Assembly: GCA_025812035.1 (NCBI GenBank)
Contig: GCA_025812035.1_4719.1
Length of the DNA: 64,000 bases
Origin: a phage
Reading direction: 5' to 3' (one strand)
Shown here: piece by piece, positions 1 through 64,000 of the stretch
How the letters are laid out: every line of letters begins with the position of its first letter
Position numbering within the stretch: the first letter of the stretch is position 1
The notes under the pieces: model-generated
What the model saw: only the letters and a program-made list of their open reading frames with translations
What the model was told of the DNA's origin: nothing
Database searches by the model: none
Program-made: the position numbers and the translations under genes

Positions 1-188
1 ACACCCATCGGTTTCCACGACGTAAGGAGATCCTGATACAGCATCGGATGGACGTTATTAATCGCTGTGAATTTATCATCGAAAAGACTCACGCTTGGAT
101 GTTCGGCATTCGCAAGCTCAAAATAAATTCTTTCGAGCAATGCCTTTACCGCATCGCGTGTCTTATCAATCGGGCCAACAGAAGCCAT
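1..188 (-). CDS. hypothetical protein, N-terminal part only (gene runs off the window start)
   Basis: ATG at 186..188 on minus strand, open to position 1; same strand as neighbours. Confidence 0.4.
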   Translation of the reverse strand, partial: MASVGPIDKTRDAVKALLERIYFELANAEHPSVSLFDDKFTAINNVHPMLYQDLLTSWKPMG

Positions 189-202
189 TTAAATTATCCT
201 CG

Positions 203-469
203 TTAAAAAGTACCCATGACGGATAGGGCAACATGGTCTTTGTTCGCACGTGCTTGTATCGACATATCGAGACCGTTTTTCTTAATATGCCAACGTGCTA
301 CCAGTTCCGGCTGGTCAACAGAATACAGCCCTTCTCGATGTTGATTCAACCATTTAGCAATCGGATGCAATTTATCAGGATTAACCACACCCAATTCCAA
401 GCCACCCGGGGTTAATGGTTTAGAATAAAAGTCAAGTGCGTTCCGTAAAAAGTCATCCTCGATACTCAT
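203..469 (-). CDS. hypothetical protein (88 aa)
   Basis: complete ORF in minus-strand array; start overlaps stop of upstream small ORF (ATGA). Confidence 0.5.
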   Translation of the reverse strand: MSIEDDFLRNALDFYSKPLTPGGLELGVVNPDKLHPIAKWLNQHREGLYSVDQPELVARWHIKKNGLDMSIQARANKDHVALSVMGTF

Positions 470-582
470 CGTAGCATACCTACCATGCCAATTATGGCAA
501 ACAGTATACCAACAGCGCTATATGCAAGCAGTGCTTTAGCAACCCAAGATTTTATTTCAGCACACTCTTCATGGTTCACCAT
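466..582 (-). CDS. small membrane protein (38 aa, hydrophobic C-terminal helix), not in ORF track
   Basis: ATG 580..582 preceded by GAGGTG; translation MVNHEECAEIKSWVAKALLAYSAVGILFAIIGMVGMLR; stop overlaps next start. Confidence 0.4.
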   Translation of the reverse strand: MVNHEECAEIKSWVAKALLAYSAVGILFAIIGMVGMLR

Positions 583-658
583 TTTTTTCACCTCGTTTGG
601 TTATTGTCTGATCTCATACCTTTACCTAAGCGTACCCCGCCATTAAGACGGGGGCTTA

Positions 659-1033
659 TCACCAGAGACGATTACCTTCCTCATCCCACCACGCGATTGC
701 TTGCGTCGACTCAAATGAGTTAGGACGTAATACCATACCCTTACGGTCAACGATTAACCGCAATTCGGTACCGAACCATTCAATCGAGATAAACAAACCT
801 TGACGAATGATTGCTTGATAACCTGATAGCCGGTCAAAGAGTCGTTGAAAGAGTTCATCGTGTTCGCACGACGTTAACGCTTCTGAATAACGTTGCATCG
901 ATCTTGCATCAGTAGGTAAACGTGTTTTACAGTTCCACCACGACACAGCGTACATCAATGCGGCGTTACGCAACCGTAACGATTGAACCGGCGTTAGTTG
1001 CCGTCCTTCAACATCATCGATAATGACATACAT
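659..1033 (-). CDS. hypothetical protein (124 aa)
   Basis: complete ORF in minus-strand array. Confidence 0.5.
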   Translation of the reverse strand: MYVIIDDVEGRQLTPVQSLRLRNAALMYAVSWWNCKTRLPTDARSMQRYSEALTSCEHDELFQRLFDRLSGYQAIIRQGLFISIEWFGTELRLIVDRKGMVLRPNSFESTQAIAWWDEEGNRLW

Positions 1034-1039
1034 TGCGTC

Positions 1040-1228
1040 TTATTCCGCGTTTGTTTCCTTAACATGGACACATTCCGCATCGATAGTCACACCGGTAGAA
1101 CGATTGGTCTCGTTGGTATAATCGAATCCGCTGTTGAACAACATTGCGAACGTGTTATTATCCATACGAGCAAAGGTCTCCGCAATACGATCGGGATGAA
1201 AATCGGTGCGGTTGATGGTCGATTTCAC
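1040..1228 (-). CDS. hypothetical protein (62 aa), GTG start
   Basis: AGGAG 6 nt upstream of GTG at 1226..1228; overlapping plus ORF 998..1243 judged spurious. Confidence 0.35.
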   Translation of the reverse strand: MKSTINRTDFHPDRIAETFARMDNNTFAMLFNSGFDYTNETNRSTGVTIDAECVHVKETNAE

Positions 1229-1267
1229 AAAAAACTCCTGTAAACAATTTAATTATTGGTATTAAGA

Positions 1268-1753
1268 TTAAAGCAGGATCTGCGGACAGCAGCATGATTC
1301 GTAACCACCTTCATGCGGTAACGTATTGCTGGTGTCAGGCCAGACAAGCTGAATACCTGCAACTTTCTTACCGTATCGGGCGGCAGCAGCTATCGCATAC
1401 ACTTCATTGAAGGATTCAATATCCTCAATTTCGCGTACGTCGAGACGCAACGTTTCGCCCGTACCCTTCAAAGTCAGATTGCCATCGAACGCGCCTAACG
1501 GGATGGTCTTTGCTTTCACCATGAAGTTACCCAGCTTGTTGATTGCTGAACCGAGGGCTGGGCAGTAACCGGATACGAAGATTTCCGGCATCCCATGTTC
1601 GGTTAGACCAACAGTATACATAAAGCCAGGCTCGTCGCTTCCCTCATCAGGAGCGACACTGATAATAGCCCACTGCTTTTTCTCGATATATTCTTCGACA
1701 AAATCGTCCAGTTTTGAAAAATTGTTTTCATTAAGTTTAACTGTGTTACTCAT
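1268..1753 (-). CDS. hypothetical protein (161 aa)
   Basis: complete ORF, minus-strand array. Confidence 0.55.
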   Translation of the reverse strand: MSNTVKLNENNFSKLDDFVEEYIEKKQWAIISVAPDEGSDEPGFMYTVGLTEHGMPEIFVSGYCPALGSAINKLGNFMVKAKTIPLGAFDGNLTLKGTGETLRLDVREIEDIESFNEVYAIAAAARYGKKVAGIQLVWPDTSNTLPHEGGYESCCCPQILL

Positions 1754-2027
1754 GTTCTTTATCCTTTAATGCGTTTTCTAACCAGCGGACATAACTTTCA
1801 CGATAAACATGAATATGTCTTTTACCGTCGCGAAAGTTAGGGTCAATAAGATGAATCGCAGCGTGGGTTGAGGCAGCCGCATGCTGCAAATGTTTTCGTG
1901 TTAATCGTCCACGTTTTACCCAGCGTTGAATATACCGCGCATCTGCTGCGAGACAGGTACGTTCATCGATGAAAGGTACCAATACCTGAACGATACTACC
2001 GTAATACACCATCGAACTGTTGAACAT
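1746..2027 (-). CDS. hypothetical protein (93 aa)
   Basis: complete ORF, minus-strand array. Confidence 0.45.
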   Translation of the reverse strand: MFNSSMVYYGSIVQVLVPFIDERTCLAADARYIQRWVKRGRLTRKHLQHAAASTHAAIHLIDPNFRDGKRHIHVYRESYVRWLENALKDKEHE

Positions 2028-2057
2028 CTGCGTCTCCGTGCAAATGGATGAAGCTGA

Positions 2058-2363
2058 TTAGTGAAGAATTACCGTTTGCATCCGTCTCTCGTATTCGGAT
2101 TGCAACTCGTCATAACGACGATTAACTCTTTCAATAGCATCGTCTATATCTTCGAGGGAGAAGTCTTTTGTTCTTCCGCGTGACGATTCTAGTCGATATA
2201 TAAAAGCATCGCGCATACCTTCAGCGGCGGCAAGTTCACACATCGCGTGATGCTTATCTTCATGGAATATGATGACTGGCTTATCGTATTCACTTGCAGT
2301 AAAGTAGTTACGAATTTCAGCCAATCGTTCCTCTGAGATTGTTACACTGATATTTTCGCTCAT
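2058..2363 (-). CDS. hypothetical protein (101 aa)
   Basis: complete ORF, minus-strand array. Confidence 0.5.
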   Translation of the reverse strand: MSENISVTISEERLAEIRNYFTASEYDKPVIIFHEDKHHAMCELAAAEGMRDAFIYRLESSRGRTKDFSLEDIDDAIERVNRRYDELQSEYERRMQTVILH

Positions 2364-2375
2364 CTTGTATCCCTC

Positions 2376-2708
2376 TTAAAGTTTTAACGTATTGACGCCG
2401 CTTATAAAGGCGTTGATTTCATTGTCGATGTTACCAGTTTGTTCGATAATCTTCTCCACCATCAATCTTGGTTTGTTGTAAGCGATACTTACAGCATCAG
2501 GGCCATTTCCATACATGCTCGCGACGTAAATTCGAAGTTCTTTTAAACGATCAAGTAACAACTGTGTGATATCCAGAACTTCTTCTGTGGCGGTCCGTGT
2601 GTTGCTTTCGCGTAACTTGTGCTCTAACAGCGATGTCGCGGCATCGAGCATGGATGTGTATTTACGATAGTTATAAATATCAATTATAGCTGTCTGATTC
2701 ATATACAC
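2376..2708 (-). CDS. hypothetical protein (110 aa)
   Basis: complete ORF, minus-strand array. Confidence 0.5.
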   Translation of the reverse strand: MYMNQTAIIDIYNYRKYTSMLDAATSLLEHKLRESNTRTATEEVLDITQLLLDRLKELRIYVASMYGNGPDAVSIAYNKPRLMVEKIIEQTGNIDNEINAFISGVNTLKL

Positions 2709-2713
2709 GTTAT

Positions 2714-3082
2714 TTATTTATCGGGGTCTGGAAAATAGTAAAATCGCCAATGCAAAATAGAAATCGCATTTCTTATTTGATTCGCACGAACACAGCGTCC
2801 GAGAAAGGATTTGTAGCAAGAATCGCAATCCATAAACAACTCGTGGCTCGATTTCATCAAAACCACGATGTCTCTTATATACGAATTGCAGTACTCGATA
2901 AACGGATCTGTATCGTACGTATATTTCCTCGCACTACCTATCCCCAACTCTCTATTTAACTCACGACAATTTATCATGAGCTTCACATAACGGATAAGCC
3001 GAACGAAGTCACGTAAATTACGATTAAACCAATATCGATACCAAAATGACTGTATGCCCCAAACAGTTCTATTTAACTTCAT
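2714..3082 (-). CDS. hypothetical protein (122 aa)
   Basis: complete ORF, minus-strand array. Confidence 0.5.
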   Translation of the reverse strand: MKLNRTVWGIQSFWYRYWFNRNLRDFVRLIRYVKLMINCRELNRELGIGSARKYTYDTDPFIEYCNSYIRDIVVLMKSSHELFMDCDSCYKSFLGRCVRANQIRNAISILHWRFYYFPDPDK

Positions 3083-3710
3083 TGATACCCTCTATTAGTT
3101 GTACGGCAACTTCTCTTTCGGTGTTATAAAAGAACTTGCGATGGAACTGAACAAGAAGTTTTTCGAATTTACATTGAACGATCTTTTTACGTTCGATGTG
3201 ACCCAGGGAGAGCAAAGCACCCATGCAACGTACTGCTTGTTCGAGAACTTGTTTCGCGGTATCGTGATCGTCAGGCAACGGTAAATCTTCCTCATCATCT
3301 TTAGCGATAAGGCGTCTGATGATGTTATCAATACGTATCTCATCACCGTTAATAAAAGCCCCCTTCTCCCAGTCATCGAATCGTTGATGGATTCGACGTT
3401 GTAAGTTGGCCCTGTCTTCCATTAACTCTTTCAACTGGTTTTCTAAGTTGAATACGGTACGGCGATCTGTTTCAGTGAATCTTTCCGACTCTTTGTACCA
3501 CCAATCATTACGTGCCAGTAAATCATTGACACGCGATACCATCCGACGACATTCACCAACAAGTCCATCACCATTCGGTAGCTCTGTACCGAAATAGCAT
3601 TTGTATTTATAACGCATAACACGGATTAAATGTTTTGCTAGAAAACCTTGTTTTTCCAGTTTCTTCTTCAGTTGCGTGTATTTCTCTTCTTTTGTTTCCA
3701 TTAATTCCAT
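3069..3710 (-). CDS. hypothetical protein (213 aa)
   Basis: complete ORF, minus-strand array. Confidence 0.55.
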   Translation of the reverse strand: MELMETKEEKYTQLKKKLEKQGFLAKHLIRVMRYKYKCYFGTELPNGDGLVGECRRMVSRVNDLLARNDWWYKESERFTETDRRTVFNLENQLKELMEDRANLQRRIHQRFDDWEKGAFINGDEIRIDNIIRRLIAKDDEEDLPLPDDHDTAKQVLEQAVRCMGALLSLGHIERKKIVQCKFEKLLVQFHRKFFYNTEREVAVQLIEGINEVK

Positions 3711-4099
3711 GATGTTGTACCTCGTTCAGCAATCAGGAGGGTCGTGGTTGTGCTTTTCACTAATCTATTAAAGTCTTGATATATCCGCCTGAGGGATGAT
3801 TTCAAATCGCAATAACGACTGAAATAAGCCTTCAGGTCATCTTTTGTCACCGTCTCCGTATTTATTTTCGTAGAAACACCGAGATCGATAAACTCTTTTC
3901 TTAATTGGGATAATTCGTCAAGAAGTCGATGATGGCTTAGATAAATAATAGATTTATCGGATAATAACTCGCCGGTTATCCGGCTCTGGCGTTCATCGAG
4001 ATATTGGAGCCGCCATTCAATTCGCTTGCGTAATTTATCAAGTAAATCAACAAAAGCGGTATAGCTGTTAACGGCTAGGTTAACTTGACTCGCTATCAT
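3701..4099 (-). CDS. hypothetical protein (132 aa)
   Basis: complete ORF, minus-strand array. Confidence 0.5.
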   Translation of the reverse strand: MIASQVNLAVNSYTAFVDLLDKLRKRIEWRLQYLDERQSRITGELLSDKSIIYLSHHRLLDELSQLRKEFIDLGVSTKINTETVTKDDLKAYFSRYCDLKSSLRRIYQDFNRLVKSTTTTLLIAERGTTSWN

Positions 4100-4446
4100 T
4101 CCACATTCTCCGTTATATGCTTTAAACTGTTACGTATACTTCTCAATCGATGGTTAAATCCGGAACGATAACATTTCCGTTCAAACCGTGCCGCTCGCGA
4201 TTTATTCGCCTGATGAAGCTGTTCGTTCACCTGCGACGCTATACGTAAACGCTCTAATAAAGACCTCAGCCGAACGACAACCAACGGCTGTTCTTTCACC
4301 TTCTCTAGTTTGAGTAAATTGTCAACACGAAACTTTATTTCGATAATCTGATTCCTGTTTTTGCGGTACTGATGAATATACCAACATCGACGAAAATAGG
4401 CGATGCTAAACATAGGGTAGGTCCTTTTCAACGCCACCTCCAACAA
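4096..4446 (-). CDS. hypothetical protein (116 aa)
   Basis: complete ORF, minus-strand array. Confidence 0.5.
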   Translation of the reverse strand: MLEVALKRTYPMFSIAYFRRCWYIHQYRKNRNQIIEIKFRVDNLLKLEKVKEQPLVVVRLRSLLERLRIASQVNEQLHQANKSRAARFERKCYRSGFNHRLRSIRNSLKHITENVE

Positions 4447-4657
4447 TAAAACGGATTAGGTGCTTTATGGTATTTATAAATACCCACTTTCTTCCGTCTG
4501 CCTTTACCCGGTCCTCGTTTAATACGTTTGTTATAAACACGACCCAAATATCGAGTGACGATAGATCGGGATAAATACATCGGATCGATATAATCCAGAG
4601 TACCCGCTTCTGTTTCTTCGAGACATTGCATACGTAACTCCTCTTTCCTCTAAGAAG

Positions 4658-4864
4658 TCAATCCAGCATAAGCCATGGCATCGCTTTCGCGATAGAATCC
4701 ACCGCAGCATTTGCTATCCTTCGTTCAGTCATTGGCACCACGTGCGCAACGAACCGTTTCCCTTTATTGCAACCTTTCTTGTGTTTTCCTTTGACTAAAC
4801 GAACACCGATCATGTCGTTGATAACATGATTTAGTATGTAGCGCTGTAGAGAATTAATCATCAC
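4658..4864 (-). CDS. hypothetical protein (68 aa)
   Basis: complete ORF, minus-strand array. Confidence 0.35.
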   Translation of the reverse strand: MMINSLQRYILNHVINDMIGVRLVKGKHKKGCNKGKRFVAHVVPMTERRIANAAVDSIAKAMPWLMLD

Positions 4865-5012
4865 TTTTACTCCAGGCAGAGAAGACCCTCGGTTTTAGTT
4901 CTATCTGTCCGCATATCCAGGTGTATCTCCATTTACCTTTACGAGGACCTTTCTTATTTTTAACGCCTATCAGAATACGATAGGGATATGACCAAGTCAT
5001 TCTAAACCCCCC

Positions 5013-5306
5013 TTAATGCAGCCGCTTCTCGAAGTCAGTTTTAAGAAGCACCACTCTTTCATCGATGGTATCCAACGCTTTCAGTAATGATTTACGCTGT
5101 TCCTTTGTAAGCATCTCCGTCTTAAGACGCTTGTTAATTGTTACTTTAAGCTGCACCGCTAGAGTCTGAACAAGCACGCTATCAGCTTCTATCTCGTAAC
5201 TATTTTCTGGCGGTGATAGCACCTCGCTAACGCCAGCGAGATAACAACCTATAACGGTCATTCGTCTATCCATTGCTTCCAGCAACTCAGAACTTACTTC
5301 ATCCAC
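5013..5306 (-). CDS. hypothetical protein (97 aa)
   Basis: complete ORF, minus-strand array. Confidence 0.45.
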   Translation of the reverse strand: MDEVSSELLEAMDRRMTVIGCYLAGVSEVLSPPENSYEIEADSVLVQTLAVQLKVTINKRLKTEMLTKEQRKSLLKALDTIDERVVLLKTDFEKRLH

Positions 5307-5375
5307 GATAACCCTCCGCGAGTTTCTCTATTTCGTTCTGTGTTGCGGGTGGATACACCCACCCGCATCGTTAAT

Positions 5376-6395
5376 TTACACCGCCACCTTAGCCTTGATA
5401 GCCGGATGCGATTGATATCCAACGAACACAAAGTCTTCGTAACGGTAATCCGTAATACTTTCCGGTTTACGTACGATCGTTAGCTTCGGTAATGGATACG
5501 GCTCACGACTGAGCTGCTCTTTAACCTGTTCGAAGTGGTTGTGATAGATGTGACAATCTCCACCAGTCCACACGAACTCACCGACGTCCATATTCAGCTG
5601 TTGGGCAAGCATATGCGTTAACAACGAATATGAGGCGATGTTAAAGCTCCAACCCAAGAGCGTGTCGCACGAACGCTGATAAAGCTGACAGGATAAAGCA
5701 CGTGTTGGTACGTTATGTGTGTTCAACCAAAGTTCTATTTCACTACGTCGTACATCATCCATAACCCACTGGGTTCTTAGTACGTCGTTGCGTCGGACAT
5801 AATCAACGCGTTCATCGATCGTGAGTTCGTGGGTATAGAACTGATAGAAACTGTGGCACGGGGCGAGGTGCATGTCGTCTAAATCGCCTACGTTCCACGC
5901 GCTAACGATGATCCGTCGAGAATCAGGATCTTCTTTAAGCTGACGCATCACGTTTGCAATCTGATCGTGATGTTTAACATACACGAGGTGTTTTAGCATA
6001 CCGTCGTTAAGAATACCACAATACTCGTAACCGCGTTGCATCAACTCGCGAGTACGTTCTGTATCGTGCGGAACAACCACTTTGTAGTCAATCCATTCCC
6101 GCCATTGGCTACCGTAAATCGGTCCTAGATTCCCTTCTTCGTCAGCCCACTCATTCCAAATACGAACACCGTTATCTTGAAGATAAGCAACGTTTGTATC
6201 ACCATTAAGAAACCAGAGCAGTTCGTGGATAACGCTCTTAAGGTGAATCTTCTTAGTGGTTACCAGCGGGAATCCTTTCTTCAAGTCAAAACGCATTTGA
6301 CGTCCGAATACCGAACGGGTACCAGTACCTGTGCGGTCGGCTTTATCGCGACCATTATCCATGATGTCTTGCAAAAGGTCCAAATACTGTTTCAT
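5376..6395 (-). CDS. thyA: thymidylate synthase (ThyA type) with two in-frame insertions
   Basis: N-terminus [46 protein letters not shown], catalytic LAPCH, C-terminal LPKL..KPESI; 339 aa versus about 264 aa for E. coli ThyA. Confidence 0.9.
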
Positions 6396-6604
6396 TTTAA
6401 TCCTCTAAGTGTTTTAACTAGTTCCTGTAATTTGTAATGATATTTAGAATCGCTTAACGTGTAGCAGCAACCACGTAACACGTTATACGCGAAATCAGCT
6501 TGTAAACCACGAACCTTCGGATCCGATGATAGGTTCAATGACGCATCATCAAAAATCCACGCTTCAATGTTCCTCTTAGATTCCTTCGTTAACATCGTTC
6601 TCAC
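6392..6604 (-). CDS. hypothetical protein (70 aa)
   Basis: complete ORF, stop/start overlap with thyA. Confidence 0.4.
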
Positions 6605-6666
6605 CTCGTAGTAAAAGTAAATAGGATTTGTCGAGACGCCCTAATTACTTACAACGTAGGTTCTCC

Positions 6667-7551
6667 TCAATAACGGCCGTAGCGTTCCTCGAGCCGTTCT
6701 GGTTTTCTCAGAAGGCTATCTTTAAGCGGTACGACGTCGATATCAACACTCTCTGAGTAATAGCCGTTAGAACTACCATACCAACGGATGACAACACAGC
6801 CCTTCGCAGTGCGGATATGGTAGAATGTCCATTGTGTACGTTCGCTATAATAGCCGTAGTCATCGGTTCTTTCCTCGGTTCTTTCTTCAGCACTGAGTAT
6901 CTTTTCACCGATGATATCGTTAATATCGCCCTCAATGTCTTCAAGATACACCTCTTCGCAGCAATCCTGCTGATGACAGAATTCGACAACGTTTCCATCG
7001 CCGCGATAGAAAAGAAGGGCGATACCGTTTCGTAATTGCTCGCTCGTTACATCAGACACGCAATGCAAACTTTTATCGTCGGTTATCACCAAGACATTGT
7101 TGATTACATGCCCGGCAAGCGCTCCAATCTTATTTACCGTAACAATCGGACGAACCGGTTCAGATTGAACGATAGGAATACGGACACAACCAATTAAGGC
7201 CATCCGTCCTTTCGTTGGTCTAACCGCAAGATAAGGTGATTTTCTTGGGTGGTTATGTAGTCGTATTTCTACTTCGTTGAATTTAATCCCGTATGAACAC
7301 AGAAAATAATTGAATAGTTTACGGAATTCCTCGGTTGCTTCTTGCAACGTGATGTTATTTACTGTGAGTTTATGTCCCCTAAACACCCGGGTTAAATCGA
7401 TAACATCCAGTGTTTTGAAATATATTTCCGTAAGGGGATGACCCGTGTATTCCAGGCAAGTAATTGTTCTTTGAACCACGATTTTAGGCGGTGCGCCTTT
7501 AAAACGTTTCAGGTATTTAACGCGATAACGGGTATGATCTGACGTTAACAT
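6667..7551 (-). CDS. hypothetical protein (294 aa; start moved to internal ATG)
   Basis: ATG at 7549..7551 preceded by GGAGAGGAG; the longer track ORF would run through the terminator hairpin at 7627..7647. Confidence 0.55.
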   Translation of the reverse strand: MLTSDHTRYRVKYLKRFKGAPPKIVVQRTITCLEYTGHPLTEIYFKTLDVIDLTRVFRGHKLTVNNITLQEATEEFRKLFNYFLCSYGIKFNEVEIRLHNHPRKSPYLAVRPTKGRMALIGCVRIPIVQSEPVRPIVTVNKIGALAGHVINNVLVITDDKSLHCVSDVTSEQLRNGIALLFYRGDGNVVEFCHQQDCCEEVYLEDIEGDINDIIGEKILSAEERTEERTDDYGYYSERTQWTFYHIRTAKGCVVIRWYGSSNGYYSESVDIDVVPLKDSLLRKPERLEERYGRY

Positions 7552-7614
7552 TTTAATCTCCTCTCCTGGCTTCAGAGAATTCTCAAAATCCGTTAGTTTT
7601 GATAGACGGGATAA

Positions 7615-7647
7615 GACGGCATAAAAGCCTCCCGTATTGGGAGGCTC
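7615..7647 (-). terminator. GC hairpin followed by TTTATGCCG
   Basis: stem AGCCTCCC/GGGAGGCT, then TTTATGCCGTC on the minus strand. Confidence 0.5.
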
Positions 7648-7658
7648 CATTAATCGGC

Positions 7659-8207
7659 TTATTTCACAAGGACAGCGAATTCGAGAACGTAAATAGCTTC
7701 ATCGTCCATCGGATTTGTCGTGGTATAACCAACGAAGCAATAACCCATAAGCGAGATAAACTCGCTAAGTTTATCGATGACTGATGCCTCGATACGATCG
7801 TCAACAGACAGACGACATTTACGGGTTATGCTACATCCGCGAGGAACGCCAGATAATACGGATAGGAAATGCACGATCCGGTTATTGGTTGTGAACTGTG
7901 CATAATCGTCGTAGTGTTTAAGGTCTTTCATCGTAACCTCTACCGCCACACGGCGATCGGGTGCTACGTATTCAGAGTACGCATACGATGCGATCGTACG
8001 ACGATCTTCAGTTAGGTAAGTATTCCCATCAGGATGATAGCTTTCGATTGTTCCGTCTTCATAGGTGATGGTTACAACAGGTGCGCCGTATTCGTCGCGA
8101 CCGAAATCAACTTTACATTTGTCCGAAAGCGGTAGAACCGTACAAGGCTTTGCATTGTTCTCATCAGGGAGATCGTAACCACTCATCATTTTCAAGAACA
8201 TAGACAT
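7659..8207 (-). CDS. hypothetical protein (182 aa), paralog of 8294..8827
   Basis: shares NNAKP and TIA(S/T)YAYS segments and overall length with the adjacent ORF. Confidence 0.55.
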   Translation of the reverse strand: MSMFLKMMSGYDLPDENNAKPCTVLPLSDKCKVDFGRDEYGAPVVTITYEDGTIESYHPDGNTYLTEDRRTIASYAYSEYVAPDRRVAVEVTMKDLKHYDDYAQFTTNNRIVHFLSVLSGVPRGCSITRKCRLSVDDRIEASVIDKLSEFISLMGYCFVGYTTTNPMDDEAIYVLEFAVLVK

Positions 8208-8293
8208 AATAGAACCTCATGATAATAGATAATAGAAATGATAGATAGTACAACAAATTGAGGGGGTATTATCCCACCCCCTCGTAGGGATTG

Positions 8294-8827
8294 CTACTTA
8301 ACGATCGCGATGATTTTGCCGCCCGCACCGGCGTAATATGCCGTTAACTTACCAGTAAACAACTCTTGTAAAAGACGATTTACGTGACTAACAAAGTTAG
8401 GATTGTCTGATTTTACAAAATCGATGTTTCGCGTTTGTTTTATATCACGATCGATTAAGCGTATTTCCAACAACGCACAAATAAGGCGATCGTCGAGTTT
8501 ACCACTCGTATCCAGCACTTCCCCATACTTCGTAGCACGGACGTCCGCATACATACGGTCAACATCATCCTTCCCAAAACCACAGGAATAGGCGTACGTT
8601 GCGATGGTATTACCATTGTCCATCACGTAAACGTTACCGCCTGGGTAATCGATAAATCGTTGATCCTTATCACCATGAGCGACGAACTCCAGTGTCGGTC
8701 TACCCATCGAATCACGGTTGAATTCAATTGTGGTCAAGCGATCTGGTACCACATGCAACGTAAACGGTTTTGCGTTGTTACGATCGCTAGTATCGCAGTT
8801 AGCCATTACTTTTACAATAACACTCAT
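8294..8827 (-). CDS. hypothetical protein (177 aa), paralog of 7659..8207
   Basis: tandem duplicate of neighbour. Confidence 0.55.
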   Translation of the reverse strand: MSVIVKVMANCDTSDRNNAKPFTLHVVPDRLTTIEFNRDSMGRPTLEFVAHGDKDQRFIDYPGGNVYVMDNGNTIATYAYSCGFGKDDVDRMYADVRATKYGEVLDTSGKLDDRLICALLEIRLIDRDIKQTRNIDFVKSDNPNFVSHVNRLLQELFTGKLTAYYAGAGGKIIAIVK

Positions 8828-8901
8828 GTTTTATTCCTTAGTAGTCCTAGTAGTAGTATTGAGGAATTTCACCTCATTAGATAGTCTATTTTGGTAATGT
8901 T

Positions 8902-9201
8902 TTACTGAAACAAGACATTAAATTCGACGAGATACCCATCGGATCTATCACCACGATATCTGTTGCAGAAAACACCGAATTTCATCAAGAACTCACATAA
9001 CTCTTCGGCTTTGTATAGCGGAATACGATTTTCGTCGAGCAGAGGGCACTTATGGCTAACCCGCTCCGACGAATCAACGCAACACAAATAAAGAAGGAAT
9101 CGAACAATAGCTCGGTTCTTAGTGAAGCTCTCGAATTCACCTGCGGTTCTGAACTCATCGAGGAGCTTTGTCGTTTTCTTCAATCGTTCACGATCAAGCA
9201 T
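8902..9201 (-). CDS. hypothetical protein (99 aa)
   Basis: complete ORF, minus-strand array. Confidence 0.45.
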   Translation of the reverse strand: MLDRERLKKTTKLLDEFRTAGEFESFTKNRAIVRFLLYLCCVDSSERVSHKCPLLDENRIPLYKAEELCEFLMKFGVFCNRYRGDRSDGYLVEFNVLFQ

Positions 9202-9213
9202 GTTAACCTCAAT

Positions 9214-9256
9214 ACGAACATAACCCTCCTCCTTCCCTTACGGGTTGGAGGAGGGG
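9214..9256 (-). terminator. GC hairpin followed by TTATGTTCG
   Basis: stem ACCCTCCTCC/GGAGGAGGGG. Confidence 0.45.
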
Positions 9257-9264
9257 ATATGCTG

Positions 9265-9579
9265 TTATTCTGTTTTCGGTGTTGAACCGTTCTTCTTGAA
9301 GTCGGATTCGTATTTCACGTTAGAATCGAGAACCTCACGAACGGTTTTATCCGTACAACCACGAGCGATGTATGCATTAAGATCGTCACGTAATTTACGC
9401 ATCGTTGTTTTATCCGCATCAGAAACATCTGACTTGGTAAGACGGAATGCGATTGCGTCGCGAATCTTATTCAGCATTGCTGGGTTATTACGCTGTTCTG
9501 TAAATACCGCTTTGATGAATTTATCGCTATCTTTCGAAGCGATGGCGGCATCAAGAATCTCAATATGCTTTTCAGACAT
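9265..9579 (-). CDS. hypothetical protein (104 aa)
   Basis: complete ORF, minus-strand array. Confidence 0.5.
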   Translation of the reverse strand: MSEKHIEILDAAIASKDSDKFIKAVFTEQRNNPAMLNKIRDAIAFRLTKSDVSDADKTTMRKLRDDLNAYIARGCTDKTVREVLDSNVKYESDFKKNGSTPKTE

Positions 9580-9630
9580 CTTCTTTCCTTTATTAAACGA
9601 TCATCGTCATATTCATTGCGCGTGACGTCA

Positions 9631-10860
9631 TCACTTCAGAAGCTTAGACGCCGCCATGCTACGTGCCTTCGCAACGTCATACGCATCCATGATCGCGTCG
9701 CCGATAGCGGTATGACGAATCAACGGAATACCCATGTCTGGATACTCTTTGGTGCCTAAGATGGATACTGGTTTGTCTTGATACGCGGCAAGCATCGAAC
9801 GGATATCCTGAACCTGGTTATACCGACAAACTGGCTTAAAGCCTGCTTTACGGAACCAATGCTCTAATTGAGGCCAATCTGTTTCACCGCGAGCAAGATA
9901 ATAGAAGGTATCTTTACCGTAGTATTCGGTCATCTCATCACGGATATTGTTAACAAATGCATTTACTGTAGCAATGGCTTCTTTATAGTCCATCACTCCG
10001 TCATGCTGAAAACAATAGTCGCGCGCTTCCTTCGGTGCTTTGGTTTGCCACCATTCTACCGTGGACTTACTAATATCACCGCCATCAGCGATTTGACCGT
10101 AAACGTCAGGGAAGATATCTATACGTGGGCCGTTAATAACAGATTCTGGATTAGCCAGATCGAAGAACAAGATGCCGATTTCCAGCAATACCCCGTTCTT
10201 TTCTAGACTGAGATTCTCCACATCCAGGCAAAACGCAGGTTTCTCTACCGCTGAAAAATCAAAATATTCTTCGAGACGCGGCGTTGGTTCGGCGGCGAAA
10301 AACGTCTCATGAATGAACTGGGCGAATGTCTTATTCATTGCTACTAAGTCAATGCCCAATTTACTTAGCAGAGGTATAATCGCGTGGTCATTCTGCTGTA
10401 TCACCACCCACTCTCGGCTTTTGATAGAACGACCAATTGAGTAAAAGAGATGAACGATGTCTAACGGTTTGTACGGAGCCTCAAAAGTTGTTCCCTGGAA
10501 CGACTCAGCCAGCGCCTTATGCGTTTCTTCACGATGATTCATCAGTTGGAGAATAGCGCGGCGCAGATAATACCGTAATGTTATCTCGTGAAGGTGTGAT
10601 ATATCTTCCTGAAATAACGTCATGAAACCGTGGTATGTATAATGCTCGCCTCTTTTAATTTCGTCGAAGAGTTCTTTGTTCCCCTTTATTTCTTCTGGTG
10701 TTACCTGTTTGATTTGATCGTGGATAATGTTGAGCAGGTCACTGCCGTGTACCTTAAACAGTTTTTCAACGCTAAAATCGGGTAATGTCGCAATTGCTGC
10801 GTACATTAATGTTTCTGCGGGATTAAGTTCTTTATTGTCAATTGTGATGGTTAAAGCCAT
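9631..10860 (-). CDS. DnaQ-like (DEDDh) 3'-5' exonuclease domain protein
   Basis: C-terminal half has FCLDVEN (Exo I D-x-E) and HTAIGDAIMDAY (Exo III H-x4-D); start set at ATG 10858..10860 preceded by GAGG. Confidence 0.6.
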   Translation of the reverse strand: MALTITIDNKELNPAETLMYAAIATLPDFSVEKLFKVHGSDLLNIIHDQIKQVTPEEIKGNKELFDEIKRGEHYTYHGFMTLFQEDISHLHEITLRYYLRRAILQLMNHREETHKALAESFQGTTFEAPYKPLDIVHLFYSIGRSIKSREWVVIQQNDHAIIPLLSKLGIDLVAMNKTFAQFIHETFFAAEPTPRLEEYFDFSAVEKPAFCLDVENLSLEKNGVLLEIGILFFDLANPESVINGPRIDIFPDVYGQIADGGDISKSTVEWWQTKAPKEARDYCFQHDGVMDYKEAIATVNAFVNNIRDEMTEYYGKDTFYYLARGETDWPQLEHWFRKAGFKPVCRYNQVQDIRSMLAAYQDKPVSILGTKEYPDMGIPLIRHTAIGDAIMDAYDVAKARSMAASKLLK

Positions 10861-10885
10861 TTTATTATACCTCATCGAAATCAAA

Positions 10886-11227
10886 TTAGTTAAATTCAGG
10901 TTTATCAGCAGCCAGACCAAGTCCAGCCAGTATTACGTAATCATACCAAGCTTTTACTTTCGCTTTCGCATCATCTAAACTATCTGCGTTGATGTGCGGA
11001 AACTCATCGTTGACTGGGAAAGGTAAATCGCAGTCGTAGCTTGTATAGTCTTTCCAACCTTTCCATTCGATAGTTAGAGGACCAAAAACGGTCTCAGCAA
11101 CAACATGGTTATAGCGACAGTTTTCACATGGCGGGTGCTCTTCCGACCAAACAAGCTCATGTCGCGCTAAAAGTTGTTGTACGACCGATAATGGTTGCTC
11201 TTCATTAAGTTCGATACTGTCTATCAA
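10886..11227 (-). CDS. hypothetical protein (113 aa)
   Basis: complete ORF, minus-strand array. Confidence 0.45.
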   Translation of the reverse strand: MIDSIELNEEQPLSVVQQLLARHELVWSEEHPPCENCRYNHVVAETVFGPLTIEWKGWKDYTSYDCDLPFPVNDEFPHINADSLDDAKAKVKAWYDYVILAGLGLAADKPEFN

Positions 11228-11820
11228 CGTATACCCTCCTTTTCTTTATCGTAATTACTACAAATATTGACAAACGCAGTATTATCAGACAGCATGCTGA
11301 CCATCTGACGGATTGCGGCCAACGGTTCAAGTTTAGGATTGATTGATTCACCGGTCAACGCGCTTATTGCCCGTGTGATCTCAACCAAATCGACGTTCGG
11401 GTCGTTATCATCAATAATGAGCAGACTCTTCGCTGGTTTCTGACGACGTTTGATGATTAACAAATACGTGATGAGATTCTCACGCCAAGCGTCAGAATCC
11501 AGATTGCGTATTACGGTTAACGCACGACGCTCTTCCGCCCATGATGGTTTCTCACGGATAACAGGCATGTAAGATAATTGCTCAGCAAGCCCTTTCAAGC
11601 TGACGCGGTTGGTGCCACCAGGATGCTCACTAATCCGCAGCATCTCGGTTAACAGACGGACATATGCGGCTGTTGTAGAAACACCCCGCAGCGGCAGGAA
11701 CAAATTATGTCCCGGAACCCCATCGTGACTCAGCGGTGCGATATACGCCATGAATCGCCGAATATCATCGTCGGTCTGTTCTCCAGCAACGAACTTAAAC
11801 GCTTCACGTAAAACGCTCAC
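11224..11820 (-). CDS. hypothetical protein (198 aa)
   Basis: complete ORF, minus-strand array. Confidence 0.5.
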   Translation of the reverse strand: MSVLREAFKFVAGEQTDDDIRRFMAYIAPLSHDGVPGHNLFLPLRGVSTTAAYVRLLTEMLRISEHPGGTNRVSLKGLAEQLSYMPVIREKPSWAEERRALTVIRNLDSDAWRENLITYLLIIKRRQKPAKSLLIIDDNDPNVDLVEITRAISALTGESINPKLEPLAAIRQMVSMLSDNTAFVNICSNYDKEKEGIR

Positions 11821-12106
11821 TATGAAGTCTCCTTAATGTTTCTTGCATACGTAGTCTCTTCGGCAGATATAGACGTTTGTATAGATCAACTAACAGATAA
11901 CGCATAACGGAAGCAACCACCAGGTATTCACCTTCGGCTTCCGAATAGCGTATCATGTTAATTGGGTAATTCAAATAAGAATAAGAAAAGAGATCATCGT
12001 TGGTGAGGCGATGATCTTCAAGATACTGGCGAAACAATTCTGCTAAGGCATCGTACTCCATTCCGTAGTAACACAACGATACCTGTCTTACCGACAGTCG
12101 TTTCAT
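11804..12106 (-). CDS. hypothetical protein (100 aa)
   Basis: complete ORF, minus-strand array. Confidence 0.4.
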   Translation of the reverse strand: MKRLSVRQVSLCYYGMEYDALAELFRQYLEDHRLTNDDLFSYSYLNYPINMIRYSEAEGEYLVVASVMRYLLVDLYKRLYLPKRLRMQETLRRLHSERFT

Positions 12107-13059
12107 GCTGGGTTACCTTTTAGTTTTTCACGTATCATGTCAACAACGCGTGAGGGATCAGAAATAACATTGGTGATAAGATGATCGATAGGCAGGTCGA
12201 GAACGATTTTCTCCAGCTGGAAAGTCGTATCGTTACAGCGCACACCGTAGAACATTCCTTCTTTAAACACAACCTCGTATGAAATGGGGAGCTGGTTGAT
12301 GATGGTGTTGGCATAGTCACCCAACCACATCGACCCTGCCATCAGATGCACACAAATCAAATGGCTCATACGCACATCCTTGTTCTTCTTGTTAGCATCT
12401 CCGGTTTTCGACATGGTGACCAGAAGCTCACCGATCTTACTCAACAAACCGTCATATACCCCAAAGAACTTAATCAGTTGTTGGGCACCTAACGATATAA
12501 ATGTTTCTCGTGGTAAAACACAACACACCTGCGGTAACGTTCCAACCCCATAAACGCAACTGTGTGGTGATAATGGAAGCAAATCAGCAACCGCATCCTT
12601 GATGTTGTTATACTCAACGATATCGTTGAACGGTGAAAGACCTTTCGTAACCGGTTTATCAATCGCTACATCGAACTCCGCGAACGTCCATGCTGCTTTA
12701 CGAGGTTCCCCTTTCTGGTATGGTGGAGCCAGTACAGCAACAACACGAAGCCGGTATTCGTTGGTATCGCGTAGCTTAAGTTGAATGCCTTCACCGTCGC
12801 CTTTGCGCACGAGCGTGTAGCGGCTTGCGCAACCGTCGCAGACCACCGTTGGTTCATGTTGGCCGTATGCGGCAAGCATCGGTTTACTAAGATCTTTATC
12901 GCAACGACTGCAGCGATGATCCTGTTCCTGGTAACTGATTTTCACACCGAGACTCCCTTTATTAATGCAATACGCGATCTGCTGGAATTGTCGAAGCGTT
13001 GCTGGCAGACAGATCCGTCGCTTTACGATCAGGACTGAATCGACGAGCGTTCTCTTCAT
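12103..13059 (-). CDS. hypothetical protein (start uncertain; possibly internal ATG near 12882)
   Basis: ORF overlaps upstream gene by 98 nt if longest start is used. Confidence 0.5.
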   Translation of the reverse strand: MKRTLVDSVLIVKRRICLPATLRQFQQIAYCINKGSLGVKISYQEQDHRCSRCDKDLSKPMLAAYGQHEPTVVCDGCASRYTLVRKGDGEGIQLKLRDTNEYRLRVVAVLAPPYQKGEPRKAAWTFAEFDVAIDKPVTKGLSPFNDIVEYNNIKDAVADLLPLSPHSCVYGVGTLPQVCCVLPRETFISLGAQQLIKFFGVYDGLLSKIGELLVTMSKTGDANKKNKDVRMSHLICVHLMAGSMWLGDYANTIINQLPISYEVVFKEGMFYGVRCNDTTFQLEKIVLDLPIDHLITNVISDPSRVVDMIREKLKGNPA

Positions 13060-13918
13060 GATAGTTGACGGGGTTATCCTGTTTTAACAGTTCCATTGCT
13101 TCATCAAACGCCAACTCACGAAATCCTCTTGGATAGAGGAACAGAGGCTCATCAACATCCAGCCCTTTAACAAACCCATGCGACAGCCAGACACTACCAT
13201 CAGCACTGTAGAGAACCGGCTCAACATCGTAATCCAAAACGTATTGATACCAGTAATTAAACAGTTGGGCGATCCACCGATTACGTAATAAGTAATCGAT
13301 CACAATCGCACTACGCACGCTATGACACCAGCCGATCTTACCATCAACTTTCTGCAACAACGTACCGTCGTTTGCTTGATGAATAACCGCATTAAATAAC
13401 CACGCAAGATCGGTTGCGAAAAGCGCCGCTTCTTGAATATCGTTAATGTAGCGCACGGGTATCGTCAGATGGGTGCGGTAATGCGCCATCGCCTCTTCGT
13501 AGTTGTCTCCATCGATGCAGAGAATACCGTTTGGCGATAGATGTCCTTGATTCAACGACTGGTTGATGTAAAGATCGGTAATCTCGTTAATATGTTCGAC
13601 GGTACCCAAGGTTAACTCGGACATAAAACGACCGATATCAACAGACATTGATGTACCGGAAACAAACGGATTAGCCGGGTGAGTTGTATTCGAGAAAATA
13701 ATTGACCAAACCGCTTCGTGTTTTTCATCCGACGGGACGAACGAAATATGCCGTTCTGCGCTATCGTCATCAACAGCTACCTTTACTGTTTTCAAACAGC
13801 TGGTACAAACATAGCACGTGTTCGGCAGTGGCATATCCGAAAACATATCGTAACGAATTGATGCGAGAGAAATATCATATCCACAATGGGGGCATGTGTT
13901 ATCGATAAGCGTTTTCAT
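12962..13918 (-). CDS. hypothetical protein (318 aa) with N-terminal Cys pairs (CPHCG..CYVCTSC)
   Basis: complete ORF; possible zinc-ribbon at N-terminus. Confidence 0.5.
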   Translation of the reverse strand: MKTLIDNTCPHCGYDISLASIRYDMFSDMPLPNTCYVCTSCLKTVKVAVDDDSAERHISFVPSDEKHEAVWSIIFSNTTHPANPFVSGTSMSVDIGRFMSELTLGTVEHINEITDLYINQSLNQGHLSPNGILCIDGDNYEEAMAHYRTHLTIPVRYINDIQEAALFATDLAWLFNAVIHQANDGTLLQKVDGKIGWCHSVRSAIVIDYLLRNRWIAQLFNYWYQYVLDYDVEPVLYSADGSVWLSHGFVKGLDVDEPLFLYPRGFRELAFDEAMELLKQDNPVNYHEENARRFSPDRKATDLSASNASTIPADRVLH

Positions 13919-14184
13919 TGTTGAATTCCTTTTGATAAAAATAACTGGATATCGGTAAGCTGGTCTTCAGGAACATCATCGGCGGCAGTTAGAACCTTAG
14001 GGCCGTGTTCGCTGAGGTAAGCTTCCTGTTGAAGATGATAAAGTCGATTGGCTTCTTGGAACTCACTGTCCGTCATGTAAACCAACTTAAACTTCGAGCG
14101 TTTATTCGGATTATATTTCTTATTACGTTTCTTTGGTTTCTTCGCCATAATAGCCTCGTGAAGGTGGATGGGTTTACCATCCAC
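13915..14184 (-). CDS. hypothetical basic protein (89 aa)
   Basis: complete ORF; Lys/Arg-rich N-terminal segment. Confidence 0.4.
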   Translation of the reverse strand: MDGKPIHLHEAIMAKKPKKRNKKYNPNKRSKFKLVYMTDSEFQEANRLYHLQQEAYLSEHGPKVLTAADDVPEDQLTDIQLFLSKGIQQ

Positions 14185-14195
14185 CTTCCTCCATG

Positions 14196-14717
14196 TTAAA
14201 GTGCGTTCATCTCTTCAGGTGTACGTACAGTACGAGTGCTGGGATCGACCATTGCTGGCACGCCTGCCGGACATTTACGGACATCGATTCGCATCTCCGG
14301 TTCAATCGGACGAACGCGATAGGTTTTGCCGTCGTCGGTTAACACCGAAATCGTCAACGCCTGGTTCAGCTCATTAACGAAATTCACTAAACGCTGTTGT
14401 CCACCCTTCGTCCAGAAGTTAAGATCGGTTTCACCGTTGAAATAACTGATTCCTTCAGCTGTTCCAATCGTGATTTTAACGATGCCTGGATAATCACGAA
14501 GAAGGGGTGCTTGATAGCCTTCGTCTTCCGTATCCAATTTTACCCATGCGCCTCCTGTGGATAAGCAGTTAACTTCCAGGGCGGTTGGCGCACTAACTTC
14601 TGCTGATGACCAGGTATACATCGTGCCTAGTTTAGCGTGTCCGGTTTCCAGTTCGCTGTAATCCCAAGCATGTGCTGATGCTGTAATAAAGAAAGCCGCA
14701 AGAAATAACTTTTTCAT
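14196..14717 (-). CDS. secreted or periplasmic protein with signal peptide
   Basis: N-terminus MKKLFLAAFFITASAHA followed by W; typical signal peptidase I site. Confidence 0.55.
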   Translation of the reverse strand: MKKLFLAAFFITASAHAWDYSELETGHAKLGTMYTWSSAEVSAPTALEVNCLSTGGAWVKLDTEDEGYQAPLLRDYPGIVKITIGTAEGISYFNGETDLNFWTKGGQQRLVNFVNELNQALTISVLTDDGKTYRVRPIEPEMRIDVRKCPAGVPAMVDPSTRTVRTPEEMNAL

Positions 14718-14772
14718 TCTTTTCTATTCCTATTAAAAGTGACCGATTTCTGTGGTCAGGATTGCTAATAAA

Positions 14773-15234
14773 TTAATTCCGGTTTTGTTTCCGTATCGCA
14801 CGGTTACGTTTACGTTCTTGGTCCTTGACTGTACCAAGAAACTGCTTTAATTCTGACGGTTTGATCGTGCCCTCGCGCACCACACCGTTTTGTTCGATAT
14901 GGTACGACCAATAACCAACTTCAGCCGTTAAGGTTAACGTTGTCGGCTGTTCATCGGGTAACGATCGGGGTGAGAAAATAAAGAGTAATTCAAAAGGTGT
15001 TTCTCGGCTGATGATAGGACGGATACTAACATCAAGACCCTCCCATCGCTGAGGTTTAAATATTCCTCCAGCAGCAATGATTGTCTCCGAGCGTTGATCT
15101 ACAAGCTCGGCTAATTCACGATCATCGTTGAAATAAATATCGTGAAGAATATCTGTGTCGATAAAAAACCCGCGTTCCAAATCGTGACGAACAATGGAAT
15201 TCTTCATTCTGCTGCCTTTGTTGTTTGTTTTCAT
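14773..15234 (-). CDS. hypothetical protein (153 aa)
   Basis: complete ORF, minus-strand array. Confidence 0.5.
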   Translation of the reverse strand: MKTNNKGSRMKNSIVRHDLERGFFIDTDILHDIYFNDDRELAELVDQRSETIIAAGGIFKPQRWEGLDVSIRPIISRETPFELLFIFSPRSLPDEQPTTLTLTAEVGYWSYHIEQNGVVREGTIKPSELKQFLGTVKDQERKRNRAIRKQNRN

Positions 15235-15283
15235 GTCCTATACGAACACGAAAAACCGTTAATTTTTACCATAACCACGTGCG

Positions 15284-15559
15284 TTAAAATTCCACACCAC
15301 GACCTGTCATCGACGAAGGAACCGCGCGATAATAGAAGTAGATGTAATGGTCACGATGGCTAAAATAGTTTTTGCAAGCATAGAACTCTCCGGATCCAAT
15401 GAATGATTTAATACGTGTAACTTGAGGGTGTCGTGCGATTAACGCCTGTATGACGATTTCCATTTGGTGTGCACTCAAACCAGGTCGAGCTGCAACATGA
15501 TAATGAAGCTCCCTAAGAAATCGTTTCCAGGGGTCGGATTGGGTCGATGATCGAGACAT
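15284..15559 (-). CDS. hypothetical protein (91 aa)
   Basis: complete ORF; GGAG RBS upstream. Confidence 0.4.
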   Translation of the reverse strand: MSRSSTQSDPWKRFLRELHYHVAARPGLSAHQMEIVIQALIARHPQVTRIKSFIGSGEFYACKNYFSHRDHYIYFYYRAVPSSMTGRGVEF

Positions 15560-15588
15560 CTTTATCTCCTTAACGGTTGCTGGTAACG

Positions 15589-15617
15589 CGGCATAAACCC
15601 TCCCCGAAGGGAGGGTG
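15589..15617 (-). terminator. GC hairpin followed by TTTATGCCG
   Basis: stem CCCTCC/GGAGGG, then TTTATGCCGCG. Confidence 0.5.
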
Positions 15618-15625
15618 ATTAACGA

Positions 15626-16183
15626 TTACTCCATCCATACTTCTTCGTCGTAATGATTTTCTATCGCATTACGCCAAAAACGCACGGTGTCTAAACTAAT
15701 CGGTGCATAAAAGTGCTGGTCGACGCCTACATTAAGTCCGTTGGCTTTCGCTAACATACAGCGATGAATATGTCCGAATAGATTGAAGTAGCCTGGGTTT
15801 CTTTCGCTGGGTTTATGGCAGAGCCAGTAGGATTCGTCATTGCTGATTGGCAACACCAACGGATGTTCATAAACCGCAGCAAACCCCATACCGAGCAGTT
15901 TATCACGCCAAGCTTCGAAGCTTAACCCTGTTGCTCTGCATGCGTCTTCGTCCCAATTCCCCAACACCAATTGAACCTGGATATCAGAACGAATGGCTTC
16001 CACGAACTCAAACTTACCCCAATCACCCAAATGCCATAAGACACTGTTCTTTGGAAGATTGTTGATGGCTTTCAGCATATGCTGGTTCATATCAGCGACG
16101 CTTGCAAACGGGCGACGTGAATACTTCCAGGTACGCTCGCTATCAAAATGGGTATCCGACGTAAAGAAGATGGGTGGGGTCAT
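15626..16183 (-). CDS. calcineurin-like metallophosphoesterase
   Basis: motifs SDTHF (D-x-H), GDWG, GNWD, GHIH. Confidence 0.6.
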   Translation of the reverse strand: MTPPIFFTSDTHFDSERTWKYSRRPFASVADMNQHMLKAINNLPKNSVLWHLGDWGKFEFVEAIRSDIQVQLVLGNWDEDACRATGLSFEAWRDKLLGMGFAAVYEHPLVLPISNDESYWLCHKPSERNPGYFNLFGHIHRCMLAKANGLNVGVDQHFYAPISLDTVRFWRNAIENHYDEEVWME

Positions 16184-16662
16184 TGATCTAATTGCTCCAG
16201 AAACGCACGTCCCGATTTACTTGCTCGTAAATGTTGTTCTGCGGAAGTAAGCAATACGTCAGTTGGTGTATATGCGACGCTACCTTTCCACTCCGTTTTC
16301 AACTTACCCTTTTCGATACTGAACTGAATCAGTTGTTGGGTGCCGAAGTTAAGCGTGTTCGTCGCGGCACTAAATACACCGCCCATCATGCTGTAACCAA
16401 AGACTTTCGCATCTTCTGCGTAAAAGTCATTGTCAATCAATTTGCTCTGAAGCTCAAGTTGGTCGGACGGCAGCAGCCCACCATCAAAGATACTTAAAAT
16501 ACCCGCCAGGCGATAGAGACTCACCTTTCCTGAAACACCTACCACGTAGTTGCCGTACTGTGTTTCCTCCAGTTTGCCAACAACGGTGCGATCGTCGGAG
16601 GTTTTCATCGAAACCTCGATACCGTCCTCAACTTCCGTTAACGTTAAATCAACAATACTCAT
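16180..16662 (-). CDS. hypothetical protein (160 aa)
   Basis: complete ORF, stop/start overlap with neighbour. Confidence 0.5.
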   Translation of the reverse strand: MSIVDLTLTEVEDGIEVSMKTSDDRTVVGKLEETQYGNYVVGVSGKVSLYRLAGILSIFDGGLLPSDQLELQSKLIDNDFYAEDAKVFGYSMMGGVFSAATNTLNFGTQQLIQFSIEKGKLKTEWKGSVAYTPTDVLLTSAEQHLRASKSGRAFLEQLDQ

Positions 16663-16685
16663 TTATTACTCTCCGCGTTCTCGTT

Positions 16686-17372
16686 TTAACACATGATTTC
16701 GCCATGTTTCTTTTCAACATACATATAAACGTCATCCAAATAAGCGATGAGTTTATCACGATTCGCACAAAGCGATTTAATCATTGCAATCTCTCTCATG
16801 TAAAGCTGCTTACCTAATGCCGGATAAGTAATCCAAGCATAGCCGTCAGGGGCAAATTTAGAAATAAGATAATCAGCAGTTTCCTGCAAGGCGAACTCTT
16901 TGCTCATCTGACCGTAACGATGCTCGATTGCACGGATACCAAAACGTTCGCTGTCAAGACGACCCATATCCGCCAAACGAAGAACCTGTGAAGCAACCGA
17001 GCTGCGAGGACCGGAATAGGAGGCGCGATGTTCAGCAATAAGCACGCGTATCTCCTCGATGTCTTCCGGTGTGAAAATATCTTGCTCGTTACGAAGCAAA
17101 ATAACTGACGCACGAATACCACCGATAAGGTGGTGGTATGTTCTGTTTTCGTGGCAAGCAATATCATGCATAAAAGCAGCGGTTAATAAACGACGACGTT
17201 CCGTGGGTCTAATGATACCAACCACGTCAGCAAGTTCATTTGCCAGTTCGACAACCGCGAGTACATGCTCTTCTTGATGCGCAAGATCATTCTTACGAAT
17301 ATTTTCAATTACTTCGGCGCGTGTTTCCTGAGTTAAGAACTTTAAACAATCCAACGAATATAAAGATTTCAT
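16686..17372 (-). CDS. HD-domain phosphohydrolase
   Basis: H..HD..H pattern (AAFMHDIACHEN..HH..D); conserved promoter-like motif 49 nt upstream. Confidence 0.6.
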   Translation of the reverse strand: MKSLYSLDCLKFLTQETRAEVIENIRKNDLAHQEEHVLAVVELANELADVVGIIRPTERRRLLTAAFMHDIACHENRTYHHLIGGIRASVILLRNEQDIFTPEDIEEIRVLIAEHRASYSGPRSSVASQVLRLADMGRLDSERFGIRAIEHRYGQMSKEFALQETADYLISKFAPDGYAWITYPALGKQLYMREIAMIKSLCANRDKLIAYLDDVYMYVEKKHGEIMC

Positions 17373-17420
17373 CGTACGTACCTCTTTGAATCGGTAAATA
17401 TATTAATAAATATTGTTTAC

Positions 17421-17445
17421 TCACGTAAGTAATATAGCCGTGAAA
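17421..17445 (-). promoter_or_regulatory. conserved promoter-like motif (minus-strand sense TTTCACGGCTATATTACTTACGTGA)
   Basis: one of four near-identical copies, 49 nt upstream of the HD hydrolase gene. Confidence 0.45.
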
Positions 17446-17494
17446 GGATTTGCATTGGTCCGTTTCGATGACCATCGTATTTTATGGATTGTCG

Positions 17495-17506
17495 AATGAC
17501 GTCATT
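17495..17506. promoter_or_regulatory. perfect 12-bp palindrome AATGACGTCATT in divergent intergenic region
   Basis: identical site at 48303..48314. Confidence 0.35.
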
Positions 17507-17589
17507 TTTAAAGGGACATCCCCGGCCTCCTCCCCGGGAAAGGTGCGGGGAGGAGTTTTTACATACTTTCTATTAATTCGAGCGCGATT

Positions 17590-19671
17590 ATGTTGGATAG
17601 AATAAATCGTCTAATGAACCGAATAGCGGTTAAAAATCAGAGTAACAACACCGTGCATATCGGGGGTATCGATGCCTGGCGTCTTTCAGATGACATTCAG
17701 AGAATATGGGGTACCTCCCGATTTATGAAACATATGTTTCGTAATTTCTCTTCCAGTGGACTCAGTCTTCACAACTTTTACCTTCCCGATTTCGTTTATA
17801 TTCTTGAAACGATCATCGAGGCAAAGAATACCCGCAGTAACAAACGCATGCTGAAACACCTTATCGAGGTGCTGCTGCAGGAAACATGGCTGCAAAATAC
17901 CACAATCGAGCAACCTGCAATCCTCGATAAAGCGCGCATGAAGAAAATGATGACGCTTTCTTTGTTCGATTATCAAGATGAGTTTATCGACATCTATAAC
18001 CGTAACGTACCTAAATATCGACTGAAAGGATACGTGTGTGCGATGGGTGCCGGTGCCGGTAAAACTATTACCGCCTTGGCCTTAAGTGCCGCCATGAACG
18101 TCGACGTGTTTGTGGTGTGTTGTCCTAAAAATACGATGCGTTCAGCATGGCAATCCGATGTAAACAAAGCCATCGTTGACCCTGCAACAGAAACCGCGTT
18201 CTGGTCAGATACCATGCCACCATCACAACTACAGAAAAGCGATAAGTACTATTTCCTGCATTACGAATCGATGGGCTTATTAAACGATGTAATGATCAAA
18301 CATAAACGTACAGCGAAACGCGTTCTTATTGTTGTTGACGAAAGCCATAACTTCAACGACAAGAACAGTCAACGTTCCCAACGATTGGTTGATCTTGTAC
18401 AGACGATGCGTCAGACCATGAATGCGGATGTGCATGTCTTGTTTATGTCGGGTACGCCTGTTAAGCAGATGGGTTCTGAGATGATCCCGTGTTTAGGTTG
18501 TATTGACCCGATGTTCCAAGGACAGGTGGTCGATAGCTTCAAATCAATTTACGGTTTAACCAGCAGCCGTGCTAACGATATCCTCAGACATCGTCTTGGG
18601 TTCATGATGCACGTTGTACCTAAAGAAGCTTATCGTAAAACCCGCCCGGAAGTTCAGGACGTTTACGTGAAACTTCCTAACGGTAGCGATTATACCATCT
18701 CGAGTATCCGTGACGATATGGCGATATTTGTACGCGATCGGGCTAAGTATTACAAGGATAACTGGGGGCATTACCGAAAGATCTTTGATGACGCCTTGGA
18801 TTATTACCGTAAAACTATCCGTACTGATGGAGAACGTAGAGAGCTGTCTCGATATGAATCGATTGTCGCTCGTTTCCAGAAAGGTTACGATCCTGTCAGA
18901 GACAAAGAAGATGCGATGTTCTGCAACGCGTTTGAAAAACGTTCCATCATGCCGGTTCTTCCTTCCGATTTAAGGATCGCTTTCAAAGACGCCAAGAGCG
19001 TCATCAAGTACGTTGGGTTGAAAATTCAGGGTGAAGCGTTAGCTCGTGTTCTAGGTGCTGCCCGCATTCGGTGTCATGTCGACATGGTGGAGTACATTGA
19101 CTTCGAAGGGTACATCAACAACGCTGAAGCCAAGGTGTTGATCTTCACGTCGTATGTTCAGGTGGTTGAACGTGTCGACACCATGCTTCGCGATGCTGGT
19201 TTCTTACCTGAACCGATTTACGGGAAGACTAACAAGAACATCAACCAGATACTTGCTCGTTTACGTGACGATCCTGACAGCGGTCCCGCTATCGCAACAT
19301 TTGATAGTTTGGCTGAAGGGGTTCCAATGCTGATGTGTAATGTGGGCCTTTTCCTGAACAACCCATGGCGTTCGTCTGATGAAATTCAGGCCATCAGCCG
19401 TCTCGATCGTGTAGGGCAAACGCAACCTGTTCGGATTTATCGTTTCATGTTAGACACAGGAAGTGAGGGTAACGTTTCTACACGTAGTCATGAGATCATG
19501 GAGTTAAGTCGACAGCTTGTTGAAGAAATCACTGGCGTCAAATACGTAGTGAACAAGCAAGATGATGTTAACTTGCAAGAAACGTTAGCGATGGAAGGAT
19601 ACGATCAATACGTTACCGTAAACCCTAAGGAATACGATATTAAACCGCGGTCTGTGTTCTTGGAATGGTGA
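17590..19671 (+). CDS. SNF2-family ATP-dependent helicase
   Basis: Walker A MGAGAGKT, DESH box (VVDESHNF), motif VI QAISRLDRVGQTQPVRIYRF; terminator hairpin directly downstream. Confidence 0.75.
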   Translation: MLDRINRLMNRIAVKNQSNNTVHIGGIDAWRLSDDIQRIWGTSRFMKHMFRNFSSSGLSLHNFYLPDFVYILETIIEAKNTRSNKRMLKHLIEVLLQETWLQNTTIEQPAILDKARMKKMMTLSLFDYQDEFIDIYNRNVPKYRLKGYVCAMGAGAGKTITALALSAAMNVDVFVVCCPKNTMRSAWQSDVNKAIVDPATETAFWSDTMPPSQLQKSDKYYFLHYESMGLLNDVMIKHKRTAKRVLIVVDESHNFNDKNSQRSQRLVDLVQTMRQTMNADVHVLFMSGTPVKQMGSEMIPCLGCIDPMFQGQVVDSFKSIYGLTSSRANDILRHRLGFMMHVVPKEAYRKTRPEVQDVYVKLPNGSDYTISSIRDDMAIFVRDRAKYYKDNWGHYRKIFDDALDYYRKTIRTDGERRELSRYESIVARFQKGYDPVRDKEDAMFCNAFEKRSIMPVLPSDLRIAFKDAKSVIKYVGLKIQGEALARVLGAARIRCHVDMVEYIDFEGYINNAEAKVLIFTSYVQVVERVDTMLRDAGFLPEPIYGKTNKNINQILARLRDDPDSGPAIATFDSLAEGVPMLMCNVGLFLNNPWRSSDEIQAISRLDRVGQTQPVRIYRFMLDTGSEGNVSTRSHEIMELSRQLVEEITGVKYVVNKQDDVNLQETLAMEGYDQYVTVNPKEYDIKPRSVFLEW

Positions 19672-19678
19672 TTAAGAA

Positions 19679-19711
19679 GCTCTGCCTGATGTCAGGCAGA
19701 GCTTTATGCTG
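19679..19711 (+). terminator. hairpin followed by TTTATGCTG after the SNF2 helicase gene
   Basis: stem GCTCTGCCTGA/TCAGGCAGAGC, then TTTATGCTG. Confidence 0.6.
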
Positions 19712-19748
19712 CGTTTACTGCAAAATCGTATGACGTATATACGTCGTA

Positions 19749-21227
19749 ATGATTAAAAATAGGGCAGAACACATGAAACTCAAACAAAGCTGGAAAAACG
19801 AACTCCTTGCATTAGTAAACAGCAAAAACAGTTTACAACTGACATTAGACGACGTAAAATTTGAACTAACCGAACCGGTAAGCGAAGTGCCTGGAACGGT
19901 CGTTGTTACGATCAAACCGAACGATAATAGTCGCTACTTTAACGAGCAGTCTCTGACCTACGTCCGTCGAGACATTGCTAAAAACTTCACCGGGATTCCG
20001 TTACGGGTTATCGTTAAAAAAGATACCGCCGTAAGGGATATCATCAGTACGATTGCTAAACGTTACGGACTGGTATTTGATACCACTGTCGACTTCCTCG
20101 AATCAGAACTGAATAAGCAAATTACTTTCGCAGACACCGGTATTAAAGACGTTACGGTTCCGGTTGCCAATACGTCTTATGTTTGGGCCGGTAATCTTCA
20201 GTTCAATATCGCTAACGATACGTTAAGCTTGATTACTATCATCAAGAAAACCGATCTTACGAATCTGGTTTATCTGGATGGTGTTGAAGCTGACACATCG
20301 GGGTCGTTACTGTTAGCAACCGCAGCACTTGTTAACGAACACGTAAATGAACCGATGGTTGAAAACGAAGATATCGTTAATGAATTCATTAACGTTCTTA
20401 ATGCTCTAGCCAAATATGGTGACATAACCGGCGATGAATTAGATGCCGCCTTACAAGCGTACGATGAAGCAGAAAACAGGAATAAAACCACGGTAATAAC
20501 TCTTGGTGATATCGAGTGCGTTGCAACCGAAAAAGACGATTGGGAAATTGGACATTTACGCGGTCGGATGGTTCTCGCGCTCAAATCCGATAAACAACCG
20601 GAGCTCGATAACACGTTCAGGTTGTTTACGAATGGTGGTGATGTATCGCTAACGTTAAACACAATGAAAGATATAAGTATCGATTGGGGTGATGGGAATA
20701 AAGTAACGTTGGATGCCGAAGAAAGATACGCGCACCACACATATGCCGACAATAACCAATACCAAATCGAAATTGTGTCTCGTACGGACCCAGATGTGCT
20801 GCGACCAAATTATATTTCTGGGAGTGAGATAACCGAAGTAATTCACTGGGCTACTACTTCAACAATAGCTCTGAATTTTGTTGGATGCGATAATTTAGCG
20901 ACTGTTCCAGATGAGATCCCAACTTCGTGGACAACGTTGGACAGCATGTTTGAAAGTTGTACGAATTTGAATGATCCGTCTATCTCTAACTGGAATACAA
21001 GTAACATCACATCAATGAATGGTATGTTCGGCGGATGCACTAAATTTAACCAACCTTTAGCTGCCTGGGATGTCAGCTCGGTAACTGACATTGGTGGTAT
21101 GTTTGTCGGGTGTAGCAGTTTTAACCAAGATTTAAGTGGATGGCGATTACCGTCTGGAGTAAACCACCGCGATTACGATAGTGGTGCTTTCTCGTGGCAG
21201 ACGGAACATAAACCGACGTTCAAGTAA
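19749..21227 (+). CDS. protein with C-terminal DUF285/BspA-type repeats (possible start at ATG 19773)
   Basis: tandem repeats of MF..C..(L/F)N...S.W(N/D)(T/V)S.(I/V)T.M..MF over the last 100 residues. Confidence 0.6.
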   Translation: MIKNRAEHMKLKQSWKNELLALVNSKNSLQLTLDDVKFELTEPVSEVPGTVVVTIKPNDNSRYFNEQSLTYVRRDIAKNFTGIPLRVIVKKDTAVRDIISTIAKRYGLVFDTTVDFLESELNKQITFADTGIKDVTVPVANTSYVWAGNLQFNIANDTLSLITIIKKTDLTNLVYLDGVEADTSGSLLLATAALVNEHVNEPMVENEDIVNEFINVLNALAKYGDITGDELDAALQAYDEAENRNKTTVITLGDIECVATEKDDWEIGHLRGRMVLALKSDKQPELDNTFRLFTNGGDVSLTLNTMKDISIDWGDGNKVTLDAEERYAHHTYADNNQYQIEIVSRTDPDVLRPNYISGSEITEVIHWATTSTIALNFVGCDNLATVPDEIPTSWTTLDSMFESCTNLNDPSISNWNTSNITSMNGMFGGCTKFNQPLAAWDVSSVTDIGGMFVGCSSFNQDLSGWRLPSGVNHRDYDSGAFSWQTEHKPTFK

Positions 21228-21247
21228 AAAAAAAATAGTTAGCATAT

Positions 21248-21288
21248 CTTCCTCCCCGCCCATAACGGGCGGGGAGGAAGGTTTATGC
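21248..21288 (+). terminator. 14-bp perfect GC hairpin between convergent genes, followed by GTTTATGCGC
   Basis: stem CTTCCTCCCCGCCC/GGGCGGGGAGGAAG, loop ATAAC. Confidence 0.6.
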
Positions 21289-21297
21289 GCTTATGAC

Positions 21298-21636
21298 TTA
21301 GAACCAGAGTTCTTTCATGAAGTAGGCTTCCATATCGTAGATAAGCCACTCATCAGGGATTTCTAAAGGATCGTCTTCGGTTAAGGTCAGCATGTGCAGG
21401 GCGAACGCACGCTTAATATCTTCCAGCAGCTTATCGTCACCGTAATCTTCGGGTAGTTTATTATCAACCAACTGGGTTTGTTTATAAACATCACGGAACG
21501 CTTCAGGACTATGTTTGTCCATTGGGAATTGTTCGGCAGCCTGGACCATCGATAACGTCCAGCTCACAACGTTGTAACGTTCGTCGTTAATTCCACTGAA
21601 CTTATCATCGATTAAACAAATTTGTTGTACGTTCAT
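21298..21636 (-). CDS. hypothetical acidic protein (112 aa)
   Basis: complete ORF. Confidence 0.5.
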   Translation of the reverse strand: MNVQQICLIDDKFSGINDERYNVVSWTLSMVQAAEQFPMDKHSPEAFRDVYKQTQLVDNKLPEDYGDDKLLEDIKRAFALHMLTLTEDDPLEIPDEWLIYDMEAYFMKELWF

Positions 21637-22526
21637 TCAATTTCTCCATTCTTATCTTGGTCGCAGTCGCATTCTTCGTTGTTCTTCTTACTTAAACGTA
21701 AGACACCGAGTGCAGCATGCTTGAGTTCTTGCAAGGCGCTTTTCAGCTGACCTTCTTCGTCGAAATCAAAATACTTCTCGTTGTAGCTTAATGCTGGAAT
21801 CATATTTACGAGAGGTTCGATGGCAGGCATCAGCATTTCAATGACGACCTTAGGGTCAACAAAACGTTCAAACCCTTCAGGAAGTTTACTTGCCACAACC
21901 TTATCGTTCTTGATGTAGAATTTGTTCTTGAACAAATCGTCAAGAATAGCGTTTTCTTCATCCGTGCGTTCCGCATAAGGACGATCGATCATCTGAACGA
22001 AAACACCATTCAATGTTTCAGGTACAGATGGATTTTCACGAATCGAAACCCCACCAGGAATCTCAATATCGATCTTCGCCCACTCAACTACCTGATGGTC
22101 TCGCGTGTAGATAACATCTACTTCCCACGCCAGACCGTCAGGACTTTCTACGGTGTAACGTGTTTTCGCTTGACCTTCCGGAGCCATACGCTCAATGGCA
22201 TCAAACATCTCGACCGGAATTTCTACTTCGCTTTCCGTCGCGTCACCTGGACCGCGATACACCTTCGTGGTCATGATGTATTTCGGTTCTTCGTTACCGA
22301 TCTGTATCGCACGTGCGCGCACCTGACCTTTCACACCACCAACGGCTGTGTTATCGAACAACCATTGATGTTGCACCATATGTTCAATTTTCGATGCTAC
22401 TTGACGAAGACGTTCAACGCCATCTTCGGCCAGTTTGCCAAAGAAGACCAGCTCACGTTCCTGCTGTGTCTCACCACTTAACATCATTAAATTGGCGATT
22501 TGTTTCACGCCTCTTACTTTTGACAT
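21633..22526 (-). CDS. hypothetical protein (start moved to ATG 22524..22526)
   Basis: GGAG RBS before internal ATG; longer form would run into hairpin 22544..22561. Confidence 0.5.
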   Translation of the reverse strand: MSKVRGVKQIANLMMLSGETQQERELVFFGKLAEDGVERLRQVASKIEHMVQHQWLFDNTAVGGVKGQVRARAIQIGNEEPKYIMTTKVYRGPGDATESEVEIPVEMFDAIERMAPEGQAKTRYTVESPDGLAWEVDVIYTRDHQVVEWAKIDIEIPGGVSIRENPSVPETLNGVFVQMIDRPYAERTDEENAILDDLFKNKFYIKNDKVVASKLPEGFERFVDPKVVIEMLMPAIEPLVNMIPALSYNEKYFDFDEEGQLKSALQELKHAALGVLRLSKKNNEECDCDQDKNGEIE

Positions 22527-22594
22527 ACATGCTCCGGTTATAAGGGTCTGTTTCCAGACCCCTCGTTGATTTTTGATTTCACCAAACGCTATCG

Positions 22595-24856
22595 TCACAA
22601 TTCGAAATCTTCATCGATAACGCGCTGTGTGAGCACCTTGTCACTGAAGAACTCTACTTTGCGCTGATGGTATTTACGGTGCGCTTCGATAGAGGTACAC
22701 ACCAGATACCAGAACGTTGGCGTCATTCCTTCAAACTTCCCTTTCAGCTGACGCAGTCGCCCCAACACCTGAATGTTACCGGTTCGTGATCCCATCGCTA
22801 ACGTCATGAACGCCATCACCAAATCAGGGAGGTCGATACCTGTCCCCGCCGATTTCACGGTTGTAACGCTGATATCGTTATCCAACAAGACCATGAAATC
22901 TTCTTCAGCGGTATAAGGACCGATCTCTAACTCGGGAATACGTTCACTGAGATAGTGCGACAATGACTTACACATATCAACGGTTGCACAATACACCAGC
23001 ATCTTCATACCTTCCTGATACTGGTTCATGAAACCTTTGATGATAACCGTATAGATAAAGTTGAAATACGCGAGTTTGAGTTGCTTATTCTTCATGATAG
23101 ACTGTTCGAATATCGTGTGTGAATAAGAACCCCCAAAGCCTTTGTATCTGATTTTATCTGTACTACGTAGTCGATACGTCACGGCATTTACCGCAATGTA
23201 TTTCTTGTATTCGCCTTTTGCGAAACGCGCTTCTTTCGGATACATCAAATACAACATCCGCTCGATGAACGGATCATCGGATACCGCTGTTGCCGACAGA
23301 TAAATGATTTCCGGAATATTGGCGTAACACTTGACTTTAAACAAGAAATGCAAGGCTTCGTGACATTCGTCGTGAATCAGTAGACCTATACCCGTCTTTT
23401 CCCAAAACTCAGCGGGATGGAAGGCGTATGGCGCAACGCAGTTATTCTTCTCGTAGTCCGCAATATAACGTTGGAACATGTTCAAGGAGAATAACGCGAT
23501 TTTGAAATCCAGCTCGCCTTGTTCCACCAACGTCTGGAATTCCAGCATGCTGTAACGAGGAATGTCGGGATGCGGTGGATCCTCCTTAGCGTTCCCGCGT
23601 ATCTCAATAACGTCCCCTGGTTCCATTCCGAAGAAGTTCAGCAATGAGCTTCGCCAACCTGGCATATACCGTGGAGAGAGTATGATGCCTGTGCGTACAC
23701 CACGTCGAAACACGATTTCCTGTGACATCGCGGTGTTGTGTGTGACGATGTGGTCTTTAATGACATAAAGGCTTTCGTCATTATCCACCGTGATGCAACG
23801 TGCTTTCGCTTTAACTGTCGGTACGATGCTATCAATCGCTAAACCAGGAAGCCTGTTAACAGGGAGATCGTCTGGAATCTCAACGTCGTCAGGAATAAGC
23901 TTAAGTAAATCGGAATGATAAATTAATGTCTCCATCGTGTAACTATCGATGGGGCATTTATACGCAATTCCTCCTAACTGATACGCCAACTCCCAAACCT
24001 TGGTTGTTATCTGTGAATCAACGGTTCTGACCGCAAGGTGAGCCTGTCCGTTTTCGATTCGCAACTCACAACGACCTTTGACCACCACCTTAAATTCTTC
24101 GAGACCTACGAGTTCTTTCGGTTCGTAAAGTCGGATTCTTATCGGACGGGGTCTGGCAGGTTTATCGTAAAGACATTCCATGATTTCGTCTGTGCTGAGA
24201 ACCTTATCGGGGTCAGTACAACGCCAGAGATGATCGCCACAAGCTTCAACCATTCTACCGTCCTCAAAGAAGATAGCATAAAGCTGAATATTGTCATGAT
24301 CGAAGATCGCTGTAACGTTGGTCGGTAGCCCATTCGCACCAATAACCCGATCCCCTACTTGAAGCTCACCAATCGGCTTCCAACCACCTGGAACCTTTAC
24401 AGGCGTATGAAGCGCTAGCGCTTTGCCACTGCCTGTTTGAGCGGTGTTTAGGCTCATTCTGAAGGGGGTATCCTTACCCCCGTTCATGTACTCCAGCCAT
24501 TCTTGCTGATCTTCTCGCCACGGAAACTTCCATTTCTTTACGAACTCCACTTCCTTACCGGGTACCGGATCATGGTAAACGATCTCCAGCCACTCTTTTC
24601 GGATTCCTCGGGAAAAGATAAAATCCAAAAACGATTTCAACTGTTCGCGGAGTAAGTATACCTCGCTATAATCGCTTCTCGCTGCGGCATACGTGTTTAT
24701 GGTATCGGTAACCATTCTCCGTGTACGAGGGTCACGTCGTTTCCTCAGATGCAAACAACGGTCTCGAAGGTAATGGCCGATAAGATGGGCAAATCGAAGT
24801 CCGTATCCGCTCAGCTTCATGCCATGCGAGAAGACGTCGATACGAGCTAACTTCAT
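22595..24856 (-). CDS. SF2 (DExH-box) helicase precursor containing an in-frame intein in the P-loop
   Basis: Walker A AQTGSGK interrupted, DExH box LLIHDECHEA, motif III LSATA, motif VI QVLGRLRQ; start codon overlaps stop of the beta' C gene. Confidence 0.7.
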   Translation of the reverse strand: MKLARIDVFSHGMKLSGYGLRFAHLIGHYLRDRCLHLRKRRDPRTRRMVTDTINTYAAARSDYSEVYLLREQLKSFLDFIFSRGIRKEWLEIVYHDPVPGKEVEFVKKWKFPWREDQQEWLEYMNGGKDTPFRMSLNTAQTGSGKALALHTPVKVPGGWKPIGELQVGDRVIGANGLPTNVTAIFDHDNIQLYAIFFEDGRMVEACGDHLWRCTDPDKVLSTDEIMECLYDKPARPRPIRIRLYEPKELVGLEEFKVVVKGRCELRIENGQAHLAVRTVDSQITTKVWELAYQLGGIAYKCPIDSYTMETLIYHSDLLKLIPDDVEIPDDLPVNRLPGLAIDSIVPTVKAKARCITVDNDESLYVIKDHIVTHNTAMSQEIVFRRGVRTGIILSPRYMPGWRSSLLNFFGMEPGDVIEIRGNAKEDPPHPDIPRYSMLEFQTLVEQGELDFKIALFSLNMFQRYIADYEKNNCVAPYAFHPAEFWEKTGIGLLIHDECHEALHFLFKVKCYANIPEIIYLSATAVSDDPFIERMLYLMYPKEARFAKGEYKKYIAVNAVTYRLRSTDKIRYKGFGGSYSHTIFEQSIMKNKQLKLAYFNFIYTVIIKGFMNQYQEGMKMLVYCATVDMCKSLSHYLSERIPELEIGPYTAEEDFMVLLDNDISVTTVKSAGTGIDLPDLVMAFMTLAMGSRTGNIQVLGRLRQLKGKFEGMTPTFWYLVCTSIEAHRKYHQRKVEFFSDKVLTQRVIDEDFEL
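23735..24421 (-). other. intein (229 aa, residues A146..N374 of the helicase precursor)
   Basis: inserted between GSGK and T of Walker A; ends ..VTHN followed by Thr; Ala at position 1, DHLW and RCITV segments resemble the class 3 Trp/Cys/Thr arrangement. Confidence 0.55.
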
Positions 24857-26859
24857 AACGTGAATACATCCTCTGGTTTAGGTTCTTTACGCGGTAAAAG
24901 CATGTAGTCGATCGGATGATCCGGCTTCATGGTTGGGATATAACTGTTCGGGTTTTGGAACGCATCCAGCTGCTCTTGGTGGGCGAACTTCATACTCAAG
25001 GAGCGCATGTTCATGTTCTTCTTGAAGGTACTGAAGTATCGTGTTGTTCCCTGTTTCGGCATGCGATAATCTTTCGTGTGTGGCGAACGAATCATGCTAG
25101 CGTAGAGAATAACATCGAGATGCGAGAGGTTCATTCGCAGACGCTGGGCACATAGACGATGCCAATAATACAGCACGTTTGCAACTTCTTCCGGCGTTGC
25201 TTCGTCTTCCGAAAGGAATCCAGCACTGAAAGAACCTTTCCCGAATTTGAATTCACGTTCGATTTCTTTTGCGTATTCCATCATGTTTTTGTGGATTAAC
25301 GGCATCTGGAATAACGTACGTGAATTGTCCCAATGTTTCAAGTCGAAAATCACAATCCCATCGGACGTCACTTCCCAGCTATGGCGTTTGAGATAACGGA
25401 TAAACGCTTTACTCGGCACAACGGGACGCCCACAGAAATCGAAATTGACTTTGAGCTTACGATAGCTTTCATCTTTCCTGTCGTAAATCTCCATATCACA
25501 AAGCGTCATGTTAAACAAACGCTGCGGTATCAGCGAACTGATTTCTTCCGCTTCTGCTACGTCGTACAACATGTTGGCAAGACCTAACTTCATCTTAATC
25601 AACACATGTTTACCTTTCAGCTCACGTGCGAGTTTGATGTCGTTCATGTTCTGGCTGTAGCGAAGGATATGTTGATATTCCGGCGGGATCGGTGCTGTGG
25701 ATACCGTCGACGAACCATCGTGGTGTTTGGTAGAAAGAATGTTCTGTGTTACCTGTTGCGAACAGGTACGCGCTGCACCATCGCCAACATTATCGGTTAA
25801 TGCGAAGTTATGGCTTAATTCACCATAACACGTCGTGCACACCCCGGCTGGATCGGGATGATGGCAATAGTTAACGGAGCGCATACGCACTGTCGTGCCG
25901 ATTAATTCTTTCATATGCGGCTGTATCGCTACCAATGAACCGTCGTCGCGAATAATGAATCGACCGTGGAATCCACGTAGGTCGGTCTCATCACGGATTG
26001 GCATCGGGATGGTCTCTTTACTACCACAATCACCAGGATGGAGTCGTTGTACAACCGCTGTCGCTATCTGAAGTTCACGACCGAAATACTCAGACTTTTT
26101 AATCTGCTCTTTGTTGAACAGCAACGATTTCGCTGCAGAACGGCTTTCTTTCAAGCTGTCGGGAAGAGAGATCAAACCGGCTGCGTATGACCGCATTACC
26201 GGGTCACGGAATATCTCGGAGTTAATATCAGTTAAGAATCCACGCATTCCGATACATTGCAACACCTGCCCGATCGAAACGTGTTCGGTTCTTACCGCAC
26301 GTGCGATAGGGTTAGCATGCAACGTTTTATCGGTGCTTAACACCTTCGTCAGTTTCTTGTATGCGCTTTCGATGCCTTCGCGGGTAGGCTCCGCTTCAGC
26401 GATGATTTTCTTAACTTCAGGGTGTACGGTAATCTGATAAAAATCGTCCGCGCAAATAGTTGTTACGTATTCCTCCAACGCATACGTAAAGAAGTTATAT
26501 ACGTTATTAAACATATCGAACAGTGCTTTCCAGAGAACCTCGCGATTCTCTTGCGGATAAGCATACATGCACTGACGATATGCGGCGCTTTGCAACGCAA
26601 CCGATGAACCAGCGGTAAACTTGCGTTTATCGACCAGGTTCTCTTTTGTCAACGGTGTCTCAGGGTACATGCGATGCACAGACCAATGCATGTAGCTAAA
26701 GAAAATGCGTCGCGCACGCAGTTCATGAACACCATCATCCATCTCGATATACACGCGGTCATTAGGCTGTGCCCACTCGAACACCTCATCAACAGGCCAA
26801 TGCATAAGCTCGCGTGCCCGCACACGGCGTTTCGTGCCGGTCATCTGTGTTGTAGTCAT
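24853..26859 (-). CDS. multisubunit RNA polymerase beta'-like subunit, C-terminal fragment
   Basis: segment VRMRSVNYCHHPDPAGVCTTCYG..ARTCSQQVTQNILSTKHHDGSS parallels E. coli beta' RSVVSCDTDFGVCAHCYG..GEPGTQLTMRTFHIGG. Confidence 0.65.
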   Translation of the reverse strand: MTTTQMTGTKRRVRARELMHWPVDEVFEWAQPNDRVYIEMDDGVHELRARRIFFSYMHWSVHRMYPETPLTKENLVDKRKFTAGSSVALQSAAYRQCMYAYPQENREVLWKALFDMFNNVYNFFTYALEEYVTTICADDFYQITVHPEVKKIIAEAEPTREGIESAYKKLTKVLSTDKTLHANPIARAVRTEHVSIGQVLQCIGMRGFLTDINSEIFRDPVMRSYAAGLISLPDSLKESRSAAKSLLFNKEQIKKSEYFGRELQIATAVVQRLHPGDCGSKETIPMPIRDETDLRGFHGRFIIRDDGSLVAIQPHMKELIGTTVRMRSVNYCHHPDPAGVCTTCYGELSHNFALTDNVGDGAARTCSQQVTQNILSTKHHDGSSTVSTAPIPPEYQHILRYSQNMNDIKLARELKGKHVLIKMKLGLANMLYDVAEAEEISSLIPQRLFNMTLCDMEIYDRKDESYRKLKVNFDFCGRPVVPSKAFIRYLKRHSWEVTSDGIVIFDLKHWDNSRTLFQMPLIHKNMMEYAKEIEREFKFGKGSFSAGFLSEDEATPEEVANVLYYWHRLCAQRLRMNLSHLDVILYASMIRSPHTKDYRMPKQGTTRYFSTFKKNMNMRSLSMKFAHQEQLDAFQNPNSYIPTMKPDHPIDYMLLPRKEPKPEDVFTL

Positions 26860-27004
26860 TATCGCTTTCCGATTTAAATGGTTTTATCATACGGTTTACC
26901 AATTCCGTTGGAATTTACTATCGCTGTGATAGCATTGGGAATCCCTTCCCTTAGGTTATGTAGGTGTTAATATATCTCCACTACTGACGTAAAGGTCAGC
27001 AGCA

Positions 27005-27490
27005 TTATCCAGCTTTCTGTTGTAAAGCGTATGGATCCATAGCGTCCGACATATCAGCAAAAACGGTGAGAATAAACCCCTTTATCTGTCTCACTTCAGT
27101 GACACGAAATCCTTTATCGTTACGATATACGTTTTCCTCACCAACTAACTTTGGCCGAATAGCATAAACCCCATCAACAAACGGGAATGTCGAATACGGA
27201 TAAACACCAATACGAATGATGTTTGGGTGATCGCCTAGAAGGTCACGTCCGAACTTATCGACTCGACCATAGATCGTTCCATCCGTACCTTCCACTTCAA
27301 TGAGGTTATTTCGAATATCCTGAAATAGCTGCTCTAACGTGTCAGCGGGGTACGTGTATGCGATACCTAACGCAGGATCCTCGATCGTTTTGACACTGAA
27401 TCCGTTAAGCCAAACAATCCGTTCATCTGCCCATGTATCTTTATATATTGTTAATCCATCGCCGTATATGTTGGCGCGTGCTATCTCCAT
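27005..27490 (-). CDS. hypothetical protein (161 aa)
   Basis: complete ORF. Confidence 0.5.
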   Translation of the reverse strand: MEIARANIYGDGLTIYKDTWADERIVWLNGFSVKTIEDPALGIAYTYPADTLEQLFQDIRNNLIEVEGTDGTIYGRVDKFGRDLLGDHPNIIRIGVYPYSTFPFVDGVYAIRPKLVGEENVYRNDKGFRVTEVRQIKGFILTVFADMSDAMDPYALQQKAG

Positions 27491-27651
27491 AATCTCATTT
27501 CCTCTTCTACGTTAGGATAGATGACATGTTGGATATATGTTGCCTTTGCATATATTGCTTTATTTCCGTCAGAAATAACGGAAAAATAAACAACAACATA
27601 AAACCCTCCCACCTCCACGCGGGAGAGGGAGGGCGATTGGTTAATCTTTCG

Positions 27652-28014
27652 TTACTCTATACTGTCTTCTTCTGTATCTTCCTCTTCGGAACCATCGAAC
27701 GTTTTCTGCACTACCGTGGTATCCCAGTTAGCGGCGTAATCGGCCATCGCCTCACGTAACGCTTCTTCACCAGCATCACCAGCCAGGTCAAGTATGACCA
27801 ACCCTTGTGCGACGTTTTGAGCAACGGTATCAATAACGGTAGCATCTTCTTCGAAACTACGTACCGGCTCAATGGTGCCTACGTCAACAGCATAGTTCGT
27901 GGTTGCTGTAAGCACTGCGACTTGTAACGCATTGCTATCCTCATCGTGCAGTGCTGCTTCAATACCGATCGGACGGGCCAGTTCTTGCAGTGTCAATTTG
28001 CGAATTAAGTTCAT
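27652..28014 (-). CDS. hypothetical acidic protein (120 aa)
   Basis: complete ORF. Confidence 0.45.
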   Translation of the reverse strand: MNLIRKLTLQELARPIGIEAALHDEDSNALQVAVLTATTNYAVDVGTIEPVRSFEEDATVIDTVAQNVAQGLVILDLAGDAGEEALREAMADYAANWDTTVVQKTFDGSEEEDTEEDSIE

Positions 28015-28037
28015 TATGTCTTTTCCTCAGGTGAATG

Positions 28038-28388
28038 TTAGCAATCGTTTAAAACTTTTTCAATACGGTGGTTGACGAGTTCATTGAACGACTCTTCAAC
28101 TTGTTCGATAATTTCATCAACATCGATATCCAATTGTTGGGGTTGAATAACGTGCTCTTTCATGGTTTCTAGCCAGTATTCGGCTTTAACCATAACGTTA
28201 GCTACTTGTTCGACCTGGCTGCGTATGTCGATGATCTGGCAGTCTGGATTTTTAATGTCGATGATGTGTCCGTGATGACTGATAAAACCGAGCTTATTCG
28301 ATGCCTTTACCGCATCGCGGGCAAGTTCTTGCAAGATTAAATTATTTACGTAGTTCACTGCTACGGAACGATTTTCTTTATCACTCAT
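28038..28388 (-). CDS. hypothetical protein (116 aa)
   Basis: complete ORF. Confidence 0.45.
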   Translation of the reverse strand: MSDKENRSVAVNYVNNLILQELARDAVKASNKLGFISHHGHIIDIKNPDCQIIDIRSQVEQVANVMVKAEYWLETMKEHVIQPQQLDIDVDEIIEQVEESFNELVNHRIEKVLNDC

Positions 28389-28455
28389 ACCAGGGATCCT
28401 CTTTTAAGTGGTCACATTCTAGTGTTAAGCAGTTAAAATAAACCGTCCCTTTAAT

Positions 28456-28496
28456 CAGCATAAACATCCTCCTCCCACCACATGGGCAGGAGGAGG
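28456..28496 (-). terminator. GC hairpin followed by TTTATGCTG
   Basis: stem CCTCCTCC/GGAGGAGG. Confidence 0.45.
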
Positions 28497-28507
28497 CGTA
28501 ATATACA

Positions 28508-28921
28508 TCAGAAAGGTGTGCGGTTTTTATATTCGAATAGTGTCTGAAGGACGCATCGCGCTAGCGAGTTTTGTAATTCGATACGTCCTTGTTCTCCGAA
28601 CAGATCCAACACCATCATCCCTTTTGCTGTTTTCTCTGCCACTTCTTCACAAATCTGTAAATTGTACATGTCGTCATTACCGAGTTCCTTTCGACCGATC
28701 GAACTGACATGCATCAACTCACCTTTACTATCGCGAACATCGGAGAATGCATCATAGACCGCATCGATGTTCGCAGAACGCGTCAAACCCTCCGCTTCAC
28801 GCCATTCTCGGTATGTATCATCAAGCGTTTGTTCCTCGCTCGAGGTCGTTGATTCACCGTTAGTAGTTGGACGAATCAAATTGGGTGTTATCATTGCTAT
28901 TACGCTATCGTAATGCTCCAT
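28508..28921 (-). CDS. hypothetical protein (137 aa)
   Basis: complete ORF. Confidence 0.45.
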   Translation of the reverse strand: MEHYDSVIAMITPNLIRPTTNGESTTSSEEQTLDDTYREWREAEGLTRSANIDAVYDAFSDVRDSKGELMHVSSIGRKELGNDDMYNLQICEEVAEKTAKGMMVLDLFGEQGRIELQNSLARCVLQTLFEYKNRTPF

Positions 28922-28932
28922 CGTTTACCTCG

Positions 28933-31101
28933 TTAGCTTTCACAGTCATCTGCGTCGATGATTTGTCCGCCAGCAACGTTCAGTTGATGATACAGAATCC
29001 TCAACGCACGGTTACCGCCAATGGGATACTTCTCGAAGTTGGTCGCAATAGGAATCGCTGATGGCTTATCGGTCGCATAGATACTCTCAGTGATGCTATC
29101 CACCTGTTTTGGATTGTTCGCATAGTCCATAAAGACGCTCGCGAACCATCCGCCAGCAAAGGCGGTAACTTCACGATGTTCAGATTCACCGCAGTAACGA
29201 GTCGGTTGCTCTTTACCAGGAGAACTGTATTTATCGCTATTACTGAGTTTCGACGGTAACCCATGTGCTTGAAGTTTAGGGATACCCACCGCCGACCAAT
29301 CGTTCGCCGTTTTCTCCAACATCATGATGTACGTGTCGCCGATCGCAATAGCGTTCTTGGTTGTCCGCCACTGCCCAGAACGCCCACGGTACCGTACAGG
29401 ACCTTTCTTCAACGGGAACTCACGAATCAGATTCTCCATACGTTCTGAACCTGCTGCGATACTGTCTGTCGGGATATAAACCTCCGTACCATGGCGTTGT
29501 ACGTACCGTAAATGATCCCATTTATCCTCATCCGTGATACAGTGTTTCTCAACAACCTGTTCCACGAATTCAGGACTGACGATATAGTAGTAACGCATCA
29601 ATGTGTTCCATGCTGTCTCCAGATCACCGGCATCCATCACCGGTTTCAGCTCACGCATGATCTGGTCACCAACACCGTTGATGTATGGCGCATTAACACG
29701 ACTTAAGCTCATCCTTTTGATTACTGTACTATCGTCGAACATGAAGTCCGCAACATTGCCCCATTGGTCAACCGGCATCTCATCGTCTTCCATGATGTCG
29801 GTTACGACGAATTTATCGCCAGCCATCCCAGTGAATTTAAACCCGATGCCCGGAACAACGTCGTACGTGTATGTGATAGTCACACGCCAATCATCAAGAT
29901 TCTCTTTACGATAATCGCGGGTCGGCAACACATGACGTAGCTGTCCGTTAGGGTTGCGGATATCAATACCGTGTTCAGCATCAGCCAGGTTCAACCACCA
30001 CATCACGGTTTGATGATGGCGTATTGGTGTACCGACACGTTCACGTTCGTACTTACGAACAGCATCCTGAATCCGGGTGTAAAGCAAACCGATCGCGTTC
30101 TCGTATTTCAGGAATTGACGATACGGAGGACGCATCTTCTCTTCCATCATAATCGCACGCTCGCGGGCTTGACGTCCAGAACGACGGTGTCGATCGCTGA
30201 CAACATCAATATCCGTTACACGCGCATTCGGTTCGGCGTAAGTGAGATCATCGTAAACATAATCCACACGCTGAAGATTGCATGTCATCATGTCAACAAC
30301 GCTGAGAATAGGATCTATTTCACGTGTTGCTGCAAGTAACCCATCTTTACGAATACGCTCACCGTTCTCGGGTATCGCTTGATATACCTCGTCATCACCG
30401 TAGAGATTGATTGGGTATCGCGATTTACCTGATGTAATTGTTCGCTTCTCAATACCGGTACTGGTGAAATGCTTCAATACACCACGACGGGCAACACCAC
30501 CATCTTCAATACACTGGTAGAAGCTACCGAAACACACCTTGCAATCGCGACCGTAACCCCACTCGCGTGTTTCTTGATTGATCGCTGGGCTTTCCATCAA
30601 ACGAGAATATCGCGGTACGATCTGGCCTCGACGAAGGGAATGGAACAAATTGGTTGGTCGAAAACGGAAACCGTACTGCTGATGCATGATGTGATGCTCA
30701 GGCACTTCAAGCAATCGTAGTTCATGGCGGTTACCATCCTCTTGGTTTTCATACAGCACGTAATGCATCGTGTTTGTTTTGATGCTGTTTGCTGTATGCC
30801 CCGGCTGAAAACGTGGGATGATATCTATGATGCGAGATTCAACTGGAAACTCTACTGACCACGTGTTCTGTCCGTACTGGTATTCGATCCCCGTCGTCAG
30901 TCTGGACGGCTTCGCATCCTTGATAACTAAGGCTTGACTAAGGTGACCGCCAAACATCGCAGCACGCTGCGCTGAGTTATAATGCAATAGCCCGTTAAGT
31001 CCAGTCCCTACACCAGTATACTCCTGTTTAATGGGGATGATTTTACCTTCAGCGATTGCCTGCTTCACAGATTCATAAAGAGGTTTTTCTTTATAATGCA
31101 T
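28933..31101 (-). CDS. multisubunit RNA polymerase beta-like subunit, C-terminal fragment
   Basis: NSAQRAAM (compare beta GANMQRQA), FTGMAGDKFVV..DEMP (compare KMAGRHGNKGV..EDMP), GESEHREVTAFAGG (compare GEMEVWALEAYGAA); start at ATG 31099..31101 with AGGAAG RBS. Confidence 0.7.
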   Translation of the reverse strand: MHYKEKPLYESVKQAIAEGKIIPIKQEYTGVGTGLNGLLHYNSAQRAAMFGGHLSQALVIKDAKPSRLTTGIEYQYGQNTWSVEFPVESRIIDIIPRFQPGHTANSIKTNTMHYVLYENQEDGNRHELRLLEVPEHHIMHQQYGFRFRPTNLFHSLRRGQIVPRYSRLMESPAINQETREWGYGRDCKVCFGSFYQCIEDGGVARRGVLKHFTSTGIEKRTITSGKSRYPINLYGDDEVYQAIPENGERIRKDGLLAATREIDPILSVVDMMTCNLQRVDYVYDDLTYAEPNARVTDIDVVSDRHRRSGRQARERAIMMEEKMRPPYRQFLKYENAIGLLYTRIQDAVRKYERERVGTPIRHHQTVMWWLNLADAEHGIDIRNPNGQLRHVLPTRDYRKENLDDWRVTITYTYDVVPGIGFKFTGMAGDKFVVTDIMEDDEMPVDQWGNVADFMFDDSTVIKRMSLSRVNAPYINGVGDQIMRELKPVMDAGDLETAWNTLMRYYYIVSPEFVEQVVEKHCITDEDKWDHLRYVQRHGTEVYIPTDSIAAGSERMENLIREFPLKKGPVRYRGRSGQWRTTKNAIAIGDTYIMMLEKTANDWSAVGIPKLQAHGLPSKLSNSDKYSSPGKEQPTRYCGESEHREVTAFAGGWFASVFMDYANNPKQVDSITESIYATDKPSAIPIATNFEKYPIGGNRALRILYHQLNVAGGQIIDADDCES

Positions 31102-31132
31102 AGGACTTCCTATTATCGAATTGAGGTACGTT

Positions 31133-31486
31133 ATGTCTAACACGCCCCTGAACGACTTCCTTAAGACAAACCCCGATGACCTCATCCACGATCTTGATTT
31201 CAGGAACGTTGTTGAGATGCATCTGGAATATTTCAAAAATGCCGGACTGGTCTCTACAATAGACATACCACCCGAACGCGCCTACGAATTCGATGGTAAC
31301 TTTTATGGATTGTGTCGTGTTCTGCTTGGCGAGGGCAGTGAAACAATGCACTGGATCACCATGAGACTCAGTGGTTATCGTGACCCTACGGAATACACCG
31401 CCGATGTTCTAACCATGAAGATTGTCGATGCAAGCGCAATCAACACACTAAAACAGCAATATCGTACAATCCACTACAGCGCTTAA
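31133..31486 (+). CDS. hypothetical protein (plus-strand island)
   Basis: ATG 31133 preceded by GAGGT; followed by hairpin plus TTTATGCCG terminator. Confidence 0.45.
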   Translation: MSNTPLNDFLKTNPDDLIHDLDFRNVVEMHLEYFKNAGLVSTIDIPPERAYEFDGNFYGLCRVLLGEGSETMHWITMRLSGYRDPTEYTADVLTMKIVDASAINTLKQQYRTIHYSA

Positions 31487-31490
31487 GATA

Positions 31491-31531
31491 ACCCTCCCGC
31501 GACGTTAAGCGTAGGGAGGGTATTTATGCCG
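31491..31531 (+). terminator. GC hairpin followed by TATTTATGCCG after plus-strand gene
   Basis: stem ACCCTCCC/GGGAGGGT. Confidence 0.5.
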
Positions 31532-31550
31532 TCGTCTATGGTTTAACGCA

Positions 31551-32831
31551 TCAGAAACGATTTACGGTACGTCCTGTCCACGCATTCAAGATGCTGTTAC
31601 GTTCCATCTCAGCGCGACGACGTAAACCGTTTGGCGTCTGCGGTGCTGGCGGCATCCCCCATCCAGCAGGCTGCATACCCATACCTGGCCAAGCGGCATT
31701 ATTGAACGTCGTACCGTTGCGTTCTGCGACACGGCTCATCAACGCATCAAATGCGCTATTCCCTGCCGGTTGGTTACCGCCACTTTCCCATTGATTAGGT
31801 TGAACCGGAGCGGTTTTACCTAACAGGTTATCGATCACATTGCCCGTTGCACCAGGACGCGACTGCATGCCTTCATGTGCGGCTGCTGATGGGTTTGGCT
31901 TAACCGTCGGCTGTGGACGACTGTTCAGCGTTACACCCATGTTGTATTTCGCTGGCGGAATCTGACCACGATGTTGGTTAATCGGTTCAAAATCCTCGAC
32001 CCAGGTAACATCGCAATAACCATTCTCTTTACCGTCGTACTTGTCACCAAACAGTTTGATGAGATTGTTCAGCGGTTCCATCAACTTAGCGAAGCTGTGG
32101 ATAAGACAATCGAAATAGGGGGCATGTGGATCGCTTGACCCAGCATTATACGTTTCACTGACTTCACCTGCGTGCGGAATAACGTACTCAACCAGGTTTC
32201 TCAACATGTTAAGATCTTTCTTGGAAATCTCAACACCACACCAGTACGTTTTCTTATCTTTCGTGCTGATGTGTTCTTCTTCCATGAACGGGAACGTAAC
32301 TACCGCAACACGGGTCATCTTCTTACCCATATAGGTTGCGCCAGTACGACGAAGATAAATTTTAGACAACGTATACGGCGTGTCACGCTTCAACCAAACG
32401 GTGACCAGTTTACCTAACGTCGTTAACGTTTTATCGCTGGCATCCGCAAGGATGTTGAAGAACTCTTTTTGTTTCGGACCGAAACGTTTTGCTTCTTTAG
32501 GGTTGATTGCGGTTTCAACCATCCAAATCAGCATGGAGCACAGTGTAGCGTTAAAACGAACAACCATCGCACGGCGCAGGAACTGAAGCACTTCCGATTC
32601 ACCGTTCATCACGTCTTCACTTAGCGGATGGAACAACACACGTTCAGCCAACTGATTTCCGGTACGAACTTCGGGAACCGGCATCAGCAACGGCATGCTT
32701 TCCACGGTAGCGGCAACTGCAACAACTTTACCATCCCCATCCGTAAAACGATATTCTAATTCGTGGGCATCGTTCTCAAAATAGTTAACGCTTTGTAGCG
32801 CTTTACGATAAGCTTCAATAAGCTTCGACAT
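31551..32831 (-). CDS. hypothetical protein with Gly/Pro/Gln-rich C-terminal region
   Basis: ATG 32829..32831 preceded by AAGGAAA; low-complexity C-terminus. Confidence 0.5.
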   Translation of the reverse strand: MSKLIEAYRKALQSVNYFENDAHELEYRFTDGDGKVVAVAATVESMPLLMPVPEVRTGNQLAERVLFHPLSEDVMNGESEVLQFLRRAMVVRFNATLCSMLIWMVETAINPKEAKRFGPKQKEFFNILADASDKTLTTLGKLVTVWLKRDTPYTLSKIYLRRTGATYMGKKMTRVAVVTFPFMEEEHISTKDKKTYWCGVEISKKDLNMLRNLVEYVIPHAGEVSETYNAGSSDPHAPYFDCLIHSFAKLMEPLNNLIKLFGDKYDGKENGYCDVTWVEDFEPINQHRGQIPPAKYNMGVTLNSRPQPTVKPNPSAAAHEGMQSRPGATGNVIDNLLGKTAPVQPNQWESGGNQPAGNSAFDALMSRVAERNGTTFNNAAWPGMGMQPAGWGMPPAPQTPNGLRRRAEMERNSILNAWTGRTVNRF

Positions 32832-32888
32832 ATTACATTTCCTTTTTCTTTTTACGTCAACGGTCCCCCTCAACAGGGGACCTATGGA

Positions 32889-34475
32889 TTAGAAGTTGCC
32901 TTTGGTAGTTACCGCATCCACCAAGTTGAACAAATCAACGCTCAGCTTATAAACCTCCTGCTGGCTACGGTTGAGCAGCGGGCTGTATGCGGACGGGTTG
33001 ATGTTCGGCATGGTGTACGGAATCGGCGCAGAGCCATCAACGCTGATCTTGAACTGGCTGTCCAGGAACAGGTTAATCGCACCGCTCACCATAACCGCAT
33101 TCGGGTTGTTACCCAACATGGAGGGTAGGATATTGGTAATCATGTCGGAACGCATTTGTTCAGCAGCACGGTTACAATCGTATCCTTTAATGAACGGTAC
33201 GGCATCGGTAACCGCAACCGCCCACTGACCAGGCATGATACCGAGTTCTGGGTGACCATGGTTGTCCGCGATGAAACGGAACGACTCCAGCATGCGATAT
33301 GTCATCGCAGCAGGCATCATCGCAGCAAGCGATGAGCAGTACAATGTCGGATAATCGATAACGTCCCAGCTCTGGCTATCGGTTGGCATCCAACCAAACT
33401 CGGTGGTTGCTGATGTACCACGACGGGCCTCCACATACGGGAATAGCGTTAAGACATCACGGATATGTTCGCCGAACATCCGTTTCATGTCGGCCCAACT
33501 CATGCTACCACTGAAAGCGAATCCTTCATCACGCATAATTGCACCGAATACGGGATGCGCAACCAACGGTTCTTCACGAACGGCTTGAGCTGCTTCTACG
33601 TAAATATCTTCGTTCTCAGCGCTACCTGGATGAGACCCACTTTCGTACGTCTGGCGGATAGCACCAACATTATCGAACGCCTTCCTTAAATAGATAGTCG
33701 GGATGTTCGTATCAACACTGGCTGGTTTGATTTTCTCCGTTGCGAAACACATCGCCGCTTCCACGCCACGAAAAACCGGTTCGGGTTGTGGTGCGTAGGA
33801 TGTACGATTAACCACATCAGCGTAGGCGGGATCGAACTGCTGCATCACGTTCTGCATGGCTGGGTCCATGAATTGGTTATCAAAACCGCCCTGACCCACC
33901 CAGCGTGCCGTCGATGCATACGTCAGCGTATCCTGAACACGAGTACTGAACTGGACGTTGCGGTTAACGGGGTCATATGCACCGGTCAAAAGGTTCGTTG
34001 CGTCCATCGGGGTTGCACGAACGATTTGCTTACCGAACATATCCGTCGTGGTTGTTTCGGTGACCTGGATTACGTTCGTGAAGAAGAACACCAGTTCGTT
34101 CGGTAGATCGATCGCACGTGTTGTAAACGCATCGAGGCTTACAGAATGGTCGGTGTATCCAGAAATGTAGTGGACACGCTTGGTTCCTGGTGCAAGAGCC
34201 AAGGATTCTTCCACAGCCATCATGAAATGGAAACGGCGTGTACCCCAACCATTCGCAATTTCCGAAACCCCCTCAGGTTCCGCAGACTGTTGCAACAAGC
34301 CGGTCGCAAGCTTATTGATTGCTGATGGTGTTGTTGCCGTACCGAACTTCGTCGTGTTGATAAAGTCTTCGATACTACGCATGCTGTCTGCGTGGAATCG
34401 TAGCGGGCGACGTTGTACATTGTTATACGGTGCGGTTTCAACCATCAGTATTTCACGAACATTCATCGGGATCAT
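32889..34475 (-). CDS. hypothetical protein (528 aa), possibly structural
   Basis: long ORF with strongly biased codon use. Confidence 0.55.
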   Translation of the reverse strand: MIPMNVREILMVETAPYNNVQRRPLRFHADSMRSIEDFINTTKFGTATTPSAINKLATGLLQQSAEPEGVSEIANGWGTRRFHFMMAVEESLALAPGTKRVHYISGYTDHSVSLDAFTTRAIDLPNELVFFFTNVIQVTETTTTDMFGKQIVRATPMDATNLLTGAYDPVNRNVQFSTRVQDTLTYASTARWVGQGGFDNQFMDPAMQNVMQQFDPAYADVVNRTSYAPQPEPVFRGVEAAMCFATEKIKPASVDTNIPTIYLRKAFDNVGAIRQTYESGSHPGSAENEDIYVEAAQAVREEPLVAHPVFGAIMRDEGFAFSGSMSWADMKRMFGEHIRDVLTLFPYVEARRGTSATTEFGWMPTDSQSWDVIDYPTLYCSSLAAMMPAAMTYRMLESFRFIADNHGHPELGIMPGQWAVAVTDAVPFIKGYDCNRAAEQMRSDMITNILPSMLGNNPNAVMVSGAINLFLDSQFKISVDGSAPIPYTMPNINPSAYSPLLNRSQQEVYKLSVDLFNLVDAVTTKGNF

Positions 34476-34476
34476 T

Positions 34477-36063
34477 TTATTTTTTTCCTCTTAAATTTAC
34501 TACGTGTTCATTTAATCGAACAACTAATTGCACAAGCTGCTGACGGATATCTGCTGGACAAAGCATCAACCCTTTACGATCAGCTGGGACTTTCTCAAGA
34601 ATTTCCGGGCCTGCTGCTGAAACATCCCAGTCCCATTCACAAAACGCATCGGCTACCATGTTAATACCGACAACCGGTAAAGTTGTACGTTCATCTTCAT
34701 ACATGGCATGCGGATACAATTTATTGACGGTAATAATCTCCTGTGGTTTTAACTGGTGGATAATCTGATAAACATCGTCACGTTTAACCTGGATACCTAC
34801 GGTCAGCGCGGCCAGTTGAGGAAAGCCCCAATGGTCTAATAAGCAAGCTGCAATTGCTAACGCTTTTGCCTGATGCACGGCTTCAATCGGTGAAAGACTT
34901 CTCGCCGGAAGATGGCTATCAAGCAGCCATTGCGCCAGCGCTCGGCATCCGCGGTTGATTGGTTTTAACTCAACGGTGTCATCGTGTTTAGCGTACGTGT
35001 ACCCATCGTAACGTTTTGCGATACGTGCGTACATGTCCTCAACTTTACCGTAAGGTGCTGTTTCGTCGACGTCGTGAAGCACCCGTTCCATCTGGGTAAG
35101 ATACGCAATATCAAGGATGAGCACGCGCGGTGAACGTTTATCTTTCACCATCAGTGCATCAATCACACCTTGGCTATCTTCATCTTGCGCGTTCCCTCGT
35201 GGGGTTTTCTCGCGAATAGGTCCACTGAAACGTCGTTCCGTACAAAGGTTATTCACGTAGCTAAAGATCAGTGTCACTAGGTGTGTACAGCTCACCAACA
35301 CCCCATCTTTAACAACAGGCTGTACGGCTTGGTCCAAATCACGTACTGCGAGACGTCTGACGATGGCTTGTGAACGCAACCAACCTGGCACTTTCTCCGT
35401 TGACATGTAATCCACTGTCATCGACAACGTGATCTTTTTATCACCCGTCTGTGCACGGATATAGTCTTCCAGTCGGTCGTAAGCAGCGATGTCGTGAATG
35501 CGTGTTTTATACATCAACGACATAGCCACTTCTTCTTTACGTACCGTCCCGTACGTTTTCCCAGCATCGATCAGAAACTCTGCCCAAATCGGCACCATCA
35601 GACGAACGTAGATCGCTAACGCCGTTAACTCAACGTAATCATTTCGTAAATAGGTTTTCTCGGGTATATCGTCCTCGCCTAATGTCGTTTTCATGTCTGG
35701 TGGTAATTTTACCCAGCCTGGGGTATTACACAACGCCAGAATCTCTTCATACACAACCGGTTTGTAGATTTCACCGACAGCGCGGCTCAACTCCTCCATT
35801 TGTTGTTGTGGAGCAATGTAGTTATCCATCGCCTCACGTGCTTTAACGAACCCTTCAAAGATGTCGTCGATGCGACGTGGGTTCTTTTGTTCTATCCAAG
35901 CGAGATACTTGTTAATCTCCCGCATCTGATTGCTGGCCATATCCCCATCGATCTTGATGTAGCCCTGACCTGAAAATTCCACGGTACGTCCATCACGATG
36001 TTTGATGAGATAGTGATCCAGCTTTTCTTTGCCTTGCGTCGTAATGACCGGCACAATGTGCAT
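34477..36063 (-). CDS. hypothetical protein (528 aa)
   Basis: long ORF; conserved promoter-like motif 54 nt upstream. Confidence 0.55.
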   Translation of the reverse strand: MHIVPVITTQGKEKLDHYLIKHRDGRTVEFSGQGYIKIDGDMASNQMREINKYLAWIEQKNPRRIDDIFEGFVKAREAMDNYIAPQQQMEELSRAVGEIYKPVVYEEILALCNTPGWVKLPPDMKTTLGEDDIPEKTYLRNDYVELTALAIYVRLMVPIWAEFLIDAGKTYGTVRKEEVAMSLMYKTRIHDIAAYDRLEDYIRAQTGDKKITLSMTVDYMSTEKVPGWLRSQAIVRRLAVRDLDQAVQPVVKDGVLVSCTHLVTLIFSYVNNLCTERRFSGPIREKTPRGNAQDEDSQGVIDALMVKDKRSPRVLILDIAYLTQMERVLHDVDETAPYGKVEDMYARIAKRYDGYTYAKHDDTVELKPINRGCRALAQWLLDSHLPARSLSPIEAVHQAKALAIAACLLDHWGFPQLAALTVGIQVKRDDVYQIIHQLKPQEIITVNKLYPHAMYEDERTTLPVVGINMVADAFCEWDWDVSAAGPEILEKVPADRKGLMLCPADIRQQLVQLVVRLNEHVVNLRGKK

Positions 36064-36112
36064 AACAACCTCTTTTCGCGGTTCCCTGTTAAAACGTCTT
36101 CAGTGACGTCTA

Positions 36113-36136
36113 CCACAAAGGTAATATAAGCGTGAA
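36113..36136 (-). promoter_or_regulatory. conserved promoter-like motif copy
   Basis: GCTTATATTACCTTTGTGG on minus strand, 54 nt upstream of gene 34477..36063. Confidence 0.4.
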
Positions 36137-36267
36137 TAATTTTGGATTCCTGCTGAGTTATCGCTCAGCATGCAAGGCATCCCGCCGAAGCGAGACACCT
36201 TGCATTAACGGAAAATATTCGCGTTACCTTCTGAATTAATGATTCAGAATGCGATGCTAAAGCGTTA

Positions 36268-37056
36268 TTAGAACGCTAAGCCATCAAAGGCTATAGACGG
36301 ATCGTCGTCGTCATTTGCGCTTGGTGCATCCCAACGGGTATCAGGGGCTGCTGGAGCCGAACTTGATGCGTTAGAGTTACCGTTGTACTGGCCGTTACCA
36401 GCATTACGGTTACCACCGCCGTTGTTATTGTTACGATTATAGCTGTTGTTGCCATTACTTACACTACGGCTTTCACCGTCGAAATTGGTTGCAAGGATGC
36501 TCGGCAACACCGCACGATGAATACGTACGAATTCCAACGCACAAAGCGGAGAAACAATCCCGATCTGTAATGGTTGTCCGGATTCATCGACCAAAGAGTG
36601 GAAACGTGGTGGCTTGAATACGAACTGAATGTTCGGTTTTTGGTACGCTGTTACAGCAATATATACCGAACCATCATCATTCTTACCAACCCATGTTGTA
36701 CTTTCGGTAATCTGCTTTTTCTTACCAGGGTTATTGCGATCGTCGATAACCTTTTCGTTCTTCATCGCAAAGCGTTGACCCGGTTTACCCTTAGCAACTT
36801 GCTCAAGGATCGCAAGTAGGTTATAGAACGCATATGAACTCATGCGCGCCCAGATACTTTCGGCGCGACCCTGTTGGTCTTTACGACCTGTATAAACCGT
36901 GATACGCGGTTGATTTTTAGCAACGCTAATTTTCAATGAGGGGATTGAATTACCGCCCTCAACCTTTTCGTCCGCCCACAGTTTCCAGTTGTTGTCGTCG
37001 TAAGCCGTAGGAATAATGTTTCCTTGTGGTTTACTGCCCGAATTCCAATTGCTCAT
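36268..37056 (-). CDS. hypothetical protein with Asn/Gly-rich linker and acidic C-terminal tip (SSB-like tail)
   Basis: C-terminus ..NNNNGGGNRNAGNGQYNGNSN..DDDDPSIAFDGLAF, similar in architecture to SSB tails ending DDDIPF. Confidence 0.5.
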   Translation of the reverse strand: MSNWNSGSKPQGNIIPTAYDDNNWKLWADEKVEGGNSIPSLKISVAKNQPRITVYTGRKDQQGRAESIWARMSSYAFYNLLAILEQVAKGKPGQRFAMKNEKVIDDRNNPGKKKQITESTTWVGKNDDGSVYIAVTAYQKPNIQFVFKPPRFHSLVDESGQPLQIGIVSPLCALEFVRIHRAVLPSILATNFDGESRSVSNGNNSYNRNNNNGGGNRNAGNGQYNGNSNASSSAPAAPDTRWDAPSANDDDDPSIAFDGLAF

Positions 37057-37129
37057 TTTCAGCCTCGTTACGTAGTGTGAATCAATTTCTGGTTCAGATG
37101 ATAGTTAATATTAGTTAAAAATTACAGCG

Positions 37130-37927
37130 TCAGCGAAACATGTCCAACAGAAAACGTTTTGCAAAGGGGTCGCGTAACTGGTTGACACCGAAGCGTGTAC
37201 GGTCTTCCGTTGTTAATGGATTCCACTGACTCTGTTTCGCAAGGTCTAACAACATCCTTTTTATTTTCACCGGCCCGCTGTTGAATTGTACAGCTTGATC
37301 CCCGAACGTTCCCAACGTCATCTTTGTAAACGGAAGGTTCGCAACCTCTGGACGATCTCCACCAGTAAGTTTGGTCGACCACTGATGTTTTCGTTTCAAG
37401 GTTCCGGTATGGCTTTCTACCAAAATAAGTTCACCAAAACCGGTTCTTGCCAACAAGTCAGAAACATAATGCGTAGTGATATACGATGTCTTGGTTATCG
37501 TAGGTAATTTACAATCCATCGATTCGATATTGGGAAGTCGATCTACAGACGCCATCAACCCACGATAAAGTGTGGCAAGTCCTTTTTGTTTTTCGGTGTG
37601 TGGCTCCTTGTGTATGGCGTGCGGATAGACACGCTTTATTGATGCATAGGTTGGCGCATATATCCGTAAACGAATATGGGGAACGAGTTCATTCACCAAC
37701 TGCCTTAGCTGCAGCAACTCGTTTTGAAAATCCCCCGTTATCATCGATAATGGTAATTTATGCTGTTCAACGTCTTCAAAGCTTTCAACAAAATTGCGTG
37801 CTAAAGTACGCAGGTTGAACAGCCAATCCATCGGTGTTTCTGGCTGTTGCTGCACGGCTGATAATGTTGCTGACGTCCCCACCGATAAAGGATAATCGCC
37901 TAACGTGCGGGCGTACATATCGCTCAT
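37130..37927 (-). CDS. hypothetical protein (start at ATG 37925..37927)
   Basis: AAGGAG RBS before internal ATG. Confidence 0.5.
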   Translation of the reverse strand: MSDMYARTLGDYPLSVGTSATLSAVQQQPETPMDWLFNLRTLARNFVESFEDVEQHKLPLSMITGDFQNELLQLRQLVNELVPHIRLRIYAPTYASIKRVYPHAIHKEPHTEKQKGLATLYRGLMASVDRLPNIESMDCKLPTITKTSYITTHYVSDLLARTGFGELILVESHTGTLKRKHQWSTKLTGGDRPEVANLPFTKMTLGTFGDQAVQFNSGPVKIKRMLLDLAKQSQWNPLTTEDRTRFGVNQLRDPFAKRFLLDMFR

Positions 37928-37946
37928 ACCCCACAACTCCTTCTTA

Positions 37947-39089
37947 TCATGGCAACGTATCAAGCCAAGCAGAAACCTTTAAGGCGTCAACGTTCGGGTA
38001 TTTATTACGGATGCGTTCGACCAACAAACGCTTAACGTTGTCCTTTGTCAAGTCCCCACCTTTCTCAATAACGTTATTGACAAAACTGTTCTTTAATAAC
38101 GACTGGTTGTTTTTGGCATCCGTTTTAATCGACCAGACAAAGCCGGGATACAAAGAAGGGATAGAACGAAACGTTTTCGCTGCGTCGTCTTCCTTATCAC
38201 AGCGTATTCGAATATGATCGCCCTTCTTCAATGAGGCCAATTCCCGTTCCAACACGCGGACGATTTCATCGCCAACAAGACCGTGCAGTTTTATCGTCTT
38301 GTAGATATCTGCTTTCTTGTTCTCGACAAATTCCCACTGATCGTTAAACGATTCGGTTAGCATATAACGAAGGTATCCTTTCGGACCTTCTTCGCCATGC
38401 GCCAAGCGACCAAACGAACCACCAACCATGATACGACCTTTCTGGGATTGTAGGTGAATATGCCCACTTACAATCCATCCCTGGGTCTTCTCTACCATTG
38501 CGTTATACGCATCGCTGCTATGAACACATGTCGCTTTTAATGCTTCTGGTGGAAGCTGATATTCAAACGCGCCGTGCATCAGAATAAAGTCCGGGGATCC
38601 CTTCTCGTCAATAAGTCGGTTCACAGCCGACAACGTCACATCTGGATCGTGGCTATAGTTATCTGGAAGATAAAGCACTTTTAAACCGAAGTCTTCATCA
38701 ACCATGCAGAGATCGTCGTAATAACGGACTTTCGCTCCTATCTCCATAACCTCGTTCTGCTCGACGAACCATTGGCTTTGCTTCTGGTCGTGTAAATTGG
38801 TGCCTTCAAGAAAGATCAAGGTGATATCATGTTCTCTCGCATACCGTAACAACCAGGTACCCCAGGCACGAACAGCAACCACGTCGCTCGTCACAAACGT
38901 CGTAATGCGATCGAAGACATCGCCACTAAATGTAATCACATCGAGTAATGCGGGATCTTCTTTTGTGATGTAGTAACGTAACTGGCTAATCAGGTTTACT
39001 GTTGGTGTTTGACGATGGATAAAATGAATATCCGATAAATTGATTCCTCGTAATACCCCAGGCGTTTTATTTCGACTGAAGTCTCGCAT
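37947..39089 (-). CDS. Mre11/SbcD-like metallophosphoesterase nuclease
   Basis: motifs LSDIHF (D-x-H), SGDVFD (GDxxD), GTNLHD, MHGAFE, SGHIH in the usual order. Confidence 0.5.
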   Translation of the reverse strand: MRDFSRNKTPGVLRGINLSDIHFIHRQTPTVNLISQLRYYITKEDPALLDVITFSGDVFDRITTFVTSDVVAVRAWGTWLLRYAREHDITLIFLEGTNLHDQKQSQWFVEQNEVMEIGAKVRYYDDLCMVDEDFGLKVLYLPDNYSHDPDVTLSAVNRLIDEKGSPDFILMHGAFEYQLPPEALKATCVHSSDAYNAMVEKTQGWIVSGHIHLQSQKGRIMVGGSFGRLAHGEEGPKGYLRYMLTESFNDQWEFVENKKADIYKTIKLHGLVGDEIVRVLERELASLKKGDHIRIRCDKEDDAAKTFRSIPSLYPGFVWSIKTDAKNNQSLLKNSFVNNVIEKGGDLTKDNVKRLLVERIRNKYPNVDALKVSAWLDTLP

Positions 39090-39871
39090 CAGAATTCCTC
39101 TAAGTTGTTGCTACTAATAGTCCCTGTCGTTGACGGTATGTTACCACTACCCATTGACGATGTTGGCGAAGAAGTTCTGGTCAGATTCAATCCGTTTAAT
39201 AGCCCACGCTCTTTTACCGTACGACGCGAACCATCACGAACGTCGTAAAGGGGTACGTTATAATGATCGAAAATCCGAAGCCATTGTACGTAATCAGCGA
39301 CAACATGGTCTTTGCTTTCATTCGGAGCAAAGCGGTCAAGCTGATGGTCGACGTAAGCTTTTGCGCTTTCAGGATTGAAGTTATACTGACGGCGTGCTTT
39401 GTCCACCATCGCAAGGAAACATGTATTGGGGTCACGATTGATATACGAACGCGTCCTGATGAATATAGCTGGTACCGTAAATAACACCTTGTTGTTATTC
39501 CCATCAGCGACAATATTAACAGCACGATGGGGTTGGCCTGCTATCTTACACCAATCGTGAACAATGGTGCTATTACTCAACATCTCCGCGTATTCAGGAT
39601 CCTGCGAAAACATACCTGCGAACGGATACAAGAAATGTTTAACGAACAGCGATTCGGGCAGGATGTTGGGGCGCGTCATCTCCTGTAAACCTTTTCGTAG
39701 AAGCTCGCTGTTGTCTACCAGCTCCTGCCACATGTCCGGTCTTGTTTTCGGGATGGACGGATCCTGAGCACGGCGAATGCGTTCTTCTTCATTTACAACC
39801 ACCACCCCAGCCGGATACCCCAATAAATCCGTTCCTTTGCTAGCATTGTTATTAGTTTGGTGCGCCTTCAT
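39089..39871 (-). CDS. hypothetical protein (260 aa)
   Basis: complete ORF. Confidence 0.5.
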   Translation of the reverse strand: MKAHQTNNNASKGTDLLGYPAGVVVVNEEERIRRAQDPSIPKTRPDMWQELVDNSELLRKGLQEMTRPNILPESLFVKHFLYPFAGMFSQDPEYAEMLSNSTIVHDWCKIAGQPHRAVNIVADGNNNKVLFTVPAIFIRTRSYINRDPNTCFLAMVDKARRQYNFNPESAKAYVDHQLDRFAPNESKDHVVADYVQWLRIFDHYNVPLYDVRDGSRRTVKERGLLNGLNLTRTSSPTSSMGSGNIPSTTGTISSNNLEEF

Positions 39872-40259
39872 TTACTTCCTCCTGCCACTTGACAAAATTA
39901 CCACGCTCGGACCGCAGAACGCCACTCAAATCGTACGACATGCCTTTCTCTGTGACGATCCCTCCAATCTGAAGATCCACACGCTCCGTAGTCGGATCGA
40001 TATACTTGACACGGACTTTCAATTCCACACGATCGTAATAACGCATTAAATAATCGTACAACATCCGGTATGTCGCATCTTCCAATTTGGGTGCGCTGTA
40101 CTGCGATGTTGCAATAAGGTACGGCAGTGAAACGATAGAGCCTTGATAGCAATACGATTGGGAATAATTCGATATTGCAAAATTGGTCATTAACCCGTCC
40201 AACTTCTTACCCGATGCAGTTAAAAAGCTCGACAGTCCTGGTAAAGGATTCGATGCCAT
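39852..40259 (-). CDS. hypothetical protein (135 aa)
   Basis: complete ORF. Confidence 0.45.
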   Translation of the reverse strand: MASNPLPGLSSFLTASGKKLDGLMTNFAISNYSQSYCYQGSIVSLPYLIATSQYSAPKLEDATYRMLYDYLMRYYDRVELKVRVKYIDPTTERVDLQIGGIVTEKGMSYDLSGVLRSERGNFVKWQEEVNEGAPN

Positions 40260-40272
40260 GAGGAACTCCTCT

Positions 40273-40722
40273 TTAAGCGTAATTCATTCCGGCCAATCTA
40301 TCGTAGTTAGGCATGTGTCCTAACTTCAGTTCGATAGGCATGGATACATTGGTGCGCGGCGCGTAAAATGTTCGCGTATGCATATCGATATACCCACAGT
40401 CCAAATAAACAATATCGGACAACTCCGCTGGATGTTTAGGTGCTGGAATCTTTAGTCGATTGTAGCATTCGAGCTGCCACCAAGCATGAAAAAAGTTATT
40501 GTAGGCGTACGATTTACTGTTGGCGACTTTAAGTCCATAGATCACCCATAACGCCGCCATGAAGTTGGTCGCATTAACTCGCATCGGCTGCTCATTATTA
40601 AGCATGTACGTATAGGTAAATAACGGTGTATTGCCGTCACCGAAACGTCCGACCAAGGTAGTGTTTGTGCGTTCGACCTCAAAGGAAAAATGCTGGCTGC
40701 TATTACCATCAAAATGAATCAT
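40273..40722 (-). CDS. hypothetical protein (149 aa)
   Basis: complete ORF. Confidence 0.5.
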   Translation of the reverse strand: MIHFDGNSSQHFSFEVERTNTTLVGRFGDGNTPLFTYTYMLNNEQPMRVNATNFMAALWVIYGLKVANSKSYAYNNFFHAWWQLECYNRLKIPAPKHPAELSDIVYLDCGYIDMHTRTFYAPRTNVSMPIELKLGHMPNYDRLAGMNYA

Positions 40723-40840
40723 TCTGTTCTCCCCAAGCTTTTCATTTCATAGAGTGGTGGAAATTCGTAGAAAGTTACAAAAATAAAAAAGAATGGGCAG
40801 CCCCTCCCCACCCGAAGGTAGGGAGAGACCACAGATATAT

Positions 40841-41305
40841 TTAAACCAAAGCCGCGATAACGTCATTAACGTTACGGCCTCGTAACTCTGCCGCCAAACG
40901 AATAATTTCATCCAGGGAACGGTTTGTACGAATCTTAGCTACTTTCCAATTTTCAGGATACTGTTCGAAGTTAAGTAACCAAGTCATTACCTTTGCTTGT
41001 TCCACACCGTTAAGTTTGATGGTTGTACGCGGATTGGCTTTGAACCACTTCTTGCTCAGCTGTGCCATACGGCGAACAGGATAAGCGTAAGCGCGGGTCC
41101 AGTCTTTGGACAGATTGTCGAGTAATTCACGGTAGCTGCTGTCGTAGTCTTTGTTGATACGACGTAATAACCAGTTGGCGGTCATTTGATAAAGTTTATC
41201 ATCTTCACGTAAACGCATACCTGCTACCGCTAAATAAATGATAAGACCTGCACCCATGATGAGAGACAGGATAAACAGAACTTGGTTTTCTTGTGCTAAA
41301 GTCAT
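40841..41305 (-). CDS. membrane-anchored protein (N-terminal transmembrane helix)
   Basis: N-terminus VLFILSLIMGAGLIIYLAVAG; conserved promoter-like motif upstream. Confidence 0.5.
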   Translation of the reverse strand: MTLAQENQVLFILSLIMGAGLIIYLAVAGMRLREDDKLYQMTANWLLRRINKDYDSSYRELLDNLSKDWTRAYAYPVRRMAQLSKKWFKANPRTTIKLNGVEQAKVMTWLLNFEQYPENWKVAKIRTNRSLDEIIRLAAELRGRNVNDVIAALV

Positions 41306-41390
41306 TTTACTATCCTCGGATTTCGTTAGGATTTGATTTCCAATATAAGGACGATGTGATATGCCTTATACAGTCGATTGATGTTGTACA

Positions 41391-41415
41391 TCACCTAGGT
41401 AATATAGCCGTGAAA
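41391..41415 (-). promoter_or_regulatory. conserved promoter-like motif copy
   Basis: TTTCACGGCTATATTACCTAGGTGA on minus strand, 86 nt upstream of gene 40841..41305. Confidence 0.45.
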
Positions 41416-41424
41416 AATGTTGGA

Positions 41425-42222
41425 TTAACGTGTTCTCCTATCACGGTGGGTATATGACTGAAGACCAATGTCCATATGCGGTAACGTCAATGTCTGCCAG
41501 ATCTGGCGTGCGTAACGATCGAGCGTATGATCGTTGGTAACACAATCAACGGGTTCAATGAGGTGAGTTGTATACTGGCTTTTCTCAGAGAAAGGTTCGA
41601 TGTTGGCCGTATCCCCTAATCCGCTTTTCACCGTGAAGACGAGACGTGTGATTATCATCGCCTTATGTTGCTGTTCGTTATAGCGAAGGCTACGATATAC
41701 CGCATAGCTTCCTCCTTTTAAGCTTCGGGTATAACGAAGATCGGAGGTTGTCTCGGAAATCTGATACAACATCCAATCCAACGTATCTCGCCAGTACGCA
41801 TCATCCACATCAGGAACCGTGATACCGTACCGCGTAGGCAGCAAATCTAAAAGCAGTTTATACAGTCCGCGACGTAAGCCATGCTCTTCTGTTTCCGATA
41901 AACCGTTTCCAACGTAACGTGAGATACGTGTACGTAAATACATACGGATGAACATGTTTGCCATCAGCGATTTCGCGCTACTACTGGTGTCCTCGAAACG
42001 ATCGACGCTGAAACTCGTTTCAATCAACCGTCCATTAAAATACAACGCGGCAACGTACATCGCATTACTGCTATCTCGTTCGATGTTTAAACGACCGCAG
42101 ATGTTGGCTGCATCATTCATGGTAAATTCTAATTTATCATGTTCGATACGGTAAATAATATCTTCTTGGGTTGCCAGGCTCGCGATGCGGCGGTAGCCCG
42201 GAGAAGTGCGTTTTACACTCAT
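41425..42222 (-). CDS. hypothetical protein (265 aa)
   Basis: complete ORF. Confidence 0.5.
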   Translation of the reverse strand: MSVKRTSPGYRRIASLATQEDIIYRIEHDKLEFTMNDAANICGRLNIERDSSNAMYVAALYFNGRLIETSFSVDRFEDTSSSAKSLMANMFIRMYLRTRISRYVGNGLSETEEHGLRRGLYKLLLDLLPTRYGITVPDVDDAYWRDTLDWMLYQISETTSDLRYTRSLKGGSYAVYRSLRYNEQQHKAMIITRLVFTVKSGLGDTANIEPFSEKSQYTTHLIEPVDCVTNDHTLDRYARQIWQTLTLPHMDIGLQSYTHRDRRTR

Positions 42223-42256
42223 GATTGTCCTCGTTTTTCAATTTAAGATTACATAC

Positions 42257-42290
42257 GGCATAAACCCTCCCCGCCTTATGCAGGGAGGGT
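42257..42290 (-). terminator. GC hairpin followed by TTTATGCCG
   Basis: stem CCCTCC/GGAGGG, then TTTATGCCGTATG. Confidence 0.5.
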
Positions 42291-42304
42291 AGCCATTGAA
42301 TGGA

Positions 42305-42943
42305 TTAACCTAATTTACCACCGGCGATGTTGGTGAAATCTTCGCCGTCAGGAACTTGCAATAGAATACGTGCCATGTCCCAGTTGGTTAGTGTGATTGC
42401 TTTATCATCGATACTCAGTTCTGGTAGGTCGAGTTCATGATCGTCAAACTCGTAGGAAATACTCCACGTTTCATCTGTTTTAGGATCGGTTATCAGCACA
42501 CCGTCTGTTACACGCATGTAGTCCGGATGCAGCTCATTACTGAATGTGCTGAACGGATCGGTGTAACATTCAGCATACCCCTCGATCTGCTGACGCTGCG
42601 CCTTCGTACGTAAATCAGGGCACGCCATGATGAGTTGTCGGGATATGCCGTTTGCAGCTCGGAAATCCTCCACGGTGTTACATGGCATAACCACATCGTC
42701 GTGGAAGATGTTCTCCGATTGTCTCAGCAAAGTCTTACGGAGTTCAGCATAGTTTATCTGATTGAATGCGTCGAACGTTGCTAACGATTCAGCGTAAAAA
42801 TGCTTTACGTGTTCGCTTGCGCCGCCGAGACTATTCATCAACTTGTGACCGTACTCCATGAAACTTTTATCGAGACCGGAGGACATTTCTCCGAACCTCA
42901 GTGCACGATAACTGTCTCGTCCACCTGTAAATATTTGCGCCAT
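42305..42943 (-). CDS. hypothetical protein (212 aa)
   Basis: complete ORF. Confidence 0.5.
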   Translation of the reverse strand: MAQIFTGGRDSYRALRFGEMSSGLDKSFMEYGHKLMNSLGGASEHVKHFYAESLATFDAFNQINYAELRKTLLRQSENIFHDDVVMPCNTVEDFRAANGISRQLIMACPDLRTKAQRQQIEGYAECYTDPFSTFSNELHPDYMRVTDGVLITDPKTDETWSISYEFDDHELDLPELSIDDKAITLTNWDMARILLQVPDGEDFTNIAGGKLG

Positions 42944-42958
42944 TACAGGCGTCCTCCT

Positions 42959-43183
42959 TTAGCAATGGTTGTTAGTTGCTTCTATTTCGTCAAGATAAGG
43001 TTCTACGTCATCGCCCTCCACGAATTCGTTGAACCAGCAGTCAATGGTAGAAATAACCGGTGACTGGTGTTCACATTTCTTAGATACCTTAAAAGGTACG
43101 TTATTATCCATCATACCGAGTTCGGGTCGAAAACGCCCGAAATGTTTCGCAGTCCAAATGTCTGGGACGATATGGTTGTTCAT
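42959..43183 (-). CDS. RNA polymerase beta' N-terminal fragment, exon 3 (begins MNNHIVP..)
   Basis: MNNHIVP..ELGMMDNNV parallels beta' MAVHVP..ALMMSTNNI directly after the catalytic DGD; preceded by G at 43184. Confidence 0.6.
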   Translation of the reverse strand: MNNHIVPDIWTAKHFGRFRPELGMMDNNVPFKVSKKCEHQSPVISTIDCWFNEFVEGDDVEPYLDEIEATNNHC

Positions 43184-43574
43184 CGTGGTGTTCAGCATGA
43201 GTCGCTACCTCATACCCGCAGCTTTACCTGCAGCTTCCGGTGTTACCGGAATGTCCAGAATACATCTTATCCATATTCCAAATGGAACGTAGGACTTCCG
43301 CGCTGGATCTCGCTTGAGACCACGTATTCGTTGAACCTGCGTTGTTTCACATTCTTGCAAACAAGAATGCCGTATTGCTACGCAACAACCAGGCTGCTGA
43401 TCGAACATTGTCATGTACGGTAGGCATCCCCGAAGGGACTGTCATTGAAGCCGCGTACATCCGCTACCTTGTTTCTACCTTATCGGTTCCTCTTACGAGG
43501 CGTAGCGGCCTTAGCCCTTCCCAGCAATTCACGGAATCCAAGCTCTTCCTTTCGGAAGGCAGGGCCTATGATTA
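43184..43574 (-). ncRNA. candidate ORF-less self-splicing intron 2 (group I-like)
   Basis: P-like GAAUUGCUGGGAAGGG (43515..43530) and Q-like GAUCAGCAGCC (43392..43402); starts after U, ends with G; several local hairpins; P1 and P7 not resolved by eye. Confidence 0.45.
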
Positions 43575-43587
43575 AGCGTCACCGTCG
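43575..43587 (-). CDS. RNA polymerase beta' micro-exon (13 nt, c-GAC-GGU-GAC-GCU, encodes DGDA)
   Basis: only placement that rebuilds NADF-DGD-A-MNNHIVP in frame with U at both 5' splice sites and G at both intron 3' ends. Confidence 0.5.
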
Positions 43588-45028
43588 CTTACGTGCACCG
43601 ACGTTTATTAACTCATGGTTATCCACTGAAATACGGCGTTAGGGAAATAATCCTTCTTGCCGCGTTTTGAGATTTGCAATGCCATATTACTCGGAGACAA
43701 TCTGTAATGCCATGCTGCTTCATCGATAGAACTAAACTTCTTTGTTTCGCCGTTATCAAAGATGATTTTCAACGCTAGTTTAGGTAAATCGTCTTCCGTT
43801 TCTACTAGTTCGAAAGAATCGATATTCTCTGCCAGCGTTAACGGATCAACAGGTAATATCAGCCAACCAGCACGCTGCAATCCTCCACGTAGACTAATTT
43901 GTTTATTCAACGCAGGGGTAGCCATGCCAACTAACTTAGCAGCCAGCTTGCGGTCTTTAATATAAAGACGATAATCTCCGGTATTATTAATAGCATACAC
44001 ACCAAAGTTATTGAACGATACCTTTCCAGCATCGGAACTAGTAAAGCCTACAAAGTCGTGGCTGTCGGTAGCCACGTCGTATTTAAATGCTAATGGCTTG
44101 TTTCGACTGCCGCTAAGATACTTCTTGGCTGTAGATACCGATATGTTGAGATATCGTCCAATAGCATTCAAACTTTCTAGTTCGATGATTTCTCCTGTCA
44201 ATATGTCCTTTAACCGAACATTACCCATCGGTATTGGTGGTTTACCGACATAACCCAATTCACGATATGCGTGTTTCAAGTTATCTGAATCAGTAGCCCA
44301 TTCCAAATTTTCTAGTCTGTTATCCCAACGCACTCCATTAAGATGATTAGGGACACGACGGATTATACCTGACGTCGGATCTGGGTTAAATGTTTCAAGG
44401 ACGATCTGATGATGGTATTTCACTTTGTTGTTCCTAGTGAAAGCGCGATAGTTGTTTTTGCCCGACTTGGGTGGTTCAGTACGAAACAACACTGTCAGAC
44501 TAGACACATCTACTATCGTACCGTTCTTATTAACAACGATACCATCAAAACCATTAACAGGACGATAATCAGACAAACAATCTTCAGAAATTGCCTGTCC
44601 AACTAAAGGTTCACTCAATTTGACCTCCTTTATAAAAGAAGTCGGTGCACGTAATTATCGACTATATCTTCATCCTCGTTGCGAGGAGTCTCCCGTTTTG
44701 GTCTGTGTTTAACAGAGCCTACTCTACTCGACATCGCGTCTTTCGATAGTCTGTGAGCACACATCTTAACGAACATTCGTGGATTCCTAAGCAGGTGAAC
44801 GTTCTTGTTGAGATGCTTCGCTGCGGATTATTCCCGTCCTACCTCTTTTACCATACCCAGTTCATTACGCTGGCCCTCATCTGTGTCACCACGATGAGTT
44901 GGTGTGTAGTCCGATTACAGAAACTTCCCGTCAATTAGAGAGTTTTAACTACGTTCCTGTTACCAGAAACCCGACTCCGACGATATCAATTAAATCAACG
45001 TAAATTATTGATTTAATTGAAGAAACTG
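43588..45028 (-). mobile_element. group I intron 1 with embedded HNH homing endonuclease gene
   Basis: IGS GAGUCGG (44971..44977) pairs with exon end CCGACUU with terminal U-G; P AAUUGACGGGAAG (44924..44936), Q AAUCCGCAGC (44820..44829), R ACAGACUAUCG (44744..44754), S AAGAUAUAGUCG (44659..44670); 12-bp stem 44641..44652 with 43591..43602 loops out the ORF; ends with G at 43588. Confidence 0.7.
43608..44618 (-). CDS. HNH homing endonuclease (intron-encoded), UUG start
   Basis: HHQIVLETF..NHLNGVRWDNRLENLEWATDSDNLKHA HNH motif; AAGGAGGT RBS before UUG; lies entirely inside intron 1. Confidence 0.75.
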   Translation of the reverse strand: MSEPLVGQAISEDCLSDYRPVNGFDGIVVNKNGTIVDVSSLTVLFRTEPPKSGKNNYRAFTRNNKVKYHHQIVLETFNPDPTSGIIRRVPNHLNGVRWDNRLENLEWATDSDNLKHAYRELGYVGKPPIPMGNVRLKDILTGEIIELESLNAIGRYLNISVSTAKKYLSGSRNKPLAFKYDVATDSHDFVGFTSSDAGKVSFNNFGVYAINNTGDYRLYIKDRKLAAKLVGMATPALNKQISLRGGLQRAGWLILPVDPLTLAENIDSFELVETEDDLPKLALKIIFDNGETKKFSSIDEAAWHYRLSPSNMALQISKRGKKDYFPNAVFQWITMS

Positions 45029-46284
45029 AAGTCGGCATTATAACCTTTCAAGATCATCACGCTTAACCCGATGGTGTTATCCTGCGGATCGCGTTTAACC
45101 TTGGTGATTTCAAGACATTGGTTACTGCTTCGGTCAAGTGATGGATTTCGAACAAAACCACACACAATCCCATCAAACGGTGTATCAGCAATAAGCTCAT
45201 CGTGCAGCTCGCTCATCATCGGATGATAATTACGGACATGTTCCGCAACGAACGCACGTGCTGCTCTTGGTGAATAACCACGATGGAATAACTTGGATTG
45301 GATATGTTCTTTATTGGTTAATGTAAATGGCGCGTATGGGAAATGCAGATGATAATAACGATGGTTCGCTGTTATCGAACTGATTACGGTACGCGTGGTG
45401 AATGGATGTAATGTACCTAATATGTTTTTACGTGTGATACCTTTCTTCTTACCGATGAACTCATCGAAAATCGCCGAGTGGTACTGCAGCAGCTTCAGTT
45501 GTACTTTCGCCATCCAGTTTTCTTTCTTTCTGGCGCTCAAAGGTGTTGTTGGGTGATAGATACTATTCAATGTACCGATAGCATCGATCGCACCTTCCAT
45601 TTTGCTATCTGCATAACGACCGGTTGGTGTATTCTCGATAACGAACATCATGGCGGCAGGAAAACTGATATACTGGCTGAAGAACTTATCGCGATGAATG
45701 CGGGTGAATTCTCGTAGCGTATCAACTTTCTCCGTGTTCTTCGGTCCGCGTAACGTAGGTCCTTTATACAAGATCTCCATGATGCGATCGAAGTTCTGTA
45801 TAAAGCTATTTATCCCACGTCGTATCCCGAATACATCGAATTGCTGCTCCAGATAGTTCTTGAGTTCGATGGGTCGTTTTACGTTTGGACGGTAACTGGC
45901 ATCAATGAGCCACGTCATCGTTTCAAAGCTTTTGATATTCAACTCGCTTGCCAGCACGAGATGGACCAACGGGTTAATAAACGCATCAATTCCTTCAGGA
46001 ACACGCGCCCAAACCGTCGAACGAATCTCTTGTTCTGCTGGGTAGGTTACAACCGTTTTACAGTTTGGACACACCGTGCCAAGCAGCTCACCACGATTGT
46101 AGAAACCACATCCACATTGTGGTGTGATATCCAACGTATCGCTGGAGTAAACACGGGTGATAAAACTGTTTAATTTCTTCTTCTCTTCGACGACTTTTGT
46201 GTCGTAATCATTCAACAAAATAGGCGTAAAAGGAAGTTCTGCGAGCTGTCTATCGAAACTCACGATATCGAGCATGATGGCCAT
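45029..46284 (-). CDS. RNA polymerase beta' N-terminal fragment, exon 1 (ends ..YNADF)
   Basis: zinc finger CGCGFYNRGELLGTVCPNCK and ..NPSL.R...Q.....IGL..ILKGYNADF parallel E. coli beta' up to NADF; unspliced frame stops 5 codons after NADF. Confidence 0.75.
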
Positions 46285-46320
46285 GGGGTATCTCCTACAA
46301 ATGAAAAAGAACGTTAGGAC

Positions 46321-46350
46321 GTATAAGGGAGGGAGGTTGCCCTCCCTCCC
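46321..46350 (-). terminator. 10-bp perfect GC hairpin after the 631-aa gene, followed by TTATAC
   Basis: stem GGGAGGGAGG/CCTCCCTCCC, loop TTGC. Confidence 0.6.
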
Positions 46351-46376
46351 GTCAGATTACATCGAACGTTCTTCCA

Positions 46377-48272
46377 TTAGAACAGGTTGAATGCCCCACC
46401 CATGTTGTTACCACCAACGTTCGGACGATCGCTGCGTGCGTAGATGCTACCGGAGATATTACCCAGACCACGAGCACGTGCTGCCATGTTACCACGAACA
46501 GCGGTACCCGCCAGATGCTGGATATTCTCAGGACGGATGGTGAAGCCAGCTTCAGCAGCTGCTTCAATCAACGCAGCAAGCGCTTGCGGTTCGAAGTCGT
46601 AACGCATTGCCCAACCGGTTTGTTCCCAGCTACCAGACAGAACACGATCGATGATTTCGTGACGAGCGACAACACGCTGAGACATCGACATATCGGTACG
46701 GTCGAAGCTGTCTTCCCATGCTTCTACGGTATCCGGGTTAGTGATGTTCATCATGTACAGATCGTCCATATCGCGAATATCGTGACGGTTACCATCCTGG
46801 TGGTTGTAGTGACCCAGCGGGATACGGTTACCGGTAGCGTAGACCAGCGGTTGACCGTATTGATATTTCTTGCTGAAGCAGCCCAGGGTAGTATCATCGA
46901 AGGCACGGAAGAGTGCTTTGTAACCTTCAGAGACTTCCCGAACATCAGCCTCAACATTACCCGTATAGATCTTCTCAGCCGCCGGGATCATACGCAACAG
47001 CCAGCTGTATTCGCCTTCTTCCGGCACGTCGATAGAAATCAGCAGGGACGGATACAGTACCTGTTGCAGGAACTTGTAAATCTGCTCATTGGTTTGAGTA
47101 GACAGATCCAGCGGTGCGGTAACTTCCGGATCCAGCACCATCGCCAGAGCACCCGGGTTATGCGGACCGATACCACGAGCAGCGTTGCTGATTAAAGACT
47201 GCGCCCATGCCATGCCGCTGTTCAGCGTAGCAATGGTACCAATCAGACCCAATACAAAAGTATTCGGTGTGAATGCGTCCAGCTCCAGCGGGTAAGCGCT
47301 GGTCATCACGTAACGCGGCTGGTATTGTACAGTCGGCGGTACCGGATAACCGTTAACCAGAACAGGACCTTGGTTGAAGGTCGGGTTCTGCGGGCTGTAG
47401 GTCAGGTCGATATAGCCGGTAGTTGCGACCAGACGCTGCTGGCTATCGTAATCGCTCATCGCTTGACGGATGCGGTTAGAGATAGTTACAGTGATGTCGG
47501 AACGCACTGGGTTACCAACGATATCGCTGTCCTGCATACCGCTGGTGTTATACTGAACGCTGCTGATCGGCTGATCGCTTGCCATCATGCCCAGGTTGAA
47601 CTGCGGCAGGCCCAGTTTATCACCGAGACGGATTTCGATTGCGGTTTGGATTGCGTTATCTGCAGCAGACAGCAGGGTGGTTGCCAGGTGTGCAGATTCA
47701 GCGGTGATTTCATTGGTCACCACAGCCAGACCAGCGATACGAACAGTACCATTAGCCTTGCCACCAATAGCCGCATACATTGCCGCCATGACTTCGTTGA
47801 TGAACGTGCCGTTCAGGTTATCAACCCAGGTACGCGGTACCAGAATGTTACCATGCGGACCTTGTTCTTCACGACGCGGCAGCGGAGCCAAACCGGCAAC
47901 CAGCGGAAGCACATAACCGAAGAAGTGGTTATGATCACCAACTTTCGCACCACTCATAACCACCAGGGTCGGATACGGTACACTGTACTGACCAGGATCG
48001 ACAGTCACCATGATGAAGTCGTCTTTAAAGCCTTTATCTTCCAGTTCTTTTTCCATCAGACGACGGAGGTTCAGTACTTGCTCAGAACCGGTGTTACGGC
48101 TAATACGACGACTCAGTGTACGGTTGATCGTACGCATCGTATGAGTCACTTTAGGCTGGCCAGCAAAGTCTGCAGCGGTTTCCAGCGCTTCATCTGCACG
48201 TTGTGCGGTGCGGGTTTCAGCTGCACGAATTTCTACATTATCGTTACCGTTTTTACGTACGTCTAAGCCCAT
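46377..48272 (-). CDS. abundant 631-aa protein; candidate nuclear-shell (chimallin-like) or major structural protein
   Basis: very strong codon bias; disordered N-terminus and Gly-rich C-terminal tail; conserved promoter-like motif upstream and strong GC hairpin downstream. Confidence 0.6.
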   Translation of the reverse strand: MGLDVRKNGNDNVEIRAAETRTAQRADEALETAADFAGQPKVTHTMRTINRTLSRRISRNTGSEQVLNLRRLMEKELEDKGFKDDFIMVTVDPGQYSVPYPTLVVMSGAKVGDHNHFFGYVLPLVAGLAPLPRREEQGPHGNILVPRTWVDNLNGTFINEVMAAMYAAIGGKANGTVRIAGLAVVTNEITAESAHLATTLLSAADNAIQTAIEIRLGDKLGLPQFNLGMMASDQPISSVQYNTSGMQDSDIVGNPVRSDITVTISNRIRQAMSDYDSQQRLVATTGYIDLTYSPQNPTFNQGPVLVNGYPVPPTVQYQPRYVMTSAYPLELDAFTPNTFVLGLIGTIATLNSGMAWAQSLISNAARGIGPHNPGALAMVLDPEVTAPLDLSTQTNEQIYKFLQQVLYPSLLISIDVPEEGEYSWLLRMIPAAEKIYTGNVEADVREVSEGYKALFRAFDDTTLGCFSKKYQYGQPLVYATGNRIPLGHYNHQDGNRHDIRDMDDLYMMNITNPDTVEAWEDSFDRTDMSMSQRVVARHEIIDRVLSGSWEQTGWAMRYDFEPQALAALIEAAAEAGFTIRPENIQHLAGTAVRGNMAARARGLGNISGSIYARSDRPNVGGNNMGGAFNLF

Positions 48273-48302
48273 TTGGGATTCCTCTTTTCTTAAACTTTAT
48301 TA

Positions 48303-48314
48303 AATGACGTCATT
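48303..48314. promoter_or_regulatory. perfect 12-bp palindrome AATGACGTCATT
   Basis: identical to 17495..17506. Confidence 0.35.
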
Positions 48315-48336
48315 GAATCAGCTTCTACTCGCTCAT

Positions 48337-48361
48337 TCACCTAGGTAATATAACCCTGAAA
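48337..48361 (-). promoter_or_regulatory. conserved promoter-like motif copy
   Basis: TTCAGGGTTATATTACCTAGGTGA on minus strand, 65 nt upstream of the 631-aa gene. Confidence 0.45.
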
Positions 48362-48385
48362 TTTTTTTCAATATTGGTGTAACCG

Positions 48386-48410
48386 TATTGAACGATATAA
48401 ACCCCTAGGT
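48386..48410 (+). promoter_or_regulatory. inverted copy of the promoter-like motif facing the plus-strand gene 48527..49621
   Basis: GATATAAACCCCTAGGTGAATG; CCTAGGTGAATG is a perfect inverted repeat of 48338..48349. Confidence 0.35.
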
Positions 48411-48526
48411 GAATGCTGCCGAGAAGCAACATTCTTTCTACATATAATCAGGATATGTCTGTAAACTTTTACTTCTCTTATTGAGAGTAACATCATATCC
48501 GCTTACTACCTTCTTACGGAGTTCGT

Positions 48527-49621
48527 ATGTTTCGTGTTTTAAATAACCTCCCGCGAACATCATCGGGTGTGCAACCCATCCCTCAGAAAGACTATCTGAT
48601 ACGCGAAGTTCAAAGAAACCTACAAACAATCCAGAACCACTATCAGGGTTTTACCTTCGCGGTTCAGAGTGATCACATCCTTGCGTTGCTGCTCGCACAG
48701 CTCCCTATGAGATACGACATCTCTGTACAAACTTACTACGACATGATTCTCGATCTTACACCAGAATTGGGTAATCGTGTTAAGTTGACAACATCGAGAT
48801 ACGCAGGTAAGTTATTCGACGGAGCTTTCTATCCGGGATTGCATGAAGCCATCATCGCAACCGGTGAAAGCCGTCTTATTTCACGGGATGTTCTTGACAA
48901 CTGGCGTAATTGGTCACCGGTTAGAATCGTGACGCACCCGTACGCAAATCTTCGTTACATTCCTCTTCACCGAAAACAGGTTGAAGAAGGACGAGGTTTC
49001 GCGGTCATCATGGTCGATGTACCTTTATTAGCATTACAGTATCGAATGTGGTCTTTGGTCATGGGCCATAACGTCGACGGTAAATGGGTGGTTAAAGAAC
49101 CGGTTACGAGCTTCCTTGCGAGTTTTCCATTGGTTAACGCATTATACTCACACAACGATGTTGTCATACGCAACCGTTGTTTGTGGGTACCTCCGGCTAA
49201 GAATCCACTCAAGTCGCCGATTTACGTTAACGACCTGGATAACGTATTCAGTCAAGTCGTGCTGTCCGTACAACATCATTTATTACGAAGAAGACGAAGC
49301 TACACCGACATGCTTAAACAGATACCGAGTTTATACGGGGATCAGTACCAAGCAACCCGAATGGGCTACACCGTCGATCTTCGACAAACCCGATGGGCAA
49401 GGGATCTAGGCTGTATGTCATTATGGCAGCAGCTCGTCACACTGCAAAACGTATCTGAAAGCGTCGGGTTCAGCAGTCAAATCGATAATGATCTGTACCG
49501 CGCCGCCGACCGGAGTCTGAAAGAAGGTAGCTGGGAATCCTCTCCGTTACCCGGCGATTTGCGGCGTGAAGTTATCGCACAGGTTGCCGACCTCTTAAAA
49601 ATTCTTCCTGCTGGGACATAA
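48527..49621 (+). CDS. hypothetical protein (364 aa, plus-strand island)
   Basis: long ORF; inverted copy of the promoter-like motif upstream; hairpin downstream. Confidence 0.5.
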   Translation: MFRVLNNLPRTSSGVQPIPQKDYLIREVQRNLQTIQNHYQGFTFAVQSDHILALLLAQLPMRYDISVQTYYDMILDLTPELGNRVKLTTSRYAGKLFDGAFYPGLHEAIIATGESRLISRDVLDNWRNWSPVRIVTHPYANLRYIPLHRKQVEEGRGFAVIMVDVPLLALQYRMWSLVMGHNVDGKWVVKEPVTSFLASFPLVNALYSHNDVVIRNRCLWVPPAKNPLKSPIYVNDLDNVFSQVVLSVQHHLLRRRRSYTDMLKQIPSLYGDQYQATRMGYTVDLRQTRWARDLGCMSLWQQLVTLQNVSESVGFSSQIDNDLYRAADRSLKEGSWESSPLPGDLRREVIAQVADLLKILPAGT

Positions 49622-49624
49622 TCA

Positions 49625-49685
49625 CCTCATCCCTTTCCTTGCATCCTCCCAACCCGTAAAGGGAAGGGAGGATGAGGGTATTATG
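49625..49685. terminator. long hairpin between convergent genes
   Basis: CCTCATCC..GGATGAGG outer stem with inner CTCCC/GGGAG; TTATG on both flanks. Confidence 0.45.
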
Positions 49686-51839
49686 TTACTCTGCGGCTTC
49701 TTGCTTCGGTAAATAACTTGCAGCGATATCTTGAGCTAACAATGTATTATTTTTATTCGAGATGAAAATACCGTAACTTTCCATCAACGCGTAATACGAA
49801 CGAACAAGCGTAGAGATCAGTCGACGAATATCCATACCTTGAATAAAGATATCAGGAAGCCCGGAGGCTTCGATCACCGGTAATGGTATCGTTAAATTAC
49901 TTATTGTTTTCTTATCGTTACGTACAATCCAATCGCGGAAACGTTGTTGTAACCCTTTATCCTCCCATGAATCAATCCAATCATTAAGAAGCGTTTTGTT
50001 CTTCGTCGCCAACGGCACACGAACCCCAACATAAGGAGGTTCGGAGCAATGGCCGTACGATTGAGCAAACACCTCTTCCCACATATCGTAAGACTGTTTC
50101 GTTACTGCAACATGTGGTTTCACTTTAACACGTGTTAAGAAATCGGGGTCACCTCGTTTCATTGACTCAACGATTTCGTTTTCTAACGAGATGATATCAT
50201 CAAGAACCAATCGAATACTGATCTTCTCGTTACGTAACAGCTTATCCATGATACCACACATCATCCGCTCAACACGTTGGACGATCATCTTCGGCGCTGA
50301 TGCGTCGCGCATAACTGGGCCTTTCAATTCCAGCTTCGGTGGATTGATAGGAACCCCTTCACGCATGGTCATGTAACCGTAATAGTTTTTACCCATCGAG
50401 GTTAACGACAGGATCAAGAACATATATTCGTTCTTCATTTCCATCACGTACATATGCTCTTTCGCCACACCGATATTACCAGAGCACATCGCCATCAGAT
50501 GAACCGTGATCTGTGTAACCAGATAGATAAGCGTGTTGGCTAAGCGCGTCGAAACTGGATTGATCTCCATATTCCCAAATCGCCACTGAACCCACTCCTG
50601 ACAGGTAAATACCGTTGAGTCGGTATCGGACAACACCCCCACTTCACGGATCGCTGATGGGAAAGCATAAACACCCGCCGGTTGGTTCTCGGTACGCCAG
50701 AACGCCATAATCAAGTCAGCGTAACCTTGAATACGTTGCAACATTAATTTTGTCGTTGCTGCGGTAAGACGATAACCAAGTTCATTTCCTTTTTCTAGCG
50801 CGACGTAAATCGCTTCTCCATTCAAGAACTCCGTGCATTGTGCTGTAATCCATGCGACGGTGTTGTTATCCATGGAAGCAATAATGGCTTTAGCTTCTTC
50901 CATCGTTTCAACAGGTTCGGATGCCAGTTCACATAACGAGTCAAGAAAATGACGAACGAATTCAGGATTAAGCTCACGTAACGAGTACAGGTTATTGCTG
51001 TACATATAGCAAGCGCGTTCCAACGGGGTTAAACCAGTGATTAGCTCCCGGATGACCAATTCTTTCTCTGGGTCGAAAGTGTACCGATGCAAGCATTTCG
51101 ATACGTTAGCCCAAACCTCTTCCGGCGTAGGGTAATGCAGTTTGTATTTTACCATCACCTGCTCAATGGCGTTACGATCGCTATTGCGAACAATGCTTAC
51201 GATGTTTTCAATTGCGATATCACAATCGTAATAATGGAAATTGCCTGCCAGGAAGCGTTCATTGTTCGCATTGGCCGAACCTGAAGCGCAGCGACATGTT
51301 GTTGTTAAACTCGGATGCGCAATCGGATTATAAAACGGATTAAACTTGGACGCCTGTGTTCCCGACAAACTGTTGTTATCTAACTTGGTGTTGGTTTGTC
51401 GTTTATCGTGTAGTTCAGCTTCGTCTTTACGTCCGTGTGCTTGTGCTATCGACATTTGTTTCTTTTGTTTCTTACGCAACTTACCGTTTTCAACCGCAAA
51501 GTCGCTTAGCACGCTGGAACGTGTCTCGCGTGGATAACAGTTAGCCCATACCGGCGTGATAATTAAATTATTTTCTTTAATATCGTTGAAATATTGACTG
51601 AACTTGATGACTTCTTTTTCTCGATTTCCTTCGGTACGCTGTGTTAAAACAAGACAGTCGGGATCAACCATCCCGTATTTTCCGCCAGGACGTACCGTAT
51701 CAAGAACAAACTGCAGCGCTTCCTGCTGCGATATCCCACGCATGCGCATTAAGAACAGGGTATAATCCTGCACCGCTTCTTTGGTCATATCCAACGTACG
51801 ACCGTATCCGTTTTCATCGTAAAAGAACGGATTTTCCAT
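49686..51839 (-). CDS. large hypothetical protein (717 aa) with LSDTDS motif; possible nucleotidyltransferase
   Basis: long ORF; GVLSDTDSTVF resembles polymerase motif C, other motifs not confirmed. Confidence 0.55.
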   Translation of the reverse strand: MENPFFYDENGYGRTLDMTKEAVQDYTLFLMRMRGISQQEALQFVLDTVRPGGKYGMVDPDCLVLTQRTEGNREKEVIKFSQYFNDIKENNLIITPVWANCYPRETRSSVLSDFAVENGKLRKKQKKQMSIAQAHGRKDEAELHDKRQTNTKLDNNSLSGTQASKFNPFYNPIAHPSLTTTCRCASGSANANNERFLAGNFHYYDCDIAIENIVSIVRNSDRNAIEQVMVKYKLHYPTPEEVWANVSKCLHRYTFDPEKELVIRELITGLTPLERACYMYSNNLYSLRELNPEFVRHFLDSLCELASEPVETMEEAKAIIASMDNNTVAWITAQCTEFLNGEAIYVALEKGNELGYRLTAATTKLMLQRIQGYADLIMAFWRTENQPAGVYAFPSAIREVGVLSDTDSTVFTCQEWVQWRFGNMEINPVSTRLANTLIYLVTQITVHLMAMCSGNIGVAKEHMYVMEMKNEYMFLILSLTSMGKNYYGYMTMREGVPINPPKLELKGPVMRDASAPKMIVQRVERMMCGIMDKLLRNEKISIRLVLDDIISLENEIVESMKRGDPDFLTRVKVKPHVAVTKQSYDMWEEVFAQSYGHCSEPPYVGVRVPLATKNKTLLNDWIDSWEDKGLQQRFRDWIVRNDKKTISNLTIPLPVIEASGLPDIFIQGMDIRRLISTLVRSYYALMESYGIFISNKNNTLLAQDIAASYLPKQEAAE

Positions 51840-51901
51840 AAATCCTCCAAAAGTTATTTAGACTGTCTACATCATCTCGTATATCTGTTAAAAAAGAAGG
51901 A

Positions 51902-51941
51902 CGGCATAAAAAGAACCGATCCAGCCGAAGCCAGATCGGTT
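51902..51941 (-). terminator. hairpin followed by TTTTTATGCCG
   Basis: stem ACCGATC/GATCGGT. Confidence 0.45.
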
Positions 51942-52137
51942 TAAATGGATAATAACTGACAGAAAGATATCGATGATGTTCGTGAAACAAGATCTTCTCT
52001 CGTGTACATTGATGCCAGATCAGAGGGAGGTTGTAGCACGAGAGGTGGTTCGCCAAAGAAGGAATAAACACGCGAACCTATCTTAGTTTCACTGATGGCA
52101 CTAACCACTCAAAATATATAGTACTGTATGTAAAAGT

Positions 52138-52551
52138 TTACTGATTAATCAAGTCGTTAGCAACGATCTTGGTGTAACCTGCTTGATTGAGAATTTGATT
52201 AATTTTCGTCACGTCGGTCGCATCCTCAATAATGATGCTGGGTTTATAGATCAACGTCTTAGTAACGATGATTGTACTCTCCTTAATCCAAGGAATCCCT
52301 AAAATTACATACTCGCCATCCGCAGTGATGACCTCAACGTAGTTGTACTTCGTCGGATCGTTCGGTACACTAGATGGGAGTCGGGAATAAATCTGTTGAT
52401 GTATAGCGTCTACATCGCGGCCGTTGCGTACAGCCGTACGATAGTTGTATACGGCACTAATTTCTACTCCGTTGAAGTTAACCCCAAGTTCTGAAGCGTA
52501 CACGTCAAAACTCACAACAGAGCCAATCTTTTCTAAATCAGAAGCTGGCAT
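52138..52551 (-). CDS. hypothetical protein (137 aa)
   Basis: complete ORF. Confidence 0.5.
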   Translation of the reverse strand: MPASDLEKIGSVVSFDVYASELGVNFNGVEISAVYNYRTAVRNGRDVDAIHQQIYSRLPSSVPNDPTKYNYVEVITADGEYVILGIPWIKESTIIVTKTLIYKPSIIIEDATDVTKINQILNQAGYTKIVANDLINQ

Positions 52552-52566
52552 AATAGCACCCTTTAT

Positions 52567-52962
52567 TTAAAAAATGTATTCATATCCGAAAGCCGTCGCT
52601 GACCAAACTCGGATAGATGATAGTGTTCCGCCACGATAAAACGTTTTTGTGAACTCCATATCCTGGACAACACGATAATAGACACGTCCGATGATACGTA
52701 CAATAAGGTATCGCGGTAACGATCGCTCCTCGCAGTACTCATCGATAAAGTCATCGTCGATATCCGATAAGACAACATCTGCGATTTCTTGCAGTAGGTT
52801 CCTCATCAGCATCTGCCTTCCTTCGGTACCCCATCCAGACAAACAGTAATCATCTTCTGCCTGACTATAGATGTCGTTAACCGCCTGTTCGAGCAGCTGC
52901 TCAAGATAGTAGTCATCGCGTTTTATAACGTGGCGACGGCGCTCAATGGCGTATTTTTCCAT
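52567..52962 (-). CDS. hypothetical protein (131 aa)
   Basis: complete ORF. Confidence 0.45.
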   Translation of the reverse strand: MEKYAIERRRHVIKRDDYYLEQLLEQAVNDIYSQAEDDYCLSGWGTEGRQMLMRNLLQEIADVVLSDIDDDFIDEYCEERSLPRYLIVRIIGRVYYRVVQDMEFTKTFYRGGTLSSIRVWSATAFGYEYIF

Positions 52963-53411
52963 CCTGTGTTTCTCTTGTTTGGCGTATGTATTAACGACGC
53001 CACAGTCTTATCTGGATCGTCCCACAACGCACGACGAAAACTGGATACTACCATAACGGTAGGATAGATTTGCACAACCTCCCACCCGTAACGATGCGCG
53101 TTAGTCGTACGTCCGACATTAAACAAACATAGCTGATTTAAGAAACAAAGCTGCATCTTCGTAAACAACATGGTATCTTCGCGTTTAACGTATCCGAGAA
53201 TATAAGCATTCTCGAACGCCTCACGCGACAAGACGGGACGATTAAGATACCGCAACGCTAACACCAGCAACGTCGTTATACGCAACGGATCTTCCGGGTC
53301 ATTCATGCTGTTCAGCTCAGCTTGTAACCAGTCAGGAATAGTAACCGTCAGACGATAGGTATCTGTTCCGCGATCAACCACATTCAACGTTGAAAAAGGC
53401 AACATATCCAT
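52923..53411 (-). CDS. hypothetical protein (162 aa)
   Basis: complete ORF. Confidence 0.45.
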   Translation of the reverse strand: MDMLPFSTLNVVDRGTDTYRLTVTIPDWLQAELNSMNDPEDPLRITTLLVLALRYLNRPVLSREAFENAYILGYVKREDTMLFTKMQLCFLNQLCLFNVGRTTNAHRYGWEVVQIYPTVMVVSSFRRALWDDPDKTVASLIHTPNKRNTGWKNTPLSAVATL

Positions 53412-53949
53412 GAATTCCTTCTATCTCGAGGTTATTCTCGCCTGTCTTCGGTAATAACCCACTGGCTGTTAACATCTGTGTCATCGAGTAGTCAAAACAC
53501 GGAAATATAAGGTTAACGGTTTCCTGGATCGCATCAACATAACTATAAATGGCTTCATAGTACTCACCGTCATGATCCACGCTAACCAGGTTCTGGCACA
53601 GTTCTTCGCTTATCATTTCATATACCGGCGGATAAAACGAATGAAATGGTCGCTGCATACGTAACGACCAGTACTCGTACGTTGTATACTGAAGCACGTC
53701 ATAAGCCGATACGTTAATGCGATCGAAGAAAGCGTACTTGTCCATGTGCTGGTACAGCATCGCCAGCACGGTTTCCAAGCACACTGATATCCGTACACCG
53801 TCATCTTTTCCGTTAAGGAAATTAGGTTTCTGCCGATAGCGTACAAATGCTGACGGCTTTGATTGTACTATTCCACCACCAACCATAACGTCATACTCGT
53901 ATCTAACGTAAAATTGAAATGCCACCAATCTTCTACACGTGGGATCCAC
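53374..53949 (-). CDS. hypothetical protein (191 aa)
   Basis: complete ORF. Confidence 0.45.
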   Translation of the reverse strand: MDPTCRRLVAFQFYVRYEYDVMVGGGIVQSKPSAFVRYRQKPNFLNGKDDGVRISVCLETVLAMLYQHMDKYAFFDRINVSAYDVLQYTTYEYWSLRMQRPFHSFYPPVYEMISEELCQNLVSVDHDGEYYEAIYSYVDAIQETVNLIFPCFDYSMTQMLTASGLLPKTGENNLEIEGIHGYVAFFNVECG

Positions 53950-54353
53950 GTACGAAGGATCTGGTTAACTTCGCTTCGCATTACCGATAAACGACAACGA
54001 AAGTCAAACTTCTCTTCATGACCGTAGTCTTCATGCAAGAAAACTTCATCCAAAACGAACTCAAGTTGCATGTCGACATCGCGACCCGAGATATTTCGTT
54101 TATACAGATACAGTTCAATCGTGTCGTAAAGCAGTGTATGAATATCATAATTTCCGTTCGGTGAGAAGTAAGGTAATCGCTCATCGAACATCGTAAACAG
54201 ATATTCACTGTAGTTTAATAACGGGATGATGTACCGACGTCCTGTCTGTGGTGTGCGAATATGTATCGAAACCTGACTTGGACGCGGAATAACCGACGGC
54301 TTAGAATCGTCTCTCTGAAATTGCTCTAAAGATCGCAACAAAGGTGGCCGCAT
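53868..54353 (-). CDS. hypothetical protein (161 aa)
   Basis: complete ORF. Confidence 0.45.
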   Translation of the reverse strand: MRPPLLRSLEQFQRDDSKPSVIPRPSQVSIHIRTPQTGRRYIIPLLNYSEYLFTMFDERLPYFSPNGNYDIHTLLYDTIELYLYKRNISGRDVDMQLEFVLDEVFLHEDYGHEEKFDFRCRLSVMRSEVNQILRTWIPRVEDWWHFNFTLDTSMTLWLVVE

Positions 54354-54930
54354 TGTAACTCTCCAACGCCCAATTATAAGGCCCTTCTAACATGTGTTCC
54401 CATACGTGAATAAACTCACTACCGAAGACAGGCTCCAGCGCCATGGTAAGATTCGTAAGTTCTGACGCAGCCACGTGGTAAGCATCGACATGCCTATCCA
54501 TCGACGGATCGTCTTCATTGAAAATACGTTCTGTGTCGCCAGCCCGTTCAATAAGTTCGATGATGAGATCTGTCCATGTCTCGTGACACGTCATCGTTTC
54601 CTGTTCTCGACTTAGTATGCCGATGTCTGCGTGAACGCTGGACTCGAACCGGTCTAAAAGGACCCGAAGAACGTGCACCTTGTCGATGTATTTCACCGTT
54701 ATCCAAGAAAGCGGTTGCCATCGACCCAGCATCCATCCGGTACTCGGGAACCCCAAACTCATATAGTACGGGTTGCACGGGACCGAGGACGGAGCGACGT
54801 TGTTTAAATCGTTCCTTAAGGGCAAGGCCCTGTTTAATGTAAACGGGTTCATTGGCGAGTTGTTCTGCTTTTCGTTTTGCGTGAGCCAATCGAAGTTCTT
54901 CCAATTGCCCAAGCCATTCGAATTGTTCAT
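54301..54930 (-). CDS. hypothetical protein; N-terminal 380 nt overlap the upstream ORF in the +1 frame
   Basis: AGGAG RBS before ATG 54928..54930; see frameshift finding. Confidence 0.4.
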   Translation of the reverse strand: MNNSNGLGNWKNFDWLTQNEKQNNSPMNPFTLNRALPLRNDLNNVAPSSVPCNPYYMSLGFPSTGWMLGRWQPLSWITVKYIDKVHVLRVLLDRFESSVHADIGILSREQETMTCHETWTDLIIELIERAGDTERIFNEDDPSMDRHVDAYHVAASELTNLTMALEPVFGSEFIHVWEHMLEGPYNWALESYNAATFVAIFRAISERRF

Positions 54931-55525
54931 CTGTTAGCTCCTGGGGACGTTCAACAACCACACCAGATGGGCAGACATTGATCGTAATGTTAATTGACGG
55001 CATTGCCATCACACGAGGATTACTGTTGCGTACGTGGACAACATGTTCGGTTGCTGATTTACGATCGACGCAATACTCTGTTTCTTGGAACTCAAATGCT
55101 TTTAACGGTGTTGGTTTTGTTTGACGTTTTGGAACACGACCAAGATCAACAATATAGGCGTAATCACAAACACGTTCTATTCCGTAAATACGGTTATCCG
55201 ACCAGTTCTTACCAAACAGCTTGTTGTGATGATAAGATAGATATTCGGTTACCATACCCTGAACAACATCGAAGTCTTCTCGAAATTCAGGCTGGTACCA
55301 AATCGGACCGAGAATATCTGCGAACGATTCATGACGATATCGAGGATCGTGTCGGGTCCAGGTCATTCTCTGGTTAAGGTCGAAATCAACCAACAATTCT
55401 GTTAATTGCAGTTTTTCCTTCGGAGAAAGCTGGCGTTGATGATGCAAACTCAGGCAATCGATAAGCGGTAATGAAACCCACGATGCTAATGTGTACAAAT
55501 CGATCCTGGCTAATCTCTTGGTCAT
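54548..55525 (-). CDS. hypothetical protein; C-terminal 40 aa Arg-rich and probably not native
   Basis: coding-like through ..KERFKQRRSVLGPV then degenerates; overlaps 54301..54930. Confidence 0.4.
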   Translation of the reverse strand: MTKRLARIDLYTLASWVSLPLIDCLSLHHQRQLSPKEKLQLTELLVDFDLNQRMTWTRHDPRYRHESFADILGPIWYQPEFREDFDVVQGMVTEYLSYHHNKLFGKNWSDNRIYGIERVCDYAYIVDLGRVPKRQTKPTPLKAFEFQETEYCVDRKSATEHVVHVRNSNPRVMAMPSINITINVCPSGVVVERPQELTDEQFEWLGQLEELRLAHAKRKAEQLANEPVYIKQGLALKERFKQRRSVLGPVQPVLYEFGVPEYRMDAGSMATAFLDNGEIHRQGARSSGPFRPVRVQRSRRHRHTKSRTGNDDVSRDMDRSHHRTY

Positions 55526-55616
55526 ACTCTTTTCCTAAGTCCCCATTGTTTATACACACGATATCTGGGAATAGTTAAAATATACGGCGTATAGCGAAAC
55601 AGGAGAGTTTCTGACG

Positions 55617-55937
55617 TCATTTTCTCCCTCTTCGAATACCACCGATACCTCTTCGATCCAAGACGTCCCATGCACGTTTTATTTCATCCTCCGTTGCTCT
55701 GGTATCTGGAGGGACAACCATAACACAATCGTGGAATGGCCAGTGCGTCGGTCTAGGGTCAGCAAATAGATTATCCCATTCAAGCGTCCATGATTGCTTT
55801 GAACGATTATAGTAGATCGTAAGGTACGTATTAGTGTACGCTGGGTAACCACGCATAACTTCAACATCTTTACGATCCTGCCGTTCCTGATTCCAATCGT
55901 TAAATCGTTTTCTTATTTTATCCCATCGCTTTCCCAT
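55617..55937 (-). CDS. hypothetical protein (start at ATG 55935..55937)
   Basis: AGGAG RBS before internal ATG; longer form would include the terminator hairpin. Confidence 0.45.
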   Translation of the reverse strand: MGKRWDKIRKRFNDWNQERQDRKDVEVMRGYPAYTNTYLTIYYNRSKQSWTLEWDNLFADPRPTHWPFHDCVMVVPPDTRATEDEIKRAWDVLDRRGIGGIRRGRK

Positions 55938-55950
55938 GCTTTCTCCTACA

Positions 55951-55982
55951 CGGCATAAAAGCCTGCCCCGAAGGACAGGCTC
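55951..55982 (-). terminator. GC hairpin followed by TTTTATGCCG
   Basis: stem AGCCTG/CAGGCT with GC-rich interior. Confidence 0.5.
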
Positions 55983-55990
55983 GATAGAAC

Positions 55991-56191
55991 TTAACGACCA
56001 TCCAATTTCAACGAAGGATGGTTGACGATATGTGCGTGTTTTGCTGGGTCGTATGGCAGATATGGAAAATAACCATGCCATTCACGACCTTGGCATTTCG
56101 TACACACGAACTGACCACCGCTCCGTTGATTCTCGTAAGCGAGTTCAGTACTATCAACATGACCGCAACGTTCGCAGATAAACAGCGACAT
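55991..56191 (-). CDS. small zinc-ribbon protein (66 aa)
   Basis: CERCG..(18)..CTKCQG Cys pairs. Confidence 0.4.
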   Translation of the reverse strand: MSLFICERCGHVDSTELAYENQRSGGQFVCTKCQGREWHGYFPYLPYDPAKHAHIVNHPSLKLDGR

Positions 56192-56228
56192 AACGCATCC
56201 CCATTCACTTGAACCTTTCGGTTCTGCA

Positions 56229-57209
56229 TTAGAATAGCAAGAAACCGCTGTTCTTCGCTTCCGCTACAGTTTCGTCACCAACTTTCGGTGCCTGTTGACG
56301 CGCGTTACGATGTTCAATGTAACGTTTCGCTTCGTCAGCGATTTGTTTGATAATACCCCCTAAACGATCGGTACTTAAAACAAACGACGTCGCTTCACGG
56401 ATTGGGCTGCTGTCAGGCACAAAACCGTCACAACTGTAAATAGCGTTAACACCCATGACTTTTGTCGCGTCTTTCGGATAAAGCGTACAGAAAGCAATGG
56501 GGCTATCGTTCTCTTTTGTCCAATCGTATCCCATGAACGTATTCAGTTCGGTGATCGTTGGTTCCAAACCGGTAACACGTGGATGGTTCAAGAAGTTTTC
56601 CAGGTCAGCGCTGTCAAGACGACGGTTCTCACCAGAAAACAGAACACAAAGCTGGCTAATAACAACCTGCACGTCCAGGTTGACATCCTGCTCCGATTTC
56701 CCATTTTCGCCATTCATGTGATAGCTGACGATCACCGGACGTTTCAACCCTTCTGCGGCTGCCATCAGTCCTTTAAAGGTGCGGTCTGCGTTGATCGTCT
56801 GACGCTCATCATCGAACGAGGCAACGATGCAACATACCACACGTTCACCGCGTTCCAGCAGGTTAGCAACCAACGCAGGACCTGCAACAGAACCCGAACC
56901 ACCGCTTAAACTAAAGACCACGATATTAAATTTACCTGGCGTATGTTTGTTGAGAATACCTGGGATTTGTGAACAGATCAGTTCAGCGTTCTCGTCACGC
57001 TTCTTACCCGAACCGTCTAACTCGCGGCCTGCTGCATCTTTAAAGATGTAAATATGATCATCGTCCAGTGTGCTATCGCGTAGGTTAGCACGGCTGGTAT
57101 CGACATACGTCATGCTGTGTAATCCTTTCGCGACTTCGCCTTCAAACGCTGAGCCGATTTCGCCACCACAACCGCCGACAGCCCAAATATGTACTTGGTT
57201 CTCTTGCAT
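56229..57209 (-). CDS. phuZ: PhuZ-like phage tubulin (tubulin/FtsZ GTPase fold)
   Basis: N-terminal AVGGCGGEIGSA nucleotide-binding segment and SLSGGSGSVAGP tubulin signature (GGGTGSG-like); length 326 aa. Confidence 0.75.
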   Translation of the reverse strand: MQENQVHIWAVGGCGGEIGSAFEGEVAKGLHSMTYVDTSRANLRDSTLDDDHIYIFKDAAGRELDGSGKKRDENAELICSQIPGILNKHTPGKFNIVVFSLSGGSGSVAGPALVANLLERGERVVCCIVASFDDERQTINADRTFKGLMAAAEGLKRPVIVSYHMNGENGKSEQDVNLDVQVVISQLCVLFSGENRRLDSADLENFLNHPRVTGLEPTITELNTFMGYDWTKENDSPIAFCTLYPKDATKVMGVNAIYSCDGFVPDSSPIREATSFVLSTDRLGGIIKQIADEAKRYIEHRNARQQAPKVGDETVAEAKNSGFLLF

Positions 57210-57273
57210 GTGAACTCCTAACTTAGTATGTATTTAACGCACAATGAATCTTTCTTTACTAAAGGGGTGACCC

Positions 57274-58116
57274 ATGGGTGCTATTGACTACAGTGTAGAT
57301 CGTATCTGTCGTACAATACCGGCAGATATCCTACAGTATTGCTATATCGATCGTTACGACTGGCGTAACCGATATCCACGTTCCGTCGAAGACATCATTA
57401 CCGATTGGGTAATTCGTAAACGGGTTATCGGCGACATTGATATCTACGGGGGACTACAAACCGTTGTTCCCCTTGATGATGCAGGTGTTACTATCGAAGA
57501 AGTCACCATTAACTGTTATGTTTTCCATATTCCATTGGAAGCCACACAGGGACGTTATATCACGTCCGCATTATCCATTATTTCAGGGAGTGTGAACAAC
57601 TACGGTATAAACTATAACGGTCAATGGGGCGCTTTCAACCAAACCCAGTTCCAACGACAGCTTTGCGGATGGAACCCTGCAAGCAACACATTACAGCAAG
57701 GGATGAACGCATTCGGTCCCATGAACGTTCTTAGTACAGCGAACGTTGATATCATCGCTCCTAACACCATCATGGTGAACAACGTCACGCCTGTGCAGTT
57801 TCCACTGAGTCTACGTTGTTTCCTTGCCCACGATCCGGAACTCACCAACCTCAGCATGGAGGTTTGGAACGACTTCTACAAACTCTGTTTATATGCCACA
57901 CAAAGTGACATTTACAACAGAACCGTTATCCGTCTTGATAGAGGTGTTACCGCACAAGGACAAGAAGTCGGTGCATTCAAGGAATACATCGACCGCTTTG
58001 CTGACGCTGAAAACACGTATCAAGAATTCCTGAACGAAACGTGGGCAGGTGTTGCCGCATGGAACGATCCACAAACTAAACGTCGCGCTATTCGTTTGCA
58101 AACCGGTTACTTCTGA
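57274..58116 (+). CDS. hypothetical protein (280 aa, plus-strand island)
   Basis: ATG preceded by AAAGGGGTGA; hairpin downstream. Confidence 0.5.
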   Translation: MGAIDYSVDRICRTIPADILQYCYIDRYDWRNRYPRSVEDIITDWVIRKRVIGDIDIYGGLQTVVPLDDAGVTIEEVTINCYVFHIPLEATQGRYITSALSIISGSVNNYGINYNGQWGAFNQTQFQRQLCGWNPASNTLQQGMNAFGPMNVLSTANVDIIAPNTIMVNNVTPVQFPLSLRCFLAHDPELTNLSMEVWNDFYKLCLYATQSDIYNRTVIRLDRGVTAQGQEVGAFKEYIDRFADAENTYQEFLNETWAGVAAWNDPQTKRRAIRLQTGYF

Positions 58117-58643
58117 TTAGCTACCGCTTCCTCCCTCGGTGTTTTCGAGGGAGGTATTTGCCGTTTGAATACTTTCAGCATGTTCGCAAATTTAGCCGCG
58201 ATGACACAGGCCGAAGCCGATAGTTTATTGCTGAAGATAAGATCGTCCGGCAAACAATCGAAATGAATACCGTATTCGGTCTTTGTCTCTTCAACAATCA
58301 ACGACAACGCTGGTCTTGTCTTCTTAATGTCGGTGGTATACAAACGTAAGAACGTTTCACCGTCTTCGCTATCCGTTAAACGATAAGCGTTTCCAGAAAA
58401 CTCAACGTGTGGTGTAACGATATATTGAACACGATCGTCGGCAGGATGGATATTTAACCAACGTGTCATATCGCTGCTACTCACATTTTGCATATTTACT
58501 ACGGTAAAAGCAAATAGCGTATCGTTTTGTTTGGAATAATGCAACACATATGCCGCATCTTTCTTTCCGTGAATCCCTTCAATATACTCTATTAACGTAT
58601 AGCCTGATTTATATAGCTTTACTTGCGGTTTCTCGTTCATCAT
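58107..58643 (-). CDS. hypothetical protein (start at ATGATG overlapping upstream stop)
   Basis: ATGA overlap with 58640..58939. Confidence 0.5.
   Translation of the reverse strand: MMNEKPQVKLYKSGYTLIEYIEGIHGKKDAAYVLHYSKQNDTLFAFTVVNMQNVSSSDMTRWLNIHPADDRVQYIVTPHVEFSGNAYRLTDSEDGETFLRLYTTDIKKTRPALSLIVEETKTEYGIHFDCLPDDLIFSNKLSASACVIAAKFANMLKVFKRQIPPSKTPREEAVANQK
58130..58163 (+). terminator. GC hairpin followed by TATTTGCCG after plus-strand gene
   Basis: stem CCTCCCTCG/CGAGGGAGG. Confidence 0.5.
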
Positions 58644-58939
58644 AACAACCCTTCCCGTTTCATCGCAGCACGCATACTTGCGTAAAGCGCATTCTTCATT
58701 GCACCTGGACGCAACGGATAACAAATCTCATATCGACGTCCTTGTTTCACAGCAATTTTCCTTCCATTCAAAAACAGCGTGCCATTATCCAGCAGCAACT
58801 CACCTTGTAGTACCATGAGTCCTGCTTTAACGTGACGTCCTTCTTCTTTAGTTAAGACCTTATAACCGTGTTTATCCAGTAACCACAATTCGTAGATACC
58901 GTGCGCAGCCTTCGGCATTACTTTCTTCTTCGTCGTCAT
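58640..58939 (-). CDS. hypothetical protein (99 aa)
   Basis: complete ORF. Confidence 0.45.
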   Translation of the reverse strand: MTTKKKVMPKAAHGIYELWLLDKHGYKVLTKEEGRHVKAGLMVLQGELLLDNGTLFLNGRKIAVKQGRRYEICYPLRPGAMKNALYASMRAAMKREGLL

Positions 58940-58951
58940 GGAAGATCCTCC

Positions 58952-59326
58952 TTAAACCCCTTGTCGGACCATCACCAACCGGAGCATGTTGTATTCCAAT
59001 GTAGCGCTTTCTAATTCGAATTCATATCGATACCAGAAATTCGGTTCTAATTGACCTACAACACATTTACGAACTTCGGTCTGCACCTTCCTTGACAATC
59101 CCTGTAATAGTTGCGTTATCTCCGGCTTGAAGTAATACGCCAAACCTAACTGGTCAGAATAAAACAGGCCACAATCAAAGATGGCCTGTAAAATAACATA
59201 TTCAACCATCAGGTGTCGCGCGTCAGGTTCAGGAAACGGCGAACGTAAAGCGAGGTCTAACACATCGACGATTGGGCCGACATAAACGGCGGCACGGTAC
59301 TCACGAATAACACTGATGTTATCCAT
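58952..59326 (-). CDS. hypothetical protein (124 aa)
   Basis: complete ORF. Confidence 0.45.
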   Translation of the reverse strand: MDNISVIREYRAAVYVGPIVDVLDLALRSPFPEPDARHLMVEYVILQAIFDCGLFYSDQLGLAYYFKPEITQLLQGLSRKVQTEVRKCVVGQLEPNFWYRYEFELESATLEYNMLRLVMVRQGV

Positions 59327-59339
59327 GGTAGCCTATTCG

Positions 59340-60164
59340 TTAACTGTCGCTTTCCGACGTATCGATGTAGTTGAAAATACGATCCCGTAAACACTCGTAA
59401 CGAGGCAACGCGCTAAGAATGATCATCTTCAGCTGCATCGCGATCGATGTACGTTCTTCGTCCGATGCGTCGTCTCCCCATTTACCCGGCATAACCTGAA
59501 TGGGTTCGTTCGGATCATGCGGAAATATAAAACTTAACAACAGATAATCCGTGCGGAACTCCCACACTTCCCGACCGTCGTTATCGGTTTCTTTACGCAA
59601 TGTGAAGAGTTGACGTTCGGTGGTTGGATCCAACATCAATGGTCGACCACGGACGATCTCCAGTTTACGCGGACTGACGAACGTTGTACGTTCCGGAAGG
59701 TACTTTTCAACATCGTCTGTATCCAGCAAGAACAAAATGATATCGTCGAAATACTTCGGTGCGTACGTGTGTATCGGTTCACCGTCGGTATACGAAGAGA
59801 TCTCTTGAAGTATCGGCGTCTTATACGAGAAGTTCTGGCACGAACCACGAGTGATCGGTAAGGTGTTCCACTGATGCTCTGTAGACAATTCAACAGGCAC
59901 CAACGGATAGTCATCAATGAACACCACACACGTTGTGCTGACGGGTATTCTTCCATCGTTGCCTGGTTCAAAAACCAAACGTATCTTACCGGTAATTAAC
60001 GCCATCTCATCCGGCATTAAATGGCTTGCTGAACGGGCGAGTCTGAAACCGCTCGCCTGTTTATAAGGTTCGGGTTTATATCCACGTACGATAAGAGAGA
60101 TATCCGCAAGTTCAACGCTCACGAATGCGTTTTCGGTATCTTCATTGTTCGTCGTTAACGTCAT
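59340..60164 (-). CDS. hypothetical protein (274 aa)
   Basis: complete ORF. Confidence 0.5.
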   Translation of the reverse strand: MTLTTNNEDTENAFVSVELADISLIVRGYKPEPYKQASGFRLARSASHLMPDEMALITGKIRLVFEPGNDGRIPVSTTCVVFIDDYPLVPVELSTEHQWNTLPITRGSCQNFSYKTPILQEISSYTDGEPIHTYAPKYFDDIILFLLDTDDVEKYLPERTTFVSPRKLEIVRGRPLMLDPTTERQLFTLRKETDNDGREVWEFRTDYLLLSFIFPHDPNEPIQVMPGKWGDDASDEERTSIAMQLKMIILSALPRYECLRDRIFNYIDTSESDS

Positions 60165-61179
60165 TGTTCATTTTCTCCGTTACAACAAATCGTTCAAGTT
60201 CACGTAATAAACGCTCTTTTAACGCAGGATCAACTTCCGGAGCATGTTTATCACGATACCATTCTGTCCCGTTGTATTGCAGGCTAACATGCCATGTTCC
60301 TAACGGGCTTTCCTCTGCAGCAGCGATGAAATTCTTAACACCGGTTTTGGTAGGATACTCCATGATAGGAACAGCCTGCTTCAGATCCATTACAGTAAGA
60401 TCCTGGAAGTTATAATCCAGGAGCGTTAACGCACGATTCTTGCGTAACAGTAACCCGCAATCCAAGATAGTGAAATCGATACCCCAGAAACGTAACTTGC
60501 CTCCAACCCCAACAGGAGTATGGCCACGATAAACCGCAAGATAAATTTCACCTTTATCGGTTTCTTTGTTGTATCCGGCAATGAAAGCCGCTGTGATTAA
60601 TGGTTGGTGTCCTTTTGCTAAGAAGACGGGGTGGTTTTGATACAACCAGTCACTACGAATCAGATCGGTAACCTGACCTAAACGTGCGGTTGGTACCATC
60701 GTTGATCCTAAAGTCTCATCAACAGGAATCTGATAATACTCGAACAGAACACCGTCGACTTCTTCGGTAGCGTAAGGGGTACGTGCGGGATCGTTAAGCA
60801 GCTTACGGAGTTTTGTGTCGATTTCATTAACGCGATTATCATGTTCTTTCTCACGGCTACCGATCACAAAAGCAACAAGATTGCGTACGCTAACAAAAAC
60901 ATCATCTTTTTCCGTGTCACTGAGATCAGCTTCATCAGGCATTGTTGTCCAATGTAGTGGTCCTTCAACAACCTTAAGCCATTTATCTTCGCGTTCAGGA
61001 TAAACAAAAGGCTTATGCACAGGAACACTGGTGTGCTGAACACGTAATAACAGATTGCATAACGACGGTAATGTTTTCTCTAAAGGTGGGACAATACCTG
61101 ATGTAACGGAAATAACGTAGCGATTAAGAACAAGAGAAGCTGAATAGGTAATGTTATCTAATCCTGGTAATTGATCCAT
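60142..61179 (-). CDS. hypothetical protein (345 aa)
   Basis: complete ORF; AAGGA RBS; 300-nt AT-rich leader upstream. Confidence 0.5.
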   Translation of the reverse strand: MDQLPGLDNITYSASLVLNRYVISVTSGIVPPLEKTLPSLCNLLLRVQHTSVPVHKPFVYPEREDKWLKVVEGPLHWTTMPDEADLSDTEKDDVFVSVRNLVAFVIGSREKEHDNRVNEIDTKLRKLLNDPARTPYATEEVDGVLFEYYQIPVDETLGSTMVPTARLGQVTDLIRSDWLYQNHPVFLAKGHQPLITAAFIAGYNKETDKGEIYLAVYRGHTPVGVGGKLRFWGIDFTILDCGLLLRKNRALTLLDYNFQDLTVMDLKQAVPIMEYPTKTGVKNFIAAAEESPLGTWHVSLQYNGTEWYRDKHAPEVDPALKERLLRELERFVVTEKMNNDVNDEQ

Positions 61180-61433
61180 GATAGAAATCCTTAGTATGTT
61201 TGATATGTTGTTTAATTGACATATTAAGTTTAAAAGAGGTTATGTTTTACGTATGGTTAATAAAGTATTCTTATCTCTATTAAGTTACGTTCTATCTAAA
61301 GATAGTAAACTGATATAATGCTCCCCACCGCCCCATTCTCCCAAGTAATACTGGCCTACCGGCCCTCTCCTTTTTAAGGGAGAGAGTAAGCATTCAGTAT
61401 TGCTCAAATGAATAAGCAAAACAGTATAAACTT

Positions 61434-61456
61434 ACCGTCTTGAGATTTCAAGACGG
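61434..61456 (-). terminator. hairpin followed by U-rich tract
   Basis: stem CCGTCTTG/CAAGACGG. Confidence 0.45.
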
Positions 61457-61481
61457 CGTAGTAACTATTTGTCTCTTTAGG

Positions 61482-61820
61482 CTAACAACCTATTTCTGCG
61501 TAAACCTTCAACGATTCGAATACATCTTCCTTCTTTATCATCGTCTTGTATAAACGTGATTGAGCAATGATCTTTATCCATTGTTGAGGATCGTGTAAGT
61601 TCACATTTTCAAAACAAGGTGAGGTATTAGCTCCATCGAGTCGGATATACCCTAAGAGCAATCCATCATGATGACCTCGACGGATTTCGATGTGTGGTTT
61701 GAAGAAGATACGATTGTCTGGTGGATACCAGCTTACAGTGTAGTAATGGTTTCCTGAAACAACGGTTTCATGAACGGTTTTTGTTTCGCCGTCAATAGCC
61801 GCGTTTACGCCGGGAATCAT
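61482..61820 (-). CDS. hypothetical protein (start at ATG 61818..61820)
   Basis: start overlaps stop of upstream gene; terminator hairpin 61434..61456 downstream. Confidence 0.45.
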   Translation of the reverse strand: MIPGVNAAIDGETKTVHETVVSGNHYYTVSWYPPDNRIFFKPHIEIRRGHHDGLLLGYIRLDGANTSPCFENVNLHDPQQWIKIIAQSRLYKTMIKKEDVFESLKVYAEIGC

Positions 61821-62419
61821 TAATTTTTGAAGCATGGGACATAAACCTCCATCAACATCGCATAAAGCGCACCGAGCCCATGCAGGACTCGGTCGGGGGC
61901 GAAGGTTGGCGTGTAACACACTTGTTCGGTTGGTGCTTGTTGACGAAAATCTAACGGATCTCCATTGATAAGCATCTGTAGAAGATCAACATCATCTTGC
62001 AGCGTATCTTCATCGATGTATGCATCAACACAAAGCAGTCGGTGTAGCTGCTCTGGTTTAATTGAAATACCCACAACCATGCAGTTGTTGTAGGTGGCGT
62101 TGTCCAGAAAGAAGTGAATGACGCCTGCTTGAGGATCGCCGCCGTAGTGTAGCCAACGCGTAAAGCCAGCTGACATCATCCACAACGGATTGTGTTGCAG
62201 TGCACTGACGACGCGGGTCTCGAATTCCAAACCAAACTTCTGGAAGATCGCACCCATCTGGAAACGATCTTCATCGAGACGGTAACGGAATATACAGGCA
62301 TCGGATCCTGTTGAGTTGTCGTACACCGAAAGAAACCCGCGATGGATTTCCACGGTAACATTGTTGTCGTCAAGCGTGGCACTTGCAGTGCCGTTAGAAA
62401 AGGTTGGAACAAAGCTCAT
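61820..62419 (-). CDS. hypothetical protein (199 aa)
   Basis: complete ORF. Confidence 0.5.
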   Translation of the reverse strand: MSFVPTFSNGTASATLDDNNVTVEIHRGFLSVYDNSTGSDACIFRYRLDEDRFQMGAIFQKFGLEFETRVVSALQHNPLWMMSAGFTRWLHYGGDPQAGVIHFFLDNATYNNCMVVGISIKPEQLHRLLCVDAYIDEDTLQDDVDLLQMLINGDPLDFRQQAPTEQVCYTPTFAPDRVLHGLGALYAMLMEVYVPCFKN

Positions 62420-62967
62420 CTTGTAATCCTTAATTTACCTGAATGAATTATCGTTGATGGGTCCACGATGCGACCGTATTTCGCGCTACGTAATACACGA
62501 TGCCCAAAGAAGTCAGCGGTTTCCAAAACAACCGTATAACAACCGAGTTGATGTTGGTGTCCCCAAAACCGTTCAATGGGAATCCAGCAGGGCGTCATGC
62601 CCTTGTGTCGCCAATCCGTAACGCAACCGAATTCAGCAAACTGTTCAGTAAACCACTCATCAATATCGGTATCCGTAAAGAGAAACACGTGGTCTTTAAC
62701 CAGATAAGCAAACCCCGGATAAAAAAGCTGAGGGTCATCCGGGTCACGAAGATAAACACGAAGTTTATCTAGCGTACCCTCGATAACGATTGTATCGGGT
62801 AATCCTGGTGGTGTGAACCGAAGTTGGAAGTTATCCTCGTTTGCCGAGGCGTTAACCAAATACCCCAATTGAAGGGGTCGATGCAATTCGAAAAGGTTGA
62901 ACGTTAATGCATATTCGATATACTCTAATCCTATATTCATGTCTGACCTATGTGGTATGGATGACAA
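62416..62967 (-). CDS. hypothetical protein (183 aa)
   Basis: complete ORF. Confidence 0.5.
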   Translation of the reverse strand: MSSIPHRSDMNIGLEYIEYALTFNLFELHRPLQLGYLVNASANEDNFQLRFTPPGLPDTIVIEGTLDKLRVYLRDPDDPQLFYPGFAYLVKDHVFLFTDTDIDEWFTEQFAEFGCVTDWRHKGMTPCWIPIERFWGHQHQLGCYTVVLETADFFGHRVLRSAKYGRIVDPSTIIHSGKLRITR

Positions 62968-63078
62968 CGCTTTGCCTTCCGCGAGTGTAATCAGGAAGGT
63001 AATGTAGGTTTATTTTAATCTCCATTTCGCGATGATATGACAGTCTTTATTACGTTTACCATCTGAGGGAGCATGCTC

Positions 63079-64000
63079 ATGTCTTCTATTTTACAGGTGT
63101 TTAATGCGCATGCGGAAGGCATTGACATCGACGAGTATTTTGTTAATCAGGTTATCCGTTACGCGACGCGCTTCCGTACGCAAGACCAAGAACACATGCG
63201 TTTTTTCGGTGGGGTTCTGTTAGGCGTGCAAAAAATCCGGTTCACAACAAAACATAACGATATGTGGTTTTCCGACGTCTTGATGATGGATGAAGAAAGC
63301 TTACGACGCGATTTGAGTAAACTGCCCTTTTACAATACGCAGACCAACCGCGTTGCATCGAATGCGTTTAATCTAAGTTGCTGTTGGTTGCTCTATGCGA
63401 TTTTCCATAGCAAACGAATCAAAAAAGAAAAGGTTCGTGAAGCCGGGATGCTTGCAGCAATGCAAGTCCTTCATTATAAATTCATTTGTGGTTTGGTAGC
63501 ACGACGTTACCCTTATAACGCCGATCCGGCTATTGCCATTAAGGCGTACGATGAGTTGACACTCAAATCGGGTATCAAACGCATGAATAGCTGGAACGAG
63601 TACATCGATGAGCGCTGTAATGCCATCATCGCGCGTAATAGTACACATTTCAGTCGCTGGTCAACCCTGGAACCTGACAGTGTCGCCGAACGATTCGTGC
63701 GTGATGTGAATACCGGAATCCGTAAAGTTATCAACCGTATCACCGATACGTACTACGCGATGTATGAAGAAGGTAAGAAAATCGGCACGTCTTCTCAAAC
63801 CGTAGAGTTGGACGATGGTCTCGCTGTCCGCGATATTAAACGTAACGAAACCACGTATCGTCAATACCTGTTCGAAATCGCTTATGATCGAACAAGTTTC
63901 GTTAAACGCGAACTCATGGTTGTCATCCTCGACGTACATCATACCACCAATCTCCTATCCCTTGAGCGAGCATTAAGCTACATCAGTGCTAACGTAGAAC
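63079..64000 (+). CDS. hypothetical protein, N-terminal 307 codons (gene runs off window end); not in ORF track
   Basis: ATG 63079 preceded by GAGGGAGC; open frame to position 64000; three short antisense track ORFs here are in different frames. Confidence 0.5.
   Translation, partial: MSSILQVFNAHAEGIDIDEYFVNQVIRYATRFRTQDQEHMRFFGGVLLGVQKIRFTTKHNDMWFSDVLMMDEESLRRDLSKLPFYNTQTNRVASNAFNLSCCWLLYAIFHSKRIKKEKVREAGMLAAMQVLHYKFICGLVARRYPYNADPAIAIKAYDELTLKSGIKRMNSWNEYIDERCNAIIARNSTHFSRWSTLEPDSVAERFVRDVNTGIRKVINRITDTYYAMYEEGKKIGTSSQTVELDDGLAVRDIKRNETTYRQYLFEIAYDRTSFVKRELMVVILDVHHTTNLLSLERALSYISANVE

What the first reader, a model, noticed from the sequence alone, without database searches (positions are those of the whole stretch)
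5376..6395. Thymidylate synthase with two large in-frame insertions
The protein aligns with bacterial ThyA end to end but is about 75 residues longer: about 35 extra residues after the conserved QWR.W segment and about 45 extra residues between QFY and [11 protein letters not shown]. Both inserts are in frame and protein-like, so they are lineage-specific domain insertions and not introns.
Basis: partly seen in the sequence, partly recalled or inferred. Interest (0 to 1): 0.35.

Follow-up and report, generated by a model that had tools for sequence, protein, structure and literature searches.

The report
Phage thymidylate synthase with two inserts
This is an ordinary, intact thymidylate synthase gene of a Goslar-like jumbo phage; its two extra protein segments are real, folded and translated, but they are the norm for a large, essentially viral branch of this enzyme family, not a peculiarity of this genome.

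Summary
ORF 5376-6395 (minus strand, 339 aa) aligns end to end with E. coli ThyA (264 aa) in three blocks. That leaves 39 residues (aa 102-140, net +34) after QWREW and 44 residues (aa 189-232, net +41) between QFY and LSCQLYQRS. All catalytic residues are kept.

The inserts are translated protein, not introns or inteins. They are under purifying selection (dN/dS 0.0-0.47, against 0.01-0.06 for the core). AlphaFold2 folds them confidently (mean pLDDT 94.6): insert 1 as strand-helix-strand-strand and insert 2 as a three-helix cap.

They are not special to this phage. The gene is the ortholog of Goslar gp141 (94% identity). Insert 2 is detectable in SPN3US-like, Erwinia, phiKZ-like and other phages, and the predicted 201phi2-1 TS structure covers the whole model including both inserts (TM 0.92). 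Of the 145 nearest full-length 50%-identity clusters, 63 have both inserts. Only 6 matches, all on MAG contigs, turned up in 185,579 cellular genomes.

No solved TS and no curated model has these inserts, and I found no paper describing them. Their role is inferred only: surface modules for dimer or partner contacts.

Side findings: recombination patches at the active-site strands, and homing-endonuclease-like domains nested at site 1 in relatives.

The parts
5376..6395 (-). thyA coding sequence, 339 codons plus TAA stop (stop = 5376-5378); ortholog of Goslar gp141
6401..6405 (-). Shine-Dalgarno GAGGA, 5 nt before the ATG. The ATG (6393-6395) overlaps the TGA of the upstream 70-aa ORF (6392-6604), giving an ATGA translational-coupling arrangement.
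   Evidence: read directly from the sequence
6093..6395 (-). core block 1, aa 1-101 (= E. coli ThyA 1-101); contains R21, E58, W80, W83, Y94
5976..6092 (-). insert 1, aa 102-140. Predicted strand 101-107, helix 112-120, strand 124-130, strand 135-143. It lies at the loop where human TS has its 8-residue eukaryotic insert.
5832..5975 (-). core block 2, aa 141-188 (= E. coli 107-154); contains R160/R161 (Ec R126/R127) and the catalytic Cys180-His181 (Ec C146-H147)
5700..5831 (-). insert 2, aa 189-232. Predicted helices 193-202, 204-209 and 217-226 cap the tip of the beta-hairpin formed by the catalytic-Cys strand and the LSCQLYQRS interface strand. Conserved motif: L-[TS]-x-x-E-R ... L-D-x-x-x-[VI]-P-x-R.
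5379..5699 (-). core block 3, aa 233-339 (= E. coli 158-264); contains R241, S242, D244, N252, H282, Y284 and the C-terminal KAKVAV
5344..5367 (.). G+C-rich stem-loop (9 pairs) 9 nt after the thyA stop codon. There is no T-run on the gene's strand; it is a possible transcript-end or stabilising hairpin.

Best explanation
Window 5376-6395 (minus strand) encodes a complete, catalytically intact thymidylate synthase (ThyA, dUMP + 5,10-methylene-tetrahydrofolate -> dTMP + dihydrofolate) of a Goslar-like nucleus-forming jumbo phage. It consists of an E. coli-type 264-residue TS core plus two small folded modules that are translated with it. Module 1 (aa 102-140, strand-helix-strand-strand) grows out of the surface loop at the end of the variable 'small domain'. 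Module 2 (aa 189-232, three helices) caps the tip of the beta-hairpin whose two strands carry the catalytic Cys and the Arg/Ser/Asp dUMP-binding residues and belong to the dimer-interface sheet. Both modules are hallmarks of a large, essentially viral ThyA subfamily. Shown: identity as ThyA, insert boundaries, their fold prediction, their purifying selection, and their phyletic spread. Inferred: the chemistry is unchanged and the enzyme supplies dTMP in the host cytoplasm. The modules lie distal to the active site and act as structural or interaction surfaces. My best guess (about 0.35) is that module 2 extends or specialises the homodimer interface and that the modules offer docking surfaces for phage nucleotide-metabolism partners. 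Their conserved positions look mainly structural (a helix N-cap box [TS]-x-x-E, buried hydrophobics, an E-R/D/R charge set), and the middle of module 2 is free to vary in length and sequence.
For: ThyA identity: Pfam 385 bits full length; NCBIfam equivalogs above cutoff, NF002499 at 425.7 against 405 and NF002497 at 419.7 against 327; E. coli TS E 6.6e-116; Foldseek TM 0.96 normalised on E. coli TS. All catalytic and ligand residues are invariant in the alignments.

Inserts translated and constrained: dN/dS for insert 1 is 0.0-0.47 and for insert 2 is 0.0-0.15 in window comparisons, against 0.01-0.06 for the core outside the mosaic patches. Base composition matches the rest of the gene and no other copies exist in the window. 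Rfam finds nothing relevant.

Fold: mean pLDDT 94.6, with only residues 211-220 dipping to 78. The independent BFVD model of 201phi2-1 TS superposes at TM 0.92 on the query against 0.75 for E. coli TS.

Spread: Goslar 93.8%, and jumbo phages at 57-63% with full coverage. Insert 2 is detectable in 75 phage records and insert 1 in 17. Of the 145 nearest full-length cluster representatives, 63 carry both inserts. Only 6 MAG contigs matched in 185,579 cellular genomes, and the two long ones have ORFan neighbours.

Conserved insert positions: L191, T192, E195 (80%), R196 (91%), L224, D225, V229, P230 (93%), R232; mean net charge is slightly acidic.

Interface location of the strand after insert 2: PMC8041318. 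Cytoplasmic location of chimallivirus TS: PMC9067925.
Against: No activity, oligomer state or partner was tested. Co-occurrence of the two inserts is only weak (odds ratio about 2), so they need not work together. phiKZ TS knock-down has only a weak phenotype (PMC12571901), so no strong functional requirement is documented. Purifying selection on the inserts could reflect nothing more than the need not to misfold.
Confidence: 0.8

Rival explanations
1. The inserts are functionally neutral decorations. Both loops tolerate insertions, a segment was fixed early in a viral ThyA lineage, and it is now kept only because removing it would destabilise the fold.
For: Both sites are general insertion hot spots with lengths from about 15 to 275 residues. 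The middle of insert 2 is hypervariable in length and sequence. Inserts evolve 3-10 times faster than the core. The two inserts occur independently of each other.
Against: Several charged, presumably exposed positions are strongly conserved across clusters at 42-58% identity: E195 80%, R196 91%, D225 62%, R232 71%. The modules persist over very deep divergence, with 36% identity to 201phi2-1.
Confidence: 0.3
2. The inserts descend from in-frame mobile insertions related to homing endonucleases. Insert 1 in the window would then be either the platform into which such modules insert or the stump left after one was deleted.
For: In other family members site 1 carries 170-275 residues that keep the same first and last strands as the window's insert 1 and nest a domain. 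That domain matches phage families annotated as HNH endonuclease (phrog_2081 E 1.2e-43 and 8.1e-32) and has a weak I-HmuI NUMOD-like hit. thyA is a classic homing-endonuclease target (PMC11620839, PMC2853131, PMC5746245). The gene shows recombination patches.
Against: The window's insert 1 itself has no similarity to endonuclease families. The small form, with its G-Y and hydrophobic pattern, is conserved across many divergent clusters. That pattern fits an old structural element into which the larger domains were later nested. Insert 2 shows no such link.
Confidence: 0.12
3. The enzyme has a changed chemistry (for example dUMP or dCMP hydroxymethylase, or another pyrimidine-modifying TS homolog), and the inserts remodel the active site.
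For: TS-superfamily enzymes in phages do make modified pyrimidines (PMC7824862). Close relatives (Goslar, L002, the SPN3US-like set) carry non-canonical residues on the active-site strands.
Against: The window's allele is fully canonical: C180-H181, Q240-R241-S242-x-D244, N252 (not Asp), H282, Y284, W80, W83, Y94 and the complete C-terminus. It scores above the cutoffs of ThyA equivalog models. The inserts are at the far ends of the strands from the catalytic residues.
Confidence: 0.04
4. The extra segments are removed before the mature protein forms, either as introns at RNA level or as inteins at protein level.
For: thyA/td genes of other phages do carry group I introns.
Against: The segments are 117 and 132 nt, in frame and without stops, far below group I/II intron and intein sizes. 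There is no Rfam hit. Substitutions are mostly synonymous. Amino-acid motifs are conserved across distant relatives. The segments are predicted as integral folded elements continuous with core strands. Their ends (I102...V140, H189...R232/A233) lack the Cys/Ser/Thr ... His-Asn + Cys/Ser/Thr intein signature.
Confidence: 0.01

Closest known systems
Escherichia phage vB_EcoM_Goslar gp141 (QBO63934.1, 'putative thymidylate synthase') and the TS genes of other chimallivirus-type jumbo phages (SPN3US, phiEaH2, CR5, Erwinia phages, phiKZ gp235-like, 201phi2-1 B3FJL1)
   Same: Same length (339 aa in Goslar) and the same two inserts at the same sites. Identity is 93.8% to Goslar and 57-63% to the SPN3US/Erwinia group. 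The structural match to the 201phi2-1 model has TM 0.92.
   Different: The window's allele has canonical active-site strands ([15 protein letters not shown]) where Goslar has ALPACH and CMLLARSQD. 201phi2-1 and phiKZ-like proteins have longer versions of the inserts and further additions (457 aa).
E. coli ThyA (PDB 2tsc, 1aob and many others)
   Same: 69% identity over aligned columns. All catalytic and ligand-binding residues match, with the same N- and C-termini. TM is 0.96 normalised on the E. coli chain.
   Different: It lacks both inserts: 5 residues (PTPDG) where the window has 39, and 3 residues (ADG) where it has 44.
Lactobacillus casei TS (PDB 1lca) with its 50-residue small-domain insert
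   Same: It is a bacterial TS enlarged by an in-frame surface insertion in the variable small-domain region.
   Different: The L. casei insert lies before GDLG(P/L)VYG, 12 aligned residues upstream of site 1, and is unrelated in sequence. L. casei has nothing at site 2.
Human and other eukaryotic TS (PDB 1hw3), 'eukaryotic insert 2'
   Same: The extra human residues in HFGAEYRDMESDYSGQG fall at exactly site 1, between QWR.(W/F) and (I/V)DQ(I/L).
   Different: It is 8 residues against 39, with no sequence similarity and no strand-helix-strand-strand unit. Human TS has nothing at site 2.
Phage T4 Td (PDB 1tis)
   Same: It is a phage TS with lineage-specific surface inserts that were proposed to mediate contacts in the dNTP-synthesising complex. 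This is from my own recollection of Finer-Moore et al. 1994 and was not checked here.
   Different: As far as I recall, the T4 inserts are at other positions, and the td gene has a group I intron near the FLG/LPFN codons.

Membership tests
Thymidylate synthase ThyA (Pfam PF00303; NCBIfam NF002499/NF002497/TIGR03284) | Full-length profile match above curated cutoffs | tested here: met
   PF00303 385 bits (cutoff 24.3), residues 2-339 to profile 1-266 of 266. NF002499 425.7 against 405; NF002497 419.7 against 327; TIGR03284 361.1 against 108.35.
Thymidylate synthase ThyA | Catalytic and ligand residues in E. coli numbering: R21, E58, W80, W83, Y94, R126, R127, C146, H147, Q165, R166, S167, D169, N177, H207, Y209, and the C-terminal residue | tested here: met
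   Window R21, E58, W80, W83, Y94, R160, R161, C180, H181, Q240, R241, S242, D244, N252, H282, Y284 and the C-terminal V339 align to these positions.
Thymidylate synthase ThyA | TS fold | tested here: met
   AF2 model pLDDT 94.6. Foldseek against E. coli TS: E 1.4e-42, TM 0.96 on the target.
Thymidylate synthase ThyA | Obligate homodimer with shared active sites; dTMP-forming activity | not testable with these tools
   No multimer prediction or assay was available. R160/R161, the residues donated to the partner's site, are conserved.
Two-insert viral ThyA subfamily (undescribed grouping defined here) | Site 1 insert of about 17-40 residues between QWR.W and (I/V)DQ(I/L), with hydrophobic strand positions 106/107, G-Y (122/123) and V138 | tested here: met
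Two-insert viral ThyA subfamily (undescribed grouping defined here) | Site 2 insert between QFY and LSC, starting (L/M)-(T/S)-x-x-E-R and ending L-D-x-x-x-(V/I)-P-x-R | tested here: met
   The window has L191-T192-I-D-E195-R196 ... L224-N225-T-H-N-V229-P230-T-R232. The same is found in 75 phage records.
dCMP / dUMP hydroxymethylases of the TS superfamily | Asp in place of Asn177 (dCMP-specific enzymes); divergent or absent C-terminal closing segment | tested here: not met
   N252 is retained and the C-terminus KAKVAV aligns with E. coli KAPVAI. The features of these families are from my own knowledge.
Inteins | At least ~130 residues; Cys/Ser/Thr at the first residue; His-Asn at the end, followed by Cys/Ser/Thr | tested here: not met
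   The inserts are 39 and 44 residues. They begin with I102 and H189 and end V140|K141 and R232|A233.
Group I / group II introns | Structured RNA of at least ~200 nt, not constrained as codons | tested here: not met
   117 and 132 nt, in frame. dN/dS is well below 1. No Rfam match in 4800-7000 at E<=1 apart from two chance-level hits outside the gene.
L. casei-type small-domain insert | Insertion between WDEWA and GDLG | tested here: not met
   The window has no extra residues there (A1, A4).
NCBIfam NF010393 (PRK13821, 323-position ThyA model) | Score of at least 576 bits | tested here: not met
   The window protein scores 213 bits. The best E-value among the 37 subfamily members is 4.2e-71.

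The most novel reading that the evidence does not exclude
The two modules are not passive. Module 2, sitting on the interface hairpin, would make the phage enzyme dimerise only with itself, so that it avoids mixed dimers with the roughly 70%-identical host ThyA. Together with module 1 it would dock the enzyme into a phage-specific cytoplasmic nucleotide-synthesis assembly. Separately, site 1 and the codons just after insert 2 would be arenas of homing-endonuclease conflict: in-frame endonuclease-like domains nested in relatives, and recoded active-site patches. In that case thyA in these phages would record a new intein-less mode of in-frame mobile insertion.
Probability: 0.12. Interest if true: 0.55.

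Novelty: new variant of a known kind. Interest (0 to 1): 0.22.

Why it matters
As it stands, little changes: the gene is a normal phage dTMP-synthesis gene and should be annotated as thymidylate synthase. The useful outcome is a clear definition of a large viral ThyA subfamily with two conserved extra modules. No crystal structure, curated model or paper that I could find describes it. That definition could serve as a viral marker when binning metagenomes. It also gives structural biologists a defined target: what do a three-helix cap on the dimer-interface hairpin and a small sheet on the small domain do for a phage enzyme that works beside a near-identical host enzyme? The side observations are probably the more interesting leads. 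These are the coupled active-site allele patches, the recombination hot spot downstream of insert 2, and the endonuclease-like domains nested at site 1 in relatives.

Tried and rejected
1. Mobile-element or repeat origin: blastn and tblastn of both insert sequences against the whole window found only chance-level short matches, and the inserts' GC content equals that of the gene.

2. Intron: the Rfam E-value scan of 4800-7000 found nothing relevant.

3. Known inserted TS structures: Foldseek against the PDB found no chain covering the inserts; the best TM on the query was 0.75.

4. The AFDB50 fold search, meant to look for cellular proteins with the same architecture, was not available on the machine. 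I replaced it with BFVD and a degenerate DNA pattern scan of 185,579 genomes.

5. Curated subfamily model: NF010393 aligned across site 1 in one stretch, but no subfamily member comes near its cutoff.

6. Host origin of the divergent active-site patch: blastn (word size 11) of window 5600-5760 against 5,426 complete E. coli genomes gave no match.

7. Identity of the large nested site 1 domain: Pfam gave only a sub-threshold NUMOD-like hit and the PDB sequence search gave nothing. PHROGs identified it as endonuclease-like.

8. Contact analysis of the model: coordinates are not exposed to the scripting tool. I could not measure insert-insert, insert-active-site or insert-interface distances, and I could not submit a dimer.

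9. Nucleic-acid-binding role: the inserts are on average slightly acidic (net -1.5 and -2.3), so I dropped that idea.

10. Nuclear-import signal: TS-GFP is excluded from the phage nucleus in related phages, so I dropped that idea too.

Full report
**1. What is at the coordinates**

The minus strand of 5376-6395 is a single ATG-to-TAA ORF of 339 codons. A GAGGA Shine-Dalgarno sequence lies 5 nt upstream. The ATG overlaps the TGA of the preceding 70-codon ORF, and a G+C-rich stem-loop follows the stop codon.

Three results identify the product as thymidylate synthase:
- It matches Pfam Thymidylat_synt over its whole length (E 1.9e-115).
- It scores above the curated cutoffs of three NCBIfam ThyA equivalog models.
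- It hits E. coli thymidylate synthase in the PDB at E 6.6e-116.

**2. The observation**

HMMER aligns the protein to E. coli TS in three blocks:
- query 1-101 to E. coli 1-101
- query 141-188 to E. coli 107-154
- query 233-339 to E. coli 158-264

Residues 102-140 (window 5976-6092) therefore stand where E. coli has the five residues PTPDG. Residues 189-232 (window 5700-5831) stand where E. coli has ADG. The net additions are +34 and +41, which together equal 339-264 = 75. Multiple alignments give the same boundaries.

**3. The inserts are translated protein, not introns, inteins or mobile DNA**

- They are 117 and 132 nt long and in frame. Their G+C content (0.44-0.46) is like the rest of the gene, and no other copy exists in the 64 kb window.
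- Rfam finds no intron or other RNA family in the gene.
- I compared the gene with three close relatives: Goslar, a 248 kb ENA scaffold and an 18 kb contig. Most substitutions in the inserts are synonymous. dN/dS is 0.0-0.47 for insert 1 and 0.0-0.15 for insert 2 in window comparisons. The core outside two mosaic patches gives 0.01-0.06.
- The insert ends do not fit an intein, and the sizes are far too small.
- AlphaFold2, run with a 37-sequence alignment, gives mean pLDDT 94.6 and pTM 0.92. Insert 1 forms strand 101-107, helix 112-120, strand 124-130 and strand 135-143. Insert 2 forms helices 193-202, 204-209 and 217-226. These helices sit on a hairpin whose strands (181-190 and 232-244) are continuous with the core strands. 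Only residues 211-220 dip, to pLDDT 78.

**4. The enzyme looks fully competent**

Every residue known to bind dUMP or the folate, or to take part in catalysis, is present. This includes the nucleophile Cys180 (E. coli C146), the four phosphate-binding arginines, Asn252 (E. coli N177, the residue that selects uracil over cytosine) and the complete C-terminus. The core superposes on E. coli TS with TM 0.96 normalised on the E. coli chain. I therefore see no sign of a hydroxymethylase or other altered chemistry in this allele.

**5. Where the gene comes from and how common the inserts are**

The window is a relative of Escherichia phage vB_EcoM_Goslar, a nucleus-forming jumbo phage. Nucleotide identity is 87.6% around the gene. 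The gene is the ortholog of Goslar gp141, also 339 aa and 93.8% identical.

Evidence that the inserts are widespread among phages:
- Full-length matches at 57-63% identity occur in SPN3US-like Salmonella phages, many Erwinia jumbo phages, Cronobacter CR5, Proteus phage 7 and others.
- A tblastn with only insert 2 and a few flanking residues finds 75 phage records. They include phiKZ-like Pseudomonas phages, Xanthomonas LucasX and a few phages of about 75 kb (Delftia RG-2014, Aeromonas HJ05).
- Insert 1 is detectable by sequence in 17 records.
- The independently predicted structure of the 201phi2-1 enzyme (36% identity) superposes at TM 0.92 normalised on my model, against 0.75 for E. coli TS. 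Both modules are therefore structurally shared.
- The large protein collection holds hundreds of 339-353-residue homologs on contigs of 220-250 kb.

I also measured insert lengths in the 150 nearest 50%-identity cluster representatives, of which 145 have a full-length core:

| Extra residues (>=15) | Representatives |
|---|---|
| at both sites | 63 |
| at site 1 only | 25 |
| at site 2 only | 33 |
| at neither | 24 |

The architecture is nearly absent from cellular genomes. A degenerate DNA pattern for C-H-x2-F-Q-F-Y-x2-E-x-[ST]-x2-E-R matched only six contigs among 185,579 species-representative genomes. All six are in metagenome-assembled genomes. The two long contigs have neighbours without any Pfam family, as phage DNA typically does. 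This pattern covers only part of the subfamily, so it is a sample and not a census.

**6. Comparison with known TS inserts**

I verified my typed L. casei and human sequences as identical to PDB chains 1lca_A and 1hw3_A, then aligned them.
- The classical 50-residue L. casei insert lies before GDLG, 12 aligned residues upstream of site 1.
- The 8-residue eukaryotic insert of human TS lies exactly at site 1, but it is short and unrelated in sequence.
- None of the three reference enzymes has anything at site 2.

No solved structure covers either module. No NCBIfam model represents the subfamily: NF010393, which has 323 positions, scores 213 bits for the window protein against a cutoff of 576, and its best E-value among 37 members is 4e-71. 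Reviews and genome papers on jumbo phages mention TS only as a conserved nucleotide-metabolism gene. I found no description of the inserts, within the limits of the open-access library.

**7. What the modules probably do (inference)**

Within 55 members that carry both modules, the conserved positions fall into three groups:
- buried-looking hydrophobics: 106, 107, 123, 138; 191, 197, 199, 200, 220, 223, 224, 229
- a helix N-cap box: T/S192-x-x-E195
- a small set of charged residues: E195 80%, R196 91%, D225 62%, R232 71%, plus P230 at 93%

The middle of module 2 varies freely in length (29-71 residues at the site) and in sequence. Both modules are slightly acidic on average, which argues against nucleic-acid binding.

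The strand that follows module 2 (LSCQLYQR) is a documented monomer-monomer interface element of TS (PMC8041318). Module 2 caps a hairpin of the interface sheet, at the end distant from the catalytic Cys and Arg. [quoted passage not shown] The enzyme therefore works in the cytoplasm, alongside a host ThyA that is about 70% identical.

My best guess is that the modules are structural or interaction surfaces: a dimer-interface extension or homodimer specificity for module 2, and partner docking for either module. A purely neutral, fold-locked decoration is almost as likely. Antisense knock-down of phiKZ TS has only a weak effect (PMC12571901). I could not compute contacts, because model coordinates are not exposed and a dimer could not be submitted.

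**8. Side findings**

(a) Mosaic patches. Between the window and Goslar the gene is about 8% divergent, but two short patches are far more divergent. These are codons 174-181 (window about 5853-5876) and codons 233-252 (about 5640-5699). In the second patch 29 of 60 nt differ, including almost every third codon position.
- The patches define coupled alleles. HLAPCH goes with CQLYQRSCD in the window and L003. ALPACH goes with CML(L/T)ARSQD in Goslar and L002.
- The 132 nt of insert 2 lying between the patches differ by one base between the window and L002.
- Across 119 homologs the coupling is strict, with a third pair, LNPCHNY with CF..MRSND. Meanwhile insert 2 length and the D-x-x-L-G-x-P segment just downstream occur in all six combinations.
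- The patch is not a recent copy of host thyA.
- The two patches encode neighbouring active-site strands. The second covers the stretch that corresponds, from my own knowledge of the T4 td and B. mojavensis thyA systems, to the homing site of I-TevI and I-BmoI (compare PMC2853131). Co-adapted allele cassettes shuffled by recombination, perhaps driven by endonuclease attack, would explain this. That explanation is untested.

(b) Endonuclease-like domains at site 1. In many relatives site 1 carries 170-275 residues that keep the first and last strands of the window's insert 1. They nest a domain matching phage families annotated as HNH endonuclease (phrog_2081, E 1.2e-43), with a C-terminal NUMOD-like helix-turn-helix. 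Site 1 is thus a landing pad for in-frame homing-endonuclease-like modules.

**9. Verdict**

The gene is an ordinary member of a large, essentially viral, structurally uncharacterised ThyA subfamily. Interest is low for the finding itself. The side findings are modestly interesting leads.

Noticed in passing
window ~5853-5876 and ~5640-5699 (minus strand; thyA codons 174-181 and 233-252): Two short patches on the active-site strands are about 50% divergent from Goslar, including synonymous sites, in a gene that is otherwise ~8% divergent. They form strictly coupled alleles (HLAPCH+CQLYQRSCD against ALPACH+CML.ARSQD against LNPCHNY+CF..MRSND across 119 homologs). The nearly identical insert 2 lies between them, and the segment just downstream reassorts freely. 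They are not derived from E. coli thyA. Possible explanations are co-adapted cassettes or homing-endonuclease-driven conversion.
   Followed up: partly
proteins P0123, P0130, P0134, P0138, P0140, P0185 and others (site 1, between QWR.W and IDQI): ThyA relatives carry 170-275-residue in-frame inserts at site 1. These keep the window's first and last insert strands and nest a domain matching phage families annotated as HNH endonuclease (phrog_2081, E 1e-43), with a NUMOD-like C-terminal motif. There is no intein signature and no PDB sequence match.
   Followed up: partly
window 6667-7650 (minus strand): A 327-aa ORF (C-terminal part matches phrog_2650, unknown function) lies between the homologs of Goslar gp143 and gp142. 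It is absent from Goslar and from contig L003. A 294-aa gene with DUF7448 occupies the same place in the 248 kb scaffold L002. This is an indel of about 1 kb just upstream of thyA.
   Followed up: partly
proteins P0003-P0120; loci L004, L005: Hundreds of near-identical two-insert ThyA sequences (339-353 aa, 63-66% identical to the window) sit on 220-227 kb contigs. These come from metagenomes and from assemblies labelled Salmonella, E. coli or Shigella. The contigs look like a jumbo phage (a 2388-aa SLT-domain protein and ORFan neighbours). Their ThyA is closer to the window's in insert 1 than SPN3US's is, and at 63-66% identity it is slightly above every non-Goslar phage record (at most 63%), so this phage group may be missing from that collection.
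   Followed up: partly
protein P0121 (476 aa): A two-insert ThyA with an additional ~135-residue N-terminal extension that has no Pfam match.
   Followed up: no
window 5344-5367: A 9-bp G+C-rich stem-loop lies immediately after the thyA stop codon. The terminator scan calls it on the plus strand only, where a T-rich tail follows. On the gene's own strand there is no T-run.
   Followed up: no
loci L006-L011 (MAG contigs from Clostridium, Lysinibacter, Saccharibacteria, Bacilli and Cetobacterium bins): The only genome-collection matches to the insert 2 pattern are on MAG contigs with ORFan neighbours, probably phage contigs mis-binned into bacterial MAGs. L006 and L011 additionally carry a ~75-residue insert at the L. 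casei site.
   Followed up: partly

What the first reader, a model, noticed from the sequence alone, without database searches (positions are those of the whole stretch)
7615..61456. Gene ends marked by GC-rich hairpins followed by a conserved TTTATG(C)CG tail
At least 13 intergenic sites share the same architecture in the orientation of the upstream gene: a 7 to 14-bp GC-rich stem-loop followed immediately by TTTATGCCG or a close variant (7615, 9214, 15589, 19703, 21281, 27594, 28456, 31522, 42257, 51902, 55951; weaker at 46321 and 58155). It occurs after plus-strand genes in plus orientation and after minus-strand genes in minus orientation, so it is tied to transcript 3' ends. A stem-loop followed by TTAT is, from memory, the terminator form described for phiKZ-like phages; the fixed ATGCCG extension could also be the start of a downstream promoter.
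Basis: partly seen in the sequence, partly recalled or inferred. Interest (0 to 1): 0.5.

Follow-up and report, generated by a model that had tools for sequence, protein, structure and literature searches.

The report
phiKZ-type terminators in a Goslar-like phage
The repeated "GC-rich hairpin plus TTTATGCCG" sites are real. They match the transcription-terminator signal already mapped in phiKZ-like giant phages, seen here in an E. coli relative, so the finding is correct but largely ordinary.

Summary
The window is about 91-94% identical to Escherichia phage Goslar, a phiKZ-like "nucleus-forming" jumbo phage. Sixteen sites consist of a clean GC-rich hairpin (dG -13.5 to -32.6 kcal/mol) followed within 0-5 nt by TTAT and usually G-Y-Y-G. 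Fourteen hairpins begin 5-26 nt, one 33 nt and one 198 nt after the stop codon of a gene on the same strand. Enrichment is far above chance: 8 full tails among 67 compact hairpins against 0.10 expected, and exact TTTATGCCG occurs 6 times against 0.56. The element matches the published phiKZ terminator consensus BCCYCCCCHWWDGGGRRGGBYTTATKYYGT. In phiKZ, mapped RNA 3' ends fall 4-8 nt after the stem, inside the tail. A scan of viral contigs shows the same hairpin-TTATG-YYGT in 201phi2-1, PhiPA3 and Noxifer relatives. Four sites face a convergent gene yet keep the tail, 41 listed phiKZ late start sites include none at a hairpin-adjacent TTATG, and hairpin-less tail copies occur only at chance level. 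Verdict: a new member of a known kind. No RNA data exist for this phage, and why the non-U-rich tail is conserved remains open.

The parts
7616..7645 (-). Terminator after the gp143 homologue: GCCTCCC-AATAC-GGGAGGC + TTTTATGCCGT
   Evidence: 13 nt after the stop; matches the full phiKZ consensus with 3 mismatches; dG -14.8, z -3.6. Goslar annotates a terminator at the orthologous position.
9214..9255 (-). Terminator after the gp146 homologue: 9+3 bp hairpin + TTATGTTCGT
   Evidence: 9 nt after the stop; dG -24.8, z -5.2. The top of the hairpin is inverted relative to Goslar.
15588..15615 (-). Terminator after the gp157 homologue: CCCTCCC-TTCG-GGGAGGG + TTTATGCCGC
   Evidence: 10 nt after the stop; dG -14.6.
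19679..19712 (+). Terminator after the helicase gp160 homologue: 10-bp hairpin + TTTATGCTGC
   Evidence: 7 nt after the stop; dG -20.1, z -4.6. Goslar annotates a terminator here.
21248..21291 (+). Terminator after the gp161 homologue, facing the convergent gp162 homologue: 14-bp hairpin + GTTTATGCGCT. The minus-strand side reads ATATGCTAAC.
   Evidence: convergent; dG -32.6, z -6.8.
22534..22561 (-).
   Evidence: 33 nt after the stop; dG -13.5. One compensatory base-pair change relative to Goslar.
27593..27633 (-). Terminator after the gp168 homologue: 12-bp hairpin + TTTTATGTTGT
   Evidence: dG -21.0. Exact match to the 3' half of the phiKZ consensus. Goslar has AACTATGTCG here.
28455..28496 (-). 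Terminator after the gp170 homologue: 12-bp hairpin + ATGTTTATGCTGA
   Evidence: 11 nt after the stop; dG -22.7, z -5.3. 100% identical in Goslar although the gp170 protein is only 52% identical.
31492..31533 (+). Terminator after the gp172 homologue, facing the convergent gp173 homologue: hairpin + TATTTATGCCGTC. The minus-strand side reads TTATCTTAAG.
   Evidence: 5 nt after the stop, convergent; dG -17.0.
42255..42289 (-). Terminator after the gp184 homologue: CCCTCCC..GGGGAGGG + TTTATGCCGT
   Evidence: dG -20.9. Exact match to the 3' half of the phiKZ consensus.
46317..46350 (-). Variant terminator after the nuclear-shell gene (chmA): GGGAGGGAGG-GCAA-CCTCCCTCCC + TTATACGTCC
   Evidence: 26 nt after the stop; dG -23.6. 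Identical in Goslar.
49637..49689 (+).
   Evidence: convergent; dG -27.1, z -4.7.
51902..51941 (-). Terminator in the 298-nt spacer upstream of the DNA polymerase gene: 12-bp hairpin + CTTTTTATGCCG
   Evidence: also found by the T-run scan; dG -17.9. Goslar annotates a terminator here.
55950..55980 (-). Terminator after the gp235 homologue: GCCTGTCC-TTCG-GGGCAGGC + TTTTATGCCGT
   Evidence: 10 nt after the stop; dG -15.7. Goslar annotates a terminator here.
58130..58164 (+). Variant terminator after the gp233 homologue, facing a convergent gene: CCTCCCTCGG..CGAGGGAGG + TATTTGCCGT (no AT step)
   Evidence: 13 nt after the stop, convergent; dG -18.7, z -4.8.
61422..61456 (-). Variant terminator after the gp227 homologue: 9-bp hairpin + TAAGTTTATACTG
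   Evidence: 25 nt after the stop; dG -13.5, z -5.0. One compensatory T-A to C-G change relative to Goslar.
59155..59188 (-). Candidate only: hairpin + TTTTATTCTG inside the gp230 coding region
   Evidence: Intragenic, so membership is uncertain.
61856..61892 (-). Candidate only: hairpin + TGCGCTTTATGCGATG inside the 3' part of the gp226 homologue, upstream of the gp227 start
   Evidence: One compensatory change relative to Goslar. Intragenic, so membership is uncertain.
8250..8283 (-). Related post-gene hairpin with a different tail (AATTTGTTGT), after the gp144 homologue
   Evidence: (10 nt after the stop). Goslar annotates a terminator here.
17527..17565 (+). CCTCCCC/GGGGAGG hairpin with a plain T-run tail (TTTTTACATA), 34 nt upstream of the helicase gene in a divergent spacer
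   Evidence: One compensatory G-C to A-T change relative to Goslar. Goslar annotates a terminator here.
40781..40832 (-). 16-bp hairpin after the gp182 homologue with tail CCATTCTTTTTTATTT
   Evidence: 8 nt after the stop; dG -27.8.

Best explanation
These are the factor-independent transcription terminators characteristic of phiKZ-like (chimallivirus) jumbo phages, here in a Goslar-type E. coli phage. As the phage's own multisubunit RNA polymerases transcribe past a gene end, the RNA folds into a very stable C-rich/G-rich hairpin. The next bases, U-U-U-A-U-G-Y-Y, form a short and mostly weak RNA:DNA hybrid, and the transcript is released about 4-8 nt after the stem. That places the 3' end inside the conserved tail, at latest just before the conserved G of ...GCC|GT. 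The sites therefore delimit transcription units of about five genes and insulate the few plus-strand genes from the surrounding minus-strand genes. Shown here: the sequence architecture, its statistical association with hairpins, its position and orientation relative to genes, purifying selection on the stems, and identity with the published phiKZ motif. Shown elsewhere for phiKZ and 201phi2-1: RNA 3' ends at such sites and termination in reporter assays. Inferred: that termination occurs at these sites in this phage, where exactly the RNA ends, and which polymerase responds.
For: 1. Identity of the phage. The window is 87-94% identical to Goslar across the aligned blocks and encodes its split RNA polymerase beta subunits, the nuclear shell protein and PhuZ.
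2. Association with hairpins. 8 of 67 compact hairpins carry the full tail against 0.10 expected. In the whole Goslar genome, 17 of 370 compact hairpins carry TTATG against 1.9 expected.
3. Position. Of the 16 sites, 14 hairpins begin 5-26 nt after the stop codon of a co-oriented gene (the others at 33 and 198 nt), and all 16 are co-oriented with that gene.
4. Match to the published motif. The 3' half of the phiKZ consensus finds 5 window sites against 0.13 expected, two of them exact. The full 30-nt consensus finds one site against 0.00 expected. The motif text is in PMC10914365, and the 201phi2-1 motif A is reported to resemble it (PMC11512511).
5. Mapped phiKZ 3' ends. They fall 4-8 nt after the stem, for example GGGAGGGC-TTTATGTT|GT (T057) and ATTATGTC|GT (T051).
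6. Experimental termination. Eight 201phi2-1 terminators were selected at >99% termination efficiency in the sequencing data and tested in a two-reporter assay in P. chlororaphis; four outperformed and two equalled the lambda T0 control.
7. Spread across the family. The pattern CCCTCCC-N3-8-GGGAGGG-N0-3-TTATG gave at least 120 stretches in viral contigs, mostly on 220-325 kb contigs. These include 201phi2-1 itself, a distant PhiPA3 relative and a Noxifer relative. The four unconstrained bases after TTATG are Y 84%, Y 90%, G 63%, T 62%.
8. Selection. Between the window and Goslar, paired stem positions differ at 2.0%, loops at 25% and flanks at 7-11%. Compensatory pair changes occur at 61435, 61872, 22544 and 17527.
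9. Folding. All 16 sites fold as a single hairpin with a free tail, z-scores -2.7 to -6.8.
Against: There are no transcript-end data for this phage or for Goslar, so function is transferred from phages that share no detectable DNA similarity with it. The tail is not more conserved than neighbouring sequence between the window and Goslar (8.3% against 6.7-11.3%). Two Goslar orthologues have altered tails: TTCATG at 19703 and AACTATG at 27594. The sites lack a canonical U-tract. A standard scan requiring a hairpin plus at least 5 T in 8 bases misses most of them and finds no excess over shuffles (17 against 18.1). The 3' ends mapped in phiKZ could partly reflect exonuclease trimming back to a stable hairpin rather than the true release point.
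Confidence: 0.85

Rival explanations
1. The tail is, or doubles as, a late promoter for the phage non-virion RNA polymerase. TATG with initiation at the G is the phiKZ late-promoter core, so each site would be a terminator-promoter module that restarts transcription for the next gene.
For: [quoted passage not shown] At tandem sites the next start codon lies 23-80 nt downstream, a plausible leader length. Several Goslar late genes have a hairpin-free TATG 40-60 nt upstream. At 27594 Goslar lost the T-run but kept TATG.
Against: Four sites (21248, 31492, 49637, 58130) face a convergent gene yet keep the tail. In the part of the phiKZ start-site table that was read, none of the 41 late promoters starts at a hairpin-adjacent TTATG. 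The nearest case, P075, starts 10 nt beyond terminator T064 at a separate TATG. The model late promoter P119L has no upstream hairpin. The position after TTAT is G or T in phiKZ, and G, A or T in Goslar. Late promoters show no conservation downstream of TATG, whereas the tail has conserved YYGT. Hairpin-less TTATGYYG copies occur only at about the chance number, roughly 10 observed against about 8 expected from base composition (count; expectation is my own estimate). The retention of TATG at 27594 is also explained by a 31-codon ORF annotated as starting there.
Confidence: 0.07
2. The hairpins are mainly RNA 3'-end protection or processing elements. Transcription continues past them, and 3'-to-5' exonucleases trim back to the stem, creating the observed ends and stabilising upstream mRNAs.
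For: Ends 4-8 nt downstream of a stable stem are also what exonuclease stalling produces (general knowledge of PNPase and RNase II, not tested here). The U-tract is short. [quoted passage not shown]
Against: A purely structural block would not need a conserved 9-nt tail, yet the tail is conserved across phages of different hosts. 201phi2-1 elements reduce expression of a downstream reporter in vivo. The phiKZ termination sites were called from a drop of at least 20% in read coverage across the site.
Confidence: 0.06
3. GGAGG in the 3' arm plus the ATG 4-5 nt later is a ribosome-binding site and start codon for small ORFs or for the next gene.
For: The spacing resembles a Shine-Dalgarno plus start codon. 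The Goslar annotation starts gp183 and the 31-codon gp167 at exactly this ATG.
Against: ORFs opening at the tail ATG run 3-30 codons with unrelated sequences. In the window the gp183 frame from that ATG stops after 7 codons. The GGAGG is buried in a very stable stem. Variants lack the ATG altogether (TTATACG, TTATAACC, TATTTGCCG). Convergent sites carry the tail too.
Confidence: 0.02

Closest known systems
Conserved intrinsic terminator motif of Pseudomonas phage phiKZ (Putzeys et al. 2024, PMC10914365): BCCYCCCCHWWDGGGRRGGBYTTATKYYGT
   Same: C-rich 5' arm and G-rich 3' arm, a short loop, TTAT 0-3 nt after the stem, then K-Y-Y-G-T. Located after gene ends, and sometimes shared by convergent genes. 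Two window sites match the 3' half exactly.
   Different: The host is E. coli, and there is no DNA similarity to the Pseudomonas phages. Here the base after TTAT is mostly G and the next two are mostly CC. No transcript ends have been mapped in this phage.
Terminator motif A of Pseudomonas phage 201phi2-1 (Poppeliers et al. 2024, PMC11512511)
   Same: Reported to resemble the phiKZ motif strongly. 201phi2-1 itself was recovered by my pattern scan. Eight 201phi2-1 terminators were tested in vivo, and six performed at least as well as the lambda T0 control.
   Different: Those elements were assayed in Pseudomonas. Co-occurring motifs that lengthen the stem were described there, and I did not look for them here.
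Canonical bacterial intrinsic (Rho-independent) terminator: GC-rich hairpin plus a 7-9 nt U-tract
   Same: A hairpin directly after a gene, with the RNA end expected within about 8 nt of the stem and the first 2-4 tail bases being U.
   Different: The U-tract is interrupted (UUUAUGCC), and the tail has its own conserved sequence, including a downstream G. A standard T-run rule misses most sites.
phiKZ non-virion RNA polymerase late promoter, 5'-TATG-3' with +1 at the G (PMC4666361, PMC12809450)
   Same: The same four bases occur in the tail.
   Different: Late promoters have no adjacent upstream hairpin and no conserved bases after TATG. The tail occurs at convergent gene ends and tolerates A or T in place of G.
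Elemental pause consensus of E. coli RNA polymerase (G at -10, pyrimidine at -1, G at +1; recalled from the literature, not checked here)
   Same: If the RNA ends at ...UUUAUGCC, then -1 is a pyrimidine, +1 is the conserved G, and -10 lies in the G-rich 3' arm.
   Different: This is only a resemblance. The polymerases are highly divergent phage enzymes, and no pausing data exist.

Membership tests
phiKZ-type (chimallivirus) intrinsic terminator | Stable GC-rich stem-loop, typically with a CCYCCC 5' arm and a GGGRGG 3' arm | tested here: met
   All 16 sites fold as a single hairpin, dG -13.5 to -32.6, z -2.7 to -6.8. Ten of the 16 have CCTCC/GGAGG-type arms.
phiKZ-type (chimallivirus) intrinsic terminator | TTAT within a few bases of the stem, followed by K-Y-Y-G-T | tested here: met
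   8 of 67 compact hairpins against 0.10 expected. The 3' half of the published consensus gives 5 hits against 0.13 expected, two of them exact. The variants at 46317, 58130, 61422 and 22534 match only partly.
phiKZ-type (chimallivirus) intrinsic terminator | Located downstream of, and co-oriented with, a gene end (intergenic or at convergent gene pairs) | tested here: met
   All 16 sites are co-oriented. 14 begin 5-26 nt after the stop codon, one at 33 nt and one at 198 nt. Four lie at convergent pairs.
phiKZ-type (chimallivirus) intrinsic terminator | The genome encodes the split multisubunit virion and non-virion RNA polymerases of phiKZ-like phages | tested here: met
   The window encodes proteins 99% identical to Goslar gp165, gp171 and gp247, annotated as RNA polymerase beta subunits, plus the nuclear shell protein and PhuZ. 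This rests on annotation, not biochemistry.
phiKZ-type (chimallivirus) intrinsic terminator | RNA 3' ends accumulate a few nucleotides after the stem in infected cells | not testable with these tools
   Known only for phiKZ and 201phi2-1. No RNA data exist for this phage.
phiKZ-type (chimallivirus) intrinsic terminator | Reduces downstream transcription when placed between two reporters | not testable with these tools
   Done for eight 201phi2-1 elements.
Canonical bacterial intrinsic terminator | Hairpin followed by a U-rich tract (at least 5 T in 8 bases) | tested here: not met
   In 40001-60000 the T-run rule finds 51902-51941 and the intragenic candidate at 59155-59188. It misses 42255, 46317, 49637, 55950 and 58130. 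Total hits were 17 against 18.1 in shuffles.
phiKZ non-virion RNA polymerase late promoter | TATG placed upstream of a co-oriented (late) gene | tested here: not met
   TATG is present at 12 of 16 sites, but four sites face a convergent gene and most neighbouring genes are non-structural.
phiKZ non-virion RNA polymerase late promoter | A primary transcript 5' end at the G of TATG | not testable with these tools
   In phiKZ, none of the 41 late start sites in the table part read lies at a hairpin-adjacent TTATG.

The most novel reading that the evidence does not exclude
The family-wide conserved tail TTATG-YYGT is not just a poor U-tract. It would be a sequence signal read by the phage's own non-canonical RNA polymerases during elongation. 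For example, the beta-lobe pocket that binds non-template TATG at late promoters could engage the same four bases as they pass through the transcription bubble right after the hairpin forms, pausing the enzyme so that a hairpin with only 3-4 U residues suffices for release. Promoter and terminator recognition would then share one protein-DNA contact. This could explain why TATG alone does not specify promoters, and why the motif persists from Pseudomonas to E. coli phages.
Probability: 0.12. Interest if true: 0.65.

Novelty: new member of a known kind. Interest (0 to 1): 0.27.

Why it matters
For this phage, the sites give a ready-made map of transcription-unit boundaries. They also correct some annotation: two Goslar genes are started at the terminator's ATG. 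They show that the phiKZ terminator signal extends beyond Pseudomonas phages to an E. coli chimallivirus that shares no DNA similarity with them. That makes the motif a useful annotation mark for this phage family and a source of compact terminators. The one open question it sharpens is mechanistic: how do the sigma-less, split RNA polymerases of these phages terminate, and why has a specific non-U-rich tail been retained across the family?

Tried and rejected
- Energy-only hairpin scans were too noisy. Long imperfect intragenic folds swamped the signal, so I switched to compact near-perfect hairpins.
- A covariance model trained on mapped phiKZ terminators was abandoned because MAFFT misaligned the stems. 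I used the published consensus as an independent pattern instead.
- Rfam at gathering thresholds found nothing in the window.
- The PMC versions of both transcriptome papers hold no supplements. The bioRxiv version did, and I used it. I read only one of four parts of each phiKZ table.
- Ceyssens et al. 2014 is not held.
- The ChmC eCLIP paper, the Grad-seq paper and the RNA polymerase review contain nothing on these hairpins.
- None of the IMG/VR loci recovered by the motif scan resembles the window at the DNA level, and I did not search otherwise. The selection analysis therefore rests on one genome pair.
- Pfam on the window-specific ORFs gave only DUF7448.
- Ideas considered and rejected: the tail as a translation start (short unrelated ORFs), and the tail as an autonomous element (hairpin-less copies at chance level).

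Full report
**What the window is.** A 20-kb piece of the window matches Escherichia phage vB_EcoM_Goslar at 94% identity, and nothing else in the phage collection matches at that stringency. The whole window aligns to Goslar positions 126,654-188,633 at 87-93% identity, with a few insertions and replaced segments. Goslar is a phiKZ-like jumbo phage. The region encodes homologues of its split RNA polymerase beta subunits, the nuclear shell protein, PhuZ tubulin and a DNA polymerase.

- All 13 coordinates show a GC-rich stem-loop followed by the stated tail, read in the direction of the gene that ends upstream.
- Exact TTTATGCCG occurs six times against 0.56 expected, and no shuffle of 100 reached six. 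All six copies follow hairpins.
- Plain TTTATG is not enriched overall (38 against 47 expected). What is special is the coupling to hairpins.
- I catalogued compact, near-perfect hairpins on both strands (dG <= -11, at most 2 unpaired stem bases). Of 67, 12 have TTAT within 0-4 nt (1.95 expected, P=5e-7) and 8 have TTAT[GT][CT][CTG]G (0.10 expected, P=1e-13).
- In the whole Goslar genome, fetched compact hairpin-strands include 42 with TTAT (11.7 expected) and 17 with TTATG (1.9 expected).
- All 16 window sites fold into a single hairpin with a free tail (dG -13.5 to -32.6 kcal/mol, z -2.7 to -6.8).

**Gene context.** I transferred Goslar's coding sequences onto the window.
- Fourteen of the 16 hairpins begin 5-26 nt after the stop codon of a gene on the same strand. 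The other two begin at 33 nt (22534) and 198 nt (51902).
- All 16 are co-oriented with that gene.
- Each of the five plus-strand genes that end inside the window is followed by a plus-oriented site.
- Four sites (21248, 31492, 49637, 58130) are followed by the end of a convergent gene rather than by a gene they could serve. They still carry the tails GTTTATGCGC, TATTTATGCCGT, TATTATGTTA and TATTTGCCGT.
- At 21248 and 31492 the opposite strand also reads TATGCT or TTATC directly after the stem, as expected for a terminator shared by two converging genes.

**Selection.**
- Between the window and Goslar, paired stem positions differ at 6 of 304 (2.0%). Loops differ at 20 of 79 (25%). The 30-nt flanks differ at 11.3% and 6.7%, and the 12-nt tails at 8.3%.
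- The stem is therefore strongly constrained as a structure and the loop is free. At this short evolutionary distance the tail is not visibly more constrained than its surroundings.
- Compensatory base-pair changes occur at 61435 (T-A to C-G), 61872, 22544 and 17527.
- Two Goslar orthologues have altered tails: TTCATG at 19703 and AACTATG at 27594.

**What is known.**
- Putzeys et al. mapped 133 phiKZ termination sites by ONT-cappable-seq. [quoted passage not shown]
- Poppeliers et al. found a strongly similar motif in 59 of 132 termination sites of 201phi2-1. They tested eight 201phi2-1 terminators in a two-reporter assay in P. chlororaphis. Six performed at least as well as the lambda T0 control (PMC11512511).
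- Used as an independent pattern, the 3' half of the phiKZ consensus finds five window sites with at most 2 mismatches against 0.13 expected. Two matches are exact, at 27593-27610 and 42255-42272. The full 30-nt consensus finds 7616-7645 against 0.00 expected.
- My hairpin scan of 50 kb of phiKZ shows the same architecture, for example GCCTTCCC..GGGAAGGC-TTTATGTCGT.

**Where the RNA ends relative to the tail.** The bioRxiv supplement lists phiKZ termination positions. I mapped those lying in my 50-kb phiKZ locus onto the sequence. For the motif-type hairpins the 3' ends fall 4-8 nt after the stem:
- TTTTATGC|TGT (T046)
- ATTATGTC|GTT (T051)
- TTTATGTT|GTA (T057)
- TTATGAC|GTT (T060)
- TTATGT|TGT (T065)
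- ATTAT|GTT (T059)
- TTTAT|AA (T050, T064)

The tail therefore lies inside, or right at, the transcript's 3' end. The longest ends stop just before the conserved G. By analogy, RNAs in this phage should end within UUUAUGCC. This step is inferred.

**Spread across the family.** Spot checks identify 201phi2-1 itself, a distant relative of PhiPA3 and a relative of Noxifer. None resembles the window at the DNA level. The pattern did not constrain the bases after TTATG. In 172 unique sites those bases are pyrimidine 84%, pyrimidine 90%, G 63% and T 62%. The 'ATGCCG(T)' extension is thus an integral part of the element, conserved across the family.

[quoted passage not shown] The evidence weighs against it:
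- The convergent sites keep the tail.
- The part of the phiKZ start-site table that I read lists 41 late promoters. None starts at a hairpin-adjacent TTATG, and the closest (P075) starts 10 nt beyond terminator T064 at a separate TATG.
- The model late promoter P119L has no upstream hairpin.
- Late promoters show no conservation after TATG, whereas the tail does.
- The base after TTAT can be T or A.
- Of 20 TTATGYYG copies in the window, about 10 follow strong hairpins. The remainder is about the number expected from base composition, roughly 8 by my estimate.
- This phage has its own promoter family with a different sequence (see 'noticed in passing').

**Other rivals.**
- *Start codon.* A role as Shine-Dalgarno plus start codon is unlikely. 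ORFs opening at the tail ATG run 3-30 codons with unrelated sequences, and the GGAGG is buried in the stem. Goslar nevertheless annotates gp183 and gp167 as starting there.
- *Stability element.* A pure RNA-stability or exonuclease-stop role cannot be excluded for the exact 3' ends. It does not explain the conserved tail or the reporter results for 201phi2-1.

**How canonical are they?** A standard rule (hairpin plus at least 5 T in 8 bases) finds no excess over shuffles in 40001-60000 (17 against 18.1) and misses most of the sites. These are hairpin terminators with an interrupted U-tract and a sequence-specific tail. If the RNA ends at ...UUUAUGCC, the end has a pyrimidine at -1, the conserved G at +1 and a G near -10. 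That resembles the elemental pause consensus of E. coli RNA polymerase, which I recall from the literature and did not check. Together with the promoter-core TATG, this suggests that the phage polymerases may read the tail directly. This is the most novel reading the data allow, and it is untested.

**Verdict.** It is best explained as the phiKZ-type intrinsic terminator, already described and mapped in phiKZ and 201phi2-1, and here documented in a Goslar-type E. coli phage. That makes it a new member of a known kind, of modest interest. The remaining unknown is the function of the conserved tail.

Noticed in passing
window 48337-48361, 41391-41415, 36113-36137, 17421-17445 (all minus strand): A conserved 25-nt motif, TTTCACGGCTATATTACCTAGGTGA (0-6 mismatches), lies in intergenic DNA upstream of the nuclear-shell gene chmA and the homologues of gp182, gp175 and gp159. 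Goslar has 12 copies, all on the minus strand. It resembles phiKZ early (virion polymerase) promoters such as ...TTTAAACAGTATATTACAAAGGTGA, so these are probably this phage's early promoters (phiKZ sequences).
   Followed up: partly
window 6667-7562, 3700-4092, 23738-24440, 20320-21195, 28508-28921: Mosaic differences from Goslar. There is an extra ORF with DUF7448 (6667-7650) and an extra 132-aa ORF (3701-4099). The helicase gene carries an in-frame insertion of about 228 aa (753 aa against 525 aa; no Pfam hit). The C-terminus of the gp161 homologue is replaced, and the gp170 homologue is only 52% identical. Several breakpoints lie within about 70 nt of terminator hairpins (7627, 21248, 28468), which remain conserved.
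   Followed up: partly
window 9224-9255: The central 14 nt of this hairpin (AACCCGTAAGGGAA) are the exact reverse complement of the Goslar sequence (TTCCCTTACGGGTT). The top of the hairpin has flipped between the two phages.
   Followed up: no
window 40001-60000: Matches to the host sigma-70 promoter consensus are fewer than in shuffled sequence (22 against 36.2 +/- 6.2). This fits a phage that does not use the host RNA polymerase.
   Followed up: no
window 42259-42261 and 27598-27600 (Goslar gp183 and gp167 starts): The Goslar annotation starts gp183 and the 31-codon gp167 at the ATG of the terminator tail. In the window the gp183 frame from that ATG stops after 7 codons, so its true start is probably the ATG at 42222. 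Whether gp167 is a real gene is doubtful.
   Followed up: partly
window 59155-59188 and 61856-61892 (minus strand): Two hairpin-plus-TTTAT sites lie inside coding regions (the gp230 and gp226 homologues). The second shows a compensatory change relative to Goslar. They may be internal attenuators or chance matches.
   Followed up: no
window 36162-36203 (minus strand): A very stable 14-bp hairpin (dG -24.3) lies in the 204-nt spacer between the gp176 and gp175 homologues. It is followed directly by ATGCTGAGCG, with no T-run, and then by one of the early-promoter-like motifs. It is identical in Goslar.
   Followed up: no
window 8902-9201 (minus) versus 9052-9285 (plus): A 99-codon minus-strand ORF fills the gap where Goslar annotates only the plus-strand gp145, which overlaps the terminator at 9224-9255. 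The minus-strand ORF fits the local gene order better.
   Followed up: no

What the first reader, a model, noticed from the sequence alone, without database searches (positions are those of the whole stretch)
9623..55619. Recurrent TGACGTCA palindromes in intergenic regions
A perfect 12-bp palindrome AATGACGTCATT occurs twice (17495..17506 and 48303..48314), both in divergent intergenic regions next to the promoter-like motif. TGACGTCA also occurs at 9623..9630 and 55612..55619, a related GTGACGTC at 36103..36110, and a 14-bp palindrome GACGTATATACGTC at 19732..19745 just upstream of the plus-strand repeat-protein gene. All are intergenic. I did not scan coding regions exhaustively.
Basis: seen in the sequence. 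Interest (0 to 1): 0.45.

Follow-up and report, generated by a model that had tools for sequence, protein, structure and literature searches.

The report
Conserved palindrome in nuclear-shell gene leader
The scattered TGACGTCA sites are not one regulatory motif, but one of them is the local version of a perfect palindrome that almost all nucleus-forming jumbo phages keep just upstream of their nuclear-shell (chimallin) gene, pointing to an undescribed control element for that key gene.

Summary
The window is a Goslar-like E. coli chimallivirus (about 92% identical to Goslar). TGACGTCA occurs exactly 4 times, always outside annotated genes. This is not one motif family, though.

- **9623:** absent from two close relatives.
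- **55612:** mutated in one close relative, and it is the first three codons of a possible 32-codon ORF.
- **19732:** the 14-mer is not a palindrome in Goslar.
- **Goslar genome:** the 8 other TGACGTCA copies are all in coding sequence.

The two 12-mers are different.

- **48303:** lies in the transcribed leader of the chimallin (nuclear shell) gene, 30-32 nt after the early-promoter core TATATTAC and 30 nt before the ATG. Sister lineages have TGTCGACA in the same alignment columns. 16 of 18 other chimalliviruses examined carry their own perfect palindrome of 8-18 bp at 24-48 nt before that ATG (CTTGATCAAG in Pseudomonas phages, CAATCGCGATTG, ACACACTCGAGTGTGT and others). Other early leaders lack one.
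- **17495:** sits 10 nt downstream of a conserved TATG-type promoter for the helicase. Only its left half is conserved in more distant lineages.

My best reading is a dyad-symmetric binding site for a dimeric phage factor that controls chimallin transcription. That mechanism is inferred, not shown.

The parts
48303..48314 (-). AATGACGTCATT, the chimallin (chmA) leader palindrome. The 12-mer starts 30 nt (its TGACGTCA core 32 nt) after the early-promoter core and ends 30 nt before the ATG. It is the Goslar-lineage version of a family-wide dyad element.
   Evidence: Invariant in six Goslar-lineage genomes while loop and spacer positions around it change. TGTCGACA occupies the same alignment columns in L010 and L014. 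Perfect palindromes occupy the same place in 16 of 18 other chimalliviruses.
48337..48374 (-). Early (virion-RNAP type) promoter of chmA: TTGAAAAAAATTTCAGGGT-TATATTAC-CTAGGTGA.
   Evidence: Five TATATTAC copies with a shared flanking consensus in the window and 13 in Goslar. Conserved in L010 and L014, whose chimallin is 46-47% identical. Matches the phiKZ-type early promoter described as an extended -10 box (PMC8244752, PMC11512511).
48314..48339 (-). Predicted 5' stem-loop of the chmA transcript (UGAAU.GAGC...GCU.AUUCA), directly before the palindrome.
   Evidence: Fold. An equivalent stem-loop with different base pairs is predicted in L010 and L014. The L029 substitutions fall in its loop. 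Most Goslar early leaders begin with such a stem-loop.
46377..48272 (-). Chimallin / nuclear shell protein gene (homolog of Goslar gp189).
   Evidence: 96% amino-acid identity to Goslar_00189, annotated 'nuclear shell protein' in RefSeq. Pfam PF25677 on its homologs.
17495..17506 (+). Second AATGACGTCATT, at +10 to +21 of the putative helicase transcript. Only AATGAC (the left half) is conserved in more distant lineages.
   Evidence: Retained in Goslar-lineage genomes. In L015, L016 and L018 the right half reads CCCTTA or CCCAAC.
17480..17500 (+). Conserved box TTTTATGG-AT-TGTCGAATGAC. Putative non-virion-RNAP (TATG-type) promoter and initial transcribed sequence of the SNF2 helicase gene. The G at 17486 is the inferred +1.
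   Evidence: Invariant block across four lineages with 56-62% helicase identity. TTTTATG is also present upstream of the helicase in L038 and L040. (-3)TATG(+1) is the phiKZ nvRNAP consensus (PMC7618050). The transcription start site is inferred, not measured.
17527..17560 (+). GC-rich hairpin plus U-run inside the helicase leader (terminator or attenuator).
   Evidence: Fold. Annotated as a terminator in Goslar. A G-C to A-T compensatory change separates the window from Goslar. Unrelated hairpins occupy the same place in L015 and L016.
17429..17436 (-). Early-promoter core TATATTAC for the HD-hydrolase gene (16686..17372). It lies 58 nt from the 17495 palindrome, on the other strand.
   Evidence: Conserved in L015, L016 and L018. 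HD domain.
55612..55619 (-). TGACGTCA that overlaps the TGA stop of the upstream gene and is codons 1-3 (ATG ACG TCA) of a possible 32-codon ORF (55523-55620). Judged incidental.
   Evidence: Reads TGGCATCA in IMGVR_3300011560.
9623..9630 (-). TGACGTCA whose TGA is an in-frame second stop directly after the stop of the exonuclease-like gene. Specific to this phage. Judged chance.
   Evidence: Reads AGGACGCT or AGGATGCT in two close relatives.
36103..36110 (-). GACGTCAC, 10 nt after another early-promoter core. Contains only the 6-bp palindrome GACGTC. No evidence that it is related to the other sites.
   Evidence: It is the only non-coding GACGTC among the 18 sites that are not TGACGTCA, which matches background.
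19732..19745 (+). 14-bp palindrome overlapping TATG motifs upstream of the leucine-rich-repeat protein gene. Not a palindrome in Goslar.

Best explanation
**What is shown.**
- The listed sites are a mixture, not one motif.
- The copy at 48303-48314 belongs to a dyad-symmetric element that chimalliviruses keep in the transcribed leader of the nuclear-shell gene chmA.
- The layout is: early virion-RNAP promoter (TATATTAC), a 5' stem-loop, a perfect palindrome, an AT-rich spacer, the Shine-Dalgarno sequence, then the ATG.
- The position is conserved, ending 24-48 nt before the ATG.
- The sequence is clade-specific: AATGACGTCATT here, TGTCGACA in the sister lineage, CTTGATCAAG in Pseudomonas phages, CAATCGCGATTG in pEa_SNUABM_37 and SA002, and other sequences elsewhere.

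**What I infer.** The symmetry runs through the centre of the element, and it is restored by paired changes at positions too close together to base-pair within one strand. So it is most likely read as a two-fold symmetric duplex: a binding site for a dimeric phage-encoded DNA-binding protein. Sitting roughly 25 nt downstream of the early start site, such a protein could block or shut off early transcription of chmA. It could also position a second, later start site, as phiKZ gp054 has.

**The other sites.**
- The 17495 copy lies at +10 to +21 of a TATG-type promoter for the SNF2 helicase. Only its left half is ancient. It may be a second site for the same factor acquired in the Goslar lineage, or a coincidence.
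- 9623, 55612, 36103 and 19732 are incidental.

**Confidence.** I put the existence of the conserved chmA-leader element and the mixed nature of the listed sites at about 0.85. I put the dimeric-protein mechanism at about 0.4, and that is the figure given as the confidence here.
For: **The set is heterogeneous.**
- 9623 and 55612 are lost in genomes more than 90% identical.
- The 14-mer is not palindromic in Goslar.
- 8 of Goslar's 11 octamers are in coding sequence.

**Position in the leader.** The 12-mer starts 30 nt (its octamer core 32 nt) after TATATTAC and ends 30 nt before the ATG.

**Symmetry is kept through change.**
- Sister lineages, whose chimallin is 46-47% identical, keep the promoter and have TGTCGACA in the same alignment columns. 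That is a symmetric A-to-T plus T-to-A double change.
- In L029 the substitutions and indels fall in the hairpin loop and the spacer, not in the palindrome.

**Family-wide survey of chmA leaders.** Length and distance to the ATG are in brackets.
- TTCTTGATCAAGAA: phiKZ (14 bp, 24 nt), RVTF4, Psa21.
- D6: TCTTGATCAAGA (12, 28).
- CTTGATCAAG: 201phi2-1, Viktualia.
- Phabio: TTAACTTGATCAAGTTAA (18, 33).
- PhiPA3: TACTTGATCAAGTA (14).
- RP12: GCTTTGCAAAGC (12, 40).
- Xoo-sp14: TTGCGCGCAA (10, 29).
- RTH11: GTTCGCGCGAAC (12, 43).
- FLC9: ACACACTCGAGTGTGT (16, 31).
- CAATCGCGATTG: pEa37, SA002.
- In the Pseudomonas clade the flanks change symmetrically: TT..AA, TA..TA, TTAA..TTAA.

**Background and specificity.**
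- A palindrome of 10 bp or more occurs at 0.086 per 60 nt in the same loci. By my own grouping, 7 of about 9 independent clades are positive, which I calculate gives P of about 1e-6.
- Of 13 early-type leaders in Goslar, only chmA has a perfect palindrome of 10 bp or more. The rest have ordinary stem-loops with real loops.
- The same holds for the TATATTAC sites with early-promoter context in phiKZ 1-98777.

**Against a simple RNA hairpin.** RNA folding leaves the palindrome unpaired.

**A second start site is plausible.** phiKZ gp054 has an early primary start site and a second, middle-promoter start site (PMC8244752). The reported 'TACT 22 nt upstream' rule places that second start inside the phiKZ palindrome. 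That placement is my inference from the sequence.
Against: - No binding protein has been identified and no binding has been tested.
- Several leaders carry two or three different palindromes: phiKZ, Psa21, SA002. One sequence-specific factor does not explain this easily.
- The clade palindrome is not repeated elsewhere in phiKZ 1-98777. It is not in the helicase leaders of phiKZ, FLC9, RTH11 or pEa48. So there is no regulon outside the Goslar lineage.
- Eowyn and Noxifer lack the element.
- Long perfect palindromes are about twice as common as expected throughout these genomes, including coding sequence.
- phiKZ terminators are themselves perfect palindromes, for example GCCTCCCCTAGGGGAGGC. 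So an RNA hairpin or a mutational bias can also produce symmetry through the centre.
- The comparison between the Goslar lineage and its sister lineage alone is only modestly significant (my estimate, p of about 0.02-0.1).
Confidence: 0.4

Rival explanations
1. RNA-level element. In the chmA mRNA leader the palindrome forms a short tetraloop hairpin, or pairs with the same sequence on another RNA molecule. This tunes translation, stability, export or localisation of this very abundant early mRNA. In the Goslar lineage the helicase leader carries the same 13 nt (AAUGACGUCAUUU) in the sense orientation.
For: - Both 12-mers lie in transcribed leaders, in the sense orientation, and share 13 nt.
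- The element sits at a fixed distance from the Shine-Dalgarno sequence and ATG in all clades.
- Several different palindromes in one leader fit a structural requirement better than one protein's specificity.
- phiKZ terminator hairpins are perfect palindromes.
- Jumbo-phage 5' UTR-derived small RNAs and start-codon-proximal RNA binding by ChmC have been reported (PMC11512511; PMC11077065).
Against: - The minimum-free-energy folds leave the palindrome unpaired. Its own hairpin would have only 3-4 base pairs in the Goslar and sister lineages.
- The compensated positions, 3 and 6 of the octamer, are only 2 nt apart and cannot pair within one strand.
- Under selection for a hairpin alone, the loop would rarely be self-complementary. 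Yet most clades have loop-less perfect palindromes, while ordinary early leaders have real loops.
Confidence: 0.25
2. The palindrome is the initiation region of a second (middle) chmA promoter, read directly by the non-virion RNA polymerase with no separate factor.
For: - phiKZ gp054 has an early primary start site and a middle-promoter secondary start site (PMC8244752).
- TACT motifs lie about 22 nt upstream of the phiKZ palindrome.
- The nvRNAP consensus overlaps the start site (PMC7618050).
- The remaining leader of 24-33 nt is close to the typical phiKZ 5' UTR length of 31-40 nt.
Against: - There is no TATG or TACT near the Goslar palindrome.
- Nothing about an initiator requires dyad symmetry.
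- The sequences differ completely between clades, whereas TATG is shared across them.
- No start-site data exist for Goslar.
Confidence: 0.15
3. By-product or chance. A palindrome-generating mutational bias (template switching) acts in a heavily transcribed leader, and the identical 12-mer in the helicase leader is a coincidence. Each leader has its own unrelated elements.
For: - There is a genome-wide excess of long palindromes of about two-fold, mostly in coding sequence.
- Only the left half of the 17495 copy is conserved in more distant lineages.
- No sharing between the chmA and helicase leaders is seen in other clades.
Against: - The Pseudomonas core CTTGATCAAG is conserved down to about 40% chimallin identity while its flanks diverge.
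- Among early leaders the element is specific to chmA.
- 7 of about 9 clades are positive, against a background of 0.086 per 60 nt.
- A repeated non-coding 12-bp palindrome arose in only 3 of 5000 shuffles.
Confidence: 0.1
4. One reading: TGACGTCA and its relatives form one dispersed operator motif, bound by an early phage protein at all six listed places.
For: - All 4 octamers are non-coding in the window.
- All four read ATGACGTCA in the direction of local transcription.
Against: - 9623 and 55612 are not conserved among close relatives.
- 8 of 11 Goslar copies are in coding sequence.
- Their positions relative to promoters are inconsistent: upstream, +3, about +25, and at stop codons.
- TGA at the end of the octamer explains why some sit at gene ends.
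- GACGTC shows no further intergenic excess.
Confidence: 0.05

Closest known systems
Palindromic operators of dimeric phage or bacterial regulators (lambda/P22 Cro-CI operators, C-boxes of restriction-modification controller proteins)
   Same: Perfect dyad symmetry of 10-18 bp. Placed at or just downstream of a promoter for a gene whose timing matters. Clade-specific sequence at a conserved position, with symmetric (paired) changes.
   Different: No cognate protein is known. Usually there is a single site per genome (two in the Goslar lineage) rather than operator arrays. It lies inside the transcribed leader rather than over the -10/-35 region. The polymerases involved are the phage's own multisubunit enzymes.
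MetJ met-box (AGACGTCT) and the eukaryotic CRE/ATF site (TGACGTCA)
   Same: Sequence only. The CRE octamer is identical, and the met-box shares the GACGTC core. This comparison rests on my own knowledge.
   Different: Met-boxes work as two or more tandem 8-bp repeats, and here there is one unit. CRE is bound by bZIP proteins of eukaryotes. The equivalent element in other chimalliviruses has an unrelated sequence. So the octamer itself is not the conserved feature.
phiKZ-type early promoters and the dual early/middle promoters of phiKZ gp054 (PMC8244752)
   Same: The adjacent TATATTAC promoter is of this type. The gene is the ortholog of gp054. The phiKZ leader carries the equivalent palindrome.
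   Different: In the papers I could search, the published descriptions give promoter motifs and start sites but do not mention a leader palindrome.
Hairpin promoters of the coliphage N4 virion RNA polymerase (PMC4496689; my own knowledge)
   Same: An inverted repeat in DNA associated with early transcription by a polymerase carried in the virion.
   Different: N4 hairpins have a 3-nt loop, lie upstream of the start site and are themselves the promoter. Here the promoter is TATATTAC, and the loop-less palindrome lies about 25 nt downstream.
5' UTR-derived small RNAs and premature terminators of jumbo phages (201phi2-1, PMC11512511)
   Same: The helicase leader has a putative start, then a conserved box, then a hairpin and U-run before the coding sequence.
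   Different: This concerns the surroundings of the 17495 copy, not the palindrome as such. No transcript data exist for this phage.

Membership tests
Dispersed regulatory motif (regulon-type site) | Many copies, enriched outside genes across the whole genome | tested here: not met
   Goslar has 11 copies and 8 are in coding sequence. All 7 outside the window-equivalent region are coding. GACGTC is found at 4 intergenic and 73 coding sites.
Dispersed regulatory motif (regulon-type site) | Sites conserved in close relatives | tested here: not met
   9623 is absent in two relatives. 55612 is mutated in one. The 14-mer is imperfect in Goslar. Only 17495 and 48303 are retained.
Dispersed regulatory motif (regulon-type site) | Constant position relative to the promoter or start codon | tested here: not met
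   Relative to the nearest TATATTAC core: the octamer at 48305 starts 32 nt after it; 36103 starts 10 nt after it; 17495 is 58 nt upstream on the other strand. 9623 and 55612 sit at stop codons.
Operator for a dimeric DNA-binding protein | Perfect dyad symmetry maintained by paired changes | tested here: met
   TGACGTCA against TGTCGACA in the same alignment columns. Symmetric flank changes around CTTGATCAAG.
Operator for a dimeric DNA-binding protein | Located at or next to a promoter of the regulated gene, at a conserved position | tested here: met
   Lies between TATATTAC and the ATG of chmA in 17 of 19 genomes, 24-48 nt before the ATG.
Operator for a dimeric DNA-binding protein | A cognate protein that binds the site | not testable with these tools
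   No candidate was identified. The divergent neighbour (364 aa) has no Pfam match.
RNA hairpin / intrinsic terminator | Stable stem, a loop of at least 3 nt, and a U-run | tested here: not met
   The palindrome is unpaired in the minimum-free-energy and centroid folds. It would form at most 4 base pairs plus a tetraloop, and it has no U-run.
MetJ met-box operator | Two or more tandem 8-bp AGACGTCT-like boxes | tested here: not met
   A single unit at each site; the flanks are unrelated.
Chimallivirus early (virion-RNAP) promoter | AT-rich upstream region plus a TATATTAC core upstream of the gene | tested here: met
   This applies to the neighbouring motif, not to the palindrome. The start site itself was not measured.
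nvRNAP TATG-type promoter (context of 17495) | TATG overlapping the start site, upstream of the gene, conserved | tested here: inconclusive
   TTTTATGG is invariant in four lineages, and TTTTATG is present in two more distant ones. Many hairpin-TTTATGC cassettes occur in Goslar. There are no start-site data.

The most novel reading that the evidence does not exclude
Chimalliviruses share a previously undescribed dyad operator in the leader of the nuclear-shell gene. It is bound by a conserved but rapidly re-specifying dimeric phage regulator. That regulator times chimallin synthesis, shutting off early transcription by the virion polymerase or handing over to the non-virion polymerase. In the Goslar lineage the same factor has also captured the SNF2 helicase leader.
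Probability: 0.3. Interest if true: 0.7.

Novelty: new member of a known kind. Interest (0 to 1): 0.5.

Why it matters
Chimallin builds the phage nucleus. It is the most strongly and earliest expressed gene of these phages, and how its expression is controlled is unknown.

A cis-element held at one position in the chmA leader from E. coli, Pseudomonas, Erwinia, Salmonella, Xanthomonas, Ralstonia and Burkholderia phages gives a concrete, mutable handle on that control. It also gives a bait for finding the factor that reads it.

What is conserved is the symmetry and the position.

Tried and rejected
- **Rfam.** The gathering-threshold scan of the whole window gave no match.
- **Terminator and sigma-70 scan around 17300-19800.** Nothing useful.
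- **Leader peptide or upstream ORF starting at ATG ACG TCA.** Rejected for the two 12-mers. The helicase-leader ORF is 26 codons here, 4 in Goslar and different again in L015 and L016. L010 has ATT instead of ATG in the chmA leader.
- **Small-RNA seed idea for UGUCGAAUGAC.** The complement occurs only by chance elsewhere in Goslar.
- **A shared 'TGTCGA half-site' between the sister-lineage chmA and helicase leaders.** A 6-mer shared between two 70-nt leaders is expected by chance, so I dropped it.
- **Scans of IMG/VR.** The promoter pattern returned the three Goslar-lineage contigs already held plus one unrelated contig (L022). The helicase box returned only one unrelated contig (L035).
- **Chimallin searches of IMG/VR and JGI metagenomes.** These returned only Goslar-lineage contigs. 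The profile protein search added nothing. So the chimallin of the 255-kb L016-type phages could not be reached.
- **Published start-site tables for phiKZ and 201phi2-1.** Not held as supplements.
- **Literature searches for TGACGTCA, CTTGATCAAG, and palindrome plus chimallin.** No prior description found.
- **Host MetJ or a CRE-type reading.** Rejected, as set out in the membership tests.

Full report
**Source of the window.** The window is a close relative of Escherichia phage Goslar, a nucleus-forming jumbo phage (Chimalliviridae). Nucleotide identity is about 92% and gene order is the same. Gene 46377..48272 (minus strand) is chimallin, the nuclear shell protein and the homolog of Goslar gp189. 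Gene 17590..19671 (plus strand) is an SNF2-type helicase. Gene 16686..17372 (minus strand) is an HD hydrolase.

**Checking the observation.** Every coordinate is right.
- TGACGTCA occurs exactly four times: 9623, 17497, 48305, 55612.
- AATGACGTCATT occurs twice.
- GTGACGTC is at 36103 and GACGTATATACGTC is at 19732.

The count alone is unremarkable: 1.76 expected, and 11 of 100 shuffles reach 4. The placement is not. I transferred Goslar's annotation to the window, which leaves 7.0% non-coding. All four sites fall in that fraction (p = 2.6e-5). TGACGTCA is the most intergenic-biased palindromic octamer in the window. A 12-bp palindrome repeated in non-coding DNA arose in only 3 of 5000 shuffles.

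**Why it is not one motif.** I assembled the whole Goslar genome.
- It has 11 TGACGTCA sites and 8 are inside annotated genes.
- The three intergenic ones are the homologs of 17497, 48305 and 55612.
- All 7 sites outside the window-equivalent region are coding.
- The core GACGTC is not enriched outside genes, either genome-wide or in the window once the four octamers are set aside: 1 of 18.

The sites do not hold up among genomes more than 90% identical.
- 9623 reads AGGACGCT or AGGATGCT in Goslar and IMGVR_3300011560.
- 55612 reads TGGCATCA in IMGVR_3300011560.
- The 14-mer is GACGTATATGCGTC in Goslar. It is one of ten 14-bp palindromes in the window, nine of them in coding sequence.

Two of the octamers owe their place to their TGA.
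- At 9623 the TGA is an in-frame second stop codon directly after the upstream gene's stop.
- At 55612 the TGA is the stop of the upstream gene. ATG ACG TCA opens a 32-codon ORF that ends in an ATGA overlap with the next gene.

Positions relative to the promoter motif are also inconsistent.

**The promoter motif.** There are five copies in the window and thirteen TATATTAC or TACATTAC copies in Goslar. It matches the phiKZ-type early promoter used by the virion RNA polymerase, described as an extended -10 box about 10 bp before the start site (PMC8244752, PMC11512511).

**The copy at 48303.**
- On the chimallin strand the leader reads: TATATTAC, 6 nt, a predicted 5' stem-loop, AATGACGTCATT, 30 nt including the Shine-Dalgarno sequence, ATG.
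- The whole leader is invariant in six Goslar-lineage genomes. In the most distant of them (L029, chimallin 93% identical) the changes fall in the hairpin loop and in the spacer, not in the palindrome.
- Two more distant lineages (chimallin 46-47% identical; L010 and L014) keep the promoter and a stem-loop with different base pairs. In the same alignment columns they have a different palindrome, TGTCGACA, extended to TTGTCGACAA in L010.
- The two differences from TGACGTCA are symmetric: A3 to T and T6 to A. They are only two bases apart, so pairing within one strand cannot explain them.

**Survey of known chimalliviruses.** Chimallin in these phages is 24-30% identical to the window's. Sixteen of the eighteen leaders outside the Goslar lineage carry a perfect palindrome ending 24-48 nt before the chmA start codon and downstream of a TATATYAC-like promoter. 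The first number in brackets is the palindrome length in bp, the second the distance to the ATG in nt.
- phiKZ, RVTF4 and Psa21: TTCTTGATCAAGAA (14; 24-25).
- D6: TCTTGATCAAGA (12; 28).
- 201phi2-1 and Viktualia: CTTGATCAAG (10; 27-28).
- Phabio: TTAACTTGATCAAGTTAA (18; 33).
- PhiPA3: TACTTGATCAAGTA (14; 28 nt before an in-frame upstream ATG that has a good Shine-Dalgarno sequence).
- RP12: GCTTTGCAAAGC (12; 40).
- Xoo-sp14: TTGCGCGCAA (10; 29).
- RTH11: GTTCGCGCGAAC (12; 43).
- FLC9: ACACACTCGAGTGTGT (16; 31).
- pEa_SNUABM_37 and SA002: CAATCGCGATTG (12; 30 and 48).
- Eowyn and Noxifer lack it.

In the Pseudomonas clade the core CTTGATCAAG is invariant down to about 40% chimallin identity, while the flanks change symmetrically.

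Background and specificity:
- The background rate of palindromes of 10 bp or more in the same loci is 0.086 per 60 nt.
- By my own grouping, about 7 of 9 independent clades are positive. I calculate a probability near 1e-6 for that.
- Of Goslar's 13 early-type leaders only chmA has a perfect palindrome of 10 bp or more. The others begin with ordinary stem-loops that have real loops.
- In phiKZ 1-98777 the same holds for the TATATTAC sites with early-promoter context, and CTTGATCAAG occurs only once.

I found no description of this element in the searchable literature.

**The copy at 17495.**
- Three lineages with 56-62% helicase identity keep the HD-hydrolase/helicase divergent arrangement.
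- The conserved block there is ATTTTATGG, 2-3 nt, TGTCGAATGA(C/T). Only the left half of the window's palindrome is inside it. The right half reads CCCTTA or CCCAAC elsewhere.
- TATG with +1 at the G is the phiKZ non-virion RNA polymerase consensus (PMC7618050).
- TTTTATG is also found upstream of the helicase in more distant phages.
- Goslar is full of cassettes in which a hairpin is followed directly by TTTATGC(C/T)G.
- So the palindrome sits at about +10 to +21 of a probable helicase transcript.
- It is followed by a hairpin and U-run. That hairpin shows a compensatory change between the window and Goslar, and unrelated hairpins replace it in the other lineages.
- In phiKZ, FLC9, RTH11 and pEa48 the helicase leader does not carry that clade's chmA palindrome.
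- The sharing of 13 nt (AATGACGTCATTT, sense orientation in both leaders) is therefore specific to the Goslar lineage. It is statistically unusual, but it is either a recent acquisition or a coincidence.

**Mechanism.** What is shown is a position-conserved, sequence-variable perfect palindrome in the chmA leader, specific to that gene. What follows is inferred.
- Symmetry runs through the centre of the element. Paired changes occur at positions that cannot pair in a hairpin. Ordinary early leaders use looped stems. Together these point to recognition as a symmetric duplex by a dimeric DNA-binding protein of the phage.
- At roughly +25 from the early start, such a protein could stop the virion polymerase or set up a second start.
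- phiKZ gp054 does have an early primary and a middle secondary start site. The published 'TACT 22 nt upstream' rule puts the secondary start inside the phiKZ palindrome. That placement is my inference from the sequence.

Points against this reading:
- No protein is known.
- Some leaders carry two or three different palindromes.
- No further copies exist in phiKZ 1-98777.
- Long palindromes are about twice as common as expected throughout these genomes.
- phiKZ terminators are themselves perfect palindromes.

The rivals therefore stay open: an RNA-level role (hairpin or intermolecular pairing), a direct initiator role, or a mutational by-product. I put the existence of the conserved chmA-leader element at about 0.85 and the dimeric-protein mechanism at about 0.4.

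**Verdict.** The octamer TGACGTCA itself is not the conserved feature. What is conserved is the dyad and its position in the chimallin leader.

Noticed in passing
window 19679-19712, and many places in Goslar (L001-L006): Terminator-plus-promoter cassettes. A GC-rich hairpin, often GGGAGGG...CCCTCCC, is followed directly by TTTATGC(C/T)G. TATG is the phiKZ non-virion RNA polymerase start-site consensus, so termination and re-initiation signals appear to be fused.
   Followed up: partly
window 55523-55620 (- strand): Possible unannotated 32-codon gene (MTSETLLFRYTPYILTIPRYRVYKQWGLRKRV). It has a Shine-Dalgarno sequence and ATGA stop/start overlaps with both neighbouring genes. The frame is kept in three relatives.
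   Followed up: partly
window 17527-17560 (+ strand): Hairpin plus U-run inside the helicase leader. A G-C to A-T compensatory change separates the window from Goslar, and unrelated hairpins occupy the same place in L015 and L016. This is a candidate attenuator or 5' UTR-derived small RNA.
   Followed up: partly
whole window; Goslar genome; phiKZ 1-98777 (L062+L042+L061): Long perfect palindromes are 1.5- to 2-fold more frequent than the naive expectation, and most are inside genes. Counts of 12-mers: 31 against 15.6 (window), 88 against 58 (Goslar), 48 against 24 (phiKZ). Unexplained.
   Followed up: no
window 48394-48415 (+ strand): GATATAAACCCCTAGGTGAATG shares CCTAGGTGAATG with the chmA early promoter on the other strand. 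Its core GGGGTTTATATCGT is conserved in L010. It is probably the promoter of the divergent 364-aa gene, which has no Pfam match.
   Followed up: partly
window 43589-43602 and 44641-44654: A 14-nt repeat flanks the HNH endonuclease gene (43608..44618), next to the place where Goslar has an annotated group I intron. The Rfam gathering scan found no intron.
   Followed up: no
window 22595-24856 (- strand): This helicase-like gene spans 2260 nt, against 1575 nt in Goslar, so it contains an insertion. Gene 28508..28921 has no nucleotide match to Goslar_00170. Genes at 2714-3082, 3701-4099 and 6667-7650 are extra relative to Goslar.
   Followed up: no
Goslar early leaders; L052 about 73 nt before the helicase ATG: Most early transcripts start with a 5' stem-loop that has a real loop. 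In pEa_SNUABM_48 another early promoter is followed by a 16-bp perfect palindrome, GTTTTCGATCGAAAAC. So chmA may not be the only gene with such an element in every clade.
   Followed up: partly
L053 (PhiPA3) 328-402: The annotated PhiPA3 chmA start looks 25 codons too short. An in-frame upstream ATG with a good Shine-Dalgarno sequence lies 28 nt after the leader palindrome.
   Followed up: no
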